This document shows positions 1 through 64,000 of a stretch of 64,000 nt of DNA, piece after piece. The stretch lies in the IMG/VR virus record IMGVR_UViG_3300032167_000064, positions 1 to 64,000 of that record; one strand, 5' to 3'. The first letter of the stretch is position 1, and each line of letters starts with the position of its first letter. The stretch is from an uncultured virus (IMG/VR IMGVR_UViG_3300032167_000064) (Duplodnaviria; Heunggongvirae; Uroviricota; Caudoviricetes). Both the position numbers and the translations under genes were made by a program. The notes beneath the pieces were generated by a model, which was not told the DNA's origin, searched no databases, and saw only the letters and a program-made list of their open reading frames with translations.

Positions 1-103
1 TATCACAAGATGATGATGTTGTAACTGTGCCTTCTGAATTCATTATCAAAACTCTAGAATTAGTTCCAGTAATTTTATTTTGCTTATTAGCTAAATCATT
101 ATT
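1..103 (-). CDS. Start-less tail-fibre cassette C1 (partial, runs off window edge)
   Basis: CTAAATCATTA at 91-101; minus frame reads NNDLANKQNKITGTNSRVLIMNSEG..., open to the window edge. Confidence 0.7.
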
Positions 104-181
104 AAGAATTATTTATATTTATTAAAATTTTTTAACGAAATTTTATATAGTTACTTACACTGTAAAATTCTACCAATATAT

Positions 182-424
182 AATAATGATTTAGTTGGTT
201 ATGATGGATCATTAAAAATACATGATATAATTGTATCTAAAGATAATGGAGAATCTTATATTTCTTTAAATTATAATCCTGGAGGAATTGGCTATTTAAT
301 AGGTCAAGTAAATTCTAATGGATCTATAAGTAGAATTGTAATAGATGGAAACAAACTCATATTTCAATATTTTTCTGATATTTCAACTTTTGTTGGGCAA
401 ACAATTATAGCAGAAATTATATAA
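182..424 (+). CDS. Start-less cassette C2 (80 aa, putative fibre tip)
   Basis: TAATGATTTAG at 184-194; open frame NNDLVGYDGSLKIHDII...QTIIAEII*; no start codon, absent from ORF track. Confidence 0.7.
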   Translation, partial: NNDLVGYDGSLKIHDIIVSKDNGESYISLNYNPGGIGYLIGQVNSNGSISRIVIDGNKLIFQYFSDISTFVGQTIIAEII

Positions 425-710
425 TAATGATTTAGCATCAATTGCAGGTATGAATGATGGTATTAAACTTAGAGTAAAAACTGGAACAAATACTTTAACG
501 TCAATATTTTCAAACTTAAATCCTCCAGCTATTTGTTTTTGTAGCACTGAGAATATAACAGATAAACCATCTGGAAAATATGGTACAGTTCTTATAATGA
601 AAGCTTCAGATAATAGAATGAGTGCAATTTGTATTACTATAGACGGATTATGTTATATTAATTCTTATAATACGTCTACTTCTGATTTAACTGGTTGGAA
701 ATCATTATAA
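423..710 (+). CDS. Start-less tail-fibre tip cassette C3
   Basis: Site at 425-435, its extended form overlaps the stop of C2; NNDLASIAG continues in frame into ORF 450..710 ending ...TGWKSL*. Confidence 0.75.
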   Translation, partial: NNDLASIAGMNDGIKLRVKTGTNTLTSIFSNLNPPAICFCSTENITDKPSGKYGTVLIMKASDNRMSAICITIDGLCYINSYNTSTSDLTGWKSL

Positions 711-807
711 TATAATATCCAGATAGGTTTTAAAACCTATCTGGGCTTTTACTTGTGAATAATTTAATTTGATTATATATTATATTTATAGAAAGGAAAA
801 GCAGTTT

Positions 808-1281
808 ATGATTTTTGATACTTATAAAGAAATTATAATTGAAGAAGATAGTATAAAAAACCTACAGTATGTTTTACATATAAGAGACGACAAATCATTA
901 GATATAGAACTATTAGATTTTAATAAAAAGTATTTTGGTTCTATAAATACCATTATTGCTAGAAATAAAGATGATGAATCTATAAAATGTATTTATATTG
1001 AAGATGTTAGAACTAACTATATTAACCAAGGAAATGGTACACTTTTATTACAAAGATTAATTAAATATTGTAAAGAAAACGATATTGATTTTATTTATGG
1101 AAATTTATCCAGATTTGATTATGAAGATCACCAAGAAAGATTAATTCATTTCTATATAAAGAACGGTTTTGAAGTTCTTATATTTCCTAAAATAAGTAAT
1201 AATGGAATCGATGTGGGTCAGATAAAATATAATGTAAAAGGTGGTGATAATAATGAAAAAGCTTATAGTAGGAAAGACTAA
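808..1281 (+). CDS. GNAT-family acetyltransferase
   Basis: NQGNGTLLL acetyl-CoA motif A and FYIKNGF motif B; SD gaaagga before ATG 808. Confidence 0.75.
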   Translation: MIFDTYKEIIIEEDSIKNLQYVLHIRDDKSLDIELLDFNKKYFGSINTIIARNKDDESIKCIYIEDVRTNYINQGNGTLLLQRLIKYCKENDIDFIYGNLSRFDYEDHQERLIHFYIKNGFEVLIFPKISNNGIDVGQIKYNVKGGDNNEKAYSRKD

Positions 1282-1516
1282 AGTTTCGAAATATTTTGCT
1301 ATATACAAATGTCCTATATGTAATACTCTTATGAAAACAACAAATAATCCTATTGAAATACCTGCAGAGGAAATACCTAATTTGTTAGCAAAAGTTATTA
1401 GAAACCAATCTTTTATAGGTAATCCTTATTTATATGAAGCTCCGATGCATATACCTCATAATTGTTCTAATGGAGATTTTGGATTAGCTCAATTTGCTGG
1501 ATTTAAAAGAATATAA
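1253..1516 (+). CDS. Small Zn-binding protein, paralog of next gene
   Basis: YKCPIC...HNC..FGLAQFAGFKR; SD ggtggtg. Confidence 0.6.
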   Translation: MKKLIVGKTKVSKYFAIYKCPICNTLMKTTNNPIEIPAEEIPNLLAKVIRNQSFIGNPYLYEAPMHIPHNCSNGDFGLAQFAGFKRI

Positions 1517-1531
1517 AAGGTGGTGATAATA

Positions 1532-1768
1532 ATGGCTGAAGTAATACAGCGTCCAATGAAATGGTATCCGATTTATAGATGTGGTATATGTAAACATTGT
1601 ATATCATATAAAACACAAACTGCTGAAATGAAACCTGAACAATTAGAAGATGAAATGGCTAAGGTTGTTTCAGGACACTATAAAGACAAGATTCCTATGT
1701 ATGTTACACATAAATGCTCTCATGAGCATTTTGGATTAGCAACTTTTGTAGGTTTTGAGAGAGTATAA
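1532..1768 (+). CDS. Small Zn-binding protein, paralog of previous gene
   Basis: YRCGIC...HKC..FGLATFVGFER; same upstream aaaaggtggtgataataatg. Confidence 0.6.
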   Translation: MAEVIQRPMKWYPIYRCGICKHCISYKTQTAEMKPEQLEDEMAKVVSGHYKDKIPMYVTHKCSHEHFGLATFVGFERV

Positions 1769-1791
1769 AAAGGAGGAAAGAGGTAATTATT

Positions 1792-2334
1792 ATGAAAGAA
1801 AGATTAAATGATTGGTGGAATAACAATGAGCCCGATGAAGGTCTTATTTATCGTCATGGATTAGGAAAACAGTGTATATTTGTTAGAGATACCATTATGC
1901 TTAATCTGTTTCTTGGAATTGCTACAGATTATCATAAATATAATGATTTCTCTGATGAACGCTCTAAATTGTATGAGAGTTTTCATCCTTCTGTTATAGG
2001 TACCCATACATCTAAATCTGTAAAGTTGCCGGTTATGGAAATGGATATGTCTGAGAAACTTGGTATTAAGATTATTCTTAGAAACAACTTCTATGATTGG
2101 TGTATTTCTGTAGAATCCGAAAATGAAATAGATTGTGATTGGTTAAGATTAATTAATCCTACTATTAAAGGTTACTTTGAAGGTTTCCCTAAGGACAGAA
2201 TATATGCTCCTTACAGTGAAACTAATAGAAAGAACTTTAGTGTAGTTCTTAATGGAGAATATGAAGTTTACACTTTCATGTATATCTTAAAGAACTGGGC
2301 TATAGATAAATTTAATATTTTTGGAGGTATGTAA
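1792..2334 (+). CDS. Hypothetical protein
   Basis: 180 aa ORF with SD. Confidence 0.7.
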   Translation: MKERLNDWWNNNEPDEGLIYRHGLGKQCIFVRDTIMLNLFLGIATDYHKYNDFSDERSKLYESFHPSVIGTHTSKSVKLPVMEMDMSEKLGIKIILRNNFYDWCISVESENEIDCDWLRLINPTIKGYFEGFPKDRIYAPYSETNRKNFSVVLNGEYEVYTFMYILKNWAIDKFNIFGGM

Positions 2335-2335
2335 A

Positions 2336-2692
2336 ATGAAGATTGAAAGAATGATTGAACAGTTAAAGAACATTGCAGAAAAGTGCCCTGGTGCAGATGT
2401 CAAATTACATCATCCTACAGGTAATGTTGCTCTGTTTTGCCTTTGTACAGTAGCTTCTACTGATCCTACTCGATCAGGTTCTGTATTTATTGAAGATGCT
2501 TCAGATATTGATGTAAGAAATGAGTTATATGCTCAGATTGAACATGCAAAAGATGTAAAAATAAAAGATGTTGATCTTATAAATAATCTTCTTGATATTG
2601 GATTTACTTGGAAAGATTTTGAAGAATATCTTGATGAATCTGATTTCAGACATTTTGTAGATATAGCAAATGCTCATGGTATTATCATATGA
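2336..2692 (+). CDS. Hypothetical protein
   Basis: ORF with SD ggaggt; operon context. Confidence 0.65.
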   Translation: MKIERMIEQLKNIAEKCPGADVKLHHPTGNVALFCLCTVASTDPTRSGSVFIEDASDIDVRNELYAQIEHAKDVKIKDVDLINNLLDIGFTWKDFEEYLDESDFRHFVDIANAHGIII

Positions 2693-2910
2693 ATAAAATA
2701 AAATTGCTTGTAATATCTATATTAGATGAATTTGAACAACTTCTTGAAGATACTGATACTACTATTCCGGATGAATTTAGAGAAGGTGAAGAAGGAGAAG
2801 CCAGATTATTTGGAGATGGATATTATAGATTAGAAGATAGTATTTATAATATGATATACAGGGAATTTATTATTCAACCAATAGAATTTATAGATAAAGG
2901 AGAATTATAA
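2689..2910 (+). CDS. Hypothetical acidic protein
   Basis: ATGA overlap with upstream gene. Confidence 0.6.
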   Translation: MNKIKLLVISILDEFEQLLEDTDTTIPDEFREGEEGEARLFGDGYYRLEDSIYNMIYREFIIQPIEFIDKGEL

Positions 2911-3380
2911 TGAATCTCAAAACAAAAATAAGAATAGAATCTAAGGATATAGCAGCTATTAATTTATTAATGACTCATATTAAAAATGAATTCCTTAGTA
3001 GAGCTTTTATTTTAAAGAATGGTATTGTTGAACTGGTGGATTATTCTATTGAAGAAACAAAAGATGAATTATATTATATTGAACTTAATTGTTCCGGTAG
3101 ATTTAATAAAGTTCTAATACCTACATTGATAGATAAGCATACACTTGGAATGGAGTCCACTAAATTTGATCTAATAACTATCCATATTTATCCCGAAGAC
3201 GATAGTAAAAATGGTGATATTGGTAATATGGTTTATGAGCAGTTTGTTGGTCATGAAGATTATATTGATAGTGCTGTTGTATTAAATACAGATGAAGGTA
3301 TTCATAGTTTTATTTGTGATGATAGTTCTAAATTTCCTTTATTTATATTAACCAAATTTTATACAGCTTTTGACAAATAA
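2910..3380 (+). CDS. Hypothetical protein
   Basis: TAATG coupling, SD aaggag. Confidence 0.65.
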   Translation: MNLKTKIRIESKDIAAINLLMTHIKNEFLSRAFILKNGIVELVDYSIEETKDELYYIELNCSGRFNKVLIPTLIDKHTLGMESTKFDLITIHIYPEDDSKNGDIGNMVYEQFVGHEDYIDSAVVLNTDEGIHSFICDDSSKFPLFILTKFYTAFDK

Positions 3381-3452
3381 TAAATCAAATAAATAATCCC
3401 CTGGGTTTTACAAAACCCAGGGGATAATATTTTATTTTTTCACCGGATAAAA

Positions 3453-4925
3453 TTATACACCAATACTGTCAATATTATCGATAATATAATCAGCTGTAGC
3501 GATAGCAATCTGTGTAGCATTTTCGCTCATAATTTCTTCTTCAGACATGAAACCGCCAATAACTGCTTCGATAAGACCTTCATATTCTTCATATTCGAAG
3601 TTTTCTTTAACTTCTTCCTGATTCTGCTGAGCAGCTTTCTTCTTATCAGAAATCTTTTTAGCAGCAATTGCAGCAGCTGCACCTGTAGCAGCAACACCAG
3701 CACCAATAGCAGCAGTCTTACCAGGATTATTCTTGATAGCAGTACCAACATTCTTAGCAGCAGTACCTACTGCACTGGCAGCATTCTTAATCTTAGATCC
3801 AAGAGTTTCCTTAGCCTTATCACCAACAACCTTAGTATCAATCATCTGAGATTCGATCATATAATCAGCTACTTCACAAGCAAACTCGGAAGCATTTTCA
3901 GCCATGATTTCTTCTTCTGTCATGTTAGCAACAACGAATTCTACGAGCTCTACATATTCAGGATACTCATAGTTTTCTTTTACTTCTTCTTCTTTTTCCT
4001 TAGCAGCAGCTTTCTTTCTGTCAGCAATCTTCTTAGCAGCAAAAATACCACCTGCAGTTGCAGCAGCTACACCAGCACCGATACCAGCAGCTTTACCAGG
4101 ATTAGCCTTGATCCAATCAGCAGCTTTACCAGCAATATTCTTAGCTTTCTCTCCACCTTCTGAAGGAATAGTAGCAAGACTTGTATTCTGATTAACTACT
4201 GCAGGAAGATTCTTCTCTTCAGCAGCTTTCTTAACAATTTCACTAGCCTTAGCAGCAGCTTTAGAATTCTTCTTTGCAGCTTCCTTAGCAGCAGCTTCAG
4301 CAGCTTTAATCTTCTTCAGAGAACGCTGTTCTCTTGCTTTCTTAACATATTCACTCACATCTGCTTTCTTATCAAGGCTTCTACCTTTACCAGCAAAATC
4401 TCCAGCAAGCTTTCCTTCTTCTTTAGATTTCTTAACAGCATCAAAAGCCTTAGTTAAAGTTTCCTTAGCAGAAGCCTTAGTATCTTCATCACCACCGGAA
4501 CGATTTACTAAGTTATGAGCTTTAAGAACAGCTTCTCCAGCTTTCTTCTTTGCTTCATCAGCCTTAACACCACCAGCCAACTCAGACTGAGTTGCTCTCT
4601 TAAGTAATTTTGCTGCCTTTTCAGCTGCCTTCTTTTCTTTAACTTTCTTGAACTCATTCAAGATATATAAAGCAGCTTCCATAACAAAATCTTCTGCGTT
4701 TTCCATAGCAAGCTGATCTTCGGTCATAAGACTTGTAATAGCTTCTACGAGAACACCGAAGTTAACCTCTTCGTCTAACATAATTTCTTCTTCAATAGCT
4801 GCTTCGCATAAAACATTAGCTGCTTCAACAAAGAATTCATTAACAGGCTGTTCGTTAGATGATTCAGTCATAGTTTCATAACGTCTTGCTTTAACAAGAG
4901 CATCAGCGTATGTTACACCATTCAT
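3453..4925 (-). CDS. Ala/Lys-rich probable internal virion protein with duplicated hydrophobic module
   Basis: Two copies of IKxNPGKxAxIGAGVAA...AAKKIxDxKKAA...EEVKENxEY; strong codon bias; SD ggagg. Confidence 0.55.
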   Translation of the reverse strand: MNGVTYADALVKARRYETMTESSNEQPVNEFFVEAANVLCEAAIEEEIMLDEEVNFGVLVEAITSLMTEDQLAMENAEDFVMEAALYILNEFKKVKEKKAAEKAAKLLKRATQSELAGGVKADEAKKKAGEAVLKAHNLVNRSGGDEDTKASAKETLTKAFDAVKKSKEEGKLAGDFAGKGRSLDKKADVSEYVKKAREQRSLKKIKAAEAAAKEAAKKNSKAAAKASEIVKKAAEEKNLPAVVNQNTSLATIPSEGGEKAKNIAGKAADWIKANPGKAAGIGAGVAAATAGGIFAAKKIADRKKAAAKEKEEEVKENYEYPEYVELVEFVVANMTEEEIMAENASEFACEVADYMIESQMIDTKVVGDKAKETLGSKIKNAASAVGTAAKNVGTAIKNNPGKTAAIGAGVAATGAAAAIAAKKISDKKKAAQQNQEEVKENFEYEEYEGLIEAVIGGFMSEEEIMSENATQIAIATADYIIDNIDSIGV

Positions 4926-5068
4926 TGTTTAATCCTCCATTAAAAAATATTTTCTGATTTTTAGCATAACTTTTTCTATTTTGAAGAAAAGTGTAGCTTT
5001 TAAATATATGTGAAAAGAATTTAGTATTAACTTAGTTTATAATTAATACTATAAGGAGGGTTCATAAT

Positions 5069-5440
5069 ATGAGTAATATGAATAAAAGAATCAGCAAAGA
5101 TATAATTATTTACATTGATGGAATTAAATGTAGATGTAATACTATTAATATTACTGTATACGAATCTTATAATATCCCTAATGATAAAATTGAACAATTT
5201 GTGAATAGATTAAGAACCGAATTATCAGTTGTTGATGGTATTGAATTTAAAAGATCTAAAGAAAGTTTTATCAGAGAAATATATGCTCATAATGTTTTAT
5301 ATAGAAGAAATATTTATGTAATGAGCTCTAAAGATACTGATATTACTGATAATGAAGAATGGTATAGATTATTAGCTTTCGATACTATATATTACATTGG
5401 ACAATTGACATATAAACTCAAAAATATATTCAAGAAATAA
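5069..5440 (+). CDS. Hypothetical protein
   Basis: SD aaggagg; 123 aa. Confidence 0.65.
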   Translation: MSNMNKRISKDIIIYIDGIKCRCNTINITVYESYNIPNDKIEQFVNRLRTELSVVDGIEFKRSKESFIREIYAHNVLYRRNIYVMSSKDTDITDNEEWYRLLAFDTIYYIGQLTYKLKNIFKK

Positions 5441-5451
5441 AAATATTAAGC

Positions 5452-6060
5452 TCAGGGTAGTTTTCTACCCTGAGCTTTTTCGTTTTGATTATTCACTTTT
5501 TCTTCTTCATCAAAATGCATCATTTCTTCTACAATACCGATATTTTTTCTAAGTTCGTTTAATTCTCTATTATGAAGATTTAATATATTTTGTTGAATTT
5601 CTTGAGCTTCTATAATTTTCTTTAACGATTTTTTATAGTTTTCAAACTCAATTCTTCTAATATCATTATATATTCTCTTTTCAATTCTTCTTAGAATTCT
5701 ACTATCTACAGCTGTTGATACTGTAGCTGCAATAAAAGGAGAAAATAAGATATTCCAAAGTATATCATTATCATAATATATAAATGACGTAAACCAATAG
5801 CACAAAGATATTGCAAGAAAGTAATTAAATGCAATTTGTATTATCATGGCACCTTTATATTTTTTGTATACTATATCAGCTTTGTTAAATTTGTTGATAG
5901 AACTAATAAAGCTTTTATAGTGAAATGCAAAATATATAAGTATTAGCAGATTATTTATTAAAAATATTTCAATATTATATACTCTACCATATAGAGAATT
6001 TATAAATTCTTCTATAAAAAACATAAAGGGGAGATTAATAAACAATTCTGTATCGTTCAT
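5452..6060 (-). CDS. Multi-TM membrane protein (holin-like), paralog of 38329..39270
   Basis: Three hydrophobic segments; WNILFSPFIAA vs WNIVVAPLVGF; C-terminal coiled coil. Confidence 0.5.
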   Translation of the reverse strand: MNDTELFINLPFMFFIEEFINSLYGRVYNIEIFLINNLLILIYFAFHYKSFISSINKFNKADIVYKKYKGAMIIQIAFNYFLAISLCYWFTSFIYYDNDILWNILFSPFIAATVSTAVDSRILRRIEKRIYNDIRRIEFENYKKSLKKIIEAQEIQQNILNLHNRELNELRKNIGIVEEMMHFDEEEKVNNQNEKAQGRKLP

Positions 6061-6144
6061 GGTGTCATTCCCCCTCTCGATATTATACATAAGTTGATCA
6101 ATTAATACAAAGAAGGGAAGATAACTACCATTACACTGGTACAC

Positions 6145-6873
6145 TTATCCATTAATTTGAACATCATCACAAACTGTAGATATCCATCCACGATGATTAA
6201 TAGTAAGATTACATATTGCTAATCTTTCATCTTCCATCTTTTCAAATGCTCTAAGATATTGATTAAATCCACTATTTTCAGGATGTTTATATAAGTCACA
6301 CTGTTCAGAATGTCCAATTATGATAACTTTACAATTATCATGGATTCTAGTTAATGTTTTCTTGAGATTGGCTCCATAGAAGTTCTGTGCCTCGTCAATA
6401 ATAACTACTTTATTTTCAAAATTACAACCTCTCAAATATGTATCAACTGTAAATTGAATATAAGCAGTACCATTCTTTAAAGCTTCAATATTACTATCAG
6501 ATTGTAATACCTGTGTAGGAACTAATCCTATAGTATATAATGCTTCAAGTAATGGTTCCATATAAGGAGCACTTTTTTCTTCCTGACTACCAGGTAAATA
6601 ACCCTGTCTTTGTTCATTAGTAGGAGATGCTATATAAACTATTCCATCGTACAAACCATATTGTACCATAAGATTTGCTACACCAACAGAAATAGTTGTT
6701 TTACCAGTTCCAGCTTTTGCATTACACATAATGATTCTAGTTTTAGGATCATATATAGCATCTCGGAACTTCTTTTGCTCTTCATCTAATAATAATCCGT
6801 AAAACATGATATCATCCAAGGTATCTGGAGCTTCATATGTTTTAATATTACTCTGGTATTGTTTCTTCTTCAT
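6145..6873 (-). CDS. phoH: PhoH-family ATPase
   Basis: AKAGTGKT Walker A, GYLPG, YLRG, IIDEAQN, LTRI motifs. Confidence 0.9.
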   Translation of the reverse strand: MKKKQYQSNIKTYEAPDTLDDIMFYGLLLDEEQKKFRDAIYDPKTRIIMCNAKAGTGKTTISVGVANLMVQYGLYDGIVYIASPTNEQRQGYLPGSQEEKSAPYMEPLLEALYTIGLVPTQVLQSDSNIEALKNGTAYIQFTVDTYLRGCNFENKVVIIDEAQNFYGANLKKTLTRIHDNCKVIIIGHSEQCDLYKHPENSGFNQYLRAFEKMEDERLAICNLTINHRGWISTVCDDVQING

Positions 6874-6990
6874 AGATCAATCCTTCTTTCTATAAATTTT
6901 ATTATGATGTGCAACTTATATCAACAATCTTTATTGTAAAAAATTACAAATTATTTTTACCCATAACAATAAAGTACTGAAAAAGTAGAA

Positions 6991-7628
6991 GATAGTATTG
7001 TTATATTTAAACTGTGTGTTATTAATATCCTGGTGCATAACTACAATACCATGTAATCCAGGGTGCCTCAATCTCATTCTTTTATAACTGATAGGGAACT
7101 AAAAGGGTGATTAGTATTAGCTATAATCAATGAAACTATACTAAGAATGGTCTAACAAGCTAAAGTGTTGAGGTAGCATAGACTAATATGATGCTAATGC
7201 ATTCGATCTTTCCTATATAATAATAGACGCTTCCTGTGGAAGAATAATCCTTGGACCTATAGGACGGTAGGCAACCGACTATAATAATAAGGAAATTGCC
7301 AAATATATAGTGCTCGTGACTGTTTATCTGAAAAGGTAAACTATAAGAAAGATCGTGAAGTTCGAGTAGCCCAATCGAGCATGAAAACATAATATATATG
7401 TTTTCGGTAGAGGACCGAAAGGATTGAACATATCTGAATGGTGGGTGAAAGTTGGGAGTATCATTCTCCTTAGAGCAATGGGCAGATTTTTATCTGCTGC
7501 GGTGAAAAGTTTATAATCGACGGGTTATGGGCTCAGATTCATCGTCTCTATAGCATAACAAGTAGTAGTATTAGCGAGTAGGCTGAAGAGTCATTGATAA
7601 TGCATGGTTTAAATGTAATAATATTATC
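6991..7628 (+). ncRNA. Large structured RNA, ROOL-like
   Basis: 36-bp closing helix 6991-7026/7593-7628 whose only deviations are G-U pairs; motifs AATAGACGC..GTGGAAGAATAATC, CGAGTAGC and CTGAATG..GTGAAAGTT that I recall from ROOL RNAs; promoter-like 6965-6976; downstream hairpin ~7669-7697. Confidence 0.75.
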
Positions 7629-7808
7629 CAATACTGATTCTAAAATATTTTTATAAATGAAATAAAGATTCCCATAGGAAGAGATTCCTATGGGAGTTTT
7701 GTTTATTTTTTCATATTAACTATCTGAACTTCTTATTAATATACCGATTATCGATTTTATAATACGGTATTCTAAAAATATAATATAGAAAAATAGGAGG
7801 TAATTATT

Positions 7809-8663
7809 ATGTCTATCTATGGTCATGAATTAACTACAGATTTCGGAAGAGATAACAAAAATACTCTTTATATCGAAAATCATGTAAGTTTCAACCGTGA
7901 ATTAGATGAAGCTGCAATGCAGCCATATATTGATGAGTTGACAAAAGAAGTATTCAATGAAAAAATAGATATGGATGAAGGTTTTGGAGGTAAACTTAGA
8001 CCTGTATTTATAGTTTTAACTTATTCTGATTCCAGATTCGATCATATCGCTGAAAAATTTGTAAAGAATCAGACGTACTGGCACGCTTCTATAGGATTTG
8101 GACCTTCATTGAGTAGAACTTATTCATTCAATTTTGGTGAAGCTGATAGCAATAAATTCAAAGGTGGATTATCTTTCGAATCTATGAAATTCTACCAGGA
8201 AGAACATCCTACAGGAACTTGTGAAGTATCATGTATTTTCTTGACACCTTATAAGTACAAGAAGCTTAAAGCTACTCTTGAATATTATTTGAGAAATAAA
8301 CAGAAAACGAGATATTCTTTTGTAAATCTTCTTTATTCTTTATTTGGAAAAGGTACTAAGAATGGTTTAAAAATGAATCTTGTATGTTCTACTTTCGTAG
8401 ATACTATTCTCAGATCTGTAAATGTAAATATTTCTGGAGATAAAGCAACTAATCTTACCAAGCCTGATGATTTGAAAGTTGGAAAACATGAAAAACAGTT
8501 TAAGGTATTTGAAGGAAGATTGCTTGATTATGATGCAGAAAAAGTTGCAAGAAAAGTTGAGAAATTATCCAATGATGTAAATAGTAATTTCTTTAAGAAA
8601 CATGTTTCTGAAGCAGTACAGAATTGGATACCTGTAAAAGAATCAACAATTGACGAAGGTTAA
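7809..8663 (+). CDS. Permuted papain-like (YiiX/YaeF-type) amidase/peptidase, possibly virion-packaged
   Basis: YWHASI before LVCSTFV (His precedes Cys); acidic N-terminal leader. Confidence 0.55.
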   Translation: MSIYGHELTTDFGRDNKNTLYIENHVSFNRELDEAAMQPYIDELTKEVFNEKIDMDEGFGGKLRPVFIVLTYSDSRFDHIAEKFVKNQTYWHASIGFGPSLSRTYSFNFGEADSNKFKGGLSFESMKFYQEEHPTGTCEVSCIFLTPYKYKKLKATLEYYLRNKQKTRYSFVNLLYSLFGKGTKNGLKMNLVCSTFVDTILRSVNVNISGDKATNLTKPDDLKVGKHEKQFKVFEGRLLDYDAEKVARKVEKLSNDVNSNFFKKHVSEAVQNWIPVKESTIDEG

Positions 8664-8757
8664 TATTGTCCCTAGGGTCGAAAAGATCCTAGGGATATTT
8701 ATTTTTTATCAATCTAGATACTCTCTTATAAATAAAGAAATTAAGGAGATAATCTCA

Positions 8758-9120
8758 ATGGAAATTACAGGTTGTATTAGTGTTCCTGAAGAAGAAACAG
8801 AAAGATTTGATAATCAGTGTGATAATGGAGTATCATTATTGATGGTTGATAATGATGAACCTTTAAATATGGATGAAGATGGTAGTATGTATATAGAAGA
8901 CAATCCTAAAGTATTAGGAGTTTTTGTATCGAGATATAATATTCCACTTTTACAGAAAGTATTAGAATTAATAGATGAATATGAACCTCAAATTGAATTT
9001 TCTGTAGACGGTATTCGAGCTACATTTACTCCTGATTTTGATGACGATATGGAAGAAGTTATAGATTGTACTTCTACTGTTTTTGATAATCCCAAATTGA
9101 TAGAATATAAAGAGGAATAA
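8758..9120 (+). CDS. Hypothetical acidic protein
   Basis: SD aaggag before ATG 8758. Confidence 0.6.
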   Translation: MEITGCISVPEEETERFDNQCDNGVSLLMVDNDEPLNMDEDGSMYIEDNPKVLGVFVSRYNIPLLQKVLELIDEYEPQIEFSVDGIRATFTPDFDDDMEEVIDCTSTVFDNPKLIEYKEE

Positions 9121-9124
9121 TTTA

Positions 9125-9436
9125 ATGAATAATAGATTGAGACAAATTAAGAAACCATTTGGTCCTTATAGATGTCATTCATGTCAATATAGATATAGTG
9201 ATTGTGATCATGGTTTTGGTAACAAACCTGATTATTGTAAAGATTATTATCCTGGTGGATGTTTATCTTGTAAATATCGTTATGGTATATATGGTAATGA
9301 TTTTACAGCAAAAGAAGATACTCAATGGCTACAAAGAGGATGTGATGTATTCTTTCCATCTTCTTTAAGATGTACCAAGAGAAAACGTTTAGGAAGAAAA
9401 CGTAAGAAAAGATTAAAGAAAAGAGGATTATTATAG
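9125..9436 (+). CDS. Cys-rich protein with basic tail
   Basis: CxxC motifs; KR-rich C-terminus. Confidence 0.55.
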   Translation: MNNRLRQIKKPFGPYRCHSCQYRYSDCDHGFGNKPDYCKDYYPGGCLSCKYRYGIYGNDFTAKEDTQWLQRGCDVFFPSSLRCTKRKRLGRKRKKRLKKRGLL

Positions 9437-9539
9437 AATTCTCCATCATCTATAGGAAATTTATTAATATAATTGATTTTATTTAATCATATTAATTGTA
9501 ATTGCATCAAATTTGGTACATATTGAAAGGAAGTTAAAA

Positions 9540-10106
9540 ATGAATAAAACAGAATTCTTTTATAAATATACAACAGCATCATCTGAAATGGATTATGATG
9601 AACGAATTAAAATTGAAAGAGAATCTATTGATACAAATCCTATCAATATAGGATATGGTAATAGAAATCTTATTATTGTAATGGAAGAGTGTAGTGAACT
9701 TATACAAGAGCTAATAAGTATGCAGTATGGAATTGGAGATAGATTATCTTTAATTGAAGAAACAGCCGACGTAGAACAAGGATTGGATTATGTTAAATTA
9801 ATTTGCGATATTTCTGATAATGAGATTAATTATGATGTGTCGTTTGATACAGAAATAGTGTATAATAAAGCAACGAATCCAATTGTAGCATTATCGTTAT
9901 TACAACAACAAATTTCTAAATATTTACGAAATAAATTATCTCATAAATACGATCTTATAGAAGCTGTCAAAAATGTATATATTTCTCTTGAATATATTAA
10001 ATATGCATATTCTATAGATAAAAAAGAAATCAATAAAGCTATGAATGTAAAGTTACAAAGATTAGTTGAAGTTAAACAAAATAACCCATCAGCAATATAT
10101 CAATAA
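9540..10106 (+). CDS. MazG-like nucleotide pyrophosphohydrolase
   Basis: MEECSELIQEL...LIEETADV all-alpha NTP-PPase motif. Confidence 0.65.
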   Translation: MNKTEFFYKYTTASSEMDYDERIKIERESIDTNPINIGYGNRNLIIVMEECSELIQELISMQYGIGDRLSLIEETADVEQGLDYVKLICDISDNEINYDVSFDTEIVYNKATNPIVALSLLQQQISKYLRNKLSHKYDLIEAVKNVYISLEYIKYAYSIDKKEINKAMNVKLQRLVEVKQNNPSAIYQ

Positions 10107-10131
10107 TAAAATAATAGAAAGGAAAAATATT

Positions 10132-10674
10132 ATGGCAGATGTAAATTTATCGGAAGTTGTAAAAGTAACAAATAATACTGACTTAAGTTTTGAGATCGGT
10201 GGAGTTAATGTTCCTATAGGACAAATTTTGGGAGAAAAGTTAGTTGCTTCTCTCATGGAAAGAATTACAGATGAAGAGTTTGAAGTTATTTATAAATATA
10301 TGCATGATCAGACTTGGAAAAAAGATTATTGTGGGGAGAAAGTTATTCTGAATTATACAAAGAAGGATAATTATTATAATACTCAAAGTACACCACCAAC
10401 TATTGCTACATATGCTGAAAATCTTTTATCAGAAAAAATGAAAGAAAGAATCAAAGCTAAAGTAGAAGAAATAACTTCATCTGAAGAATTCTTATCTAAG
10501 GCAGACCAGATTGCTCAAGAGATTGTAGATTATGCTACAGAAGGTTATAAGAAAGATATGAAAGCAAGAGTATATGAACGTCTTGTTGCTAATACTGTAG
10601 ATGCATCTCCTTGTTATGGTGGTGTGGATTTGAGATCTATTATCTTTCAATGTATTAATGATAGATTACGATAA
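10132..10674 (+). CDS. Hypothetical protein
   Basis: SD gaaagga. Confidence 0.65.
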   Translation: MADVNLSEVVKVTNNTDLSFEIGGVNVPIGQILGEKLVASLMERITDEEFEVIYKYMHDQTWKKDYCGEKVILNYTKKDNYYNTQSTPPTIATYAENLLSEKMKERIKAKVEEITSSEEFLSKADQIAQEIVDYATEGYKKDMKARVYERLVANTVDASPCYGGVDLRSIIFQCINDRLR

Positions 10675-10812
10675 TATCAATATAATAATCCCTAGGGTAT
10701 TATCTACCCTAGGGATATTAGTTTCATTTCAATTTCATAAAAATTCCCTCTAGAGATTTCTCTCTAGAGGGAACATTATTATTCTTTATAACCCGCTGCT
10801 ATAATCAGCAAA

Positions 10813-12555
10813 TTATGCACGTCCCTGAGGATTCAAGATCTGGATACGGCTCTGTACAGGCTGATATTCCTTCATCAAGAATCTCTCAAAGCTGTGAATT
10901 GCAGGCAGAGAAGGATTAGCAGCATTACGGATCTCGTTAGAGATGTACATCTGGTAATCATATAATCTGTAGCAGATTCTTTCAGTGTTACGAGGATTCA
11001 AGATAATCATCAACTCGTTGGTATTTCTGTACTTGTCAGATCCTACGAAGTTGTATACTCTGTGATCCTTGGTGTTAACGATGGTCTGAGTGTAATCAAG
11101 AGTTACAGGACCAATGTTAGCAGGAGCCTGGTAAGCATACTCTGTAGGAGTGATCTTTCTTACGATACGAGGATCACCAACGATAGAAACAGTCATGTTA
11201 GGATCGTTGAGAACCTGAAGCATCTTAGTTACAAGGTCATCCAAGTAATCCATGAAAGTAGCATGACGGAAAGTTACCCAATCAAGAGCATAGCCCTCAT
11301 TAGGAGCAAAGTCAAAGCTGCCCTGGAAGCTTGTTCTTTCATCCATTCTTTCGAATGAAGCGTCGAAGAACTTCTTCATCTTCATATCTTTGTACTCAGA
11401 CAATACAGTCTTAGTCATAGACATGATCTTAGTTACCTGGTTTGCATCATACATAGCAGATACATCCTTAACTTCTTCAGGAGATACGGTTGTATTGATA
11501 GGAGTTGCTTCCGGAATCTCAACGTAGTCAGAATCAACTTTCCACTTAACAGATACCATATCAAGCTGAGCGTTAGAAGTATTCAACTTAGCAGCAAGCT
11601 TAACCTTAGAGATCTTGCCCTGAAGAGTATTGATACCGATCTTACCATTGTTCATAGAACCGAAGATAGTATCAGTCAATACTGCAACGCCACCGTTAGC
11701 GTCAGTCTTATACTTGATAGTGATAGGCTGATTTAATACACGCTCGTTACGGTTAGGTCCACCGTAAGAAGGAGTGAAAGGAATGCTGCAATGGAACCAA
11801 AGGTTCTTCATACCAGCATCAGCTGCAGTAGCAAGTTCAGTCTTATTGCTGTACCAACCATTAGCATCCGGCATATGGTCACCTTCAGCGATATATACAT
11901 TTTCTACATAGATACCACAGATGTGAGTTACAGAACTCAATTCATCAGTAGTAGTTCCACCGAGCTTACCGATAATATCAGTAGTACCAGTTTCAGGAAG
12001 AGATAACTCAAATTCCTTAGTAGGTGCTGTAGCATCGATAGCATCAGCGATTCTGTTCTGCTCTAAGAACATATCGATTTCTTCACCTTCCGGAGTAACG
12101 AGGATACGTCTTTCCATAGAAATGGTGAAAGAAGGCTGCACTGCAGTTACTCTCTGAACTACGTTACCCTGAGAGAATACGTTGTTCATAAGGATTAATT
12201 TATGGATAGGCAATGCCATACCAACCATAGGAGAATACTCTGTCTGGTAAGCGTTTTCCTGCATAGCATGGATATCGTTCTCAAACATAGCTTCTACATC
12301 TTCATGCATCTCTTCGAGCTGCTCAGAAGTTAAAGTTTCATTGTTATCGTCGATGAAGTTTTCACAGAAGAATTCCTTCAAAGCGTCTTTTGCTCCAGCG
12401 GAGCGAATTGTACGGGTAGGTTCTGCAAAGAAATCATAGTTCTCTACTGTAAGAATAGAGTTTGCAGCTTCAGTAAAAGCTTTACCGTAAGCATACAAAG
12501 GATCGTTTCTGTAAGCAGTTCCGCCGATCGTTTTCTGTCTAGTTCCTGCGATCAT
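10813..12555 (-). CDS. Probable major capsid protein
   Basis: 580 aa; strongest codon bias in window; acidic N-terminal prodomain ending near MQE-N; P..GMALP....N....VQP pattern of gp23-like capsids; late-promoter-like 12654-12665. Confidence 0.65.
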   Translation of the reverse strand: MIAGTRQKTIGGTAYRNDPLYAYGKAFTEAANSILTVENYDFFAEPTRTIRSAGAKDALKEFFCENFIDDNNETLTSEQLEEMHEDVEAMFENDIHAMQENAYQTEYSPMVGMALPIHKLILMNNVFSQGNVVQRVTAVQPSFTISMERRILVTPEGEEIDMFLEQNRIADAIDATAPTKEFELSLPETGTTDIIGKLGGTTTDELSSVTHICGIYVENVYIAEGDHMPDANGWYSNKTELATAADAGMKNLWFHCSIPFTPSYGGPNRNERVLNQPITIKYKTDANGGVAVLTDTIFGSMNNGKIGINTLQGKISKVKLAAKLNTSNAQLDMVSVKWKVDSDYVEIPEATPINTTVSPEEVKDVSAMYDANQVTKIMSMTKTVLSEYKDMKMKKFFDASFERMDERTSFQGSFDFAPNEGYALDWVTFRHATFMDYLDDLVTKMLQVLNDPNMTVSIVGDPRIVRKITPTEYAYQAPANIGPVTLDYTQTIVNTKDHRVYNFVGSDKYRNTNELMIILNPRNTERICYRLYDYQMYISNEIRNAANPSLPAIHSFERFLMKEYQPVQSRIQILNPQGRA

Positions 12556-12653
12556 TTGCTTGTCCTCCTTATAGGGTTTTAATATTGATATTTTTCATAT
12601 AATCAGTCAAAAATAGATTACTACGCAACTACCAGTTTGCGAGTACTATTTTT

Positions 12654-12665
12654 TATCATTATGTT
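12654..12665 (-). promoter_or_regulatory. AACA-N6-TA late-promoter-like motif (capsid gene)
   Basis: Same motif upstream of at least 9 structural/lysis/RNA loci. Confidence 0.65.
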
Positions 12666-12708
12666 CGGTGTTTTGATTTGATATTTCGAAGAATTTTTAC
12701 TCTTTTTC

Positions 12709-13356
12709 TTATTTATTACCTTTATCTTCGTTTTCTTTTGCAAATTTCTTTGCTATATCATCAAGAATTTCGGTTATAGACTTGATAATAGTCAAAAATC
12801 TTACAAAAGTAACATCGTTTTCTACATAAGATTTTGTAGGAAATACCATTGTAAGGTAATCAGAAATATAAACCTTTACATCGTATAATGATGTAGATAT
12901 TCTGGAGATAGTTTCAAGGTTATCTTCATTTATATCAAGTTTATTGATTCTTTCCAATATATCATCACAAGATGAATACAGATTAGAATATAAATTCTTC
13001 AATTCTTTAATCTTGATCTGTTGTTCTTCTGCTGTCAATGAAGCAAAGATATCAGTATTAGCTTCAATCTCTTCATCACCTTCTAACTCTTCACCTTCTT
13101 CACCAGGTTGCTGAGCAGTATTAGGATCTTCTGCAGCTGGATCTGCTTCTGCATTCTGCTGAGTTTCAGGATTTTCTTCAGCTTGCTGAGCAGCATCTTC
13201 TTCTGGAGAACTTCCATCATCTAATGATGTATCTATAGAAAAGTCATCATCAATACTTCCTTCCATATCTGCTGGAGAAGCAGAAGAAGTATTATCTTCC
13301 TCTGCCTCATGTACAGACTTTAAAGAAAGAATATCATATATAGATTGCATTCCCAT
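12709..13356 (-). CDS. Acidic head/scaffold-like protein
   Basis: D/E-rich disordered N-half, directly upstream of the capsid gene. Confidence 0.45.
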   Translation of the reverse strand: MGMQSIYDILSLKSVHEAEEDNTSSASPADMEGSIDDDFSIDTSLDDGSSPEEDAAQQAEENPETQQNAEADPAAEDPNTAQQPGEEGEELEGDEEIEANTDIFASLTAEEQQIKIKELKNLYSNLYSSCDDILERINKLDINEDNLETISRISTSLYDVKVYISDYLTMVFPTKSYVENDVTFVRFLTIIKSITEILDDIAKKFAKENEDKGNK

Positions 13357-13377
13357 AATTGATACTTTCCTTTCTTT

Positions 13378-16272
13378 TTATTTATCATCATTCTTACCTA
13401 CACCAATATCTGCAGGAAGAACTCTTTTTCCAGTTCTCAGATTATATCTGATTCTCTGATACTGTCTTTGTAATTCTTTCTTGTATTGAATAAGAGCTCT
13501 ATATTTCTTAATCTGATTATTACTATCAGCCATAGACATTTCTTTTTCTACAACTTCAAGTTCTGTTTCAATCTCATCAAGAATTAATAGTCTTTCTCTA
13601 TCATTGAGCTTCTTAGAAACTGCTAATCCACCCATTGCTACAATAATAGGAATTGTAACTCCATTGGTTAATACTCCCAATATAGTCAATCCTAATCCAG
13701 CCTTAATACATCTTGAGAAAGAAGGAATCAGAGATCCTTTTATAATAGCTTCTCTTCTATCAGAAACAAGAGCCCGTTTCATACTAGTAACTACAGATCT
13801 TACAGAATTGTCTAAATTTCTTGACATTTCTTTTTCTTTGTTACTCATATCTTTAAACTTCTGTCTTAATCCCATAAGACCAAGCTTGATATTATTTAAA
13901 TTAATAATAGGTCTCTTTCTTTCTTTTTGTTGAGAATCGTTCTGCTGATTAGATTCTTTCTCTTTAGAAACATCAGATTTGATATCTGTAGATTCATCAT
14001 TATCTTCTGTTTCATCTACACTATCTTCATCCTCAGGATCTTCTTCGTCTTCATCATCTTCACCATTATAATAGCCTTTCTGACGAAGTCTATCTTCAAG
14101 AGCTTTACCTCCAACTGCTGTAGGTGGTTTGGATGATGCTTCTTCTATAATATCCAAAAGATAACCGTATGCTTCAAGCTGAATATTAGATGGAACTTCT
14201 TCCTCTCTAGTCCAATTTTCTACTGCTTCGGATACTTTCTTTTCCTGCTTAGAAAGCATTACATAAGACTCGTTGATTACACCTTCTTCAATAGCTTTAT
14301 TGAACTGATAATCAGAGAATTTATCACCGAATACTTTTACAATATCACTATCAAGATTAAGATAACTCATAGCTTCAAGAGCAAGTGTAAAATGCTCATA
14401 GGTAAAATTATCAAACTTACTGAAGTCAAGAATCTGCTCTTCAATCGGAGCCATCATAAAACCATCATAAGTATTAAACTGACCTGAAGTTTCAACAAAA
14501 GTTTCCAGATACAAATCAATAGAAGAATCAAAATTATTTCTTACTTCGTTCATTTCTGATTCAGTAAGTTCAATTTCTGTAGTTTCTTTAATATTGATTT
14601 CTGCAATACCAGGATTGATAGTATAGTAAGCTCTCATAGTATCCATATTCTGAGAGATTAGTAAATCATTATATTCATTACATACAGTATCTAAGAACTG
14701 AGATAATTCATTTAATTCTGATTCAGTATAAGGATACTGTCGAACACATATACTCGCTTTACAATCTTCTCCAATATATGAATATATATTTTCTTTATAT
14801 TCAGCCATTTCTCCAAAGAGAATATTTTTAGTTCTAGAAACAAAGTTTTTGATCTTATTTTTAGCTGAATTGATAAACTTCTTTTCTTTAACTTTAAGAA
14901 ATTTATTAAGGTTAAAAGCAGCATTTACCAAGTTATGGAATTTAAAGATCTTATATTCATTAAGAGGTAAGCCTTCTCCAGTACTTGTATTAACAAACTT
15001 GATACTATCAAGGTTATTTCTACTGTATAGAATATCCTTAGTATAAGACAAAGAATCAATAGCAGGATTTAAAGCATTCTTAATAAAGCTTAAAGCTGCT
15101 GAAGAATATGCAGGATTTGAATTACCTACTAATTCCAATTCAGTCTTAATATTATCCATTTTATTAATGATTAATACAAGATCTTCTTTTGAATAATCTT
15201 CAACATTTTCTGCTCCATTATTGGCTACTAATTTAGTACAACCGGAAATATAATTGGGAATAATACCAAATGCTTTAAATACACCTTCATCTGATTCAAA
15301 TGTTTTATTCTTTACGAATCCCCAAAGTAAATAAATCAAATTTTCGATATTAGCAAGAATATCCTGTTTATTGGTATCATTCATAACTCTGTTAATCATA
15401 ACTGGCAAACTATTGTCTGATTTATTACAATTAACCAGATATCTATGAATAGCATCATTGATAGATTTATAAGGAGCAGTAGGATTTTCATCACTTGCTA
15501 ACATGACTTGAACTTTAGCAATATCTTCTTCTTCGAGAATGTAATTCTCATTTACAGCTCTCCTGAAGTTATTCAATTCATGTTCAGAAATATAAGGATT
15601 CTGAATAAGATAGAATTCTACAATACCTTTCAGTAGATTTTCTTTATTATAATCTACATGATTTTTCTCCAAGAGATAATAACACTCTTCGAATAACAAA
15701 TTCATTTTCTGATATTCTTTGATACGATAAGTATCAATCATATCGGCACAAGAATCAATAAAATACTTCAAACCAGCAGATCTGATTCTGTTACACTCTC
15801 TTTCAATATTAAATCTCTTTGAAATAGATTCATGATTCTTCAGAATTCTATCAGAAGCTGCAATAGCAGTACAATTTTCAAAAATAGTATTCTTCTGATC
15901 TTCTGTTAAATTTTCTCTTCTTTCCAAAGAGTTTACAACAGCTTCGATATTCTCCGTATAAGGGAGAATTCTGTCAACGTATTCTGCTAATATCCTATCA
16001 GAGATAACTGGGTCAACTGTGTTGAATGTTTCTAACAAATTGAAAATCTGATAATAATTGGAACTTGCATTCTGAGTGTTACATAAACTTTCGATAAAAG
16101 ATCTTAACAACTGCTGAGTATCAGCATTTCTACCATTCTTTTTGATTTCAATGCTTCGGTTAAGATTATTGAAAATTTTATTAGAATCTACTTTTGTAGA
16201 TTCTGTCACAGCCGAATTCAAGCATCGAGAACGCTTAAGAATAGTAGTATAATTTACTATCTTTCTAGACAT
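13378..16272 (-). CDS. Large putative virion structural protein
   Basis: 964 aa; late-promoter-like 16304-16315; acidic tract; C-terminal hydrophobic hairpin. Confidence 0.5.
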   Translation of the reverse strand: MSRKIVNYTTILKRSRCLNSAVTESTKVDSNKIFNNLNRSIEIKKNGRNADTQQLLRSFIESLCNTQNASSNYYQIFNLLETFNTVDPVISDRILAEYVDRILPYTENIEAVVNSLERRENLTEDQKNTIFENCTAIAASDRILKNHESISKRFNIERECNRIRSAGLKYFIDSCADMIDTYRIKEYQKMNLLFEECYYLLEKNHVDYNKENLLKGIVEFYLIQNPYISEHELNNFRRAVNENYILEEEDIAKVQVMLASDENPTAPYKSINDAIHRYLVNCNKSDNSLPVMINRVMNDTNKQDILANIENLIYLLWGFVKNKTFESDEGVFKAFGIIPNYISGCTKLVANNGAENVEDYSKEDLVLIINKMDNIKTELELVGNSNPAYSSAALSFIKNALNPAIDSLSYTKDILYSRNNLDSIKFVNTSTGEGLPLNEYKIFKFHNLVNAAFNLNKFLKVKEKKFINSAKNKIKNFVSRTKNILFGEMAEYKENIYSYIGEDCKASICVRQYPYTESELNELSQFLDTVCNEYNDLLISQNMDTMRAYYTINPGIAEINIKETTEIELTESEMNEVRNNFDSSIDLYLETFVETSGQFNTYDGFMMAPIEEQILDFSKFDNFTYEHFTLALEAMSYLNLDSDIVKVFGDKFSDYQFNKAIEEGVINESYVMLSKQEKKVSEAVENWTREEEVPSNIQLEAYGYLLDIIEEASSKPPTAVGGKALEDRLRQKGYYNGEDDEDEEDPEDEDSVDETEDNDESTDIKSDVSKEKESNQQNDSQQKERKRPIINLNNIKLGLMGLRQKFKDMSNKEKEMSRNLDNSVRSVVTSMKRALVSDRREAIIKGSLIPSFSRCIKAGLGLTILGVLTNGVTIPIIVAMGGLAVSKKLNDRERLLILDEIETELEVVEKEMSMADSNNQIKKYRALIQYKKELQRQYQRIRYNLRTGKRVLPADIGVGKNDDK

Positions 16273-16419
16273 TATAATCTCCTCCCTGTATAATAGGATA
16301 TTTTATAAGAGTGTTGAATCTTACCGTACTACAATTTATTATTTATTCTTATAATCACTTTTAAATAATATAATAAATGATATTATATTAAATAAAAATC
16401 ATAGGTAAGGAGAATAATA

Positions 16420-16602
16420 ATGAGTAGCCGTAAAGAAGATCTGCAAAAGAAAATTAGTAACCTGAGAAAGGAATACAATAAGCTGGAAAAGCTTAAAGAA
16501 AAGCAGGAAGATAATGGTATATTTGATCCTGCTATAGAAAAGCAGATTGATGATATCTATGAAGAAATTGCTAATCTTGATAAAGAATTACAGGAATTGT
16601 AA
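16420..16602 (+). CDS. Small coiled-coil protein
   Basis: SD aaggag, heptad pattern. Confidence 0.6.
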   Translation: MSSRKEDLQKKISNLRKEYNKLEKLKEKQEDNGIFDPAIEKQIDDIYEEIANLDKELQEL

Positions 16603-16668
16603 ATCATATACATATACCCAGTAAGGTATAATCCTTACTGGGATTTTAATTTGATAAGCTCAAGGATC

Positions 16669-16680
16669 AACATTGATATA
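16669..16680 (+). promoter_or_regulatory. AACA-N6-TA late-promoter-like motif (protease)
   Basis: AACA-TTGATA-TA. Confidence 0.65.
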
Positions 16681-16722
16681 ATTGAATAAAACTCGAATTT
16701 TATCGAAAGGAGCTTATCAAAG

Positions 16723-17595
16723 ATGATTAATTCAAAGATTGGTTATATCATCTGCGAATCTATGGGAGAACCATCTGCTGTTTTACAACCGAAGACAATT
16801 AATGGTAAAGTAGTTGCAGAATGTATTCTTCAGACAGCAGATGAAAAGAATAGAAACGGTAGATTCTATGCTCACGAAGAATTATTTCCTCAGATAACAG
16901 CACCTAGAACTTTAGAGTTGCTTCATAGTGGAACATTAAAAGCTGAATGTGGACATCCTTTATCCAAAGATCTTCAGAGACAGAGTACAATTGATGATAC
17001 AAAGACATGTGCTCGCTTCTTGAAGTTATGGATTGATGGTATGAATATTATGGCTCATGTGGTTGGAACTAACAATGATCTTGGTAGAGCATTTGACCTG
17101 GATCTTAAAGAAGGTATTCTCCCTGCATGGTCATTAAGAGCTTTAGGTTCTATTACACAGACTCGTAGAGGTGCAGAGGTTAAGAATTTGAGAGTTATTA
17201 CTTGGGATAATGTAATTTATCCTTCTCACCCTGGTGCTTATACTCAGAAGCTTGTTACAGAATCAGGTATTGTACTTGGTGGAAGTACTGTTCAGGAAAC
17301 AAACGACATGAGTCCTAGTGGAATTATTATTCCTATTACCAACGAACAGGTTCTTAGATTCATTCAGACAGAATCTGCTAACTTGAAGTTTGTTAGAGAA
17401 TGTTTTGATTTCGCTTATTCTGGAATTAAAGTTAATGAATCTGGATCTAAGGTTCTTCTTACAACTAATGAAGGTGATACATTGGTTGTTAATATTGAAT
17501 CTTATATTCATGATGAATTGATGAGATATGATAAGAGTTACAGACAGATCTCTGAAGCAGATGAACAGAATTTCAAGTTTAGTATCTTAAAATAA
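16723..17595 (+). CDS. Prohead core protease (T4 gp21-like)
   Basis: LQTADEKNRNGRFY, AECGHP, WSLRALGS, WDNVIYPS motifs. Confidence 0.85.
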   Translation: MINSKIGYIICESMGEPSAVLQPKTINGKVVAECILQTADEKNRNGRFYAHEELFPQITAPRTLELLHSGTLKAECGHPLSKDLQRQSTIDDTKTCARFLKLWIDGMNIMAHVVGTNNDLGRAFDLDLKEGILPAWSLRALGSITQTRRGAEVKNLRVITWDNVIYPSHPGAYTQKLVTESGIVLGGSTVQETNDMSPSGIIIPITNEQVLRFIQTESANLKFVRECFDFAYSGIKVNESGSKVLLTTNEGDTLVVNIESYIHDELMRYDKSYRQISEADEQNFKFSILK

Positions 17596-17654
17596 ACAAA
17601 TAGTACCACTAGACGTAAAAGTCTAGTGGTATTTTATTTTATTAAACATTGGTG

Positions 17655-17858
17655 TAAAGGAAATTATGCTCGGTAGAAAGAATGTCCGTTTCTGAAAAGG
17701 TGTGTATAAAGTTTGTAGGAATCGACGTAGGTTCATTTCTATGAATTTCTCCTGAATAGGTGTTGAAAATTGCAAAATTGCTGAACTCTTGCCATGGTTT
17801 AGTAAAAACTCCGAGTATATTTTTTGTAGCTGGTGAAGACTGAGTGTAATTTCCTTTA
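17655..17858 (+). ncRNA. Unassigned ~200-nt structured RNA
   Basis: 20-bp closing stem 17655-17674/17839-17858 with G-U pairs only on + strand; AACA-N6-TA ends at the stem start; flanked by hairpins; no ORF in the track. Confidence 0.55.
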
Positions 17859-17960
17859 ACTCTTTAAAAAATAAGTTGCTGGTAGAGGTAAAACTCTACC
17901 AGCCTTTTAATTGGAACATTGTAATAAATTGATAAGACTATCAAAAGGAGGTTATGATCT

Positions 17961-18755
17961 ATGGCATTAGCAAATAGTATGACATTATTATTGGACAAAA
18001 TAGAACGTAGATTAGGTCTAATCCCATTATCACAGTTTTTGCCCGAAAATATGCAGAAACCTAAATGGGCTGATGTTATTCAACAGGATACATTAGTTGA
18101 ATTTTCACGCTATTTCCCTAATCAGTTCAAAATGATTATTAATGATGAGAGTTGCAATAAAAAGCTTGACAAAGATACAAATACTATGTGGTATTACATT
18201 AAAGATGAAGTATTACAAGGTGCTAAGTTATTAGGATTAAAAGATATTGATTGGACTGATGTATCAGCTGCAAATAGCTCAATGACTAATGGTAGCATTG
18301 GTACATATTACTATCCATCTGGAATGCCTTGTATCGAAGCTACATTTGAATCTGTATTGGGATTACAGATGGCTGCTGATACAGCTTCATTATACAATAG
18401 AGGGATTTATATTGACTTCCAGTATCCTAATAGATTCTGCTTGAAAGGTTTAGCTAATACAAATTACGACTTATCGAGTTTTGTTGTAGTATTGTTAGTT
18501 GAACATGCTTCTTTAAATACTATCTCACCTACAATGATGAGTATATTTGAAGAATTGGCACAGGCAGATATTGCTAACTACTTGTATATGAACTTGAGAT
18601 ATTATGATGGTATTGATACGGCTTATATTAATATTGATCTCAAGTTGAATGAGTTGCAGGAAATCGCTAATAAGAGGGAGAGTATAATTGAAGAATTGAA
18701 AAACAGTTATGTTTCTGCTTCTAACTCAGCTATTCCTTATATTTGGTCTGTATAA
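17961..18755 (+). CDS. Putative virion (neck/head-completion-like) protein
   Basis: Late-promoter-like 17915-17926; near protease; function is a guess. Confidence 0.4.
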   Translation: MALANSMTLLLDKIERRLGLIPLSQFLPENMQKPKWADVIQQDTLVEFSRYFPNQFKMIINDESCNKKLDKDTNTMWYYIKDEVLQGAKLLGLKDIDWTDVSAANSSMTNGSIGTYYYPSGMPCIEATFESVLGLQMAADTASLYNRGIYIDFQYPNRFCLKGLANTNYDLSSFVVVLLVEHASLNTISPTMMSIFEELAQADIANYLYMNLRYYDGIDTAYINIDLKLNELQEIANKRESIIEELKNSYVSASNSAIPYIWSV

Positions 18756-18769
18756 GGAGGTAGCTAGCA

Positions 18770-19219
18770 ATGAAAAATGATACTATGTATAAGCTCTCTT
18801 ATGGTGCTGAAAAATTGAAGACAGTTAAAGAGAAAATTATCGAAGATATCAAAACGATCAATGCTGCTATGAAAAATATATACAGTAATAACTGTGTAAT
18901 CGTGGTACTTTCTCCATGTAATAAACATGGAGAAATAAACCATGAATGTACTATTCATATCTACGATAATTTTTTAGAAGCAAATCCGTTGCTAAATCAG
19001 GAGCAATATTCTGATGATAAAAATATCTCAGTAATTCAATACGATCTTAAACATGATAAGTTTTTGTTTATTCTGTTAAAGACATATGATACTCGGAATT
19101 ACAAGAGATTAAACAAACGACAGATACAAAAGATGTTTAGTGATTTGGAATTAGAATCCAAAGTACTATTTTTATACAATCAATTACAAACGAAAATTAT
19201 ACTTCACAAATCAGTTTAA
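18770..19219 (+). CDS. Hypothetical protein, paralog of 19481..19930
   Basis: CVIVVLSPCNKHG..IHIYDNF vs CVVVVIKNCDIHG..IHVFADF; both 149 aa. Confidence 0.65.
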   Translation: MKNDTMYKLSYGAEKLKTVKEKIIEDIKTINAAMKNIYSNNCVIVVLSPCNKHGEINHECTIHIYDNFLEANPLLNQEQYSDDKNISVIQYDLKHDKFLFILLKTYDTRNYKRLNKRQIQKMFSDLELESKVLFLYNQLQTKIILHKSV

Positions 19220-19287
19220 TATAAAGGTCCCTAGTAGAGAAAATCTACTAGGGACTATTTCTTTAAAATGTAAAAGTGCTATTTTTT

Positions 19288-19307
19288 AATTATATATTAT
19301 AATTATG
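19288..19307 (+). promoter_or_regulatory. Early-promoter-like motif AATTATATATTATAATTATG
   Basis: Identical copy at 48356-48375; variants at 771, 24895, 33903, 39781. Confidence 0.6.
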
Positions 19308-19346
19308 AATCAACCAATGATAATCTCAAAACATGGAGGTGTAAAT

Positions 19347-19484
19347 ATGAGAAATGGAAGATTTGGAAGAATTGAAACTGTAAAAAAGAATGCTGAGCAG
19401 CCAACTGAAGAGGAAATCAGAAGACGAATAAAAGATGCTCAGATAGCTAAGAAATTATTAATTTATAAGGAGAATACAAAATGA
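19347..19484 (+). CDS. Small protein (45 aa)
   Basis: SD ggaggt; ATGA overlap with next gene. Confidence 0.55.
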   Translation: MRNGRFGRIETVKKNAEQPTEEEIRRRIKDAQIAKKLLIYKENTK

Positions 19485-19930
19485 AAAATATCAAATTTGA
19501 AAATTTACATTGGGATGCTTCTTGGAATTCAGAAGGAGTTCAGGAAGACATCGAGTTCCGGCTTGGGAAAATTGCTAACGAAATGTCCAAGGAATATACT
19601 GTTTCTTGTGTAGTTGTAGTTATTAAGAATTGTGATATTCATGGTACATATGATACTATGGATATTCATGTATTTGCAGACTTTGGCGACGCAAATAATC
19701 TGCTTAATAGTGAGATGTATGAGTCTTATCATGCTCTTGACATTTATCATTATAATTGTTTGAAAAACGAGTTTACTCTTGTCATGGACAAACCTCATGA
19801 TAGTTTCAAGTTTGGACGGCTTGCTTGTATTAATACACAGAAAATGTTTGATGGGCAGTTTGTAACAAGAATGAGGAAAGTATTTGATATGAAGAATACT
19901 AACGTTACACTTCATTGTATGAAGTTGTAA
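19481..19930 (+). CDS. Hypothetical protein, paralog of 18770..19219
   Basis: Shared motifs with the paralog. Confidence 0.65.
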   Translation: MKNIKFENLHWDASWNSEGVQEDIEFRLGKIANEMSKEYTVSCVVVVIKNCDIHGTYDTMDIHVFADFGDANNLLNSEMYESYHALDIYHYNCLKNEFTLVMDKPHDSFKFGRLACINTQKMFDGQFVTRMRKVFDMKNTNVTLHCMKL

Positions 19931-19992
19931 TCTTCATTATATTTTCCAAAGTAGATCGGTAAGGTGCACAAAACACCTTACCGATTTATTTT

Positions 19993-20925
19993 TTATTTTC
20001 TTTTATCAAAGATAAACTTTTTAGTTGTACAACCAGCAGCGTGCATATGTCCACCACCCTTAGGGTCAATAGACTGAGCAATCTTATAACAATTAGCTCC
20101 CTTTTCTGCATCAGAATAGAAACTATATTCCCACAGACCATCTTTTGTGTAATGGAAACTGCAAACGAAATCGTATTCTTTTACTTTATTTCCAAACCAA
20201 GGAGATCCACCAAGAATCATATTCATACAGAGACCTTTCTTACCATCAATCTCATATTCGAAAGCACCAGAATTGACAGCACATTCGCCCATAGAATCTC
20301 TATACTTCTTACAAATCTGTCCTACTTTTAAAACTTCTTCAATATCATGCTTGCTGGTAAACAATTCATCCCATCTTTTATCAATAGGATACTGAATAGA
20401 TTCAGCATCAAGACCTAATTTGAACCATTCAGTCTTCTCTCCATATTCATATCTCCATACATCATTATCATGAACATATCTTACTAACAATGGAGCAAAT
20501 TTGTAGAGAGATTCACATTTCTTCTGGTCAATATTTTTCAACCATTTCTCTCTTTCATCAGCTGCCTGGTATTCTGATAAATAAAAGTAAATATATGTAA
20601 GCATACAAGCTGCTGTACCATTAACTCTTAAGCCAGGAATAGATTCACCAAATTTACCATACTTCTCGATAGAAGAAATATGATGATCAATCCAAATTAC
20701 ATCCTTAGTGATTTCTAATAATTTCTTCATATCATCAGGACCATTTTCAAAACTAAAGTCACAAATAACAACTTTTTCATCTTTCTGAATTTTATTCAAG
20801 AAATCTGAGCCTTTTCTATAATCTGTCATGATAATGTCATTCATATCAGTGATATTGAATTTCTTTGCTACTAAGAATGCTGATACTTTACCATCAGCAT
20901 CTGCAGAATGTGATATAATTTTCAT
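19993..20925 (-). CDS. DHH/DHHA1 phosphoesterase
   Basis: HSADADG, CDFS, WIDHH, GGGHMHAAG. Confidence 0.9.
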   Translation of the reverse strand: MKIISHSADADGKVSAFLVAKKFNITDMNDIIMTDYRKGSDFLNKIQKDEKVVICDFSFENGPDDMKKLLEITKDVIWIDHHISSIEKYGKFGESIPGLRVNGTAACMLTYIYFYLSEYQAADEREKWLKNIDQKKCESLYKFAPLLVRYVHDNDVWRYEYGEKTEWFKLGLDAESIQYPIDKRWDELFTSKHDIEEVLKVGQICKKYRDSMGECAVNSGAFEYEIDGKKGLCMNMILGGSPWFGNKVKEYDFVCSFHYTKDGLWEYSFYSDAEKGANCYKIAQSIDPKGGGHMHAAGCTTKKFIFDKRK

Positions 20926-21063
20926 AATACAAACCCTTTCTAGTTTTATTTTTTATTACTAGTAAGTTTTTATTATAGTAGCTTATTAACTATTAAACAC
21001 TGAATTAATAGGAAATAATTCCTTTGATTTTAATTTTATTATGAAAAAGGAGGTAAGAAAATC

Positions 21064-22071
21064 ATGGGAGTAAAGATTGGTAGTGCTCGTCTTGACGAAC
21101 GTGGAAAAATTACTGGTGGAGCCGCTGGAGATAATACCGGTAATGAGGTATCTTATCAGAATTGGTATAAGCATTCAAAAGGTTGGGTAGTAATCAGAGC
21201 TAAAGATGCTGCTGTAAGAAAGAAAATTGCTAATGCTATGAGAGCTGCTTGTACTAATAACAATATTGGTTATGATCAGTCAAACAGATCAGGATTATTT
21301 AACCTGGTAAAAAATCTTGGTTATGATCCTGCAAAATGTACTGTACCTACAGAGACTGATTGCTCAGCTTTGGTAAGAGTATGTAGTTGTTATGCACTTA
21401 ATAAGAAGATTAACGATTTTAATACATCTTCTGAAAAGAATGTACTTGTAGCAACTGGTGCATTTGATACACTTACAGATTCTAAGTATACTAATTCATC
21501 TGATTATCTTTTAGAAGGTGATATTTTAGTTACTAAGACTAAAGGACATACTGTTGTAGTACTTAATGATGGAGATAAAGCTTATATTGATATGAGTGGA
21601 GCTGCTACACCTACATTAAAGAAAGGTGATAAAGGTTCTGAGGTAAGAAGATTGCAGGACAATCTTAATAAAACTATCAAAGCTGGTTTGCAGATTGACG
21701 GAGATTATGGTCAGAAGACTTATGATGCAGTTGCAACATTCCAGGCTAAGTATAATTTATCAGTAGATGGATGTTATGGTCCTAAGACGGCAGCTAAGAT
21801 GGTTGATGTTCTTAACGGAAATGGTCCTGTAGTTACTGGACCGGTAAAAATTGCTACATATACTTTGAAAAAAGGTAATAAAGGTAGTAATGTAAAGACT
21901 CTTCAGGAGAATCTTAATATTGCTATCAATGCTGGACTTGAAGTTGACGGTAGTTATGGTCCTAAAGTAGAAGCTGCAGTTAAAGAATTCCAGAAAAAAT
22001 ATGGATTAGCAGTTGATGGTATTTATGGTAAGAATTCTTACAATAAGATGAAATCTTTGCTTAATGCTTAA
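21064..22071 (+). CDS. Cell-wall hydrolase (NlpC/P60-like Cys-His) with two PG-binding domains
   Basis: ETDCSAL, KGHT; two LKKGxKGSxV..LQ.NLN...L.VDG.YG repeats. Confidence 0.85.
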   Translation: MGVKIGSARLDERGKITGGAAGDNTGNEVSYQNWYKHSKGWVVIRAKDAAVRKKIANAMRAACTNNNIGYDQSNRSGLFNLVKNLGYDPAKCTVPTETDCSALVRVCSCYALNKKINDFNTSSEKNVLVATGAFDTLTDSKYTNSSDYLLEGDILVTKTKGHTVVVLNDGDKAYIDMSGAATPTLKKGDKGSEVRRLQDNLNKTIKAGLQIDGDYGQKTYDAVATFQAKYNLSVDGCYGPKTAAKMVDVLNGNGPVVTGPVKIATYTLKKGNKGSNVKTLQENLNIAINAGLEVDGSYGPKVEAAVKEFQKKYGLAVDGIYGKNSYNKMKSLLNA

Positions 22072-22147
22072 CAATTATCCCTAGTAGAGAAATCTACTAG
22101 GGATTTTTTACCGACTAATATACTTATGATTAAAAGGAGGTATATTA

Positions 22148-22396
22148 ATGATATTCAAATTCAGATCTGATATTAAACTAAAAAGAGGAGATAAAGGAAA
22201 AAGTGTAAAAGAACTACAAGAAAACCTTAATAGTATTATAGATGCAGGTCTAGTAGTTGATGGATATTTTGGATATAAGACAGAAAAGAGAGTAAGAGAT
22301 TTTCAAAGTAAATATGGTTTAATGAATGATGGTATTTATGGAAAAGAATCTCACAATAAAATGAAATCTATTATAAATAATACATATTGGAGGTAA
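22148..22396 (+). CDS. Stand-alone peptidoglycan-binding domain protein
   Basis: LKRGDKGKSVKELQENLN...VDGYFG. Confidence 0.8.
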   Translation: MIFKFRSDIKLKRGDKGKSVKELQENLNSIIDAGLVVDGYFGYKTEKRVRDFQSKYGLMNDGIYGKESHNKMKSIINNTYWR

Positions 22397-22401
22397 ATAT
22401 T

Positions 22402-23004
22402 ATGCAATTTGGATTAAAACCTGTAGTAAGTTATACTACAAGAGGTAAGAGAGAAAAAGAAACAGAAGGAATAGAGCATTATTTTATTACTCCTGAAGAA
22501 GCTAGGGTAAAGCTGGAAACAGAACAAATTCTTGCTTATACTAAAATCGGAGAAATTGAATACTTTGCTACGGTAGAAGCCTTAAATGGTTCTAATCTTT
22601 ATATTATTGATCCCAAAGGTATTAAATATCTTAAGTCTCATTTCCCAAAAATGAATCTTAATGTAATTTATATTATGACAGATGAAGAACTCAGAATGAA
22701 AAGAGCAAGAGAAAGAGACAATGAGGATTTTATTAAATCTTTTGAAAAAAGAAATGCTGCTGAGAATGAACAATTTTCTGAATTTGAACAGAATAAAGAA
22801 TGGGATATATTATTAACAAATAATGGAGATCCTAAAGATTGTATTCAGGAATTTTATGACTATGTAGTAGGTAAACAGTGGGATGATATTAAGAACGGAT
22901 CTGAACCCACATTGTTTTTAGTAGCAGGAAGATCAGGATCAGGCAAAGATTACATAACAACAGAAACAATTAAAAGATTTGAATTAAAGCCGTTGGAGAG
23001 TTAA
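22402..23004 (+). CDS. gmk: Guanylate kinase-like protein, circularly permuted
   Basis: VSYTTR.KRE.E.EG.EHYF at N-terminus; P-loop GRSGSGKD at C-terminus. Confidence 0.8.
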   Translation: MQFGLKPVVSYTTRGKREKETEGIEHYFITPEEARVKLETEQILAYTKIGEIEYFATVEALNGSNLYIIDPKGIKYLKSHFPKMNLNVIYIMTDEELRMKRARERDNEDFIKSFEKRNAAENEQFSEFEQNKEWDILLTNNGDPKDCIQEFYDYVVGKQWDDIKNGSEPTLFLVAGRSGSGKDYITTETIKRFELKPLES

Positions 23005-23183
23005 TCTCCAACGGACTTTTATTTTAATTAGAAAATACTACATTTGTTACTTCAAGTGAACACCATTATTCAGAATAGAATTGTGTACCCGTTGCTATCA
23101 TTTTCAATAATATATAATATTACATTTCCTAAAATTCTTAATCCTGATGAAACTCTAGAAAACTATATGATAGTTGAAATACT

Positions 23184-23555
23184 AATAATGATTTAGCTAA
23201 TTTAACTCAATGGGAAAAAATTGGTCCATATACAGGCAAAGTATCATCAGGAAGTTTAGGTATTGGAGTTGCAACTTCTGTTATGGAAGTTATTGTAGTT
23301 GCAAAATTACAAAATAATAATAATGTTATACTTTCTGTACATATACCTTATATATACAATAGTACTAACAATACTTCTGGTACATCATATACAAAAATAA
23401 GAAGTGGATATTTTCAAAATGGTTCCAATGGAGGATATGCAGATTTTGCAATAAATGATTCTGGAAATTATATTCAACTTCATAATGCTTATTTAAATGG
23501 AAACGATGTATCTAGTTCTACAGTATGGGAAGTTTATTATCGTTATAAAATATAA
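23184..23555 (+). CDS. Start-less fibre-tip cassette C4
   Basis: Site at 23186-23196; NNDLANLTQWEK in frame with ORF 23283..23555; homologous to C10 C-terminus. Confidence 0.75.
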   Translation, partial: NNDLANLTQWEKIGPYTGKVSSGSLGIGVATSVMEVIVVAKLQNNNNVILSVHIPYIYNSTNNTSGTSYTKIRSGYFQNGSNGGYADFAINDSGNYIQLHNAYLNGNDVSSSTVWEVYYRYKI

Positions 23556-23596
23556 ATAAAATATCCTCTAGGGTTTATCACCCTAGAGGATTCTTT

Positions 23597-24814
23597 TTAA
23601 TCGTTTTCTTTTTTATCTAATTCATCAAGCTTATCATAGTCAATAAACAAACCATACATTCTGTCTTTAAATTTCTTCTTAGACAACGCAATTCTTAACT
23701 CACGATACTGATTACATACATATTCCCAATGCTTTCTCTCACTATCATTCATTGTTTCTGTAGCAAGATAATCTTCAAGTACACCGAGTCTTGTACTGAT
23801 ACTTCTCATGATACCGTAAGCTTCTGTAGGTTCTGTACAGTTCTTAACTTTCAAAGCAAGCTCATAGAGATCGTTTTCAATACCTCTCAATCCATTTCTC
23901 TTAAGAGATTTAAATAAAGAAAATTCATTCAAACTACTTACATTCTTCTGCACAAAGAATTCATTAAGAGATACACTCTCTTCAAGAACATTACCTTCTA
24001 TACGATCGATAGATGTAAGAGTTTTTTCAATCTCGGCAATTTCCAGTCTAGATGCTGTAAATGATCTAGAATCTTTCAGAGTGTTCTTAACAACACCAGA
24101 ATAGATATTCATATTACGATACATTGTAAACATCCAGTTCAAAATAACCGCACTCGGAGATCTAAGCGATTCTCCTAATCCCTGTAAAGAAGAATCAATT
24201 TTCTGCCTTGCAGATACAATATAACTCTCAAGATTACAAGCCTGAATAGAGGTATTCATAGTAAGATCGTCCGGATTCTCTACAAATAACATACTACTTA
24301 ACTTGAATAATGTGTCCTTGATAGCAAAGATAACAAGTTGAGCATAGTTTACAGATTCTCTAATACGAACAACATCTTCATTCTTTAACATGATCTTATC
24401 AACTTCAAGTCTGATCTTATCAAAGATATCATAATCATCCATCATAGAAGAGATTTCATATACAGTCACTGCTGCTAATTCAGTCTCATTCAGACCGATA
24501 TCAAATAACTTACTATCGAATTCAATCTGATACTTATTCAGCTTAACCTTTTCATCGGTAGTAAGAATAACTGCTGCATCTGAAGGACTCATATTCGGAT
24601 TAATACGGATACCGAAAAACTGCTTGTCAGTATTGTTTGTATATAAGACGTTAATACAATGATTATCATCAAATACATTATTGATAGCAGCCTTTAAGTC
24701 GTTAAGAATAGACATATCAGGTGTAATTACTCTATCTTCCGGTTTAAGGTAAAGAATATTGAGAAATACAGATTCAAGTTTTTCGATTTTTTCTGCTAAT
24801 AATTCGATATTCAT
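23597..24814 (-). CDS. Putative virion structural protein
   Basis: 405 aa; late-promoter-like 24868-24879. Confidence 0.5.
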   Translation of the reverse strand: MNIELLAEKIEKLESVFLNILYLKPEDRVITPDMSILNDLKAAINNVFDDNHCINVLYTNNTDKQFFGIRINPNMSPSDAAVILTTDEKVKLNKYQIEFDSKLFDIGLNETELAAVTVYEISSMMDDYDIFDKIRLEVDKIMLKNEDVVRIRESVNYAQLVIFAIKDTLFKLSSMLFVENPDDLTMNTSIQACNLESYIVSARQKIDSSLQGLGESLRSPSAVILNWMFTMYRNMNIYSGVVKNTLKDSRSFTASRLEIAEIEKTLTSIDRIEGNVLEESVSLNEFFVQKNVSSLNEFSLFKSLKRNGLRGIENDLYELALKVKNCTEPTEAYGIMRSISTRLGVLEDYLATETMNDSERKHWEYVCNQYRELRIALSKKKFKDRMYGLFIDYDKLDELDKKEND

Positions 24815-24975
24815 ATTCTCTTATCTCCTTACTTTTGTTATAGTCATAAAGCAAAATATGCTTGTATTATCTAATTGTTAAACTTTCAGTTTTCAATTAT
24901 ATATTATAGTAATGAATATAGTACTACTAATGATATTTAATTCAAAATTACATAAGAGAAAAGGAGGAATATGAT

Positions 24976-25374
24976 ATGTCTAATAGTAACTATATAGAAT
25001 TTAGAAAGTGGCTTAAACATTTTGCAATGTTGGGAGAAGAGGACAAATCATGTTATCCTTTTCCTATTTACAAAAGAAGATTTGATAAATCGAGCATCAA
25101 ATCACAACTGTCCGTAATATATACAAATTATAAGATAATCATGAATAAAGAAATTGATGAATATGGAAAAAATAATATCATCGATAGCATTATATCTGAC
25201 AGGTATGAAGTTCTTAAAAGTCTCGGTAAATCTATTCAAGAAACAAACAATAACTCCGAAACATTTGATACTGTAAATCAATATCTTAACAATTGTGTTA
25301 TTATTAGAGATGAGATTTCTATGTTAATGCATGAAAAAGATCTTGTAGAAAGACATATCAGAAAAATAAAGTAA
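24976..25374 (+). CDS. Hypothetical (probably early) protein
   Basis: SD aggagg; TATATTAT motif upstream. Confidence 0.65.
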   Translation: MSNSNYIEFRKWLKHFAMLGEEDKSCYPFPIYKRRFDKSSIKSQLSVIYTNYKIIMNKEIDEYGKNNIIDSIISDRYEVLKSLGKSIQETNNNSETFDTVNQYLNNCVIIRDEISMLMHEKDLVERHIRKIK

Positions 25375-25439
25375 AATTCCTGTTACAATAATCCTCCAAA
25401 AACAATATATTAATATTGAAAAGGAGGATTATTGTAGCC

Positions 25440-26609
25440 ATGAAAGATACCTCTGTTATAGCAAACGAGCTTTATTTTTTGGTTTCTGATAAGCTCGATA
25501 AAAACAGTAGAAAATTTAAAGCGATGATTGGAAATTTTATCAATACAAGACATAAGGAACTTTATGCAACCGCACCTTATGATAGGATATTCTTTAATAG
25601 AAAAGATGTAGAGAATATTTTTTCTTCTCTTGGAATTGATGAAAATGAAGTAAAAACTATTATGGATAAATCTTTCTTGATGCATATTGATTGTAGACCT
25701 AAATGTGCACAGGAACCTTATGTTCAAGTTTTAATGTGTTGTATCAGATATTATCTAAAAAATAAAGATAGACAGTCTGCTGAAATTACAACAATATTTA
25801 CTTGCTTTACTGGAAAATTTTACGCTTCTCTTCATAGTAATTTCTGGAGAACTTATACACCTAGTGAAGCAGTAATGGAATATGTTATTAATAATATGCT
25901 TTCTGATAAATTTGATCTTAAAACAGAAGGTACTATATTTGGAGCTATTAAGAAATTATGTATTACTTGGCTCGATAAGTATAGTTCTAAGTTAACTAAT
26001 AATACTGTTTCAGATGATGATATCAAGCAGCTCATTCAGCAGTTAAGAGATAGAGAAAAATCATTCTTAAAGAATATTGCTAATCTTTATTATGAAGCTT
26101 CTGAATCAAAAGCTTATATGAATTACGAAACTGATAGTTTAGATCCTGATGATTTTAGAATTACAGACTCTGATGCATTAAAAGCAGCAAGATTAACTGA
26201 AGCTGCTGTTGGGTTGATGACTTCTCAGAAGATTGATTTGAAATGTGTTGCTAATTGTCATGATCATAGAGTATCTTCTAAGAATATTATGACTATTCTT
26301 GAAAGTATATTATCTGATAATGAGAATATTCCTAATTTGAAATGGGTAGTCAATGTTCTTATTTGTGACTTTATGTCAAACTATCCTGGAAAAGAAGTAG
26401 GTGGAGCAGATTTCTTATCTTATACTATGAAATCTAAACCTAATACTAAGAATGAATATCTTCTAAAGATGAAACAAATTGTTTATAATTGGTTGAATAG
26501 AACTGATGTGTTTAGAAAATGTAAGTCTGATATAACTATGAATAGTTATTATCGTTCTATTCTTATGTATTTCGCTTTGATGGTTTCTAAAGTAGCATTA
26601 AAAGGATAA
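25440..26609 (+). CDS. Hypothetical protein
   Basis: SD aggagg; AACA-N6-TA at 25401-25412. Confidence 0.7.
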   Translation: MKDTSVIANELYFLVSDKLDKNSRKFKAMIGNFINTRHKELYATAPYDRIFFNRKDVENIFSSLGIDENEVKTIMDKSFLMHIDCRPKCAQEPYVQVLMCCIRYYLKNKDRQSAEITTIFTCFTGKFYASLHSNFWRTYTPSEAVMEYVINNMLSDKFDLKTEGTIFGAIKKLCITWLDKYSSKLTNNTVSDDDIKQLIQQLRDREKSFLKNIANLYYEASESKAYMNYETDSLDPDDFRITDSDALKAARLTEAAVGLMTSQKIDLKCVANCHDHRVSSKNIMTILESILSDNENIPNLKWVVNVLICDFMSNYPGKEVGGADFLSYTMKSKPNTKNEYLLKMKQIVYNWLNRTDVFRKCKSDITMNSYYRSILMYFALMVSKVALKG

Positions 26610-26666
26610 AATATCCCCTAGGAGTATAAGACTCCTAGGGGAATTATTTGTCTAAGATCCTGATAT

Positions 26667-28061
26667 TTACAGAAGTCTGTCTTTTGTACAAGTGTATGTC
26701 ATATGCTTGCAAGGTTCTTTACAAGAATATCCTCTCCACATACAACGAGGAAGAATTAATTGTTCTCCTGTTTTTTCTCTATCTTCTACCATAGATACTA
26801 ATCTTGCTGCGTTAAGAGGCGATACTTCTGTAAAGATATTATTTTTGATATTATGCCAGCTAAATTCAAACATAAGTCTAATCTGATCACAAGTAATATC
26901 CATAATTTCTTTTTGAGCTCGCATACATACTCTTTCTTTACATTTAAGATAAAAGTTTTCGAAAAGACCTTGTTCATGAATAAATAACATAGTAGCTTGA
27001 CATACAACATTAGAATTATTGTACATATCTCTCATGTCATTTTCCCATTCTTTAATATCTTCTTCTTTTTGCAGAATATAAGGTGTATACCAAGATTCTT
27101 CAAAAATGTTTACAATAGTATAGTCTATTGTTCTATGACGCTGTTCCTGAGCAAGACATGCAAAACTATACATATTATACATATTATATGCATCATGTTT
27201 TATATAGCTATGATACTGTTTTCCAAAACCAAAAGGTTCATCTCTTTTGAAATTAGGAAGACAACCATTGATGAAAGCTTGTCTTTCATGCTCATAAACT
27301 GGCTCATAAAATTTAATTCCGATATCTTTATGATCAACAAGAACAGGATTTTCTTTATCCATATTCAAAGCAGCTCTAAATTCATCTGCTAATTCTTCTG
27401 CTTCTGCAGCAATCTGGGTAAAGTAATTAAATCTTGTCTTATAATGAGGAACAATAATATTATTCTCTATCATATCATTGATAGTTTTAGCCATCTTATC
27501 AAGCCATTCACAAAGAAGAATAACTCTACTAAAAGAAATTGTAAACATCATTACTGTAGGAGTAAATACAGATAAGAAATATCTAGCATTCTCTAATGCT
27601 AATTTCTGAACCTCTTTATCTGTATAACTATCGCCATATGTATCTTTAATGATACCCTGAAGTTTCTCTGTCCATTTTTTATAATACTTCTTTTCAATCT
27701 CAGTCTCAGGATTCATACTAGTATATCTACCTGACTTTTCAGAAGTAGCATATAACTTAGTAGAATTAAGCACCATAGCCATAGCTTTGCTCGTTTCAAT
27801 AACAAAACTAAAATGAGCATGTTCAAATACAGAATAATGACCAGATTTAGTATTACCACCTGCTCTCTTTATAGCAGTTACATCATTTTGAATACCATTT
27901 GACAAATAATCATCAGGCATATAACAAATACCTGCAGCTTTGCCGGAAAATACAATAGCTTCATCTCTCATAGCATCCGGATTAAAGAAAACATTATTCT
28001 TAGCTTCACCATCTACAGGTTTTTCAACTGTTCTTGCAACAACTGTTACTTTTTGTTTCAT
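26667..28061 (-). CDS. thyX: FAD-dependent thymidylate synthase (tandem ThyX-type)
   Basis: GHYSVFEH, SEKSGRY, ENARY, AQEQRHR. Confidence 0.8.
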   Translation of the reverse strand: MKQKVTVVARTVEKPVDGEAKNNVFFNPDAMRDEAIVFSGKAAGICYMPDDYLSNGIQNDVTAIKRAGGNTKSGHYSVFEHAHFSFVIETSKAMAMVLNSTKLYATSEKSGRYTSMNPETEIEKKYYKKWTEKLQGIIKDTYGDSYTDKEVQKLALENARYFLSVFTPTVMMFTISFSRVILLCEWLDKMAKTINDMIENNIIVPHYKTRFNYFTQIAAEAEELADEFRAALNMDKENPVLVDHKDIGIKFYEPVYEHERQAFINGCLPNFKRDEPFGFGKQYHSYIKHDAYNMYNMYSFACLAQEQRHRTIDYTIVNIFEESWYTPYILQKEEDIKEWENDMRDMYNNSNVVCQATMLFIHEQGLFENFYLKCKERVCMRAQKEIMDITCDQIRLMFEFSWHNIKNNIFTEVSPLNAARLVSMVEDREKTGEQLILPRCMWRGYSCKEPCKHMTYTCTKDRLL

Positions 28062-28245
28062 ATTGATATCAACCTCCAAATTTTTATAGTATTATAAAGT
28101 TTTATATATTATAAATTTTGACAATACTAACTTAAATTTAATGGTTAGACTGAATTGCCATCTGGTTAATCATTCCTTTAAGACACATTCTACAAAAGAG
28201 TACCCCTAGGAGTGTTAAACTCCTAGGGGTATTTATTCATATGAA

Positions 28246-28689
28246 TTAGTTTGTTTCTTCTGCTGCATTATCAGTAGCACCTTTAGCAGCTCTTGCTTTC
28301 TTGATATACTCTTTCTGAGCAATCTTAGCAATACGAGCAGCCTTAGCACCATACTTGTTAAGAATCTTTGTAGCATACTCTTTCTTAAGTCTGCTATACT
28401 TAACCAGCTTATCAAAGTCCGGAGACTTAGCAGCCTTAGCTAACTGATAAGAAGTTAATTTAACACGACGGTTAAAATCTGATTCAAGAGTATTCATACG
28501 AACCAAAGCATTCTTCTTCAGAACTCCCTGCTCTACAAGAATAGCTGCTTCCTGAGATTCACAGAACTGAGCGATCTGCTCACTGCTTCCTCTAAGAACG
28601 TCATCGATCAGAAATAATTCCAACAGTTCAGCATCTTTTGCAGCTTCTTCGATAGAAGCAATATGTGTTGTGCCATATAAATCTGCCAT
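28246..28689 (-). CDS. Highly expressed small protein, probable virion component
   Basis: Codon bias; acidic N-half, basic C-half; SD aaggagg. Confidence 0.55.
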   Translation of the reverse strand: MADLYGTTHIASIEEAAKDAELLELFLIDDVLRGSSEQIAQFCESQEAAILVEQGVLKKNALVRMNTLESDFNRRVKLTSYQLAKAAKSPDFDKLVKYSRLKKEYATKILNKYGAKAARIAKIAQKEYIKKARAAKGATDNAAEETN

Positions 28690-28887
28690 TTTGATATCCT
28701 CCTTAAAATCGTATTAATATTGCTCAGAATCAGCATTTTCTAAGCAGTATCATGGATAATTATTTTATTATGGAAATAAAATTATCTCTATTTTATTACT
28801 ATTAATGTTAAAAATTAACCCCTGTAAATTGAAAAATTAACTCAATTTTTACTCATATATAATAATTATGATATATTGGAGATTATT

Positions 28888-29028
28888 ATGGATAAAAATA
28901 ATATGGTGAGATTTATATCGTGTTCTCAAGCAGAATATGATAGTAGAACAAAAATAGATGATATTGATAATCTATCTAAAGAAGATTCTAGTAATAAAAA
29001 TAAAGAAGAGGAGAATAGCAAAGAATGA
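28888..29028 (+). CDS. Small protein (46 aa)
   Basis: SD ggag; ATGA overlap with polymerase. Confidence 0.45.
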   Translation: MDKNNMVRFISCSQAEYDSRTKIDDIDNLSKEDSSNKNKEEENSKE

Positions 29029-31256
29029 TAATTTCAGAAAGTCCAACTCTAGTCAAATATAAGGAGACTATGAGACAATGTATTCGTTTATATTATCCTG
29101 AAGCTCCCGATACAGATATCAATGCAGCTATTGATTATAGTATTAATAAGAGATTGCAGAATGCAAATGCAAAAATATCCAATTCTTATAAGAGATATAA
29201 AGTTACAAAAACAGATCAATTCGGAAATCCATATCAAGAATATGTAGAACCTGTACAAAATATAAGCTTACTTAAGTTGTCAGACTATATCTTAGCAAGA
29301 GAACCTATTGTAACAGCTTTTGGTACAATGTTTAAACATCATGGAACAGTCCCTAATCCGTTAATGGAAGTAGTACAATCATTCTTGGATAATAGAACTA
29401 AACATAAGAAGCAAATGTTTCAATTCCCTAAGGGTTCTGAGCAATTTGAGAAATTTAATTTGCTTCAAAGTTTGGATAAGATCGATGCTAATGGTATTTA
29501 TGGATGTCTTGGACAGTATACAGCTTTAATATATAATCCAAACGTTGCCACTAGTATTACATCTCAGGGTAGAGCTTCTGTATCTTCTATGGCTCTTCAT
29601 TTTGAAATGTTTCTTGCAGATAATGTAAAGTTTGGGTCTTTAAATGAACTTGTAGAATTTGTAAATCATATTTGTAGTGAAAGAAGACAGAGAATGTTTA
29701 ACGATTCTCTTGTTCTTAATCATATTCCTACAAAAGAAGAATGCTTTGCAAAGCTTGTATTAGATACAGGATATAGATGGGTACCTAATGATGCTGAACT
29801 GGATATTATTTGGAAGATTGTTAACAATCTTACTCAAGAAGATATTACAAGAGTTTATTATAAGAATAATCTTTATGAGTTTGCAAGTAATACTTATGTA
29901 TTTAATATTATCAAGAAAATGCTTAAGAATTTGCAAAGACCATTTTATACATCTGCAAAAGTTCCACCTGAAATTGCAGAAGATATAAATGATTTGAAAG
30001 ATTTGATGATGGAATATGTATATTATAGATACATGTATATTGATAGAATTGATCGTTGTGATAATATGATTAAATCGGTTACCATGGTATCAGATACAGA
30101 CTCTACAATCATTTCTGTAGACGCTTGGTACAGATTTGTAGTAAATCAGATCAATGAAGAAGAGCTTCGTATTGCAAATTATTGTCCGGATCCAATTATG
30201 TTTTTGGATAAGAATGAAGATGGTGAATATGATTGTAAAGAATGGATGAATCATCTTAATTTTGAACCTAAACAGTATGATTATGATTTTAATACAGATG
30301 AAATTGTAGAAATGGAAAGATTTAATAAACCTGAAGTATTGACAGCAAATGATAATGTAAGATATTCTATTATCAATATCATTGCATATGTTCTTGATAA
30401 TACAGTCAATGATTATATGGTTAAATATTGTCAAAATACAAATTCTGTAAAAGAAGAATATCATCCTGCTAAAGAATGCAAGGTATATGCAAAGAATGAA
30501 TTCCTTTTTAAACGATTACTTATGACTTTGGTAAAGAAGAATTATGCATCAATAATGGAAGTTCAGGAAGGAAATATGGTTCCAGAAAAGAAACAGCTTG
30601 ATGTTAAAGGTATTGAAATTCTTACTAAGTCTAGTAAAGCTTTAAGTACAAGAAAAGCTCTTCAAAAGATATTACTTGATGATATCCTTCGTGCACCTGT
30701 AATTGACCAGCTAAAATTTGTTAAAGATATTGCTATATTCCAGAAGCAAATTGTAGATTCTGTGAAATCTGGTAGTAAAGAATTCTATAAACCTGTAACT
30801 ATAAAATCTATGTCTGCATATGATGACCCTATGCGTATTCAAGGTATTAAAGCATCTATTGCTTGGAATATGATTAAACCTGCTGATGTAGAAGCAATTA
30901 ATTTGCAGGAAAGAAATGCTGTAGATATTGCTAAAGTTCAAATCGATATGGCAACTGTAGATAGAATTAAAGATACTTTCCCAGAAGTATATGTTAATAT
31001 CTTAAATGCTCTTGATGATGATACTTTCAAGACTTATGTAAAGAATCCTAAGACTGGTCAAAAAGATAAATTAACAAGTAATGAGATTGTTGCTGTAGCA
31101 ATTCCTCTTGATACTGTACTTCCTGCATGGTTAGAACCATTTATCGATTACGATTCTATTCTTGCAGATAATCTTAATGGATTCCCTTATGAAAGTATTG
31201 GTATTAAGAGATTAGGTAAGAATAATATTAACTGTACAAATATAGTACAGTTATAA
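29025..31256 (+). CDS. Family-B DNA polymerase, polymerase-domain subunit (split, phiKZ/AR9 type)
   Basis: KIDANGIYG (motif B), SDTDS (motif C), KKNYA, LDVKG; no exonuclease domain evident. Confidence 0.85.
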   Translation: MIISESPTLVKYKETMRQCIRLYYPEAPDTDINAAIDYSINKRLQNANAKISNSYKRYKVTKTDQFGNPYQEYVEPVQNISLLKLSDYILAREPIVTAFGTMFKHHGTVPNPLMEVVQSFLDNRTKHKKQMFQFPKGSEQFEKFNLLQSLDKIDANGIYGCLGQYTALIYNPNVATSITSQGRASVSSMALHFEMFLADNVKFGSLNELVEFVNHICSERRQRMFNDSLVLNHIPTKEECFAKLVLDTGYRWVPNDAELDIIWKIVNNLTQEDITRVYYKNNLYEFASNTYVFNIIKKMLKNLQRPFYTSAKVPPEIAEDINDLKDLMMEYVYYRYMYIDRIDRCDNMIKSVTMVSDTDSTIISVDAWYRFVVNQINEEELRIANYCPDPIMFLDKNEDGEYDCKEWMNHLNFEPKQYDYDFNTDEIVEMERFNKPEVLTANDNVRYSIINIIAYVLDNTVNDYMVKYCQNTNSVKEEYHPAKECKVYAKNEFLFKRLLMTLVKKNYASIMEVQEGNMVPEKKQLDVKGIEILTKSSKALSTRKALQKILLDDILRAPVIDQLKFVKDIAIFQKQIVDSVKSGSKEFYKPVTIKSMSAYDDPMRIQGIKASIAWNMIKPADVEAINLQERNAVDIAKVQIDMATVDRIKDTFPEVYVNILNALDDDTFKTYVKNPKTGQKDKLTSNEIVAVAIPLDTVLPAWLEPFIDYDSILADNLNGFPYESIGIKRLGKNNINCTNIVQL

Positions 31257-31346
31257 ATGCTAGATCAATAATATATTATAATATTGATAAAATAAGATTC
31301 TTGTTACATTGATATAATAGAAATACCAGAAAAGGAGGTATTAATT

Positions 31347-31484
31347 ATGGGACCGAATATTGGTTTAATTACAGAACAGGGAGACCTTGGTTTAGGTTTT
31401 GATGTCCTTAATGAAAAGGACCAGTCTACTTATCAGAATGAAAGTAATAAGAATACTGATAATGATGACAAGAATGATAAATAA
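31347..31484 (+). CDS. Small acidic protein (45 aa)
   Basis: SD aaggaggt; followed by hairpin. Confidence 0.55.
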   Translation: MGPNIGLITEQGDLGLGFDVLNEKDQSTYQNESNKNTDNDDKNDK

Positions 31485-31550
31485 GATTCTTATAGAGTCC
31501 TTAGGAGTGAAATATCTCCTAAGGATTTTAGCTTATTTTTGGTAGCAATA

Positions 31551-31688
31551 ATTTCGTTATATGTTCAATAGGGAGAACGGTTGGCTGACACCCAGCAGAA
31601 TTAAGAGAATTATGAGAGCTTAATCAAGACTTACCGGACAATGTCAAGTTTAGGTAGTATAAGTGTGGTTCGATTCCACTAACGAAAT
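31551..31688 (+). tRNA. Atypical tRNA-like RNA, anticodon GAC (Val), ~67-nt variable region
   Basis: Acceptor atttcgtta/taacgaaat, D arm tgttc/gaacg, anticodon arm gttgg-CTGACAC-ccagc, T arm gtgg-TTCGATT-ccac; no encoded CCA. Confidence 0.6.
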
Positions 31689-31737
31689 ATTGATTACATA
31701 GATGATACTATATTAACTCATTTAAGGAGGAAAAAAG

Positions 31738-32844
31738 ATGAATGCATTATTGATTGGTGTTGGTGCAGCTGGAAATAAAGCAGTTGTAACAGCAATCGAA
31801 AACGGTACTATGAAAGTCGAGGATACAGCAATTGTAAACTCAACAAGTAGAGATTTCCCTAAAGAATATCAGGGAACAAAGATTATCTTATCTGCAACAG
31901 ATACTGGTTGTGGTAAAGAGAGATCTGTAAGCAAGGCTTATACGAAGAAAGCTATCGGAGAAGGAAAGTTCAATTTCAATGAAAAGATGGCTCAGTATGC
32001 TACTGTTATTATTGTAACTTCTGTAGAAGGTGGAACAGGTTCAGGTGCTACTCCTACATTAGCTAAGTTCTTTAATAAAGTTTATACTAAGAACGTTCAT
32101 ATTATTGCTTTCACAGGCTTTGAAGATGATGTTAGAGGTCTTGCTAATACAGTAGATTTCTTTAAAGAAATTGATCCTGCTATTATTGTTCAGACTATCT
32201 CCAATGCATCTTTCTTACCTGCAGCTGGACAGAATAAGATGAAAGCAGAAGAATTGGCTAACAGAGAAATGGCTGAAAGAGTAAGAGTTCTTATTGGTAA
32301 AGACTTCATTGATGGACGTCAGAATATTGATGATACTGATATCTTGAAGTTATCTAATACTTCTGGTTATATGACCGTTGAAAAGAAGTGTTTTAGTAAA
32401 TCTCTTGAAACTAGAGATGATTTTGAGAAGATTATCAAGAATATGATCTATAATACAGCTTCTATTAAGACGAGTGATCCTGCAGCTGTAAGACTTGGTG
32501 TTATTATGAATATCAGTCCTGCATCTGAAGATGCTATTGATGGTTCATTCAAGTCTCTTAAAGCAGCTTATGGTAATCCTTTTGAATTCTTTAGTCAGAT
32601 TCAGTGGGATGGTAAAACAGAATATATTGCTTATATTGCATCCGGTATGAAGATGCCAATTGAAGAGGTTCAGGCTGTATATGAAAGATATAAAGAACAG
32701 ACAGCTAAGATTAATAAATCTGGTGATAGCTTCTTCTCTGCTATGGAAAGTATGGGAACATTAGAGGAAGATTCTAAGTTCAATATGATTAAAGAAGTAG
32801 AGAAAGGTATGTCGATCGCAGATTTTCTTAGCGAAGATGACTAA
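31738..32844 (+). CDS. Tubulin/FtsZ-family GTPase (PhuZ/TubZ-like)
   Basis: IGVGAAGNK and EGGTGSG signature. Confidence 0.9.
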   Translation: MNALLIGVGAAGNKAVVTAIENGTMKVEDTAIVNSTSRDFPKEYQGTKIILSATDTGCGKERSVSKAYTKKAIGEGKFNFNEKMAQYATVIIVTSVEGGTGSGATPTLAKFFNKVYTKNVHIIAFTGFEDDVRGLANTVDFFKEIDPAIIVQTISNASFLPAAGQNKMKAEELANREMAERVRVLIGKDFIDGRQNIDDTDILKLSNTSGYMTVEKKCFSKSLETRDDFEKIIKNMIYNTASIKTSDPAAVRLGVIMNISPASEDAIDGSFKSLKAAYGNPFEFFSQIQWDGKTEYIAYIASGMKMPIEEVQAVYERYKEQTAKINKSGDSFFSAMESMGTLEEDSKFNMIKEVEKGMSIADFLSEDD

Positions 32845-32943
32845 TAATTAATGAGACAAGGTAGCTCCATTGCGTTATGAGGGGAGTATAGTTCGGTGAT
32901 GTGGAGTGGGTTATTCCGAACAATGTTTATCAAGGAGGTTCCT

Positions 32944-33825
32944 ATGAGTTTATTTCCATCATTAAATAAGGAAGATAAATCCTTAGATGAATTAAACAAA
33001 TTGCAACAAGGTTCTCTATTTCATTCAATTGAATATGAATTATCTGATATTGTAAAGAAGATAAAGAATATTGATAATTTGAATGAGGTAGAGATTAAAC
33101 AAATCATCATAAGACAGCATTCTATGATATTAAACTATGATTTATTTTTAATGTCTAATGAAACTCGCCAGGATGCACAGACATTATTTATGAATGAAAA
33201 GTTCTTGAAATGTTTTTTAGATGTAATCAGACTTATTGAAATATCTGCCCATGAGAAAATTTGTATCAATAAGCTCGCCTATGATTACTATATTAACCCA
33301 TATGGATGTGATCCTAAAGTTTCAGACTTATTATATCAATTAACTACTGAAGTTAATGGTAAAGAAGTTATTGTTCTTAGTGGTATTCTTGGATTGCGAA
33401 ATGCTCAAATTCTTAGCATGATAAGAAATTCTACTTTTAATATAGAGAAAGCTGTTCATCGTGTAAATACATTTCTGGTTAAATGTAATAATAATTTGAA
33501 TATTACTAGTGTATCTAGTATATATTGTCATCTTTTTGAAAAATTTACAGATGTATTTATATATACAATGATGGAAGCTGAACCAATTGGATTGAACTTT
33601 GAACAAAAACAAAAGTTTGATCTAATATCTATTGTTATGCTTGAGATGATGAACTCTTTATCGTGTGCTGATATTAGAAAAGTCTTATATGATTATGCTT
33701 TTATACTTAGTATGGTAAAAGTAGATACAAGAATAAGATTTGCTATTAGAACAGCAGAAAGATATAAGAGAGTTATTTCTGTTATTGAATCTATAGAGAT
33801 TCAAGATAATTTGTATATACCGTAA
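32944..33825 (+). CDS. Hypothetical protein
   Basis: SD aaggaggt before ATG 32944. Confidence 0.7.
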   Translation: MSLFPSLNKEDKSLDELNKLQQGSLFHSIEYELSDIVKKIKNIDNLNEVEIKQIIIRQHSMILNYDLFLMSNETRQDAQTLFMNEKFLKCFLDVIRLIEISAHEKICINKLAYDYYINPYGCDPKVSDLLYQLTTEVNGKEVIVLSGILGLRNAQILSMIRNSTFNIEKAVHRVNTFLVKCNNNLNITSVSSIYCHLFEKFTDVFIYTMMEAEPIGLNFEQKQKFDLISIVMLEMMNSLSCADIRKVLYDYAFILSMVKVDTRIRFAIRTAERYKRVISVIESIEIQDNLYIP

Positions 33826-33963
33826 AATTAATACAGTTTTAATTGACAATAAGATTCTCCCTCTAGGATGATGAATCCTAGAGGGACTTTATTTTATTTT
33901 TTGATTATATAATATAAATATGTAAACAAATGATACTATACTAAAAAGAAAGGAAAAAATTTT

Positions 33964-34410
33964 ATGGGTAATGATGTAATTATTATTGATATTCTTGATA
34001 AGGTTTTAGAACCTGAATTCTGGACAATGATGATGGAAAGGAAAAGGTACACTGGACATTTGTACAGAAATAGTCCTTATGAGTCTGATGATTCTTGTGG
34101 TAACTGTGATGGAGCAAGATGTGATACTTGTAAAGAGATTATTATTCCAGCAGATATCGAATGTTCTATTAAATGTGATAAATTGGAACAAATGTTACTT
34201 GATAAGGATGCACCTAAAGATGTAGCTCAATATTTTACTTATGACGATAGTTGTAAAATGTATTATAAAGGATATCATTTTGTATTTCCAACTGCAAAAA
34301 TGTTAAAATCACAGTATCCTGAAAAATATGAAGAAATTAAAACTGCATGTATTGAAAAAGATCGCAAAGAAAGAGAAGAGATTCAGAAGCGATTTCCAAA
34401 GAAAGCTTAA
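33964..34410 (+). CDS. Hypothetical Cys-cluster protein
   Basis: CGNCDGARCDTC. Confidence 0.65.
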   Translation: MGNDVIIIDILDKVLEPEFWTMMMERKRYTGHLYRNSPYESDDSCGNCDGARCDTCKEIIIPADIECSIKCDKLEQMLLDKDAPKDVAQYFTYDDSCKMYYKGYHFVFPTAKMLKSQYPEKYEEIKTACIEKDRKEREEIQKRFPKKA

Positions 34411-34605
34411 TATAAGTTAGAAGAAATTAGATATCTAATGGATAGTGTACATTGGAAATAATGCTTTTATGCATTAAAGATCATATTGCTTATAAGATGA
34501 GACGACTATCTAAAAGATCTGTAACTTATTAACCCCAATTTGGTAATTAGGTATAATTACCTAAGTAAGAGAAAGAAGTTAAGAAGTATTAGGAGGACTC
34601 GAACA

Positions 34606-35496
34606 ATGAATTTTATATCTAAAAAACTTGGTAGAAGATTAATATGTACTAGTTTTCTATCAATAATGTTACTTTTCACATTTACTGCTGCGGTAACAAC
34701 TAGCAAGGCTGAAGGAAGATATCCTGAACCTATTATAGTTGAAGCTGAAAAAATTACTTCAGAAGATATTATTATAAATAATGAAGTATCTCCAGTAATA
34801 GAATATGTATCAGAAGAAAATATTGTAGCAGAAGTTGTAGAACTTCAGCAAACTTTTTCTGCTCCTACTGAAACAATATTGTCAGAAGTTGTTATATCAG
34901 ATGAAGAAAGATGGACTTCAATTTCCCATTCATGTGAATCTTATACAATGTTTGTAAATGTATCTGTAGACAGTTCTTTAAATGTAAGATCTCAAGCTAT
35001 AATTGGTGATAACATTGTTGGTGGTTTACATTATGGAGATCAGGTAACTGTAGTTGGTTACAATACATACGATCAATCATGGTCTGCTATTGAGTATAGA
35101 GATAAAATAGCTTTTGTATCCAATGAATATTTAGAAGAGTGGGTAGATTTATCTCTCCGAAAAGATGAAACTTATCATAATCCTGAGTGGGATGGAGAAA
35201 CAAAATTAAATTCTAGAAATGGTAGAATTGAAGGTCCTAGTGGTCAGGAAACTTATTATAATCTTCCAATGGGTACATGTGTTTATTATATGAACTTATT
35301 AGGATATGATTATGAAGTATGGGTTCGTGAAGATGGTGTTAAAATGTTTGGAGACTATATTATGGTGGCTGCTAATTTGGAAACAAGACCGAAAGGTAGC
35401 TTGGTAGAAACTTCATTAGGAACAGGTATTGTTGTAGATACTGGTGAATTTGTAAATTGGAATCCAAATGGTATTGATATTGCAGTGACTTGGTAA
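34606..35496 (+). CDS. Secreted SH3b + 3D-like domain cell-wall protein
   Basis: Signal peptide; LNVRS...L.YG..V.V SH3b; VVDTG...IDIAVTW. Confidence 0.7.
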   Translation: MNFISKKLGRRLICTSFLSIMLLFTFTAAVTTSKAEGRYPEPIIVEAEKITSEDIIINNEVSPVIEYVSEENIVAEVVELQQTFSAPTETILSEVVISDEERWTSISHSCESYTMFVNVSVDSSLNVRSQAIIGDNIVGGLHYGDQVTVVGYNTYDQSWSAIEYRDKIAFVSNEYLEEWVDLSLRKDETYHNPEWDGETKLNSRNGRIEGPSGQETYYNLPMGTCVYYMNLLGYDYEVWVREDGVKMFGDYIMVAANLETRPKGSLVETSLGTGIVVDTGEFVNWNPNGIDIAVTW

Positions 35497-35609
35497 AAAG
35501 TTTTTATATAAATAGTCCTAGAAGAGAAATCTTCTAGGACTAAAATTTTTATTTTTATACATCTCGATACAATACATTAATATGATACTATAAGAAACGA
35601 GGTTGTAAA

Positions 35610-36188
35610 ATGTCTAACAAATTACCAAAAACACCTGAACCTGAAGTTGATAAAGAAAATTGTATAGATTGGAAAGCTATAGCTATTAATCAAGAAAAAG
35701 TCAGATTATCTTACGAGAGACAAAAAAGAAAAATTAAGATTTTTAATATTGTATGTATAGCTATCTCTATTATTTTATCAATTTTAGTTATATTTTTAGT
35801 TAGATATTGTAGACATAATATTGATAAACAAAGAGAATATCTTCAATCAGAATATGAAACTTTTATAGAAGATGGTGTTACAATGACAAATGATGGTCTT
35901 ATATACTTTGTAGCAAAAGTAAGAGATTTAGTAGTAGCACCAGCAATGGTAGGAGACAATGTAATTAGCGGACCATCTACATATATCTATATTGTAGATT
36001 ATGATGGTCATGTATTTTCAACAAAGTTTCATCCAGAGCTTTTATTACTTACAGATGGTTCATATATCAAAGTTTATTATAAACTAGAATATGTAGATGA
36101 AGTTTATATTGAACTTTCTGATTATGAAATATATGGTAACTTAGAAAATGAATATTATTTAAACGCGGAGGTCAATGGAAATGAGTAA
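35610..36188 (+). CDS. Single-TM membrane protein
   Basis: Hydrophobic segment IFNIVCIAISIILSILVIFLV. Confidence 0.6.
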   Translation: MSNKLPKTPEPEVDKENCIDWKAIAINQEKVRLSYERQKRKIKIFNIVCIAISIILSILVIFLVRYCRHNIDKQREYLQSEYETFIEDGVTMTNDGLIYFVAKVRDLVVAPAMVGDNVISGPSTYIYIVDYDGHVFSTKFHPELLLLTDGSYIKVYYKLEYVDEVYIELSDYEIYGNLENEYYLNAEVNGNE

Positions 36189-37053
36189 TGAGAAAATTCA
36201 AGACACAGAAATTATTGGGGACAAAGCAGTAGATGTAGAAAATATAACTCCGTCTGCTTATTTTGATTATGTCAAAGGTTTAAAGGAAAAATTAAATAGA
36301 GAAGAATATAATATCATTATTGATTCTGCACTTAAGATGATTGAGAAGTGTAAGATTACCAGACAGACTGCTATGGCTAAAGAATTAGCACATCAGGTTG
36401 ATTTGGCTCTCAGAGAACTTAATGCTGCTAATGAAGGATTTGATATATTTGTTAATAGAAAAGTAATCGAAAAATATATTAGCGATGTAGAAGGAAAAGC
36501 TATCAAGATTATTGAACTCTCAGAATATACCAGAGAGATTCCGGAAGAAGTTATGGATAGAGTAGCGAAAGCTGCTGATATTTTTGATCAGATGTATATT
36601 GTCTTTACAGATTATACCAAAAAAGAGTCTAAGAGAGTAGCTAAAGAAAGAAGAGACAAGGATCCTATCTTATTTGGTGCATTTCAAGATAAACAAGGCG
36701 ATGGTAAGAATAAAATCTATATCGAGGATAGATTATTCTTTATTGCTGACTGGGTTGATGATACTTGTGATCTTACTCTTGAACAGATTGTAAGACAGAC
36801 TCAGGGTAAATCTGATGAAGTTCTTACTTATAAGGTAAATACCCCTGAAGATTTTGAACAGGTTAAATCTTATTTGAATAGTTTCTCTAAGCCTATTGAA
36901 GAAGTTAAAGAGAGTGAGGTTATTAAACCTGTAAAACTTTTTGATAAGGTAAAAGCAGCTGCCAAGAAAGCTACTACAAGAAAGAAATCTACAACAGGTA
37001 CAACTGGAGCGAAAAGAGGTAGAAAGAAGAAATCTGAAACGACGGAGGAATAA
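36181..37053 (+). CDS. Hypothetical protein with basic histone-like tail
   Basis: KAAAKKATTRKK...GRKKK C-terminus. Confidence 0.65.
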   Translation: MSNEKIQDTEIIGDKAVDVENITPSAYFDYVKGLKEKLNREEYNIIIDSALKMIEKCKITRQTAMAKELAHQVDLALRELNAANEGFDIFVNRKVIEKYISDVEGKAIKIIELSEYTREIPEEVMDRVAKAADIFDQMYIVFTDYTKKESKRVAKERRDKDPILFGAFQDKQGDGKNKIYIEDRLFFIADWVDDTCDLTLEQIVRQTQGKSDEVLTYKVNTPEDFEQVKSYLNSFSKPIEEVKESEVIKPVKLFDKVKAAAKKATTRKKSTTGTTGAKRGRKKKSETTEE

Positions 37054-37056
37054 TAT

Positions 37057-38229
37057 ATGGCTCTTGTAGAAGGTGATATTGACCTCACTCAAAATCTAGA
37101 TTTTTACAGGAAGAAGCCCAAAAAGCTTCTTCCTGCTAATGTTAAACTTTTGGGTAGAGATGATGTACCAGAGTCTAAATTAAATACTTCAATTGATAAT
37201 CTTTATATTACTACTGTTTCTAGAAGTAGTGTGTCTATTAGTTATAGTAATACTAGCAATTATCAAACAGTTCGTAGATGGACAATAAATAATAATAATA
37301 ATGAAGAGTTTAACTATATAGATATAGATGATAGTACTATATCTAATAGTGATAATAATCTTTATATTACAAGCAGTAACTATAGTACAAGTATTACAAC
37401 TACAATAAATAGTAGCAATACAACTTCTACCAGTTTTTCGATGAGATATATTTTGGATGATAGTGATGAATTAGATTCTTGGATTACTACTAAGAAGAAT
37501 TATAAGAGAAAATATAACTCTGCTATAGATACAGTAAAAAGAATATTTTCATTATGGGATTCTAGAGACGTATTTGAAGAAAAAAGAAGTTTGGAAATTT
37601 ATCAATGCGGTTGTGGAGCAGAATTTTTAGCTCCAAGAGATTTTTATGGTTGTTGCAAAAAATGTCTAAGGAACGAAGAACTTAAAAAGAAAGAAGAAAT
37701 GTATGCTTCAAGAATCAGATATAATAGAATATTTCAATTCAGACATAAAAAGATCGTTGATGATTATGACTATATAGGTGATGAAGTTCCCTGGCATAAT
37801 ACGGGTGAATCTTTCGGTATACCAAAACCTAGAAGTTCTATAGAAGCAAGATACTTTATGCTTTCTGGAAAGAATAATAGTACTCGTAGGTATGGTATTC
37901 CTTGGTTTCAAAATCTTAACCAAAGAATATATGATGATTATATTGATGAACTTAAAAATGGAGAGAAAGACTATAGTTCTTATCTTACAAATATGAGTTG
38001 GATAGGAATTCATAGACAAACAGATGATGAAGAGTTTATTGATTCTTTAAATCTTGAAAACATAAGAGAAGTTTATACTGATGATGATTTTAGACCAGTC
38101 AATGTGATTCCTGATGAATATATCGAAGACGTTCCTTTATTTAGAGATGACAATCAAATTACAATATCAAATGGTAGTGATTTATATTGGACTAACTCAG
38201 ATCTTGAGACTATGGTATATAGTAGTTAA
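37057..38229 (+). CDS. Hypothetical protein
   Basis: SD ggagg; S/T/N-rich tract and CxC..CxxC. Confidence 0.65.
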   Translation: MALVEGDIDLTQNLDFYRKKPKKLLPANVKLLGRDDVPESKLNTSIDNLYITTVSRSSVSISYSNTSNYQTVRRWTINNNNNEEFNYIDIDDSTISNSDNNLYITSSNYSTSITTTINSSNTTSTSFSMRYILDDSDELDSWITTKKNYKRKYNSAIDTVKRIFSLWDSRDVFEEKRSLEIYQCGCGAEFLAPRDFYGCCKKCLRNEELKKKEEMYASRIRYNRIFQFRHKKIVDDYDYIGDEVPWHNTGESFGIPKPRSSIEARYFMLSGKNNSTRRYGIPWFQNLNQRIYDDYIDELKNGEKDYSSYLTNMSWIGIHRQTDDEEFIDSLNLENIREVYTDDDFRPVNVIPDEYIEDVPLFRDDNQITISNGSDLYWTNSDLETMVYSS

Positions 38230-38328
38230 ACAATATGAAACCCGTAGGAGTTTGTAACTCCTACGGGTTTATTTTTTAGTTTTGATGACTTATTTTCATA
38301 TTTGTTTTATCGTATACAATAATAGAGA

Positions 38329-39270
38329 TTAACTATTTCTATTGTCAGAATGATCACGAACTTCCAGATCAAGATATCGATGTTCATAGAGATCCGCTAA
38401 ATCTCCATTACCGTTATTATTACGATAATCTCTATATTTTACTCGAATCTTTTTATCTTCTGCTGGAGTTACATATCCTCTTGCAAGAGCAGCATAAATC
38501 ATATCCTCAAGTTCAAACTTAATGTTATTCTTCATTAACGATTGCATGTTCTTGAGCATAGTATTCTGATCTTTTAATTCTTTTGTATGTCGTTCAAGAA
38601 TAATAGATTGTTCCTTTTGTACATCAATAATTCTGTTTATTGTAGCCTCTATCTTCTTACTATCCGATAAAGTTCCATCCTCACGCAAAACAAATTTATC
38701 ATCTGTACCAGCTTCACCGTTATTGATATTAATATTAATTTCATTATGCTGATCAACCGGTTTCTTATTTTCTGACCCTTCATCATTATTAGTTTCATTT
38801 AATGGATTTTTTAATAGTTTATACTTTGATTCATGTTTTAACAAGAATTCTGTATCAAACCATATTGATGCTAAAAATCCCACCAAAGGAGCTACAACAA
38901 TATTCCATATAATGACAATCTCGTCAGAATTAGCCAATTTTACCAATAAATAACAAACCAAAAAAGCGAAAATATAACATAAAGATAGATGAGCAACAAC
39001 ATATGTTTTGTATCTATTAAATAGTTTCTTTCCTTCATTCTTGGATGTATCGATATCGGCACTCTTGATATACATTGCAAATCGTGCAATAAAACAAATT
39101 AATAAGAAAATTAGATTAAGTACAAAATGTGTGCTATTATATTGAGCAGAATTAATCTTGTCAAAGAAATGAACAACAACATCTTCAGCTTCACCTATAT
39201 TTCCATCTATGTTTACACTAGCAACCGCCATCAAATTAGCTAATGTAAAATTGCTAACTGGATTAATCAT
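38329..39270 (-). CDS. Multi-TM membrane protein (holin-like)
   Basis: Three TMs, coiled coil, C-terminal Y..YR..NGNG motif. Confidence 0.5.
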   Translation of the reverse strand: MINPVSNFTLANLMAVASVNIDGNIGEAEDVVVHFFDKINSAQYNSTHFVLNLIFLLICFIARFAMYIKSADIDTSKNEGKKLFNRYKTYVVAHLSLCYIFAFLVCYLLVKLANSDEIVIIWNIVVAPLVGFLASIWFDTEFLLKHESKYKLLKNPLNETNNDEGSENKKPVDQHNEINININNGEAGTDDKFVLREDGTLSDSKKIEATINRIIDVQKEQSIILERHTKELKDQNTMLKNMQSLMKNNIKFELEDMIYAALARGYVTPAEDKKIRVKYRDYRNNNGNGDLADLYEHRYLDLEVRDHSDNRNS

Positions 39271-39386
39271 ATCATATATTATCCTCCTTTGTGAGTATTT
39301 TGATCGATTAATGTCGTTTATTATATAAAAGTTAACCATAAAAGATGCTCTTAGAGGTTACCCTCTAAGAGCAACAATTTTGATAT

Positions 39387-39704
39387 TTATAACGGAGAGT
39401 AAACAGATGTAATCTGTCTAACAAGATTTTCAAGTGTATTCATACGCTCATACATTTCAGCAGGCTGATCCAATACACCTTTAATATTAGAAATATCATT
39501 ATTGATGATACTGTTGCAGATTGATTCGACAGTCTCAATTTTGCTATATTTTCTTACTCTTACTTCTTCAAGTTTAATATCAATAATTCCACACTCTTTA
39601 ACAATGAAGACATTAGTTGTATTAGTTTCAATAGAATCCAAAGTATTAGTAATATCTACCATCAATGTATCAAAAGTGATTTCAGGAGTTGTTATTCCTT
39701 CCAT
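39387..39704 (-). CDS. Hypothetical protein
   Basis: SD gaaagga. Confidence 0.55.
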   Translation of the reverse strand: MEGITTPEITFDTLMVDITNTLDSIETNTTNVFIVKECGIIDIKLEEVRVRKYSKIETVESICNSIINNDISNIKGVLDQPAEMYERMNTLENLVRQITSVYSPL

Positions 39705-39884
39705 GATTGTTAACCATCCTTTCTTATGATTATATTTAATAAAAAGTGCTTTATAGAAAAATGTAAAAATTGCAATTTTCAATTATATACTATAATTATG
39801 AATAAAGATACATATTACTTAAGATGATATCTTATTCACAAATGATACTCTTAAACAATATAAAGAAAAACGGAGGAAAATAAT

Positions 39885-40559
39885 ATGAAGATTATTATGA
39901 GTATTAAGGAAATGGCAGCATTAGCAGGAGTAGCGAAACAGTTTGATGAAATTATTAATCCTAAGGACCAGAAGAGAACAGTTCAGGATATGATCACTCA
40001 GATGATCAATGATTTCAAGGAACCAGAGAAGCATAGCTTCTTTAGTATGAAGTTGGATTCTGAAATGAATCTGGTAGTAGAGTGTGAGGCAGATGCAGTT
40101 GCTAAGTTACTTGGAATTTTTAAAGACTTTGTTTCTACAATGTATCCTCTATATAAGGCAGCATGTGAATGTGGTGCAAGTTTTGGTCAGCGTATTCAGG
40201 AAGTAGTTGATGAATATAAGGAACCTGAAAAGGAAGAAGATCATCCTGTACCAGCAGCAGTTGTTGTAGTTACCAGAGGAGCAAAAGTTCCTGATGAAGA
40301 AAGCTTCGAAGAGAGATTTGCTAGAACGCAGGAAGAAATCAACGCAGCTCATAAAGAAATGGAAGAAAGAAGAGCTGCATTCGAAAAAGCACATGCTGAA
40401 AGAACCAAGGAGATTGACAGAGCAGTTAAGAAAATGAGAAATAAATACAAGAAAGATTTTAAGTGCAATAAGTGCGGCAGAAATGCCAAGCTGGATCCTT
40501 TAGCAAATAATCATACTTGTAAGAATTGCGGTTCTACGATGGTTCAGATTTTTCAGTAA
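39885..40559 (+). CDS. Hypothetical early protein with C-terminal Zn ribbon
   Basis: CNKC...CKNC; upstream TATACTAT motif. Confidence 0.65.
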   Translation: MKIIMSIKEMAALAGVAKQFDEIINPKDQKRTVQDMITQMINDFKEPEKHSFFSMKLDSEMNLVVECEADAVAKLLGIFKDFVSTMYPLYKAACECGASFGQRIQEVVDEYKEPEKEEDHPVPAAVVVVTRGAKVPDEESFEERFARTQEEINAAHKEMEERRAAFEKAHAERTKEIDRAVKKMRNKYKKDFKCNKCGRNAKLDPLANNHTCKNCGSTMVQIFQ

Positions 40560-40621
40560 TAATATAAGGCTAGGTTGAAATATACCTAGCCTTTATTTTT
40601 AAAATTTAGGAGGGAAAAATA

Positions 40622-41266
40622 ATGAAGATTGAAGAATTGAAGAGAATGTATACTGGTGATGAAACTAATAATTATTATGAGGTATCTACTCCTCAGAAGA
40701 CAGAGCATGGATATCTTGTAGACAATCTTAAAGATGGTACAATGACTGAAATTTATAATCTTGAATATCAGAAGTCAAAATATCATCAGGAAGGATTGAC
40801 AGAGCATATTGCATTGGTAGCTCACAAGATGCATCAGATGACTATGTTTACATCAAGAAAACAGAATAGAATAGCGGTAGCAATTGCTATTCTTCATGAT
40901 CTTGGTAAGAAGTTTACTATCAAGATCAATCAGGTTGGCGATGTGTGTTATTGGAATCATGAATCATTATCTGCCAATCTTGCAAGAGATTTTCTGTTAA
41001 CTCATAACGATGATGGTCACTTTACAGATGAAGAGATCAATATGATCTTTATTATCATCCATCAGCATCTTCAGTTAAAATTAATCAAAGATGAAATTGC
41101 CAGAAGATGTTATATAGAGGGATTCAAGAAGATATATGGAGCAGAAGCATATGATTATCTTGAGCTGCTTGATCAGGCAGATCAGGGTTATCCAGAAGGA
41201 ACAGAAATTGATTATAATTACATCAATGAGGGATTCTCTATTATTGAGGATTACTTATATTTTTAA
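40622..41266 (+). CDS. HD-domain phosphohydrolase
   Basis: EH...LHDLGK...NHE...H...AD. Confidence 0.8.
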   Translation: MKIEELKRMYTGDETNNYYEVSTPQKTEHGYLVDNLKDGTMTEIYNLEYQKSKYHQEGLTEHIALVAHKMHQMTMFTSRKQNRIAVAIAILHDLGKKFTIKINQVGDVCYWNHESLSANLARDFLLTHNDDGHFTDEEINMIFIIIHQHLQLKLIKDEIARRCYIEGFKKIYGAEAYDYLELLDQADQGYPEGTEIDYNYINEGFSIIEDYLYF

Positions 41267-41279
41267 GGAGGAAAACAAT

Positions 41280-41591
41280 ATGGCAAATTTAAACGAAATG
41301 CGAGAATTGAAAAACGTGGTGGAGCAGATAATGTCAGATAAAGATCTGGCGAAAGAAATTTATAATGAAGCTGATAAGTTATTAGAAATGAAGCTTCATA
41401 ATGCCGGATTGTCTGCTGTGAGAGGAAACTATAATAGCAAAGATATACAAGAAGCTAGAGCTGCATATTATTTACAAGATTTGATACATGCTGTTATAAT
41501 CTATATGGAGGATGGAAATTCGTCAACTATAACAATGAATGACGAATTATATCCTAATGCAGAGAAACCGGATTGGGCAGAAGAAGATTAA
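41280..41591 (+). CDS. Hypothetical protein
   Basis: SD aaggagg. Confidence 0.65.
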   Translation: MANLNEMRELKNVVEQIMSDKDLAKEIYNEADKLLEMKLHNAGLSAVRGNYNSKDIQEARAAYYLQDLIHAVIIYMEDGNSSTITMNDELYPNAEKPDWAEED

Positions 41592-41635
41592 AAATTAGGG
41601 GTTAGCCATTACAGCTAACCCCTTAGATTTATTTT

Positions 41636-41956
41636 TTATATTGCATGATAATAAATACAATAATTTGCTACTCTAGCAGAATCTGAAGGTTCCATTTCAC
41701 AATAATCTTTCCAAGAATAAAGAGCATCCATTCTATAATCGAAACTTTCATCAACACATCCGTTAATATCATAATATTCATCTTCAATCTTACATATAAA
41801 ATGATTTTCAATAGGAAGATAATATATTTCTCCATTGAAAACTGTATGTAAGATATGAGCAAACCAATAACAGTTTCCATTGTTAAAAGCATACTCAATT
41901 TCTTTTTTGGATATGTGTTTATAGTTATTGATAAATTTTAAAACCTTTTCTTTCAT
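41636..41956 (-). CDS. Hypothetical protein with possible Cys-His-Asp triad
   Basis: GNCYWFA...NHF...YYDING. Confidence 0.55.
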   Translation of the reverse strand: MKEKVLKFINNYKHISKKEIEYAFNNGNCYWFAHILHTVFNGEIYYLPIENHFICKIEDEYYDINGCVDESFDYRMDALYSWKDYCEMEPSDSARVANYCIYYHAI

Positions 41957-42008
41957 AATATCTCCTCCAGAATATTAATTATTCTAAAGTATAAAATATA
42001 TAAAGTTA

Positions 42009-42704
42009 TTAAGAATAAGCTATTTGTGAATTTACTATCCATAAAATAGTAATTGTATAGTCTTGAGTAACTTCTCCAATAGCTCTAACAATCATATTTC
42101 CTGTATTATTAATAGGACCATTTGTTACAAGTCTTGTATTCCAGTCAATAGATGGAACGCATGATGTCATAATTCCTAATTGTACACCTCTTAGAGATAA
42201 TCCTTCTGTAATAACAGGTGTACAAATTATTGGTTTATCAATATTTGGTGTTAAATTTTGTACTCTATAAGTATATTCACAGCATATAACATTTCCAAAT
42301 GCTCCAAATCCATTGGATATATCAAAAGCAATATTACTACTTCCATCTAAATAACAAGTTTGATTTCCTATAGTTATAGAGACAGGATTGGTAAATTTAT
42401 TACAATATTCTGAAGTTCCATCGAAATAATATCCTCCCCAAATTCCTTTATTATAAAGATCTATTTCCATATGAGTTGATGCACCATTTACTTTTGAAGT
42501 ACCATCAGCTGAATCTATACCTATAAAACGTAATAAACCATTATAATTATCTATACATATTCCACTAATATTCTTAGATTTAGAACATGCATCTAATCTT
42601 AATTCTCCACCTTCACTACTAGTACCTTGTGGACTTATAGACAAATTACCAGCAAATAATTTAGCATTAGTATTTGCTGGTAATTTATTAGCTAAATCAT
42701 TATT
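42009..42704 (-). CDS. Start-less tail-fibre cassette C5
   Basis: Site at 42692-42702; NNDLANKLPAN...; only an SD-less TTG upstream; shares SEGG.L.L.A..DNYNG with C9. Confidence 0.75.
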   Translation of the reverse strand, partial: NNDLANKLPANTNAKLFAGNLSISPQGTSSEGGELRLDACSKSKNISGICIDNYNGLLRFIGIDSADGTSKVNGASTHMEIDLYNKGIWGGYYFDGTSEYCNKFTNPVSITIGNQTCYLDGSSNIAFDISNGFGAFGNVICCEYTYRVQNLTPNIDKPIICTPVITEGLSLRGVQLGIMTSCVPSIDWNTRLVTNGPINNTGNMIVRAIGEVTQDYTITILWIVNSQIAYS

Positions 42705-42763
42705 AATATTATACACCAAAAATCACTTCGTTATAATAAGATTGATTTAAAAGGAGAATTATA

Positions 42764-43624
42764 ATGGATAAAACAATAAAAGGGAAATTGGTATCTGAAG
42801 AATTAAGAAAAAAGATTAAAGAAGAAGTTGACTTTATAAAAGAATCAAACAAAGAAGATATTACTTTGGCAATTATTCAAGTTGGAGATGATCAAGCTTC
42901 TTCTACATATGTCAGAAATAAAACTAAAGCTTGTAATGAAGTCGGTATCAAATACTGTGATTATAAGATGGATAAATATATAGATTCGTCTGATATTATA
43001 AATCTCATTAAACAATTAAATGCTTCCGAAGACATAACAGGTATATTGGTACAATTGCCCCTACCTCGTCATATTGATGAAGCTAAAGTTTTACAAAGTA
43101 TAGATCCGCTAAAGGATGTAGATTGTTTCAATTATTCCAATATAGGAAGATTATATACAGGTAATCCTAGATTCTTACCTTGCACTCCTGCTGGAATTAT
43201 CGAATTATGTAAGTATTATAATATCGAACTTGCAGGAAAAGAATGTGTAATAATAGGTAGATCTAATATTGTAGGTAAACCATTAGCAGCGATGATGACT
43301 GCTCAAAATGCTACAGTTACATTAGCTCATTCTAAAACAGAAAATTTAGAAGAAGTATGTAAACGAGCTGATATTATTGTATCTGCAATTGGTTGTGCTA
43401 AGTTTATTAATAAAGATTATATTAAACCTGGAGCTGTAATTATAGATGTAGGTATCAATAGAGATCATAATAATAAACTCTGTGGAGATGTTGATTTTGA
43501 TGATGTTTATGATATTTGTGATTGTATAACTCCCGTACCTGGTGGAGTTGGTCCTATGACTATAACTATGCTTTTAAGAAATTGCATTAAAGCTTATAAT
43601 TATCAAATTAGTATTGAAGATTAG
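42764..43624 (+). CDS. folD: Methylene-THF dehydrogenase/cyclohydrolase
   Basis: GILVQLPLP, KDVD, PCTP, GRSNIVGKP, TPVPGGVGPMT. Confidence 0.95.
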   Translation: MDKTIKGKLVSEELRKKIKEEVDFIKESNKEDITLAIIQVGDDQASSTYVRNKTKACNEVGIKYCDYKMDKYIDSSDIINLIKQLNASEDITGILVQLPLPRHIDEAKVLQSIDPLKDVDCFNYSNIGRLYTGNPRFLPCTPAGIIELCKYYNIELAGKECVIIGRSNIVGKPLAAMMTAQNATVTLAHSKTENLEEVCKRADIIVSAIGCAKFINKDYIKPGAVIIDVGINRDHNNKLCGDVDFDDVYDICDCITPVPGGVGPMTITMLLRNCIKAYNYQISIED

Positions 43625-43633
43625 GAGTATAAT

Positions 43634-44611
43634 ATGTTTGCAAATACATTAATTTATGAAAACGATGGTCAAGTAAATATATCAGAGGGTATAAAATATA
43701 TAGATCAAACTATCACAAATTATCTATATGCTACCAAGATCAAATTATCACTTGCTATTATTTATATTATGGATGATAATGGGGAATATGAATATACTGT
43801 AAGGGAAATGAAAAAGATAATAGAATCTCATGGGATAAAAGTAGATTGTTTTAATTATGATACTGATACTAAAACAGATATTATTATTAATAAAATTGAA
43901 GAATGTAATAAATCATATACTGGTATCTATATCGTAAATCTTAGAAAGTCTGTATATGATATTAGATATTTTAGAAATCTTATTAATAAAGATAAATGTA
44001 TTGATGGTTATCATGAATCTAATATTGCAGATATGATATTCTATGATTATGATACTTATCATGACTATTTCTATCCACCTGATGTATTTTTGGTCAGAAA
44101 AATACTTGAAAATATGGATAGTGATAAAAAGATTAATGTTACTAGGGTTAGCAAGATATTAATTTTGGAAGATTTTAAAAAAGTTAATCCTAGTATGAAA
44201 ATATTAAGTACTATATTATCACATTCTGGTTTACCATCTATGTATTACCAGTACTCCTCTAATAATACCGCTTTAACAGAATATCTTAAAGAAGCTGATA
44301 TTATAATAGCAGATATTGATGCTGCAAGATATTTAAAATTTGATATGATACATGATCCAGAGTATCTAGTTGAAAGAGATAGAGTTGTTATAGATCTTGG
44401 ATGTAAAAGAGAAGGATGTAAAACTCATGGTAATCTTGATCTAAAGAGTATGAAAGAGAATAATACAATTTTATCAGAAAATGGTTGGACTCCTGTTAGA
44501 TTTGTAGAATCTAAAGATATGTATAATATTACTTTGATATCTGATTGTTTAATTAATAATTTGATTATTGCTTATCATAAACAAAATGAAGATACATATC
44601 CGTTGAAATAA
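43634..44611 (+). CDS. Divergent FolD-like paralog
   Basis: KCIDG, ADIII, VIDLG remnants; canonical motifs degraded. Confidence 0.55.
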   Translation: MFANTLIYENDGQVNISEGIKYIDQTITNYLYATKIKLSLAIIYIMDDNGEYEYTVREMKKIIESHGIKVDCFNYDTDTKTDIIINKIEECNKSYTGIYIVNLRKSVYDIRYFRNLINKDKCIDGYHESNIADMIFYDYDTYHDYFYPPDVFLVRKILENMDSDKKINVTRVSKILILEDFKKVNPSMKILSTILSHSGLPSMYYQYSSNNTALTEYLKEADIIIADIDAARYLKFDMIHDPEYLVERDRVVIDLGCKREGCKTHGNLDLKSMKENNTILSENGWTPVRFVESKDMYNITLISDCLINNLIIAYHKQNEDTYPLK

Positions 44612-44690
44612 TGAACTGCTTAGATAATATATTTTTTATAATTTATGACTATAAACACAAGTAATTAATATAAAACTCGGAGGTATTATT

Positions 44691-45818
44691 ATGCTTAAAA
44701 AGAAAGCAAACGAAAATGTGTTTAATGGCTATCCTTCTAAGTTGTTAAAACAAAGACCATTTTTCTCGATCATTATTCCATGTTATAATAGTGCTAAAAC
44801 TCTCGGAACATTGTTACAGTCTATTGTAGCTCAGAATATGAATGATGAAATTGAAGTTATTCTTGCAAATGATCATTCTCCCGAATCATATCAGAAGGTA
44901 GTTGATAAGTTTAAGGATACTTTATCCATTCGTCAGATTATGACTGACTATAATTTTGCTCCCGGAAATACGAGAGAAAAAGGTGTTAGTATTGCAGAAG
45001 GTGAATGGGTTACATTTGCTGATCATGACGATGAATATATTCCAGATACTTTTAAAGAAGTCAAACGAAGAATATTAGAATCAGGAGAAGATCAGTTTGT
45101 AGTTACAGATTTTTATGAAATGGATCCTGATACAAGAGAAATTATTAGAGAAATGAGAGGTTATCGTAATTGGATGCATGGTAAGTTCTATTCTCTTGAT
45201 AATTTCTGGAAGAAGTATGATATTCATTTTAAGAAAGATTTGTTAACTCATGAGGATATTTGTGTATCATCTCAGTGCAATTCAGCTGCACATTTAAGTG
45301 GTAAAGAACCATCATATTTCGAAATATTTACTTATTGCTGGATGAGTAGACCTACTACAATATCTAGAGAAAAATATGGTGATCATGGATTTTTGGAAGT
45401 ATTTTTCAAAGATTATATAGAATCTACTGGTTATACATATTTCAATTTCTATAAGAAACATAATATGCCTATAGAGTTTGGTTTTACATCAACTGTAGAG
45501 GTGTTGGTATATTGTTATATGTATATGCAGGGTATCAAGTTCCATCATCCTGATAACTGGATAAGAGAGAATGAAAATTATTGTAGAGAGTATTTGATAA
45601 TGATTAAAGAAGAATTTGGTGCTACTAATAAAGATATTTGGAATTATGTAGCAGCAGATGATGCAAGAGTCTTTATGGAAGTTCAGGAGCCTGCTCATAT
45701 GGGGGTTGGACCTTGGATTGAATCAGAAACTTTCTCTCAATGGTTGGATATGCTTCATAAAGATATTCCGGTAAGAACTACAATGTCAGAAGCAATGCGA
45801 AAAGAAAATATGAGATAA
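44691..45818 (+). CDS. GT2 glycosyltransferase
   Basis: FSIIIPCYN, NDHS, FADHDD, HED. Confidence 0.85.
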   Translation: MLKKKANENVFNGYPSKLLKQRPFFSIIIPCYNSAKTLGTLLQSIVAQNMNDEIEVILANDHSPESYQKVVDKFKDTLSIRQIMTDYNFAPGNTREKGVSIAEGEWVTFADHDDEYIPDTFKEVKRRILESGEDQFVVTDFYEMDPDTREIIREMRGYRNWMHGKFYSLDNFWKKYDIHFKKDLLTHEDICVSSQCNSAAHLSGKEPSYFEIFTYCWMSRPTTISREKYGDHGFLEVFFKDYIESTGYTYFNFYKKHNMPIEFGFTSTVEVLVYCYMYMQGIKFHHPDNWIRENENYCREYLIMIKEEFGATNKDIWNYVAADDARVFMEVQEPAHMGVGPWIESETFSQWLDMLHKDIPVRTTMSEAMRKENMR

Positions 45819-45824
45819 AATTAT

Positions 45825-45851
45825 CCCAGTAGACTGATAAAGTCTACTGGG
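45825..45851. terminator. Bidirectional terminator-like hairpin
   Basis: cccagtagac-tgataaa-gtctactggg between convergent genes; identical copy at 48302-48328. Confidence 0.75.
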
Positions 45852-45861
45852 GCATTTATTT

Positions 45862-46161
45862 TTAAATTAAATAAGTTGTACAAATACTAAATCCAGTGAT
45901 ATTTTCCATAAAGAAAACTTTTAATATACCGGATGTTTCTATTCCACAATAACCAACAACAAAACGATCAGCTACTTGTGCAATTGCGAGAAATTGTAGT
46001 CCATTTTTTGGACATATATCAGTAGATAATGTACATATTGTAGTCCATGTTTTTGCCTGTATATTAATATTACTAATAACTACAGCAATGGTAACTGCAT
46101 TTCTACATTTAAATGTTCTTATACCTGACATGGGAACAGAAATTTCTACAGCTAAATCATT
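45862..46161 (-). CDS. Start-less fibre-tip cassette C6
   Basis: Site at 46152-46162; NDLAVEISVP in frame with ORF 45862..46131. Confidence 0.75.
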   Translation of the reverse strand, partial: NDLAVEISVPMSGIRTFKCRNAVTIAVVISNINIQAKTWTTICTLSTDICPKNGLQFLAIAQVADRFVVGYCGIETSGILKVFFMENITGFSICTTYLI

Positions 46162-46183
46162 ATAAATATTAATAATGATTTAG
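46152..46183. repeat. 32-bp near-perfect palindrome (head-to-head cassette sites)
   Basis: CTAAATCATTATA-AATATT-AATAATGATTTAG. Confidence 0.9.
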
Positions 46184-46662
46184 TTGATTATAGTAATGGT
46201 ACTAAGATAGTAGGTAAAGCTACTAGTGCTACATCAGCATTATATTGTGGAAGTGCTGGAAGTGCTGGTAAAGCTACTTCTGCTACTAGTGCTAGATATG
46301 CTACTACAGCTACTAATGCTGGTACATCTAACTATGCTAAGAATGCTCCTACTTATCAAGGTGCTACTACTGCAGCTGCTGGTGTAAAAGGATTAGTACC
46401 TGCAGCTACTACTGCAACTAAAGATAACTTTTTAAGAGGTGATGGTACGTGGGCTACACCTAGTAAAGCTACTAGTGCAACATCAGCAACATATTCATCT
46501 ACTGCTAATTATGCTAAGAATGCTGGTACTGCTAGTTATTCTAGCAATGGTGCAAAAGCTAGTTCTGCTACATCTGCTACATATGCAGCTACTGCTAATT
46601 ATGCTAAGAAGAGTAATATTAGTATGAGTGTATCTGGTACTACTCTTACTATTACATTTTAA
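46171..46662 (+). CDS. Start-less tail-fibre cassette C7 (163 aa)
   Basis: Site at 46173-46183; KATSATSA repeats and GLVPAA...FLRGDGTW fibre repeat; missing from ORF track. Confidence 0.8.
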   Translation, partial: NNDLVDYSNGTKIVGKATSATSALYCGSAGSAGKATSATSARYATTATNAGTSNYAKNAPTYQGATTAAAGVKGLVPAATTATKDNFLRGDGTWATPSKATSATSATYSSTANYAKNAGTASYSSNGAKASSATSATYAATANYAKKSNISMSVSGTTLTITF

Positions 46663-46674
46663 AGAGGTGATAGT

Positions 46675-47061
46675 ATGAGTATAAAAGTTAATGGAACTGA
46701 AATACCGGTTTCTGGTACTATAAAAGCAAATAATACTAATATTACAAAAGTTGTTGCTAATGGAATTACAGTATGGAGCAAATCTACTCCAAAATCATAT
46801 TCTTTACATATTAGCGGAGAACCATTCTATACATCAGATTCGGTAACAATTTCTGGTATAGATACTTCTGTATATACAAAAGCTACGCTTAAAATTTGGG
46901 GAGATAATTTTGGTTGGGATACTAATGGATCTCATGTTATTTGGTTAAATACTTATTACACGGAAGAAGGTACTTTTAATGTTCCTGTAGGTAACGGTAC
47001 TTTAACACTTGTATTAGGACATGATAATGCTACTGTAGATTGTACTTTAACATTTTCTTAA
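46675..47061 (+). CDS. Fibre partner / receptor-binding subunit following C7
   Basis: SD gaggtg; KVVANGITVWS N-terminal motif shared with 54582..55205. Confidence 0.6.
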   Translation: MSIKVNGTEIPVSGTIKANNTNITKVVANGITVWSKSTPKSYSLHISGEPFYTSDSVTISGIDTSVYTKATLKIWGDNFGWDTNGSHVIWLNTYYTEEGTFNVPVGNGTLTLVLGHDNATVDCTLTFS

Positions 47062-47137
47062 GTTATGTGTTCGCTTTATAAAATCACAAAGTTCTCTAGG
47101 ATTTATCATCCTAGAGAACAATTTCTTTATAAATATT

Positions 47138-48289
47138 AATAATGATTTAGCTGGATATGGATCAGGTACTAAAGTAGCAGCTAAAGCAACATCTGCTACT
47201 AGTGCTACTTATAGTTCTACTGCTAACTATGCTAAGAATGCTGGTTCTGCATCTAAAGCTACTAGTGCTACATCAGCAACATATGCTACTACTGCTACTA
47301 ATGCTGGTTCTGCATCTAAAGCTACATCTGCTACTAGTGCTACTTATAGTAGTACTGCTAATTATGCTAAAGCTGTACCTAGTACTGTAGCTAGTAGAAT
47401 TAGTACATTAGAAACGTCTTTTCGGGATGGCTGTAATACAATAATGCAGGCAGTTACAGCCAAAGGACAAACTCCTGCATCAAATAGTCCTACTGATATT
47501 GCTACTGCTATTTCTGGTATTGGAGAGGGATTTTATAACGCAGAATTAGTATATAGAGCTACTAAATCTTCAAGTGCTTCCAAAGAACTAACTGTATCAG
47601 ATACTTATACTTTGAAAGAAAGCGGATATTATTTAGCATTTCTTGGAGGATTTAGTTCAACTCTTAACACAGCATATACGGTACCAAATACATCATCATT
47701 ATTATATAATTCAAGTGCATCATTTACATCGGATGGTAATACAATAGTATATGGTCAAGGTGCAGGTGGTGGTACAATTCATGATTATTCAAAATATGCT
47801 ATTTTTTCTGGAGTCAAAGATAAAACGATTTCTTTTAATAAGTATATTAAATCAGATTACTATAACGTCTGTGCTGCAACTGCATTTGGATTATTTAGAG
47901 TTGAACAGGGTACATCGTTACTGTATAAAACATATAAAACAGGAACTGCTAAAGAAAAAGTTACTATAAGTGCTAGCTACAATATTAGTACAGCTGGTAA
48001 ATATCTTGTAATAGCAGCAAGTCATGGTGCTGCTGTAAATGCAGGATATACAGATGCAATAACAGGTATCAAAACAACTATTAAATTCAATGATAATGTA
48101 GTAATTGATCTTCCTGTTAATGAAAAAATGAATGTGAATTCCGGAAATAATCAAGGTTCAATATCTTCTGATGTAGAATATGCTTTTGTAGAAGGAACAG
48201 GAACTGTTTATGTAGAAAGATATTATTGTACACATAATACTTATACTGCTTTTGCTTCACTTGAATTATTTATATTTAAAATTGGATAA
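47138..48289 (+). CDS. Start-less tail-fibre cassette C8
   Basis: Site at 47140-47150; NNDLAGYGSGTK + S/T/A repeats in frame with ORF 47444..48289. Confidence 0.8.
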   Translation, partial: NNDLAGYGSGTKVAAKATSATSATYSSTANYAKNAGSASKATSATSATYATTATNAGSASKATSATSATYSSTANYAKAVPSTVASRISTLETSFRDGCNTIMQAVTAKGQTPASNSPTDIATAISGIGEGFYNAELVYRATKSSSASKELTVSDTYTLKESGYYLAFLGGFSSTLNTAYTVPNTSSLLYNSSASFTSDGNTIVYGQGAGGGTIHDYSKYAIFSGVKDKTISFNKYIKSDYYNVCAATAFGLFRVEQGTSLLYKTYKTGTAKEKVTISASYNISTAGKYLVIAASHGAAVNAGYTDAITGIKTTIKFNDNVVIDLPVNEKMNVNSGNNQGSISSDVEYAFVEGTGTVYVERYYCTHNTYTAFASLELFIFKIG

Positions 48290-48301
48290 TTACACTTATT
48301 T

Positions 48302-48328
48302 CCCAGTAGACTGATAAAGTCTACTGGG
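48302..48328. terminator. Terminator-like hairpin after C8
   Basis: Identical to 45825-45851. Confidence 0.75.
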
Positions 48329-48355
48329 ATTATCTTTGTCTAATTAGAAAATTTC

Positions 48356-48375
48356 AATTATATATTATAATTATG
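48356..48375 (+). promoter_or_regulatory. Early-promoter-like motif
   Basis: Identical to 19288-19307. Confidence 0.6.
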
Positions 48376-48441
48376 AAAGTAATGGAAATATAAACTTAGA
48401 TACCACTTTCAGATTATCAATCAAGGAGGAAAAAATAAGGA

Positions 48442-49053
48442 ATGAAATTAACAAGTGTTGAAAGAACTATTTATGCTCTTTATGAGCTCGATGGATTAAG
48501 CTTCGCTCAAATTTCAAAAACTGTAGATTTATCTTCATCTGCAGTTAGAGAGAAATATAATAAGACTAAGCGTGTTGTAGAAGCTGAGAAAAATGATCCT
48601 ATAGCAAAATTAAATATCGATTATTCTACTTACATGAAATTATGTAAAGCTAGAAACCATAGTGAAAGAAATACAGAACTTGGTATAGATCTTTATACTA
48701 TTGAAGGTTTGATTGAAGCTGTTAATGATAGATTTGAGACTTATAATCATACTCTGTATTTTGACATTATATCACCTATTGTTATCAAGAACCTTATTGA
48801 AGCATTGGAAGAAGCAGGATATGAGTTAAAAGATAATCATCTTGATATTGGATTAAGCTTGACTTCTGATTTAATTTGTCTAAGATCCGAAAGATATATA
48901 GAGTTTGATATTATAGATACAAGTGGGATTTTCAAATGTGAATCAGACGGAACCAATGGTAAATTGTTTTTTGCCAAACAAACTAAGTATCCTAAGGATG
49001 AAATTCAGAAACAAATAATCCATCTTATGAAAGAAGAAGGATATATATTATAA
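48442..49053 (+). CDS. Sigma70 region-4-like HTH protein
   Basis: LTSVERTIYAL...LSFAQIS..VDLSSSAVR. Confidence 0.6.
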   Translation: MKLTSVERTIYALYELDGLSFAQISKTVDLSSSAVREKYNKTKRVVEAEKNDPIAKLNIDYSTYMKLCKARNHSERNTELGIDLYTIEGLIEAVNDRFETYNHTLYFDIISPIVIKNLIEALEEAGYELKDNHLDIGLSLTSDLICLRSERYIEFDIIDTSGIFKCESDGTNGKLFFAKQTKYPKDEIQKQIIHLMKEEGYIL

Positions 49054-49065
49054 GGAGGGACAAAT

Positions 49066-49659
49066 ATGAAACATTTTACAATTCATACATGTGATTTTTG
49101 TGGTTATCAAAGTAGTAATTATGATCACATGAGAAAGCACGAAGCAGAACATCTTGGTCTTACTGTTGAGGAAATGGAATCTTATAATTCTTTAAAATCG
49201 TTTGCTGCATATATGGGTTCTGTGATAGCAGAGAAAAATAACGATGAGACTAAAAAGAAGTTTGATGAAGCTGTTGAAAAGTTGGTTGCTTTTGAAAAAG
49301 AGCATGGTATTGAAAATGGTAAACGTATAGAACCAAATACAGACAGCGAGAATCCAAAATTTACATGGAGCGATAAAGAAGATCCTGAGTTATATCATAA
49401 CGGTAAAACTATTTTATGGGTATCTGGTAGAAGTGCTGCTATTCAGAAATTTGTTGAAGCATTGAGTTATAAAATCTGTAGTAAATGTGACTTTTCATAT
49501 ACTGCAGGAAGAGCACATATTGATGTATTTAAAGATGCTGTTTCCAAAGCTCTGGTAGCTATTAATGACGAGGAATTTATGAAACAGTTTATAGTTCCTT
49601 ACTCAAGAGAAGCATATGACAATGAAACATATTTTGAACCATTAAATATGGGACCATAG
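49066..49659 (+). CDS. C2H2-like Zn-finger hypothetical protein
   Basis: CDFC...HEAEH. Confidence 0.6.
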   Translation: MKHFTIHTCDFCGYQSSNYDHMRKHEAEHLGLTVEEMESYNSLKSFAAYMGSVIAEKNNDETKKKFDEAVEKLVAFEKEHGIENGKRIEPNTDSENPKFTWSDKEDPELYHNGKTILWVSGRSAAIQKFVEALSYKICSKCDFSYTAGRAHIDVFKDAVSKALVAINDEEFMKQFIVPYSREAYDNETYFEPLNMGP

Positions 49660-49671
49660 GAGGACAAAATT

Positions 49672-50037
49672 ATGGTAGGATATAGAATTTATTTTGATGG
49701 TGAAAAGTTCGCCATGGATGATCATAAATCTCAGGTAGGAAATACACTGGTAGATGGAGTAGTACATTGGAATGCTGGATATGATACGGCAATTCAAGCA
49801 GTAGAAAACCATAATAATCATCTCAAAAAGAATATTAAAGATCTAAAAGATGACAAAGATTTTGTAGTTAAAAATTGTAAGGATTGTGGCAATTTCTATA
49901 TAATCACAAAAATATATGCTGATTGGTTCCTGGAAAGAAAGTTAAAGGTGCCTTGTAGATGTGATTTATGTCGAATGAGACGCAAGTACAATAATAGAAA
50001 ATCTGAAGATGTACAGACAGGAAAGAGTGGTGTATAA
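49672..50037 (+). CDS. Zinc-ribbon protein
   Basis: CKDCG...WF...P.RC..CR. Confidence 0.65.
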   Translation: MVGYRIYFDGEKFAMDDHKSQVGNTLVDGVVHWNAGYDTAIQAVENHNNHLKKNIKDLKDDKDFVVKNCKDCGNFYIITKIYADWFLERKLKVPCRCDLCRMRRKYNNRKSEDVQTGKSGV

Positions 50038-50039
50038 AC

Positions 50040-50807
50040 ATGATGCTCAAAATAACAGAAAGATGTACAATGGGATGTACTCATTGTCTCAATAATGCTC
50101 AACCTGATGGAAAAGATATGACGGAGGCTGTCTTTATTGACAGCCTCAACTTTTTGAAGAATAACAATGTTGGTAAATTTTTGGTTTTAAGTGGAGGAGA
50201 ACCTACAGAACATAGAAATTTTGATAAAATGATGAATGTTCTTATTCAGTGGTGTCAACAAAATAGAGGATATATAATGTCTCTTACTATAACAACAAAT
50301 GGAGAAAATATACAGAATAATCCAGAACAGTATAGGACTTATATTGAAAAGCTGAAAGAAACAGGTACAGTTTTAACATATCAAGTATCTGCTGATGTAA
50401 GATATTATCCTCGTAGAATTCAAACACATAAACGGATTTTTAGAGAACCAGGATTTGTTTTATGCGATGATTGTGTTGAAGCTATTTATCCAAAAGGTAG
50501 AGCATTAGAAAATAATATTCCTTGGAACAGAATTAGTTCTCAGTGTTTTAATGTGAGAGCTTTGTCAAAGCAGGGTAATGATAGTTTGTCAGAAATTGAA
50601 TATATTTTAGGATCTAGAGGAAAGATATGTACTCCTCATATTGGAATTGATGGCAGTATTAAACTTGGTGAATCGGACCTTTGTCCTCCATGTACTTCCA
50701 TTTATGATGATTCTAATATAATTATGGAAAAGATTCGAAACTTTAAATGTTCTGGTTGCAATCATATTAATGATAATTTGCCTGAAGAATACAAGAAATT
50801 TTTATAA
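50040..50807 (+). CDS. Radical SAM protein
   Basis: CTMGCTHC, SGGEPT, TTNG. Confidence 0.85.
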   Translation: MMLKITERCTMGCTHCLNNAQPDGKDMTEAVFIDSLNFLKNNNVGKFLVLSGGEPTEHRNFDKMMNVLIQWCQQNRGYIMSLTITTNGENIQNNPEQYRTYIEKLKETGTVLTYQVSADVRYYPRRIQTHKRIFREPGFVLCDDCVEAIYPKGRALENNIPWNRISSQCFNVRALSKQGNDSLSEIEYILGSRGKICTPHIGIDGSIKLGESDLCPPCTSIYDDSNIIMEKIRNFKCSGCNHINDNLPEEYKKFL

Positions 50808-50853
50808 TAAAGATCCCCTAGTAGTGTTAAACTACTAGGGGTTTATTTTTTGT

Positions 50854-52662
50854 TTAACCATACTGAATAGCACTTGATTTTGTAATTACTGTTGTTGATA
50901 ATACTTTTGTTAAAGCATATAATGCTTGCATACTATCTGCACCAGGTTCTCTAAGAGGAGCTCCACCGAATGTAATAAAGTTCTGTTTACTATTCATAAA
51001 TGCATCTAACTCAGCGTTTGCTTCTCTTGTATATACACCTTTACATGTACACTGATCACCGTCATAGTCACCACCTATACCTGCAAGATAAGTATTACTA
51101 AATCTTAAAGTATCCACAAAAGTATTAGAAGTATTTTTTCCAATATCTTCTTCTCTAATTTTAGGATACCATTTATAAGTTACTCCATTATACTCAATAA
51201 CTTCCATCTCTTTAGTAGAAGAAACTTCTACCTTAGTAGCAAATTGGTTACTAAAATAATCTATTGGAAATCTGGTAATCAATATATGCTTATCTTTTAC
51301 AGCTTCTACACAAGCCATATAGAAAACATCACACCAAGTAAGTCTTCTCTGAGCAAGAGGATGACCATCATTTGGTCTATTGGCAGGATCTACTCCTCTT
51401 CCTTTAAACTGCATATAATATACTTCATCAGTTCCTTCTACAGGAATCTCTATAGGAACAAATCTGTTATTGTATCCATGTAAGAATCTATCCATTTCTT
51501 TTTTGATTCTTTCATCAGAGAAAACTATCTCAGGATTCTCAGGAACTATTACCTTAGTAGCACCAGATTTGGTAACTACAGGATAGGTATGAGATCCAAT
51601 AAACTCATTTTCAAAGAATTGTCTAGTATGGTACATAACAAAATCTCTGAACTGAGTAATAGCAGCATATAAAGGTACTGCTGATTTATCATAAGTAACC
51701 ATTAATTCTTCAGGTCTATCTGCAGACTTAAGATCAACCGGTGAAATAACTAATCTTGATGAGAAGTTAGCAGTCTTAGAAAGATTAGTTCTTCTCATGA
51801 TACCAAGTTTACCAGACATACCCTGTCCAGAATCTTTCTTATCAAGATTATTGTTACTATTACCACAGAACCAGTCATATATTGTCAAGATATATTCCTG
51901 AACTCTACCATTCATAGCATCAGAAGCATCAATTCCATATTCCTGAGTAGCAGTTAAAGCATTTGCAGATACGATAAGATTATTATAAATCTTATTAATA
52001 CCACCAAGTCCAACTACTTTACGAGAACTAGAAGCTGAGTTCTTATCTCTATAGAATGGAGGAATTACAATATATTTCTTGATAAACATATTATGTCTAT
52101 TCTGTTCAAGATACTTAAGAGATAAAGCTTTGGATTTAGAATTAGTCTTTCTGAATTGAACTTTATCAATATTCTTATGAAGCCAAGCTAATCCAGTATC
52201 TCCATTTTCTTCATCTTCTACAAAGTTTCCCTCGTCATCAATGATATAAAATTTGGTACCATGTACAATATTTCTTACCTTAGGATCTAATCTAATCCAA
52301 GTCTTATAACAAGATGGATCCAAGAACCATCCATGTAAATCAATATATCCAAAGGTACCCATTCTTTCTTCCATAGTAAATCCGAAAATCTCATTTGACA
52401 ATAATCCATCTTTACTAGGAATATTAGAACCACTAAAAGCTCTAGGATTAGATACACATTTGATATTATTCTTCTTGACATATAATTCAATATCAAGAAT
52501 ATCAAGTTTAAGTCTTTCTACGACTTTATCATACTGACCTTCTTCCATGTCTAATCCTTCAATAAACATATCAGCTTCATTCAAGAATTCGCTCATATCC
52601 ATATATAAATCAGAATACATTGCTAATTCTGAAAGTATAGCTTTTGTTGATAATTTAGCCAT
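50854..52662 (-). CDS. Multisubunit phage RNA polymerase beta' subunit (catalytic part)
   Basis: GLLSNEIFG, FGYIDL, VIPP.YR, GKLG.MR, SRLVI, TRFP, GGDYDGD. Confidence 0.9.
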   Translation of the reverse strand: MAKLSTKAILSELAMYSDLYMDMSEFLNEADMFIEGLDMEEGQYDKVVERLKLDILDIELYVKKNNIKCVSNPRAFSGSNIPSKDGLLSNEIFGFTMEERMGTFGYIDLHGWFLDPSCYKTWIRLDPKVRNIVHGTKFYIIDDEGNFVEDEENGDTGLAWLHKNIDKVQFRKTNSKSKALSLKYLEQNRHNMFIKKYIVIPPFYRDKNSASSSRKVVGLGGINKIYNNLIVSANALTATQEYGIDASDAMNGRVQEYILTIYDWFCGNSNNNLDKKDSGQGMSGKLGIMRRTNLSKTANFSSRLVISPVDLKSADRPEELMVTYDKSAVPLYAAITQFRDFVMYHTRQFFENEFIGSHTYPVVTKSGATKVIVPENPEIVFSDERIKKEMDRFLHGYNNRFVPIEIPVEGTDEVYYMQFKGRGVDPANRPNDGHPLAQRRLTWCDVFYMACVEAVKDKHILITRFPIDYFSNQFATKVEVSSTKEMEVIEYNGVTYKWYPKIREEDIGKNTSNTFVDTLRFSNTYLAGIGGDYDGDQCTCKGVYTREANAELDAFMNSKQNFITFGGAPLREPGADSMQALYALTKVLSTTVITKSSAIQYG

Positions 52663-52680
52663 GATTATTCTCCTTTTTGA

Positions 52681-53304
52681 TTAATAAGTTACATAAAGAC
52701 AACCTTCGTCACCATCACCTGTTGTAACAGAAACATCAAGAACTTTTTCCAATTCTTCACCAATACTATAAATAATACCGTGTAATTTAATTCTGATTTC
52801 CTGATTATCATTACAAATCTCAAAAATAACTTCTTTATGTCCATTTTTATATTCGTTTTCTTCAAAGATATGACAAACTAATTTATGAGCTTTTAATCTT
52901 TTAAGTTCTGCAACAACTTTAGGATCATTATTATATCTACGAACAATAATCATTAGCTGTTTTTTAATTTCAACAACATTTGTCTGTTTTCTATTTGCCC
53001 ATCTTTCTTCTGCTCTTTTTGTATTATATTCTGTAAGAATTTTAGCTACTTCACTTCTCATCTTTGATGCTTTTCTATCAACATATGGTAACATTTCTAT
53101 GATCTTTTTATTTTTATCATAGAAGTCTACACATTCTTTACATTTTTGCTCATCTTTTGTTTTTATAGCTTCTTTGTAAAGTTTCTTAAAAGCTGTCCAA
53201 GCTTTATATGGCTCGATAAGTTCTTTCTTAATTGATCCGTCAAACAAACCAGATTCGTAAATAGATTCTCTTTTTTGTTCTATAAGTTCATCTATATAAT
53301 TCAT
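52681..53304 (-). CDS. Hypothetical protein
   Basis: SD aaggaggt; directly upstream of the RNAP subunit. Confidence 0.65.
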   Translation of the reverse strand: MNYIDELIEQKRESIYESGLFDGSIKKELIEPYKAWTAFKKLYKEAIKTKDEQKCKECVDFYDKNKKIIEMLPYVDRKASKMRSEVAKILTEYNTKRAEERWANRKQTNVVEIKKQLMIIVRRYNNDPKVVAELKRLKAHKLVCHIFEENEYKNGHKEVIFEICNDNQEIRIKLHGIIYSIGEELEKVLDVSVTTGDGDEGCLYVTY

Positions 53305-53432
53305 TATCAAAACCTCCTTTATATTCAATTATAAGAATGTAGAAAGATTAGCCTTTTAAAAGAAAATAAAGATAATTCAATTTCTATCATCATTTTTACT
53401 TTATATTAATATAGTAAAAAGGAGACTTTTAT

Positions 53433-54005
53433 ATGAAAAATATATTCAGAAAAAAGAAAAATGGAAAGATTTATAATACTGATTTTGGTCTTGATAAAAT
53501 TCTTATATATGATTCAGATAAGGCATCTGAATTTAACAGAGATAAACATTATTTTGAATCTTGGGGTTATAAAGTTAAGAAGATTATTTTATGTGATAAT
53601 GGATCCATTAAATTATTAGCAGTTCTTAAAAAGAAAGTGTTGTATAGATGTCTATTAGATAGTCAGAAAGTTGACCCTCAAGATAGAGTTAGACCTTATG
53701 GTGGAACACATCCTGATTATTGTGTATATTATAAAGATGGAGTATGTACATGTGTCAATCCAAAACATTGTTTATATCAGGAAACTAGTCATCATGTTTC
53801 AATTATTAAAGATATGGTACAAAGATATGAAGACCATACAAAAAATGATATTGATTTTTATAATAAAGATCGTACATATTATGAAGATACAAAATTGGGA
53901 AGAATCTTTTCTGAACAATATGATCATCTTAATGCTAAAGATAATGAGGATAAGAAGCAATTTGTATATCGTAGAGGTGTATATAGAAATGATAGAAGAT
54001 GCTAG
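53433..54005 (+). CDS. Hypothetical protein
   Basis: SD aaggag. Confidence 0.6.
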   Translation: MKNIFRKKKNGKIYNTDFGLDKILIYDSDKASEFNRDKHYFESWGYKVKKIILCDNGSIKLLAVLKKKVLYRCLLDSQKVDPQDRVRPYGGTHPDYCVYYKDGVCTCVNPKHCLYQETSHHVSIIKDMVQRYEDHTKNDIDFYNKDRTYYEDTKLGRIFSEQYDHLNAKDNEDKKQFVYRRGVYRNDRRC

Positions 54006-54045
54006 TAGAGTGATAAACTCTACTAGCTCTTTTGTTGGTCGTATT

Positions 54046-54495
54046 TTAATATGTTTCTATTGTATTAGGAGAATCAAATTCCATCTGAGCTTCATCCAAT
54101 CCAGATGTTGCATTATCTAATGCATTCTGCATAAACTCGTCCATATCTCCACTAGCATCAATTTGTTCAATCTCATCCTGAGTCATATTATATTTATGAG
54201 TAAGCATCATCATCTTCTCATTATAATCTAATCTGACTTTGGCAGATTCTTCATACATACCCATTCTAAGTTTATACTGATTTTCACTTCCAGCTTTCTT
54301 AGAATACCATACAAGATTAGAACCAAATATACCACCAGTTACAGTAACAACAGTAGCAAGTAAAGTTACATCATACATATTCTGAATATTACCAGAAATA
54401 TATAACCAAAATACTAATGCAATTACAGATATGAAAATGAGTGCACTACATAACAACATTCCTTTAGACCAGGTTACTTTTTTCTCATGTTTCAT
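54046..54495 (-). CDS. Two-TM membrane protein (holin-like)
   Basis: Two hydrophobic helices followed by Y.KKA..EN. Confidence 0.55.
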   Translation of the reverse strand: MKHEKKVTWSKGMLLCSALIFISVIALVFWLYISGNIQNMYDVTLLATVVTVTGGIFGSNLVWYSKKAGSENQYKLRMGMYEESAKVRLDYNEKMMMLTHKYNMTQDEIEQIDASGDMDEFMQNALDNATSGLDEAQMEFDSPNTIETY

Positions 54496-54581
54496 AAATA
54501 ATACCATCCTTTCCAATATCTTGGGATATTTATTATATTATTTATTAGTTCAAATTTCATATCTGTAGAGTGATTAAACAT

Positions 54582-55205
54582 TTAAGTTGTCATATAAATT
54601 TCTGATATCATCACTTCTACTGTTCTATTTATAGTAGTAAACACTATATGAGGAACATAATCACCAGAAAGATCCTCTATATCAAATTCTAAAATAAAAG
54701 ATCCAGGTACATGACTAGTAGCACATCTATCAAGTTGATCTACTACATTAGGATTCATTTCGCCATCATACTCAATTTTACTATTTTTAATACCAAACAT
54801 TAACCAGTTATCATAATATCCATCATCAAAAGTAGCATATACTACACTCATAACCATTCTCTTATAATTAGATACATTTATTGGAGGTAAAGTTATAAAA
54901 TAACCAGCAGCATCAAAAGAATATTCAGGAGACTCTGCATTCATATGTAAGACTTTCCCATACGATGAATGATTTAAATATTGATAATTCTGATTACCAG
55001 ATGAACTACCTACTGCAAAATTTATCTCCTTGATTTCAGGTTGACCATAAAAATTGTTATTATTAAACATATATTGTTTATTAACTGTATTTCCACTCCA
55101 AACAGTGTTACCGTTAAAATTTACTTTTGATAAACTTCCTATATGAGAACCTTTCCAAATAAGATTAACATTTGTAGGAGAATTATTCTTTATTAATAAC
55201 GCCAT
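54582..55205 (-). CDS. Fibre partner / receptor-binding subunit following C9
   Basis: SD ggaggagg; KVNFNGNTVWS motif; beta-rich C-domain resembling C11 tip. Confidence 0.6.
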   Translation of the reverse strand: MALLIKNNSPTNVNLIWKGSHIGSLSKVNFNGNTVWSGNTVNKQYMFNNNNFYGQPEIKEINFAVGSSSGNQNYQYLNHSSYGKVLHMNAESPEYSFDAAGYFITLPPINVSNYKRMVMSVVYATFDDGYYDNWLMFGIKNSKIEYDGEMNPNVVDQLDRCATSHVPGSFILEFDIEDLSGDYVPHIVFTTINRTVEVMISEIYMTT

Positions 55206-55221
55206 AAATAATCCTCCTCCC

Positions 55222-55968
55222 TTAAATATTAATATTTAAAGTATTTGTAGAAGTATCGTAATTGAAACAAGCATCGTCAATCATTCTTCTCCAACCGCTC
55301 CATGTAGAATCGTGTTTATATCTAACATGCATAGTTCTTTGGAATGAATAACATCCCCAAGCAATTTGTACAGCTCTATTTCCTGCAGGAGCTCCTACTG
55401 TAAGAACTTCATACCAAGCTGCATCGGGAAACTGAGGACTGGGTTCGTTGTCAATAGGTGAATTTCTAACTACATAACAGAGTTTATTCCAACATTTATG
55501 TCCTACTGTCATAGAATTAGAAAATATATCTGTAGATGTAGTATTTTCTCTCAAACTATTTACATTACTTGCACTAGATGCATATGTAGCACTAGTAGCA
55601 GAAGTAGCTTTGCTAGCAGTACCTGCACTGGTTGCTGTAGTAGCATATCTTGCACTAGTAGCAGATGTAGCTTTAGTAGATATACCTTTAAATGTATATA
55701 ATTGAGAGTCATCTGAATGTATAGTTCTAGAATAAGGATCAATATGTAATACAGTATTACCTGTTTTTGAATTATCTTTTGGTGCAATGCCAAAAATTCT
55801 AAATACCCCATTATAGTTATCAAGAGATATACCATTCATAGATGAATTGTCATCTGGAGCTTCTAAATCCAATTGTCCACCTTCAGATCCTCCTGTCTGA
55901 GGTTTTATATTTATAAGTCCTCCAAATATACGTCCACCATTAATACCAAATTTCTTAGCTAAATCATT
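55222..55968 (-). CDS. Start-less tail-fibre cassette C9
   Basis: Site at 55959-55969; NDLAKKFG...; KATSATSA repeats; AVQIA...HDSTWSGW knob-like region. Confidence 0.8.
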   Translation of the reverse strand, partial: NDLAKKFGINGGRIFGGLINIKPQTGGSEGGQLDLEAPDDNSSMNGISLDNYNGVFRIFGIAPKDNSKTGNTVLHIDPYSRTIHSDDSQLYTFKGISTKATSATSARYATTATSAGTASKATSATSATYASSASNVNSLRENTTSTDIFSNSMTVGHKCWNKLCYVVRNSPIDNEPSPQFPDAAWYEVLTVGAPAGNRAVQIAWGCYSFQRTMHVRYKHDSTWSGWRRMIDDACFNYDTSTNTLNINI

Positions 55969-56025
55969 AATAATAATTATTCTTCTAGGTTAATATTAAC
56001 CTAGAAGAATAATTTAAGTGTAAAA

Positions 56026-56631
56026 TTAATGAGCAGCTGCAGGTTCAGTAGTCCATCTATAATATATAGTCCAAGTTGTAGTAGAAGATACATCATTACC
56101 ATTTAAATATGCATTATGAAGTGAAAAACTATCTCCAGCATTATTTATTTTAAAATCAGCAAAACCTCCATTAGAAGAATTTTGGAAATATCCAGCTCTT
56201 ATTTTTGTAAGTTCAGGTACAAGAAATTGTTTTCTTTCATTATGATATACATATGGAATATGTACAGAAACAGCAACATTATCATTATTATCTAACTTAG
56301 CAGTTATAATAACCTCATAAATATTAACACCAACACTCATACCTAAAGTTGAACATGTAACTTTGCCGGTAAGTGCCGAAATTTTATTCCATCTATGCAA
56401 ATATCTTGTCATATCATTATTTACATCTATATATCCTAAATTATTATTATCAACATATAATTTGACTTTAGTACATAGATTATTCATACTATCATATTCA
56501 AATGAAACGGCGTTATCGGTTCTACTTGTAGTTACAAATCCTGTGCCGCTATTGCCACCTTTGCATACAGATGATACTAACATTTTTTCTGTATCATTTA
56601 CATAATTTTCAATAGAATCTAAATCATTATT
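56026..56631 (-). CDS. Start-less fibre cassette C10
   Basis: Site at 56619-56629; NNDLDSIENY in frame with ORF 56026..56583. Confidence 0.75.
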   Translation of the reverse strand, partial: NNDLDSIENYVNDTEKMLVSSVCKGGNSGTGFVTTSRTDNAVSFEYDSMNNLCTKVKLYVDNNNLGYIDVNNDMTRYLHRWNKISALTGKVTCSTLGMSVGVNIYEVIITAKLDNNDNVAVSVHIPYVYHNERKQFLVPELTKIRAGYFQNSSNGGFADFKINNAGDSFSLHNAYLNGNDVSSTTTWTIYYRWTTEPAAAH

Positions 56632-56650
56632 AATATTAATAATGATTTAG
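56619..56650. repeat. Perfect 32-bp palindrome (head-to-head cassette sites)
   Basis: CTAAATCATTATT-AATATT-AATAATGATTTAG. Confidence 0.95.
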
Positions 56651-57648
56651 CTGGATATGGTAGTGGTACTAAAGTAGCAGCTAAAGCTACATCTGCTACT
56701 AGTGCTAGATATGCAACAACATCAACAAGTGCTGGATCTGCATCTAAAGCTACTAGTGCTACATCTGCAACATATGCTACTACAGCTACTAATGCTGGTA
56801 CTAGTAACTATGCTAAGAATGCTCCTACTTATCAAGGTGCTACTACTGCAGCAGCTGGTGTAAAAGGATTAGTACCTGCAGCTACTACTGCTACTAAAGA
56901 TAGTTTCTTACGTGGCGATGGTAAATGGGCTACACCTAGTAAAGCTACATCTGCTACTAGTGCTACTTATTCTAGTACTGCTAATTATGCTAAGAATGCT
57001 CCTCAATATAAAGGTGCTACAACAGCTGCAGCAGGAACTAAAGGATTAGTACCTGCAGCTACTACTGCTACTAGAAACTACTTTTTAAGAGGAGATGGTA
57101 TATGGGCTATGCCTTCGGCTTCTGCAGTAGAAGGTAATGTAAGATACAATGAAACTTCAGATAAACTTGAAATATATTATGAAGGAGAATGGATATCAGT
57201 ATTATCTTGTGGTTTACAAACAATAAATTTGATTGGAACAGATTATACTTATCAAGAAGTATCTACAGCAAATCCTACATATTCTTTAACATTTTCAAAT
57301 GGTATTAATTTACAATATAATAGAACTTCACAAGCATGGGGACATTGTTTAGTAAAAAAATCTACATTTGTTGATCTTACTGCATTTGAAAATCTATATG
57401 TTACTTATAGTGGAACATATACTACTAGTACTGATAGTGATTATAATAAAATTGATATTCAATTTTATAATGAATCAGATGTTTGTATTTGGGAACAACG
57501 AATTACAGATAATGGAAAATCAACATTTACAAATGTTACGAAATCATTTGATATTAGTACTTTGCAAGGAAGATGTAGAATATGTTTCAAAGTAAATGCA
57601 AACGGTAGCAATATGACATTAAATGTATCCAGTTTGTATGTAGACTAA
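56638..57648 (+). CDS. Start-less tail-fibre cassette C11
   Basis: Site at 56640-56650; two GLVPAA..FLRGDG.W repeats, in frame with ORF 57109..57648. Confidence 0.8.
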   Translation, partial: NNDLAGYGSGTKVAAKATSATSARYATTSTSAGSASKATSATSATYATTATNAGTSNYAKNAPTYQGATTAAAGVKGLVPAATTATKDSFLRGDGKWATPSKATSATSATYSSTANYAKNAPQYKGATTAAAGTKGLVPAATTATRNYFLRGDGIWAMPSASAVEGNVRYNETSDKLEIYYEGEWISVLSCGLQTINLIGTDYTYQEVSTANPTYSLTFSNGINLQYNRTSQAWGHCLVKKSTFVDLTAFENLYVTYSGTYTTSTDSDYNKIDIQFYNESDVCIWEQRITDNGKSTFTNVTKSFDISTLQGRCRICFKVNANGSNMTLNVSSLYVD

Positions 57649-57666
57649 ACAAATACTCCAGAGGTG

Positions 57667-58923
57667 TTAAACCTCTGGAGTATTATTTTGTCTGAAATAT
57701 CCATGTAAACATTCAAGATTGTATTTTATAGTTTCATTTTCGGGATCTAAACTATATGCAGTTTCTGCATAAAATATAGACTGCATCTTCCAATCGTATC
57801 CTAAATCGCAATAGAAATATGCATTGCTCAATTCAGAATATACTTCTGCTTCCGATTTATATGTATATAGATTAAAATCTTCTACCCAATATTCTTCAGG
57901 ACAATGAATATCAAAAAATTGACTATAATACATAATAGATTTTACTTTGTCTACCTCCCATGCAACTCTAGCAATTTCTCTATAAATTACTCTAGTTCTA
58001 GGAAACTTACCTGTAGCAAATATATCTATACATTTAAGCAATTCATTGTAAGCAATATCCCAATTATTTTTATAGATATAATATAAAGCAATATATCTTC
58101 TTAAACATAATATATATTGATAATCCATATAATTTTCATCAGAAGAATTATCAGTAACTGCAAGTAATCCTAGTTTAGCATATCTATACATTTCTTCCCA
58201 ATCAGAATGTTCATATGCTTCCCAGGCAAGATAAACCAATGTTTTACTTGTTCTATCTCCTCTTTTAAAAGAATTTTTCAATATTTCGTAATAATTTCTT
58301 GGTTTTTCTTTATCCTGAATATGTTTATATCCAATATCACTTGGTAATATTCTCCAATACTTTTCAGATCCTGTTTTTGTAATAATTTCATGAATATCTC
58401 TTGTCCAGTAAAATTCTTTACTATGAACTTTATGATGAACAAAAGATGTAGATTCTATTGAACCATCTGAGGCTATACATTCTACTGACATCTCCATAAC
58501 ATCATAATCATCACTCCAAATTTCTCTTATTTTGTTTATACCACCAGGTTCTATAAATTCATCAAGATCAAGACTAACATAAGCCCAATTATAATAATCA
58601 TGAGGTTGTTTATATAAATCTCTACTTTGATTTATTATACAATTCTGAGCCATTTCTAGACATCTATTTCTTGCCATAGAAAATGAAAATTCATCCTGTA
58701 TATATGACATATATATTACTTTTGTAGAACCAAACATGTTTTGATATTCTTTAATTTTATCAACTGTAGAATCAGTAGATCCTGTGTCTACTAAACATAT
58801 CAAATCAGCATCTTTTACACTAGTAAACCATTTATCAATATTCTTTTCTTCATTCTTACAGATAGTGTATACACATACCTTATTTCTATTATTGTCCATA
58901 TATTTATATTCTTCATTAAACAT
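57667..58923 (-). CDS. GT2 glycosyltransferase with TPR-like C-terminus
   Basis: ICKNEE, VDTGSTDST, LDLDE, IHE. Confidence 0.85.
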   Translation of the reverse strand: MFNEEYKYMDNNRNKVCVYTICKNEEKNIDKWFTSVKDADLICLVDTGSTDSTVDKIKEYQNMFGSTKVIYMSYIQDEFSFSMARNRCLEMAQNCIINQSRDLYKQPHDYYNWAYVSLDLDEFIEPGGINKIREIWSDDYDVMEMSVECIASDGSIESTSFVHHKVHSKEFYWTRDIHEIITKTGSEKYWRILPSDIGYKHIQDKEKPRNYYEILKNSFKRGDRTSKTLVYLAWEAYEHSDWEEMYRYAKLGLLAVTDNSSDENYMDYQYILCLRRYIALYYIYKNNWDIAYNELLKCIDIFATGKFPRTRVIYREIARVAWEVDKVKSIMYYSQFFDIHCPEEYWVEDFNLYTYKSEAEVYSELSNAYFYCDLGYDWKMQSIFYAETAYSLDPENETIKYNLECLHGYFRQNNTPEV

Positions 58924-59013
58924 AATATGGAACCTCCTTGTATATAATTTACTAAAAAGTAGAAAATCTAATATATTACAACTTTAAAATAAAATGAAAT
59001 TAGGAGATTTAGT

Positions 59014-59586
59014 ATGGATAATAAGGTAATATTTTTAGATATAGATGGTGTATTAAATGGGTATAATTTGAGAGTTCATCTAATTACAACTATTATGAGA
59101 AAATGTAGATATATAAGAAAATATGTAGATATTTTTTCTGTGCATATAGTTAAAGTTTTTATCCTTTTTCTTATAGTAAAATTATCAAAATCTGATATAG
59201 TTTTATCTAGTTCTTGGAGAGGTGGATATTGGGCAATACCTTATAACGTTATGAGTAAAAGATGTAAGAAATTGTATATTTTGTTTAAAATATTTCATAT
59301 AAATGTAGTAGGTGCAACAACTTCTAAATATACTGATAGGGGAGCACAAATTATAGATTACCTTGATAAACATAAAGAAATATCTTCTTATGTTGTAATA
59401 GATGATGAAATGTTCGATATCAAAGAATATATTTCTCAAGACAAATTGATTTGTACAAAAGCTAGAAAAAATAGATTAATTAAATTTAAATGTGCTGGTT
59501 GTTATGATGGTGCAGGATTAAAATTACGTCATATTATACCAACTTTGCAAATTTTAAATACAAAAACAATCCCTAGTGAGTTTTAG
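59014..59586 (+). CDS. HAD-superfamily domain protein
   Basis: IFLDIDGVLN, VLSSSWR, YVVIDD. Confidence 0.8.
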   Translation: MDNKVIFLDIDGVLNGYNLRVHLITTIMRKCRYIRKYVDIFSVHIVKVFILFLIVKLSKSDIVLSSSWRGGYWAIPYNVMSKRCKKLYILFKIFHINVVGATTSKYTDRGAQIIDYLDKHKEISSYVVIDDEMFDIKEYISQDKLICTKARKNRLIKFKCAGCYDGAGLKLRHIIPTLQILNTKTIPSEF

Positions 59587-59606
59587 CTCACTAGGGATTA
59601 TCATTT

Positions 59607-61598
59607 TTATTTACCATTTCTCTTTTCTTTTACTCCAAACACACAATAGTGTTCAAAATATGCAGATAAAGTCTTTGATTTGAATGCAATTCTTAAGTCA
59701 GAATAACGATTCTTATAATTGTTGACGTTGAATGTTGCACATCCTATTCTACCTTCGTTCATACCATAATCTACGAAATGCTCAAACAACTTGATAGCAG
59801 TCTTTCCATATACTTTTGCAACGTCAGGATATTTAGTTGCATAATAAGTAGCATCAAATACAGGACTGTAATCAATATTATTTAAATAACACTTACCATT
59901 TGATACTTTGATAGAACCAGCTTTAGATTTACCAGTAGCATTTGTAACAGGTACATTTACAACAGGAGTTGAATTACCTCCCATAGCAGCCTTCATCTTA
60001 TTATAAGAATTAGTACCATATACACCATCTGCAACTAAACCATTAGCTTTCTGGAATTTTTCTACAGCATCTTCTGTTTTTGCACCAAAACTTCCATCAA
60101 CTGTAAGTCCAGCATTAATCACCTTATTAAGGTTCTGCTGAAGTACCTTAACCTGATCGTTCTTCATACCTTTCTTTAAAGTAGGCTGAGCAACTGTAGT
60201 AGAAGTTGTAGATGTGCCAGACTTAAGTTCTAAAAGAACTTTCTCTTCTACCCATCCAGTAATCTGTCCATTAACACCAACTCTTGATTTAGAGTTAGTC
60301 ATTCTTACTCTACCATTTACAACTTCATTACTCCATACATAGAATGTACCTGATTTTTTAACTCCAGTTTTAGCAACAGAAGAACCATAGAAAGTTACAT
60401 TCTGAAGTTTGAAGCTTTCACCAGTCACAATTTCTTTGGAAGAAGGAGCAGGAGCTACAGGTGTTGTAGATTCCTCTTCATCGTCATAATCAATAGGATT
60501 AAGAGGTACATTTACATTACCTTTCATATTAAAGTAATTAAATACACCCTGAGCAATTTCTTTTGCACATTCTCTGCAGAAAGCATCTGATTTCAACAAA
60601 TCAGATTCATTCTTATTAGTCATAAATGCAGCTTCAATTAAGGCAGCAGCTTTTACTCCCATTGCAGTACAGTTACACATAGAAAGAGCCATTCTCTTAA
60701 CTCCTCTGTTTTTCTGTGCAGTTCCCTTAATAAGTTCATTCTGGATACATGTAGCAAGTTTTGCAGAATCTCCAGCTTTGCTATCTACAGCATGGTACAA
60801 AGTTTCCACTCCCTGACCAGTTGTATATTCCTGACCATTTCCATGTGCATTTGCATGAACTGAAATACAGATTTCTGCACCCCATACTTTAATCTGAGCC
60901 TGTCTTGCTGTAAGTGCAACATCTGTATCATCTGTAGCATTTTCATCATCCCAAGCAACCTTTAATGTTTCAATGTTGTTTTTGGTGAGAATCTGATCAA
61001 GATAATATGAGATATATACATTACTGTAGTGCTCACGATATCCATCAGGATGTCTCTTACCAGCAGTATTAGATCCATGACCAGCATCAATAGCTACTCT
61101 GTGAAGAGCAACAGTCTTAGGATCATATTGAGTAAGATTATTTGTAGTAAGAACTCTGTATACATTATCTACATAATTAATAGATGTAGCATATCCTGCA
61201 GCCTTGATTTTTACAAGGTACTGATAAGGATCTGTTTCACCCTTCAACGCTTTATAGTTTGCAATATTGATAAACTGGAAGTAACCTTCTACACATTTTT
61301 CAATACTATCAAATCTGTACCAAGCCGTTGATGTAGGTAATAATGTATAACTACCATCAGCATTCTGTTCTGAACCACCATCTTCAAAGTAACCATTATT
61401 GCAGCTAACTCTATTCTGTCTATATTTCAAGCCAAGAATATTGTTATACAAAGCAGCTTTCTTAGATGTACCATATCCTGACTCAAGACATGCCTGAGCA
61501 ATAATAGGCGAATGAACTAAGATACCATACTTGGGTGCATATTTTTGCACACATCTAGCTACTTCTTTGATGAATTCACTTTTAGACATAACAGCCAT
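59607..61598 (-). CDS. Multidomain lysin: GH73 glucosaminidase + amidase_3 + PG-binding
   Basis: AQACLESGYG, GYATS..Y; IDAGHG, ISVHANA, LIEAAF; LKKG..LQ.NLN. Confidence 0.9.
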   Translation of the reverse strand: MAVMSKSEFIKEVARCVQKYAPKYGILVHSPIIAQACLESGYGTSKKAALYNNILGLKYRQNRVSCNNGYFEDGGSEQNADGSYTLLPTSTAWYRFDSIEKCVEGYFQFINIANYKALKGETDPYQYLVKIKAAGYATSINYVDNVYRVLTTNNLTQYDPKTVALHRVAIDAGHGSNTAGKRHPDGYREHYSNVYISYYLDQILTKNNIETLKVAWDDENATDDTDVALTARQAQIKVWGAEICISVHANAHGNGQEYTTGQGVETLYHAVDSKAGDSAKLATCIQNELIKGTAQKNRGVKRMALSMCNCTAMGVKAAALIEAAFMTNKNESDLLKSDAFCRECAKEIAQGVFNYFNMKGNVNVPLNPIDYDDEEESTTPVAPAPSSKEIVTGESFKLQNVTFYGSSVAKTGVKKSGTFYVWSNEVVNGRVRMTNSKSRVGVNGQITGWVEEKVLLELKSGTSTTSTTVAQPTLKKGMKNDQVKVLQQNLNKVINAGLTVDGSFGAKTEDAVEKFQKANGLVADGVYGTNSYNKMKAAMGGNSTPVVNVPVTNATGKSKAGSIKVSNGKCYLNNIDYSPVFDATYYATKYPDVAKVYGKTAIKLFEHFVDYGMNEGRIGCATFNVNNYKNRYSDLRIAFKSKTLSAYFEHYCVFGVKEKRNGK

Positions 61599-61719
61599 AA
61601 TTAAAACCTCCTTTTTAGCGTTATTAATATTAGGTGCTATGTAAAAAACAACAAAAAATATATTTTGGAAATAAATGGCAGATAGGATAAAAATCCTATC
61701 TGCCGTTCTTTTCTATATT

Positions 61720-62454
61720 CTATTTATTTTTACGCTCACATAAGATTTCTCTTCTGATGAGATTATAATCATGATTAAAGATAATTTCATAGTATCTATA
61801 AAAAGCCATTGGGTTTTTAACCAGCTCTTTATAGCTGTAATTGACATAATAAAAATCTGCCAATTCGGAATCAGGGATATCATAGCATTTATCAGTCCAA
61901 GTAGTAGTAAGATCTCTTATCTTACTATGATTACCAGTATCATAATCACAAACAACACTTTCTAATATCAATAATGGGTTGTTAGAGTTTTTAGGATCAT
62001 TGTATTCTGCAATGAATCTATTATAAATGTCTTTATTAAACTCAGCATCTTCATAATGCCACAAGCTTCGTCTTAAATAATCACGGCAATAATCAGCTAA
62101 AGAATATGCCGTATGAGTTTTAAAAGACATTCTATGAGCAACTACATACATATGCCTACTTTTATCAATAAGATAGATCATAGCAGCAGTTAATTTGGTT
62201 AATTGAAATTTTTCTTTTTCTCCATTTGGATTAGTAATCTGCACACATTCTCTAAAATAATACCAGATATTATGCAAACATTCTAATTTAACTTTATTTC
62301 TTGTCAACTCATCAAGATTAGGATCATTTGGATCAACGTTAATCAGTGTATGATCATTTAATCTTAGCATGAAGTCATAATTATTAACTCCATTATTTTT
62401 GAGTTGCTCGGATACTCTAAGAAAACTTTCATTAGAAGTTTTAAAATTAACCAT
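61720..62454 (-). CDS. Truncated terminase-large-subunit-like protein
   Basis: L..VDP.DPNL...EC..N.WYYFRE N-terminus; degenerate Walker A (HRMSFKT). Confidence 0.5.
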   Translation of the reverse strand: MVNFKTSNESFLRVSEQLKNNGVNNYDFMLRLNDHTLINVDPNDPNLDELTRNKVKLECLHNIWYYFRECVQITNPNGEKEKFQLTKLTAAMIYLIDKSRHMYVVAHRMSFKTHTAYSLADYCRDYLRRSLWHYEDAEFNKDIYNRFIAEYNDPKNSNNPLLILESVVCDYDTGNHSKIRDLTTTWTDKCYDIPDSELADFYYVNYSYKELVKNPMAFYRYYEIIFNHDYNLIRREILCERKNK

Positions 62455-62518
62455 AGATAACACCTCCTTCTTTGGTTACTTACTAAGATGTATACAAGAG
62501 GTTTCTAATAAGAACTAT

Positions 62519-63181
62519 AATGATTTAGCTGGGTATGGTAATGGTAGCAAAGTAGCAGCTAAAGCTACTAGTGCTACATCAGCAGTATATTCTTCTACTA
62601 CTAACTATGCTAAAGCTAGTGCTGGTGCTACTACTGCATCTAAAGCTACATCTGCTACTAGTGCTACTTATTCTAGTACTGCTAATTATGCTAAAGCTAT
62701 ACCATCTACGATAACTACTAGATTAACAAATCTTGAAACGTCTTTTCAGGATGGCTGTAATACAATAATGCAGGCAGTTACAGCCAAAGGACAAACTCCT
62801 GCATCAAATAGTCCTACTGATATTGCTGCTGCTATAAATGCAATTCCTAATATATCAACAATATATGGAGATATAGTTGCTGGAGTTGGTGGATATAAAT
62901 CAACTAAAATAACAGCTGTCAATGCTGCTCATTTTTGTAATCAGGAATATTTATTAAATAGATCTGATGGGCAATGGGATGTATTAAAAGCTGGAACTTA
63001 TAGAGTTGCAATGTATTCACAGAATTCATATGTTTATTTTTCAGTAAATGGTACACAGACAAATTTAAAGTTTGGTCAACAATATATAGACTTTAATTTA
63101 AAGGTAGGAGATATTGTTTGTTTTTATCGAGATATATCTCAAGCAATGTATTGTTGCGGATATATTTGTTATATAGGATAA
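62519..63181 (+). CDS. Start-less tail-fibre cassette C12
   Basis: Site at 62518-62528; NDLAGYGNGSK; shares a 93-nt block with C8. Confidence 0.8.
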   Translation, partial: NDLAGYGNGSKVAAKATSATSAVYSSTTNYAKASAGATTASKATSATSATYSSTANYAKAIPSTITTRLTNLETSFQDGCNTIMQAVTAKGQTPASNSPTDIAAAINAIPNISTIYGDIVAGVGGYKSTKITAVNAAHFCNQEYLLNRSDGQWDVLKAGTYRVAMYSQNSYVYFSVNGTQTNLKFGQQYIDFNLKVGDIVCFYRDISQAMYCCGYICYIG

Positions 63182-63217
63182 TAATATCGGTAGTCTGATA
63201 AAGACTACCGATATTAT
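63181..63217. terminator. Bidirectional hairpin between convergent C12 and C13
   Basis: 15-bp stem with the same tgataaa loop. Confidence 0.75.
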
Positions 63218-63219
63218 AT

Positions 63220-63993
63220 TTATTTTGTTATATAAATCATTCTGAAAGTAAATTCTACATATCCGGTAAAAGTTTCATTACTACCAATTACCATATACTG
63301 GTGATTATAATAACCATCTGCAATAATATGTCTTGTTGTATCTGTTAAATTTCTAGGTCTAAGTATTAATTCGCCTCTTAAATCATAATCAGATTCTCTA
63401 TCCATTGCCCAAGGTAAACTAAATAAGGAAGTGTTTTTAGGTATATCTTGACCAGATCCATATGTTCCAGAACACATAACAACAGCAACTTTACCAAATC
63501 TTTTACAATAATTATCAGCAAGAGTTGCACTCCAAGCAGTACATTGAGACGTTTCTACAGTTATATTTGAACCTTCTGTGATACCAAGATTTAATATATC
63601 CTGTTTTGTTACAGCTGTAGCTCCTGTGATATGACCGAGAGAATTAACAGTTATATTGTATAATCCTTTATTGTAAGCATTATAACTAGGATGAGTATAA
63701 AAATTTGCATCTCCTGAATTTAATTTCTTATTCCAAGGTACAGATATAGCCCAAGATCCACCTGAATTAGTTAAAGCTGTTGTATATATAACAGATCCAT
63801 ATCCTACCCAACCTATTAAATATATAGAAGTGCTTGATGTTTTTCTTGCCAAAATATACATTGTTTCACCACTATAAATTTCAGGTAAACCAAGATTAGT
63901 ACATTTACATACATATGAACCACTATCATTAATCTGACTAATAGATGTAATAGTAGTTATAGTATTATCTTTAGGAGACAAAGCTAAATCATT
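63220..63993 (-). CDS. Start-less tail-fibre cassette C13
   Basis: Site at 63984-63994; NDLALSPK...; YTHP..., ITVNSLGHITGATAVTK.DI fibre motif. Confidence 0.8.
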   Translation of the reverse strand, partial: NDLALSPKDNTITTITSISQINDSGSYVCKCTNLGLPEIYSGETMYILARKTSSTSIYLIGWVGYGSVIYTTALTNSGGSWAISVPWNKKLNSGDANFYTHPSYNAYNKGLYNITVNSLGHITGATAVTKQDILNLGITEGSNITVETSQCTAWSATLADNYCKRFGKVAVVMCSGTYGSGQDIPKNTSLFSLPWAMDRESDYDLRGELILRPRNLTDTTRHIIADGYYNHQYMVIGSNETFTGYVEFTFRMIYITK

Positions 63994-64000
63994 AATAATA

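Follow-up and report, generated by a model that had tools for sequence, protein, structure and literature searches.

The question raised by this locus is why a single 11-nucleotide motif, TAATGATTTAG, should open so many reading frames that have no start of their own. The window, by which we mean the whole 64,000-nucleotide stretch analysed, derives from a phiKZ-like jumbo phage of the gut. Exact matching returned 13 copies of the motif within it (Table 1), seven on the plus and six on the minus strand, reproducing every position and strand listed in an initial annotation made from the sequence alone. That annotation had also estimated fewer than one chance copy; 100 dinucleotide shuffles of the window contained a mean of 0.22 copies and a maximum of two. 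The 124-kb record to which the window belongs (G000) holds 16 copies, all inside its first 65.6 kb. The proposed common frame, read N-D-L, is open at 13 of 13 window sites, and the lengths first given for the 12 complete cassettes (80-380 codons) required only a slight correction, to 79-382. All 12 end in TAA, and the frame is closed by a stop 2-46 codons before each of the 13 sites. The extended site consensus is TAA-TAATGATTTA-GCT.

Table 1. Motif sites and start-less cassettes in the window.
Span	Strand	Motif position	Codons	Feature	Basis or remark
1..101	-	91	33 (first)	Site 91-101 and first 33 codons of cassette D21 (NDLANKQNKITG...)	Cut off by record start
184..424	+	184	79	Site and start-less cassette (NDLVGYDGSL...), TAA	Motif match and open frame
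425..710	+	425	94	Site and start-less cassette (NDLASIAGMN...), TAA	Motif match and open frame
23186..23555	+	23186	122	Site and cassette (NDLANLTQWE...)	Partner site of 23.1-kb inversion in G004
42009..42702	-	42692	230	Site and cassette (NDLANKLPAN...)	Motif match and open frame
45862..46162	-	46152	99	Site and cassette (NDLAVEISVP...)	Divergent pair with 46173(+), 10 bp spacing
46173..46662	+	46173	162	Site and cassette, KATSATSA repeats and GLVPAA..FLRGDGTW	Motif match and open frame
47140..48289	+	47140	382	Site and cassette (NDLAGYGSGTKVAAKATSATSA...)	Motif match and open frame
55222..55969	-	55959	248	Site and cassette (NDLAKKFGIN...)	Motif match and open frame
56026..56629	-	56619	200	Site and cassette (NDLDSIENYV...)	Divergent pair with 56640(+), perfect 32-bp palindrome
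56640..57648	+	56640	335	Site and cassette, two GLVPAA..FLRGDG modules	Motif match and open frame
62518..63181	+	62518	220	Site and cassette	Converges on 63984(-) cassette, like a classical shufflon segment
63220..63994	-	63984	257	Site and cassette (NDLALSPKDN...)	Motif match and open frame

The fibre hallmarks ascribed to the cassettes were found, though not in all of them: KATSATSA-type repeats occur in 5 of the 13 window cassettes and GLVPA/FLRGDG in two. A Pfam search of eight cassettes and the expressed fibre returned no match, as did a PHROGs search of ORFs inside the cassettes, and Atlas scores, consulted as a check on the fibre identity of the expressed protein and the cassettes, did not exceed 0.82. 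The tip of the 56026..56629 cassette is homologous to the 23186 cassette. Among public proteins, the 62518 cassette is represented by variants in repeat number (P0243 and P0245), and the 47140 cassette solely by a silent, truncated gene call (P0241, 281 aa, 12 contigs).

Shine-Dalgarno-like 4-mers, which the cassettes had been said to lack, occur within 20 nt upstream of only two of the 16 sites in the record (13 in the window and three just past it), whereas 85 of 90 ordinary ATG ORFs (≥100 aa) carry one at -20 to -4. The motif might itself be an expression signal, whether for transcription (a promoter or start used by the phage RNA polymerase) or for translation (an unusual start), with each cassette a gene in its own right; in one version, translation would begin at ATG ATT and continue through a -1 shift or an inserted U into TTA GCT. 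The sequence upstream is A/T-rich and TATAAT-like, the phage encodes multisubunit RNA polymerases of its own, and the motif contains a conserved ATG one nucleotide out of the N-D-L frame, reading ATG ATT TAG. However, inspection of the sequence revealed no slippery heptamer, and the divergent site pairs 10 bp apart (three in G000, one of them a perfect 32-bp palindrome) are too close for two promoters. An expression signal would also leave unexplained three observations described below, namely a 10-codon null cassette, an in-frame motif 125 codons past the ATG of a normal fibre gene, and the exchange of DNA flanking the motif between identical genomes. We consider it very unlikely.

The wider arrangement of the sites was apparent from five overlapping IMG/VR records (G000-G004), which tile a genome of ~278 kb. 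The overlaps are 100% identical between G000 92-46760 and G002 21476-68144, G000 46634-124387 and G001 1-77754, G002 1-21488 and G004 9137-30624, and G004 1-6342 and G003 58586-64927; G003 1-58628 and G001 142363-200990 are 99.998% identical. The tiling contains 20 sites over 98.2 kb, eight on the plus and 12 on the minus strand, corresponding to 19 C-terminal cassettes and one null cassette of 10 codons, each cassette being present once. Genes for capsid, protease, DNA polymerase, tubulin and RNA polymerase lie between them, in keeping with the original description of a library scattered among essential genes. At 19 of the 20 sites an in-frame stop is found 2-46 codons upstream. The exception, U24, is the only site preceded by a long in-frame ORF (143 open codons).

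This exceptional site belongs to a complete fibre gene of the kind that the initial annotation had proposed to seek, with NDL in frame at the motif. The gene (L036 1137..2054(-), site G003:60256(-)) lies beyond the window and encodes 305 aa from an ATG start, a 125-aa N-terminus leading to N-D-L at the motif and thence to a cassette. Collagen-like fibre genes adjoin it, as does a protein in which Pfam PF18454 (Mtd_N) was found and to which the fibre N-terminus aligns (45% over 60 aa, E 1e-14). The N-terminus is common to 233 public proteins of 167-452 aa, at 50-100% identity, whose C-termini are mutually unrelated and begin at N-D-L; LNNDL marks the boundary in 86 of the 120 homologues listed, and some bear PF13884 or PF09458. 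Four of those 120 match cassettes of this phage, the best at 61.5%. None of six public-protein matches to the 47140 cassette was a fusion to the fibre N-terminus, and D21 was the only window cassette seen in such a fusion. A relative (G006) with ~65-75% DNA identity retains the exact 11-mer in two places, its fibre gene and a null cassette (NDLA*) in syntenic position.

Comparison of the records revealed alternative joints at the motif. In G000, flank U21 precedes cassette D21. In G003 and G004 the fibre N-terminus (U24) precedes it instead, and the cassette runs to 180 codons (G003:60256(-) and G004:1671(-)). The null cassette D24 follows U21 in G002, occupying the place of D21 at 91(-) in G000, and follows U02 in G004. 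The final 123 bases of G004, joined to the null cassette at the motif, are the reverse complement of window positions 23073-23195, which matches the expectation for a clean 23.1-kb inversion between 91(-) and 23186(+). G004 stops 123 bp past this joint and so does not show the reciprocal product, U21-D02. The U21-D21 joint, 91 bp from the end of G000, is unreachable from the G002 or G004 layouts by one inversion; either a series of three inversions or the deletion of 29 kb between direct sites would account for it. Three joints differ between assemblies, exactly at the motif, among records at least 99.998% identical, and the identity common to recombining partners is limited to AATAATGATTTA. 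The synteny comparison that had been suggested places the breaks precisely at the sites, and D21, silent in the window and fused in G003 and G004, behaves as foreseen by the earlier reading of silent C-termini joined to a constant N-terminus elsewhere. Since the joints are present in DNA, no joining at the RNA level has to be invoked.

False joints are an immediate concern where, as here, the evidence comes wholly from metagenome assemblies, and two variant joints lie 91-123 bp from a contig end. Assembly chimeras at a short repeat would nevertheless require a shared word of 10-13 bp to mislead assemblers whose k-mers are far longer; given that disparity, each joint requires spanning reads. 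Moreover, the U24-D21 joint lies deep within two independent contigs (G003 and G004), and G002 extends 21 kb to one side of the U21-D24 joint and 46 kb to the other, so that we attach almost no weight to chimeras.

A more plausible, though still unlikely, alternative is that the joints are old, rare strain rearrangements produced by illegitimate or microhomology recombination at a conserved coding motif, the cassettes being decaying remnants or independently expressed genes. Each alternative joint does come from a separate assembly, and the phage encodes a UvsX-like recombinase. In Logan contigs from four runs (depth ~5-7), those listed bridged only the reference joints and showed no within-sample mixture. 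Against this, sequence identity between the records is 100% or 99.998% for 6-78 kb on both sides of the joints, and the events that formed them must therefore be very recent. Exchange took place at 12 bp of identity despite longer repeats among the cassettes (e.g., 203 bp at 98.5%). All 20 cassettes are in frame, the complete ones open for 79-382 codons in DNA of 70% A+T, and a relative with ~70% DNA identity has the 11-mer without a mismatch. Contig ends, finally, cluster at sites, with four of 12 (records G000-G004 and G006) no more than 125 bp from one.

Non-reciprocal gene conversion, in which silent cassettes are copied to the expression site and donors kept as in pilE/pilS, deserves mention since G000 excludes the expression site and D21 could accordingly sit at both places in that population. 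In G004, however, the null cassette and 21 kb of unique downstream genes are joined to the inverted upstream flank of another site, which marks that joint as a large reciprocal rearrangement rather than a copied cassette, and the single occurrence of each cassette in the tiling likewise speaks against copying. We find this explanation extremely improbable.

A site-specific exchange calls attention to the recombinases of the phage, for which a search had also been advised. The tiling holds a single PF00589 match, a tyrosine recombinase gene (E about 1e-35; 1.5e-35) which also matches PF13495 and PF02899; its product has a SAM-like N-terminal domain as well as the Phage_integrase catalytic domain. 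The protein is XerA/XerC-like (NF040815 XerA, 223 bits with the cut-off at 220). Its GMRVSE, GKGAKER, HKFRAT, LGHQS and QCYAK motifs align with the XerD/XerA equivalents, as do its six catalytic residues, R-K-H-R-H-Y, with those of XerD. Serine invertases (PF00239, Resolvase family) gave no match in G000-G004, while the same search matched 12 of 14 control genomes. The recombinase gene lies 63.5 kb from the nearest site. Its pairing with the site is supported circumstantially, since it is the only recombinase in the tiling and the longest contigs listed for its homologues and for those of the fibre agree (103589, 250055 and 289635). No enrichment of the 11-mer was detected in G008 and G009, whose recombinase homologues are 60% and 51% identical. 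The Xer-like protein is the candidate enzyme for the 11-bp site.

The sites and their frames, the expression gene, the alternative DNA joints and the intact tyrosine recombinase gene are established observations, and TAATGATTTAG is very probably the invariant core of the recombination site of a dispersed tail-fibre shufflon in a phiKZ-like jumbo phage of ~278 kb. A single expression locus supplies the ATG and its ribosome-binding site together with an anchoring, Mtd_N-like N-terminus of 125 aa, ending ...LTTLN-NDL at the site. Every one of the 19 promoter-less, start-less cassettes, and the null as well, opens with the site in one common frame, and they lie in both orientations. Reciprocal recombination within AATAATGATTTA would swap the DNA downstream of two sites and, where these are inverted, flip the whole segment between them, 23 kb in the observed case. 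A new cassette, or the null as a presumed OFF state, would thereby come to lie behind the constant N-terminus and alter the fibre tip. We infer that switching occurs within populations, that only inversions take place and that host range is set by the tips; exchange of the fibre end probably changes which bacteria the phage attaches to.

A broader reading, which we favour with some reservation, is that an apparently non-temperate phiKZ-like jumbo phage maintains a programmed, chromosome-scale shufflon. A domesticated Xer-like recombinase would repeatedly flip segments of up to ~95 kb, a third of the genome, carrying capsid, polymerase and RNA-polymerase genes, and so place any of at least 19 tips, or the null as an OFF state, after the one constant N-terminus. 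The trait may be lineage-wide in jumbo phages of animal guts, given that homologues of the N-terminus number in the hundreds, bear unrelated tips and co-occur with the recombinase family. If so, genome order in these phages is not a constant but varies within the population.

A literature search for phage tail-fibre switches of this kind returned only compact versions. The R64/IncI1 shufflon comprises the Rci tyrosine recombinase, sfx sites and pilV in a ~2-kb locus of four segments by rci. Our system resembles it in its tyrosine-family recombinase, in its many short sites in both orientations, in strong conservation on one side of the site only, and in one constant N-terminal part joined in frame to alternative C-termini. 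It differs in that 20 sites span 98 kb with essential genes between them, in an Xer-like recombinase 63.5 kb away instead of an adjoining rci, and in varying a phage fibre where R64 varies a pilus adhesin. The phage systems Min (p15B), Gin (Mu) and Cin (P1) rely on serine invertases, each encoded next to the compact segment (3-4 kb) that it inverts; inversion at in-frame crossover sites, several in the case of Min, swaps tail-fibre C-termini. The same part of the same kind of protein is exchanged at in-frame sites here, but no Resolvase-family gene was found in the five records. In Mycoplasma pulmonis vsa/HvsR and Campylobacter fetus sap, one expression site holds the promoter and 5' end, and site-specific inversion, in some cases spanning tens of kb, switches on silent genes that lack a 5' end. 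The single expression site, the silent 5'-less cassettes and, on our reading, activation by inversion are shared with our system, which is viral, whereas theirs involve cellular surface antigens in one or two cassette clusters.

A survey of gene-altering programmed inversions reportedly describes compact prophage loci that alter a phage receptor-binding gene (PMC9881135). In the tail-fibre shufflon of BV01-like Phocaeicola phages, the cassettes at the gene's distal end are non-homologous and set apart by directional 10-bp motifs; the phage is temperate, and the 1.7-kb region, flanked by its recombinase, offers three cassettes and six isoforms in configurations that vary between samples (PMC13596623). 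Short motifs bounding non-homologous fibre cassettes and arrangements differing between samples are common to both systems, and the three-cassette region contrasts with the 20 sites over 98 kb found here. The Rin shufflon of Bifidobacterium prophages is likewise reported to alter a receptor-binding gene by programmed inversions in a compact locus (PMC6109161), unlike the dispersed sites of this phage. Short sites in both orientations, a constant 5' part with start-less 3' parts, and differing arrangements are features of shufflons present here, while the compact locus adjoining a recombinase is replaced by a 98.2-kb span with structural and replication genes between the sites. We read the system as a dispersed, genome-scale variant of the known shufflon type.

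The 11-mer TAATGATTTAG very probably serves as a recombination site for the switching of tail-fibre cassettes. Thirteen copies occur in the window, compared with a mean of 0.22 and a maximum of 2 in dinucleotide-preserving shuffles; the initial annotation's estimate of less than one chance copy is thus borne out, and the positions and strands it gave for the thirteen are all exact. As had also been proposed, the copies share one N-D-L frame (T-AAT-GAT-TTA-G), which is open at 13/13. The 12 complete cassette frames span 79-382 codons, every one terminated by TAA, and the thirteenth, at 91(-), leaves the record at its start. Upstream of each window copy an in-frame stop is encountered at 2-46 codons. 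The ATG within the motif belongs to a frame other than N-D-L and reads ATG ATT TAG, and a canonical start in the cassette frame first appears after 4-156 codons or is missing altogether. An SD-like 4-mer within 20 nt upstream was noted at 2 of the record's 16 sites, compared with 85 of the 90 ordinary ORFs that begin with ATG and reach 100 aa or more, in agreement with the contrast originally drawn between SD-less cassettes and ordinary genes.

The fibre hallmarks ascribed to the cassette products are genuine but not universal, with KATSATSA-type repeats in 5/13 cassettes and GLVPA/FLRGDG in 2/13. Neither Pfam nor PHROGs yielded a family match for the cassettes, and an Atlas look-up of one cassette returned scores of at most 0.82, to be read as leads only. 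Several cassettes and public homologues share the ending ...SGTTLTIT(F/Y/I). Public proteins P0243 and P0245 feature the same silent flank and cassette as window 62518-63181, in one variant (233 aa) lacking a KATSATSA repeat unit and in another (383 aa) whose distal half differs. Internal variation of cassettes is thus seen as well, probably arising through the repeats. Three divergent pairs of sites stand 10 bp apart, of which 56619/56640 forms a perfect 32-bp palindrome. Base 11 of the motif goes with the cassette: 22 of 24 contexts have G at this position, and a null cassette of 10 codons (D24, NDLTFLRFSK-stop) has A. Devoid of the flanking consensus, the bare 10-mer core TAATGATTTA has six further copies inside ordinary genes, where ~3 are expected from base composition, and these were taken as chance. 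One of the six, followed by C at window 14662-14671(-), is in the N-D-L frame of a 964-aa ORF (13378-16272) adjoining the capsid gene and is probably due to chance.

The window covers the opening 64 kb of virus record G000 (124,387 bases), rated about half complete, whose 16 motif copies all fall in its first 65.6 kb. Four more IMG/VR records of the phage (G001-G004), found by a search with one cassette protein and compared by blastn, tile with G000 as tabulated below. The tiling, with overlaps checked base for base, totals 278,100 bases. Counting as a site each 10-mer that precedes either G or the null cassette, it comprises 20 sites over 98.2 kb, divided 8 to 12 between the strands. Head- and polymerase-type genes lie in between, and the notion of a library scattered among essential genes therefore holds. 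The "inverted terminal repeats" of G001 (1-127 and 200864-200990; window 46634-46760) correspond to the 3' end common to two cassettes (127 bp without a difference, or 203 bp with 98.5% identity) and were rejected as a genome end in favour of an assembly break in cassette-shared sequence. Sites and their flanks make up ~2% of the genome, and 4 of the 12 contig ends of G000-G004 and a relative, G006, are within 125 bp of a site. Such a pile-up would be expected if sites had alternative neighbours in the sample, at which the assembly graph would branch; it is no more than suggestive.

In what follows, U stands for the DNA on the 5' side of a site and D for the cassette on its 3' side. Among the flanks, U24 alone contains a long open frame (143 codons) in phase with the motif. 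Here, beyond the window, we located the full-length fibre gene with in-frame NDL at the site that the initial annotation had called for. Its residues 1-125 (MASYLRPRRGKKATA...GEIFFEVPDTGVGTGTGKIKMGDGTTAYDALPYF...LTTLN) lead into NDL at the motif, after which comes D21, the window's 91(-) cassette. Over 60 aa the fibre N-terminus aligns at 45% identity (E 1e-14) with the product of the next gene, which contains two Mtd_N domains (PF18454); the U24 locus appears to be a tail-fibre module. Two collagen-like proteins encoded next in the same stretch (L036) end near ...DFGDLDE / ...YGDLDANYVNV, and their repeats give many self-matches between records.

Coordinates of aligned segments, joints at the motif and individual features (G000-G004, records of the phage; L036, sequence from G004)
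Feature	Location	Strand	Details
Tiling overlap	G002 21476-68144 = G000 92-46760		100%
Tiling overlap	G000 46634-124387 = G001 1-77754		100%
Tiling overlap	G004 9137-30624 = G002 1-21488		100%
Tiling overlap	G004 1-6342 = G003 58586-64927		100%
Tiling overlap	G003 1-58628 = G001 142363-200990		99.998%
Joints in G000	91(-); 23186(+)		U21-D21; U02-D02
Joints in G002	place of G000 U21-D21 (U21-D24)		U21-D24; U02-D02
Joints in G004			U02-D24; U24-D21
Joint in G003			U24-D21
Fibre gene with motif	L036 1137..2054(-)		305 aa, ATG start
Collagen-like (G-x-y repeat) protein	L036 (G004) 4427-5854(-)		475 aa
Collagen-like (G-x-y repeat) protein	L036 (G004) 5941-9873(-)		1310 aa
PhuZ-like tubulin	window 31738-32841	+	Pfam Tubulin 34.1 bits, cut-off 33
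PHROG 10081 "transposase"	window 36175-37050	+	E 2e-62
Unannotated neighbour of PHROG 10081 gene	window 37057-38226	+	390 aa
Terminase large subunit, N-terminal piece only	window 61723-62463	-	247 aa; PHROG 32359 positions 9-130 of 210
Relative of P0065 C-terminal domain	L049 (Anaerovibrio lipolyticus contig) 172439-177248		45% identity, E 3e-67

Identical genomes differ in their U-D pairing and switch exactly at the motif. The synteny breaks sought at the sites are thereby found in G000, G002, G003 and G004, and D21, the window's first cassette, occupies a silent position in its own assembly and stands behind the fibre N-terminus in G003 and G004. G004 terminates in 123 bases that match window 23073-23195 in reverse complement and are attached to the null cassette at the motif, as would be predicted for a 23.1-kb inversion between 91(-) and 23186(+). 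As recombining partners have only AATAATGATTTA in common, the crossover is placed inside this 12-mer. That the joints are k-mer assembly chimeras was rejected, as 10-13 bases of identity are too short, and is further disfavoured by the position of the U24-D21 and U21-D24 joints kilobases inside their contigs. Unusual translation at the motif, whether by reading ATG ATT TAG with a subsequent -1 shift or insertion of a U, from a near-cognate start or on a leaderless mRNA, was dropped given the DNA joints; at sites 23186 and 62518, no near-cognate start codon can be read in frame upstream. Together, the expression gene and the differing DNA joints support the original proposal that silent fibre C-termini are joined at the motif to a constant N-terminus.

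The sequence is present in 24 public runs, in each as Logan contigs; those of four runs were mapped to window 44001-64000, at a depth of ~5-7. These contigs bridge the reference joints at 46152/46173 (X2, X3), 62518 (X1) and 55959 (X1), and no alternative motif joint was present among the matches listed for the four runs at this depth (5-7). Joints 62748-47425 and 56963-46566 fall in repeats common to cassettes, the former running through 79 shared letters in contigs of two runs. A further contig joins 56292 to 46153 with one extra letter, at a depth of 12-18 in four of four runs, above the 5-7 of the phage; 46153 is the edge of a site and 56292 is not.

Mechanistically, recombination between inverted sites would flip the intervening DNA and trade cassettes. 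With the expression site on the tiling's minus strand, any of the eight cassettes on the plus strand would reach it in one flip; the remaining cassettes would do so after a prior flip, as enclosed sites change orientation every time. The difference between G002 and G004 corresponds to one flip. The U21-D21 joint of G000, 91 bp beyond which the record stops, would require either three flips, with the null cassette then at the expression site, or a 29-kb deletion between direct sites. Within the motif the two alternative frames are closed by stops, and in-frame stops also occur in the silent flanks, by which silent cassettes may be shielded from read-through; the null cassette constitutes an apparent OFF state. 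We incline to the view that switching is ongoing, and consider it moderately probable that it changes host range.

The PHROG and Pfam matches identify the carrier, at the level of sequence, as a phiKZ-like jumbo phage. They include several pieces of split multisubunit RNA-polymerase beta/beta', a split DNA polymerase, the major head protein, a prohead protease, a PhuZ-like tubulin, endolysins, topoisomerase II, a ligase and a UvsX-like recombinase, and several of these genes sit between motif copies. The tubulin and the split multisubunit RNA polymerases suggest the nucleus-forming type. A terminase N-terminal piece directly adjoins site 62518, and its remainder was not located by PHROG search. 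ORFs cover 91% of the record and end in TAA (113), TAG (20) or TGA (13); as all three stops are used, an alternative genetic code is ruled out and the standard code fits. No tRNAs were found in the window, nor any DNA similarity to 50,697 GenBank phages, and the public runs in which the sequence occurs carry labels of metagenomes from animal gut or faeces.

The search for a tyrosine or serine recombinase yielded one of the former type and none of the latter: the five records feature a single Phage_integrase-family gene (G001 ~82.4-83.5 kb), 4.7 kb past the end of the window's record and 63.5 kb from the nearest site, and no Resolvase-family gene. Its 359-aa product has a catalytic domain (Pfam 1e-35) preceded by a SAM-like N-domain, scores 223 bits against the NCBIfam XerA model (cut-off 220), has XerC-like, XerA and XerD proteins as nearest solved structures, and aligns six catalytic residues with their XerD counterparts. 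We regard this Xer-like protein as a reasonably likely candidate for the enzyme acting on the motif. It has 1,798 homologues at E <=1e-30, several of which occur, as do listed fibre homologues, on contigs of equal size (103,589, 250,055 and 289,635 bases). The PHROG 10081 gene was not counted as a recombinase, as it is without Pfam, NCBIfam or PDB-sequence support.

The 128-aa fibre N-terminus matches 233 public proteins at E <=1e-10. Among the 120 listed, identities are 50-100% and lengths 167-452 aa, LNNDL stands at the boundary in 86, and the fibre-type domains PF13884 and PF09458 occur in a few. In an alignment of 24 homologues, conservation ends sharply after LNNDL and the C-termini are unrelated. 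P0001 combines a 100% identical N-terminus with a cassette absent from this phage (best match here 61.5%), and only 4 of the 120 listed C-termini match the tiling, at 61.5% or below. The 47140 cassette was fused in 0/6 matches and is found as a silent 281-aa call on 12 contigs; besides D21, no fused forms of window cassettes were found.

As a DNA pattern, the expression-site flank plus motif retrieved only G003 and G004 from viral contigs and nothing from metagenome contigs. A protein search of viral contigs with the N-terminus returned the same two records, to which the alignment as query added G006 and one distant record. G006, syntenic at ~65-75% DNA identity with the stretch from the expression site to site 91, has the 11-mer unchanged both in its fibre gene and at a null cassette (NDLA-stop), and both its contig ends are within ~100 bp of those two sites. 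As synonymous positions are exactly kept at such identity, this conservation argues for a function of the motif at the DNA level. In the more distant G008 and G009 (recombinases 60% and 51% identical), no parallel cassette library was identified: the 11-mer with at most one mismatch has 19 and 22 copies versus 20 and 20 for a reversed control, and the junction-like word AATGATGA has 4 copies in G009 versus ~23 expected. The commonest dispersed 12-mers of G009 (249.6 kb) are TTATATACTATAA-like, reach 23 copies with a strong bias to one strand, and look more like a phage promoter consensus than a cassette site. A scan of genome contigs with the fibre homologue P0065 gave as its only match an Anaerovibrio lipolyticus relative of the variable C-terminal domain, which could represent a prophage fibre and provide a clue to host range.

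What phages can achieve, in nature as in application, is limited chiefly by their host range. One virus would here store about nineteen complete alternative tips in addition to the OFF state, at the cost of inverting large blocks of essential genes; gene order and orientation would therefore be free to vary in these phages, which would explain contig breaks at particular places in such genomes. An in-frame short site, start-less fibre frames, an N-terminal anchor and a lone Xer-like gene provide a search signature for other metagenomic phages, and the cassettes offer a natural set of interchangeable receptor-binding modules whose junction is already defined.

Known tail-fibre switches hold two to a few dozen variants in a compact locus, and Bifidobacterium prophages reportedly contain a compact tail-fibre shufflon too. 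The R64 Rci/sfx shufflon and the Gin/Cin/Min fibre switches follow the same logic as the present system. We found no description of a dispersed fibre shufflon in a jumbo phage in the literature outside subscription journals; a 2026 jumbo-phage review has no occurrence of inversion, invert, shufflon or tyrosine recombinase, and a 2021 comparative survey names a tyrosine recombinase for a topoisomerase only. BV01-like Phocaeicola phages contain a compact tail-fibre shufflon, a 1.7-kb window with 10-bp directional motifs and three cassettes (PMC13596623). While the logic of the shufflon is known, its scale and layout differ here, in that the 20 sites are spread through 98 kb between essential genes, the segments involved may be as long as ~95 kb, the Xer-like recombinase is encoded far away, and the carrier is a phiKZ-like jumbo phage.

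Follow-up and report, generated by a model that had tools for sequence, protein, structure and literature searches.

Start-less cassettes and their sites

The window analysed here, 64,000 nucleotides of an uncultured Caudoviricetes virus (positions 1 to 64,000 of IMG/VR record IMGVR_UViG_3300032167_000064), contains many open frames that lack a start codon and are each opened by a short asymmetric site, with phage genes lying between them:

1..103, minus strand: recombinant junction J1, with the core (91-101) and the first 33 codons of a tip (NDLANKQNK...), the one fused to the expression locus in records G003/G004
184..424, plus: site and start-less cassette of 79 aa, its stop codon abutting the next site
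425..710, plus: site and start-less cassette of 94 aa
23186..23555, plus: site and start-less cassette of 122 aa; its left flank is joined in G004 to the right flank of the empty site (J2)
29025..32844, plus: divergent family-B DNA polymerase and tubulin genes between sites, jumbo-phage markers (Pfam PF20286, PF00091)
42009..42702, minus: solo site (42692) and start-less cassette of 230 aa
45862..46161, minus: start-less cassette of 99 aa, left member of pair 1
46152..46183, strandless: head-to-head pair 1, a palindrome with two cores
46174..47061, plus: start-less cassette of 162 aa, then a partner gene (46675-47061) with its own RBS (MSIKVNGTEIP...)
47091..48289, plus: terminator-like hairpin (47091-47119), solo site (47140) and start-less cassette of 382 aa
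50854..52662, minus: RNA polymerase subunit gene between the convergent sites 47141(+) and 55968(-) (PHROG 2986, E 4e-71)
54582..55969, minus: site (55959-55969), start-less cassette of 248 aa (55222-55968) and partner gene (54582-55205)
55975..56014, strandless: 40-bp terminator-like palindrome between the cassette at 56628(-) and the site at 55968(-)
56026..56628, minus: start-less cassette of 200 aa, left member of pair 2
56619..56650, strandless: head-to-head pair 2, a perfect 32-bp palindrome
56641..57648, plus: start-less cassette of 335 aa, an Ala/Thr/Ser repeat stalk with a unique tip
62518..63181, plus: site and start-less cassette of 220 aa
63220..63994, minus: site and start-less cassette of 257 aa, which closes a tandem array (65544/64913/63993) extending past the window

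The site core is TAATGATTTAG. Exact copies of AATGATTTAG number 16 in the 124-kb record, against a mean of 1.5 and a maximum of 4 in 60 approximate dinucleotide shuffles, and the window holds 17 core matches with at most one mismatch (7.0 ± 2.8 in shuffles, 0 of 100 reaching 17). Each of the 16 exact cores leads, in the same register, into an open frame that starts N-D-L and has no in-frame upstream Met; 15 of these frames span 79-382 codons and one runs off the contig end, and in record G000 all 15 complete cassettes are intact as reading frames. Within tandem arrays a stop codon lies 0-8 bases ahead of the next site. Low-complexity repeats are common to many cassettes, no Pfam match was obtained among the window cassettes, and ESM Atlas searches with two of them returned only leads under 0.9. 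Terminators are enriched (19 vs 2.6), and the promoter scan was at chance (39 vs 35.5). The RNA polymerase subunit shares ~30% identity with those of LPJP1, BpSp and SA1.

Combined with other records of the same phage, the full set comprises 20 sites over ~98 kb of a ~278-kb circle: one in an expressed fibre-like gene, 18 heading silent tips and one that is tip-less (empty site A). They lie 1.2-94 kb from the expression site, with core genes in between, eight in the opposite and 11 in the same orientation. According to the site list and column counts, core and right arm are conserved and the left arm is variable; the conserved arms are just 5-6 bp and the conserved site is ~11 bp. The empty site is conserved in three phages, G017 among them. 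DNA scans of viral contigs with 16-17-base patterns gave mostly chance hits (31 matches, only those in this phage and G019 being relevant), and cassette detection in G017 and G008 gave no excess over control words, so that G017 supports only one or two cassettes beside its empty site, not dispersal.

Head-to-head pairs

Both 32-bp palindromes described earlier from the sequence alone are real: 56619-56650 is perfect, and 46152-46183 has one mismatched pair and differs from the former by one base. AATATT-AA also precedes the core at the solo sites 42692(-) and 47140(+), as had been claimed. The sequence-only reading took each 32-mer for one loxP/dif-like site, with 13-bp arms and crossover in a symmetric AATATT spacer, serving two cassettes, which we regard as extremely unlikely. 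In its favour, all three tight pairs span 32 bp and form a perfect or near-perfect dyad, the third lying just beyond the window (65535-65566), and AATATT stands at -9..-4 in 7 of the 20 true sites (7/26 in the source list, where 6 of the 26 are chance words). However, the spacer seen in the two original pairs gives way to ATTATT in the third. Variable spacing of other pairs had been named as what would speak against a single 13-6-13 site: the third pair keeps the span, but in the relative G017 an apparent head-to-head pair has 3 bases between its TAATGA words, not the 10 bp of pair 1, whose cores stand back to back. The better reading of each palindrome is a pair of independent asymmetric sites that have an AT-rich left flank in common. 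The 40-bp terminator-like palindrome at 55975-56014, unrelated to the sites, is also AATATT-centred.

A constant-head, variable-tail gene family

The expression gene (L024:4289-5206) has an RBS and carries the core at codon 126, behind a 125-aa constant head. It matches a tail-fibre PHROG at E 2e-6 and is 45% identical over 60 aa to the upstream Mtd_N protein. An AF2 model of the anchor predicts a helix (103-128) spanning the junction, with mean pLDDT 86.5; a Foldseek search with this model found nothing at E <= 0.001, the best hit being a streptococcal phage tail fibre (E 0.026), and the head had no match in GTDB genomes or INPHARED phages.

Among 120 homologues, 111 change to unrelated tails at the same junction (motif xN|N[DE]), column entropy rising from 0.3-0.7 bits at positions 124-127 to 1.5 at 128 and 3.4-3.9 from 129 on. 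With at least 111 related proteins from many lineages sharing this junction, the family is widespread. The same head occurs with different tails, for example in P0069/74/76 and P0088/89/90; one 14-member cluster with heads >=95% alike has 13 tail groups, and P0001 joins the same 129-aa head to another tip. The junction DNA CTAAAT-AATGA is kept in the relatives L041 and L044, the next base being variable. The tips probably serve in receptor binding, although a Pfam search of 86 homologues gave matches in just 6 (H-type lectin, S74 chaperone, Gp10_C, DUF6273 twice and FGE-sulfatase). G009 encodes the head but lacks both the junction and an intact recombinase.

Two natural recombinant junctions

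J1 (window position 100, minus) joins the left flank of the empty site to the tip expressed in G003/G004; its left side equals empty site A of G002 over 4516/4516 bases and its right side the expressed tip over 100/100 bases. In J2, from G004, the left flank of site 23187 is followed by the right flank of the empty site, with exact parents on both sides. The parental sites of J2 are inverted and 23 kb apart, so that one inversion is enough; at assembly level, J2 is a natural inversion product at these sites. J1 joins two directly oriented sites; two inversions suffice for this junction, and a single circle with all G000 junctions needs four in a reduced model.

Both crossovers fall within the 12-13 bases common to the parents, at -3..+9 and -4..+9 of the core, and the AATATT position (-9..-4) stays with the left parent in each. 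The claimed crossover in a symmetric AATATT is not supported: both recombinants cross downstream of it, and the recombining partners share no spacer: the word is ACACTA at the expression site, ATTCTT at site A and AATACT at 23187. A cut exactly at the border of spacer and arm, without spacer homology, would fit J1 and J2 alone, but it is disfavoured because the residue before N-D is never I or Y in expressed homologues (0/120), whereas 5/19 non-expression sites have ATT or TAT at that codon. What survives of the sequence-only reading is that site-specific recombination signals head the cassettes and that a tyrosine recombinase is the best candidate to act on them.

We consider it very unlikely that the cassettes are a static library and that the junctions arose by homologous or microhomology recombination over evolutionary time, or as library or assembly chimeras. 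On the one hand, the evidence for J1 and J2 comes solely from the ends of assembled contigs, with overhangs of 100 and 114 bases, rather than from long or raw reads, and many cassettes contain the low-complexity repeats. On the other hand, J1 and J2 differ and come from separate records, yet both map exactly to the 12-13-base core, which is shorter than the usual assembly words, the same heads bear unrelated tails in many lineages, and all complete cassettes of G000 have kept their frames. Reciprocal products of J1 and J2 were not found among the matches listed, none of the 80 fetched loci being this phage. Contigs of runs X1, X2, X3 and X10 (three 2018 faecal and one bovine gut, compared with L024 as contigs rather than raw reads) showed no listed joint at a site, at a low and noisy depth of ~3-23. 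One X2 contig ends at position 4675, in the expression site, which is no more than a weak hint.

The candidate recombinase

The only site-specific recombinase found is an intact XerA-like tyrosine recombinase of 359 aa, the sole PF00589 match in G001-G004. The window's own record has no PF00589 or PF00239 match, the gene being found only in the overlapping record G001. No serine resolvase/invertase (PF00239) was matched in G000, G001, G002 or G004, and no reverse transcriptase family, as a diversity-generating retroelement would need, among 72 + 135 ORFs scanned, which cover the 30-kb structural module only partly. The enzyme keeps the catalytic set R-K-HxxR-H-Y, scores above the XerA cut-off (223 vs 220 bits) and falls far under that for integron integrases (TIGR02249, 77 vs 265 bits). 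It has an N-terminal extension and ends ~17 residues past the catalytic Tyr, without an Rci-type C-terminal domain.

Judged from sequence, this enzyme is the probable catalyst of the exchange. A host XerC/D-type enzyme or an unrecognised phage protein could act instead, with the phage enzyme only resolving genome multimers, but this seems quite unlikely. It would suit the position of the gene, which lies ~120 kb from the expression site and no closer than 64 kb to any site, and most scanned ORFs have no Pfam family. Moreover, five of six near-complete related phages without the expression gene also encode tyrosine recombinases (33-38% identical), so that mere presence is weak evidence. The lack of any other recombinase match in the records named above argues against another catalyst, as does the enzyme's subfamily (73 homologues), which is distinct from the enzymes of these cassette-less relatives. 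The longest contig is 103,589 bases for P0003 (the head with another tip) as well as for P0121 (a 96% identical enzyme); judging by this length alone, the two probably lie on one contig. A 61% homologue is present in G017, which has the same empty site.

A probable dispersed switch of tail-fibre tips

We think it likely that these elements exchange the C-terminal, host-binding end of a single tail-fibre-like protein and together make up a dispersed multi-cassette switch. The RBS, the start codon and the constant 125-aa anchor, with a helix at its end, come from one gene; the ~19 alternative tips have no start codons of their own and are scattered over other loci, several of them downstream of terminator-like hairpins, with a copy of the same asymmetric site at the head of each. 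Conservative site-specific recombination within the common core would place the anchor in frame with another tip, and a partner gene, where a tip has one, would move with it. TAATGA is the most likely 6-bp overlap; at the expression site a CTAAA/TTTAG dyad flanks this word. The main route would be inversion of tens-of-kb segments between oppositely oriented sites, both silent-to-silent and to the expression site, putting eight tips one inversion from expression and the other ten two inversions away. The likely catalyst, the phage's single XerA-like enzyme, would act at a distance.

The same switch might work mainly through an integron-like or concatemer route, in which cassette circles are excised and re-inserted between direct sites or the genome copies of an infected cell exchange with each other, inversion being secondary; we hold this to be unlikely. 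J1 does join two direct sites, and excision of the expressed tip with insertion at empty site A would, by reasoning, give G000 in two steps rather than four inversions. The tandem arrays with their stop codons 0-8 bases before the next site and the empty site conserved in three phages are also compatible with excision, as is the dyad at the expression site, symmetric sfx sites being reported to permit excision (PMC11852207). However, J2 cannot arise by excision, sites stand in both orientations, the G000 assembly may trace a path through a mixed population and not a single molecule, and the low integron-integrase score argues against an integron-like route.

Inversion is our preferred main route, and we lean towards a broader picture, in which roughly one third of the chromosome serves as a shufflon in a clade of gut jumbo phages. 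Any of ~20 eleven-base sites would be recombined by an XerA-like enzyme encoded far away, which would flip essential genes in blocks of 23-94 kb. Excised tips might be parked at the conserved empty site, next to a conserved non-coding element, and one phage would exist as many genome isomers with different host-binding tips.

Comparison with known systems

The arrangement is probably a host-range switch that resembles a shufflon but works on a genome scale, a dispersed counterpart to the compact ones that small phages and plasmids are known to have. To our knowledge, the phage host-range switches described so far are compact loci with few tips and an adjacent enzyme; here ~19 tips are spread across a third of a large phage genome, and essential genes are apparently rearranged to use them. 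Such a switch would account for the assembly fragmentation of these genomes (G000, G004, G018 and G019 end at or near sites) and provide, in nature, a set of receptor-binding tips that can be interchanged on a single anchor. Two questions become testable: how a short-armed tyrosine recombinase chooses partners over tens of kb, and whether deletion is avoided.

Unlike an integron integrase, the recombinase here does not reach the IntI-family cut-off. The system resembles the loxP/dif systems (Cre, XerCD, XerA) in its XerA-like enzyme and the probable 6-bp overlap, but the 32-mer does not act like a single two-armed site that is crossed at its centre, the true site being short-armed and present in many copies. 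Min (p15B), Gin (Mu) and Cin (P1) switch tail-fibre tips via DNA inversion (PMC6109161); these are serine invertases beside a compact segment, whereas no PF00239 match was found in the records scanned here.

The R64/IncI shufflon (Rci, sfx, PilV C-termini) likewise combines a constant N-terminus, silent C-terminal ORFs and a tyrosine recombinase. Its sfx site is described as asymmetric (PMC11852207), the left arm being variable while core and right arm are conserved; the site layout here parallels this. Shufflon segments are described as an ORF plus a repeat at each end (PMC5430464), from which we would expect back-to-back sites. A constant 5' part in frame with alternative silent 3' ends at a repeated site is found in our phage, and neither a compact contiguous block nor an adjacent recombinase gene is. 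Unlike in R64, 20 sites extend over ~98 kb, interleaved with polymerase, terminase and tail genes; the enzyme is encoded at least 64 kb off and lacks Rci's extra C-terminal domain; and the conserved site is ~11 bp, with an empty site and two-gene cassettes. The Rin shufflon of bifidobacterial prophages, as described in PMC6109161, has 11-bp asymmetric rix sites, an XerD-like armless tyrosine recombinase and tandem direct sites, and also acts on a phage receptor-binding protein with constant head and variable tips. Rin, however, occupies one compact locus of five tips flanked by the invertase in a temperate phage, whereas the system described here is genome-wide in a ~278-kb jumbo phage and holds ~19 tips of many unrelated folds and lengths.

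Core repeat and palindromes

In the sequence-only reading, each 32-bp palindrome was one loxP/dif-like 13-6-13 site that crosses over inside an AATATT spacer. The 32-mer at 56619-56650 is perfectly palindromic, that at 46152-46183 has one mismatched pair, and AATATT-AA is present at the solo sites as reported. The 32-bp span recurs in a third tight pair (65535-65566), but the supposedly common AATATT centre does not, being replaced there by ATTATT. The core, TAATGATTTAG, occurs in 13 exact copies within the window, and AATGATTTAG in 16 exact copies in the window's 124-kb record versus 1.5 expected; all 16 head an open frame beginning N-D-L in the same register, and none has an in-frame upstream Met. 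Ten bases separate the TAATGA words in all three tight pairs of this phage, versus three in an apparent pair of the relative G017. The palindromes are two asymmetric sites lying back to back with a common AT-rich left flank, and they reflect cassette packing rather than a crossover site.

Natural recombinants

Where records of the same phage (G001-G004) overlap, they show 100% identity except at two recombinant junctions, both located at contig ends, which give direct evidence that exchange at the sites has happened:
Window 100, minus strand: J1; left flank identical to empty site A of G002, a core without a tip (4516/4516 compared bases), right side identical to the tip expressed in G003 and G004 (100/100 bases)
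G004, end: J2; left side identical to window site 23187 (114/114 bases), right side identical to site A (1086/1086 bases)

The parents are alike only at −3..+9 and −4..+9 around the core, indicating that exchange took place there and not in AATATT (−9..−4); the palindromes are confirmed, and the crossover model built on them is not supported. Because sites A and 23187 lie in opposite orientation at a distance of 23 kb, J2 is the product of one inversion. J1 as a lone junction needs two inversions, and a single circle bearing all junctions of the window's record needs four in a 7-site model; alternatively, one excision plus one insertion could account for that record. Reciprocal products of J1 and J2 were absent among the matches listed. 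Low-depth contigs of four metagenome runs, aligned to L024, showed no joint at a site among those listed.

Genome map and tip cassettes

The window's record is a fragment (51% complete) of a jumbo phage from animal faecal and bovine gut metagenomes, which encodes tubulin, a divergent DNA polymerase and a multi-subunit RNA polymerase, one subunit being ~30% identical to counterparts in the Firmicutes jumbo phages LPJP1, BpSp and SA1. Overlapping several assemblies, linked through a 195-bp repeat, yields a putative ~278-kb circle with 20 sites inside ~98 kb: one expression site (E), the empty site and 18 silent tips, 11 sites having the same orientation as E and 8 the opposite. This perfect repeat (window 46566-46760 and L024:6232-6426) spans a cassette end and a partner-gene start; it causes assemblies to break and accounts for the spurious inverted terminal repeats of G001, and it is a possible second exchange point through homologous recombination. 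Window 42764-44611 holds two tandem FolD-like genes, one diverged and the other well conserved, and L081:5970-6353 encodes a protein with a Tad2-like anti-Thoeris domain.

The expressed gene, in the tail-fibre cluster of G003 and G004, has an RBS and a constant head of 125 aa, with the core entering in frame at codon 126. It matched a tail-fibre PHROG (E 2e-6) but no Pfam family, and its product resembles an Mtd_N protein encoded nearby; in a predicted structure model a long helix ends at the head/tip junction. Several silent sites are preceded by terminator-like hairpins, and L024:9616-9685 copies the hairpin and flank found before site 5903, with no core following. Six tips, including the expressed one, have like ends. 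Behind each lies a partner gene that carries an RBS of its own and probably encodes a second tip subunit switched along with the cassette. Members of this family start with MSIK.N.TEIP and have a variable C-terminus:
Window 46675-47061: partner gene
Window 54582-55205: partner gene
L024:5222-5821: partner gene
L024:6341-6856: partner gene
L024:9025-9606: partner gene

A conserved AT-rich non-coding element adjoins the empty site on its right in three phages, including G017 and G019, upstream of the structural module:
L033:2850-3484 (G002, ~20.9-21.5 kb): non-coding element
L070: non-coding element
L072: non-coding element

In this element, 14-bp inverted repeats are separated by 275-335 bases and several shorter motifs recur; it is a candidate origin, set of accessory binding sites or invertible promoter. 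In the relative G018, two related start-less cassettes (L075:10381, plus strand; 13434, minus strand) converge around the same RNA polymerase gene.

Head family across phages

Among the best 120 of 258 head homologues, 111 have an xN|N[DE] junction, unrelated tails follow identical or near-identical heads (e.g. 13 tail groups on 14 heads), and position 128 is the last before conservation collapses. P0001 combines the head of this phage with a different tip. Relatives conserve the junction DNA CTAAAT-AATGA, after which the bases vary. I or Y precedes N-D in none of these 120 expressed homologues, and ATT or TAT occupies that codon at 5/19 non-expression sites of this phage; the zero count could also stem from selection on the protein. 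Combined with the crossover intervals and the conserved junction DNA, it would narrow the overlap to about TAATGA, putatively flanked at E by the dyad CTAAA/TTTAG. Some head homologues (e.g. L049-L051 and the relative G009) lack the junction, meaning that the switch is a trait of a subset only.

Candidate recombinase

One tyrosine recombinase, intact and XerA-like, is encoded in G001 immediately past the end of the window's record, with 64 kb between it and the nearest site. Searches for a serine resolvase in the window's record, G001, G002 and G004 gave no match, and no further site-specific recombinase family turned up among 135 additional ORFs. G017 shares the empty site and encodes a 61% homologue; counting against a role in the switch, five of six near-complete relatives without the expression gene also encode a tyrosine recombinase (33-38% identical). 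The XerA-like enzyme would be the likely catalyst of the switch. Two phages without the junction have a weak recombinase match interrupted by stops (G009:146343-146630; G008:22295-22582), possibly a decayed gene.

Comparison with known systems

The palindromes are part of a tail-tip switch that operates at genome scale and for which exchange is directly evidenced. That tips are switched site-specifically at the core is very probable, and long-range inversion by the phage enzyme is fairly likely. A survey of programmed inversions covers, in the portion available, bacteria only (PMC9881135), and the accessible text of a jumbo-phage review nowhere uses the word 'inversion' (PMC7824862); the literature searched, mostly outside subscription journals, showed no jumbo phage with a dispersed system. 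Judging from the accessible parts of their descriptions, the R64 shufflon (PMC11852207, PMC5430464) and the bifidophage Rin system (PMC6109161) work in a like mode. However, the phage switch has neither their compact block nor an adjacent recombinase, and it is therefore not classed as a shufflon member.
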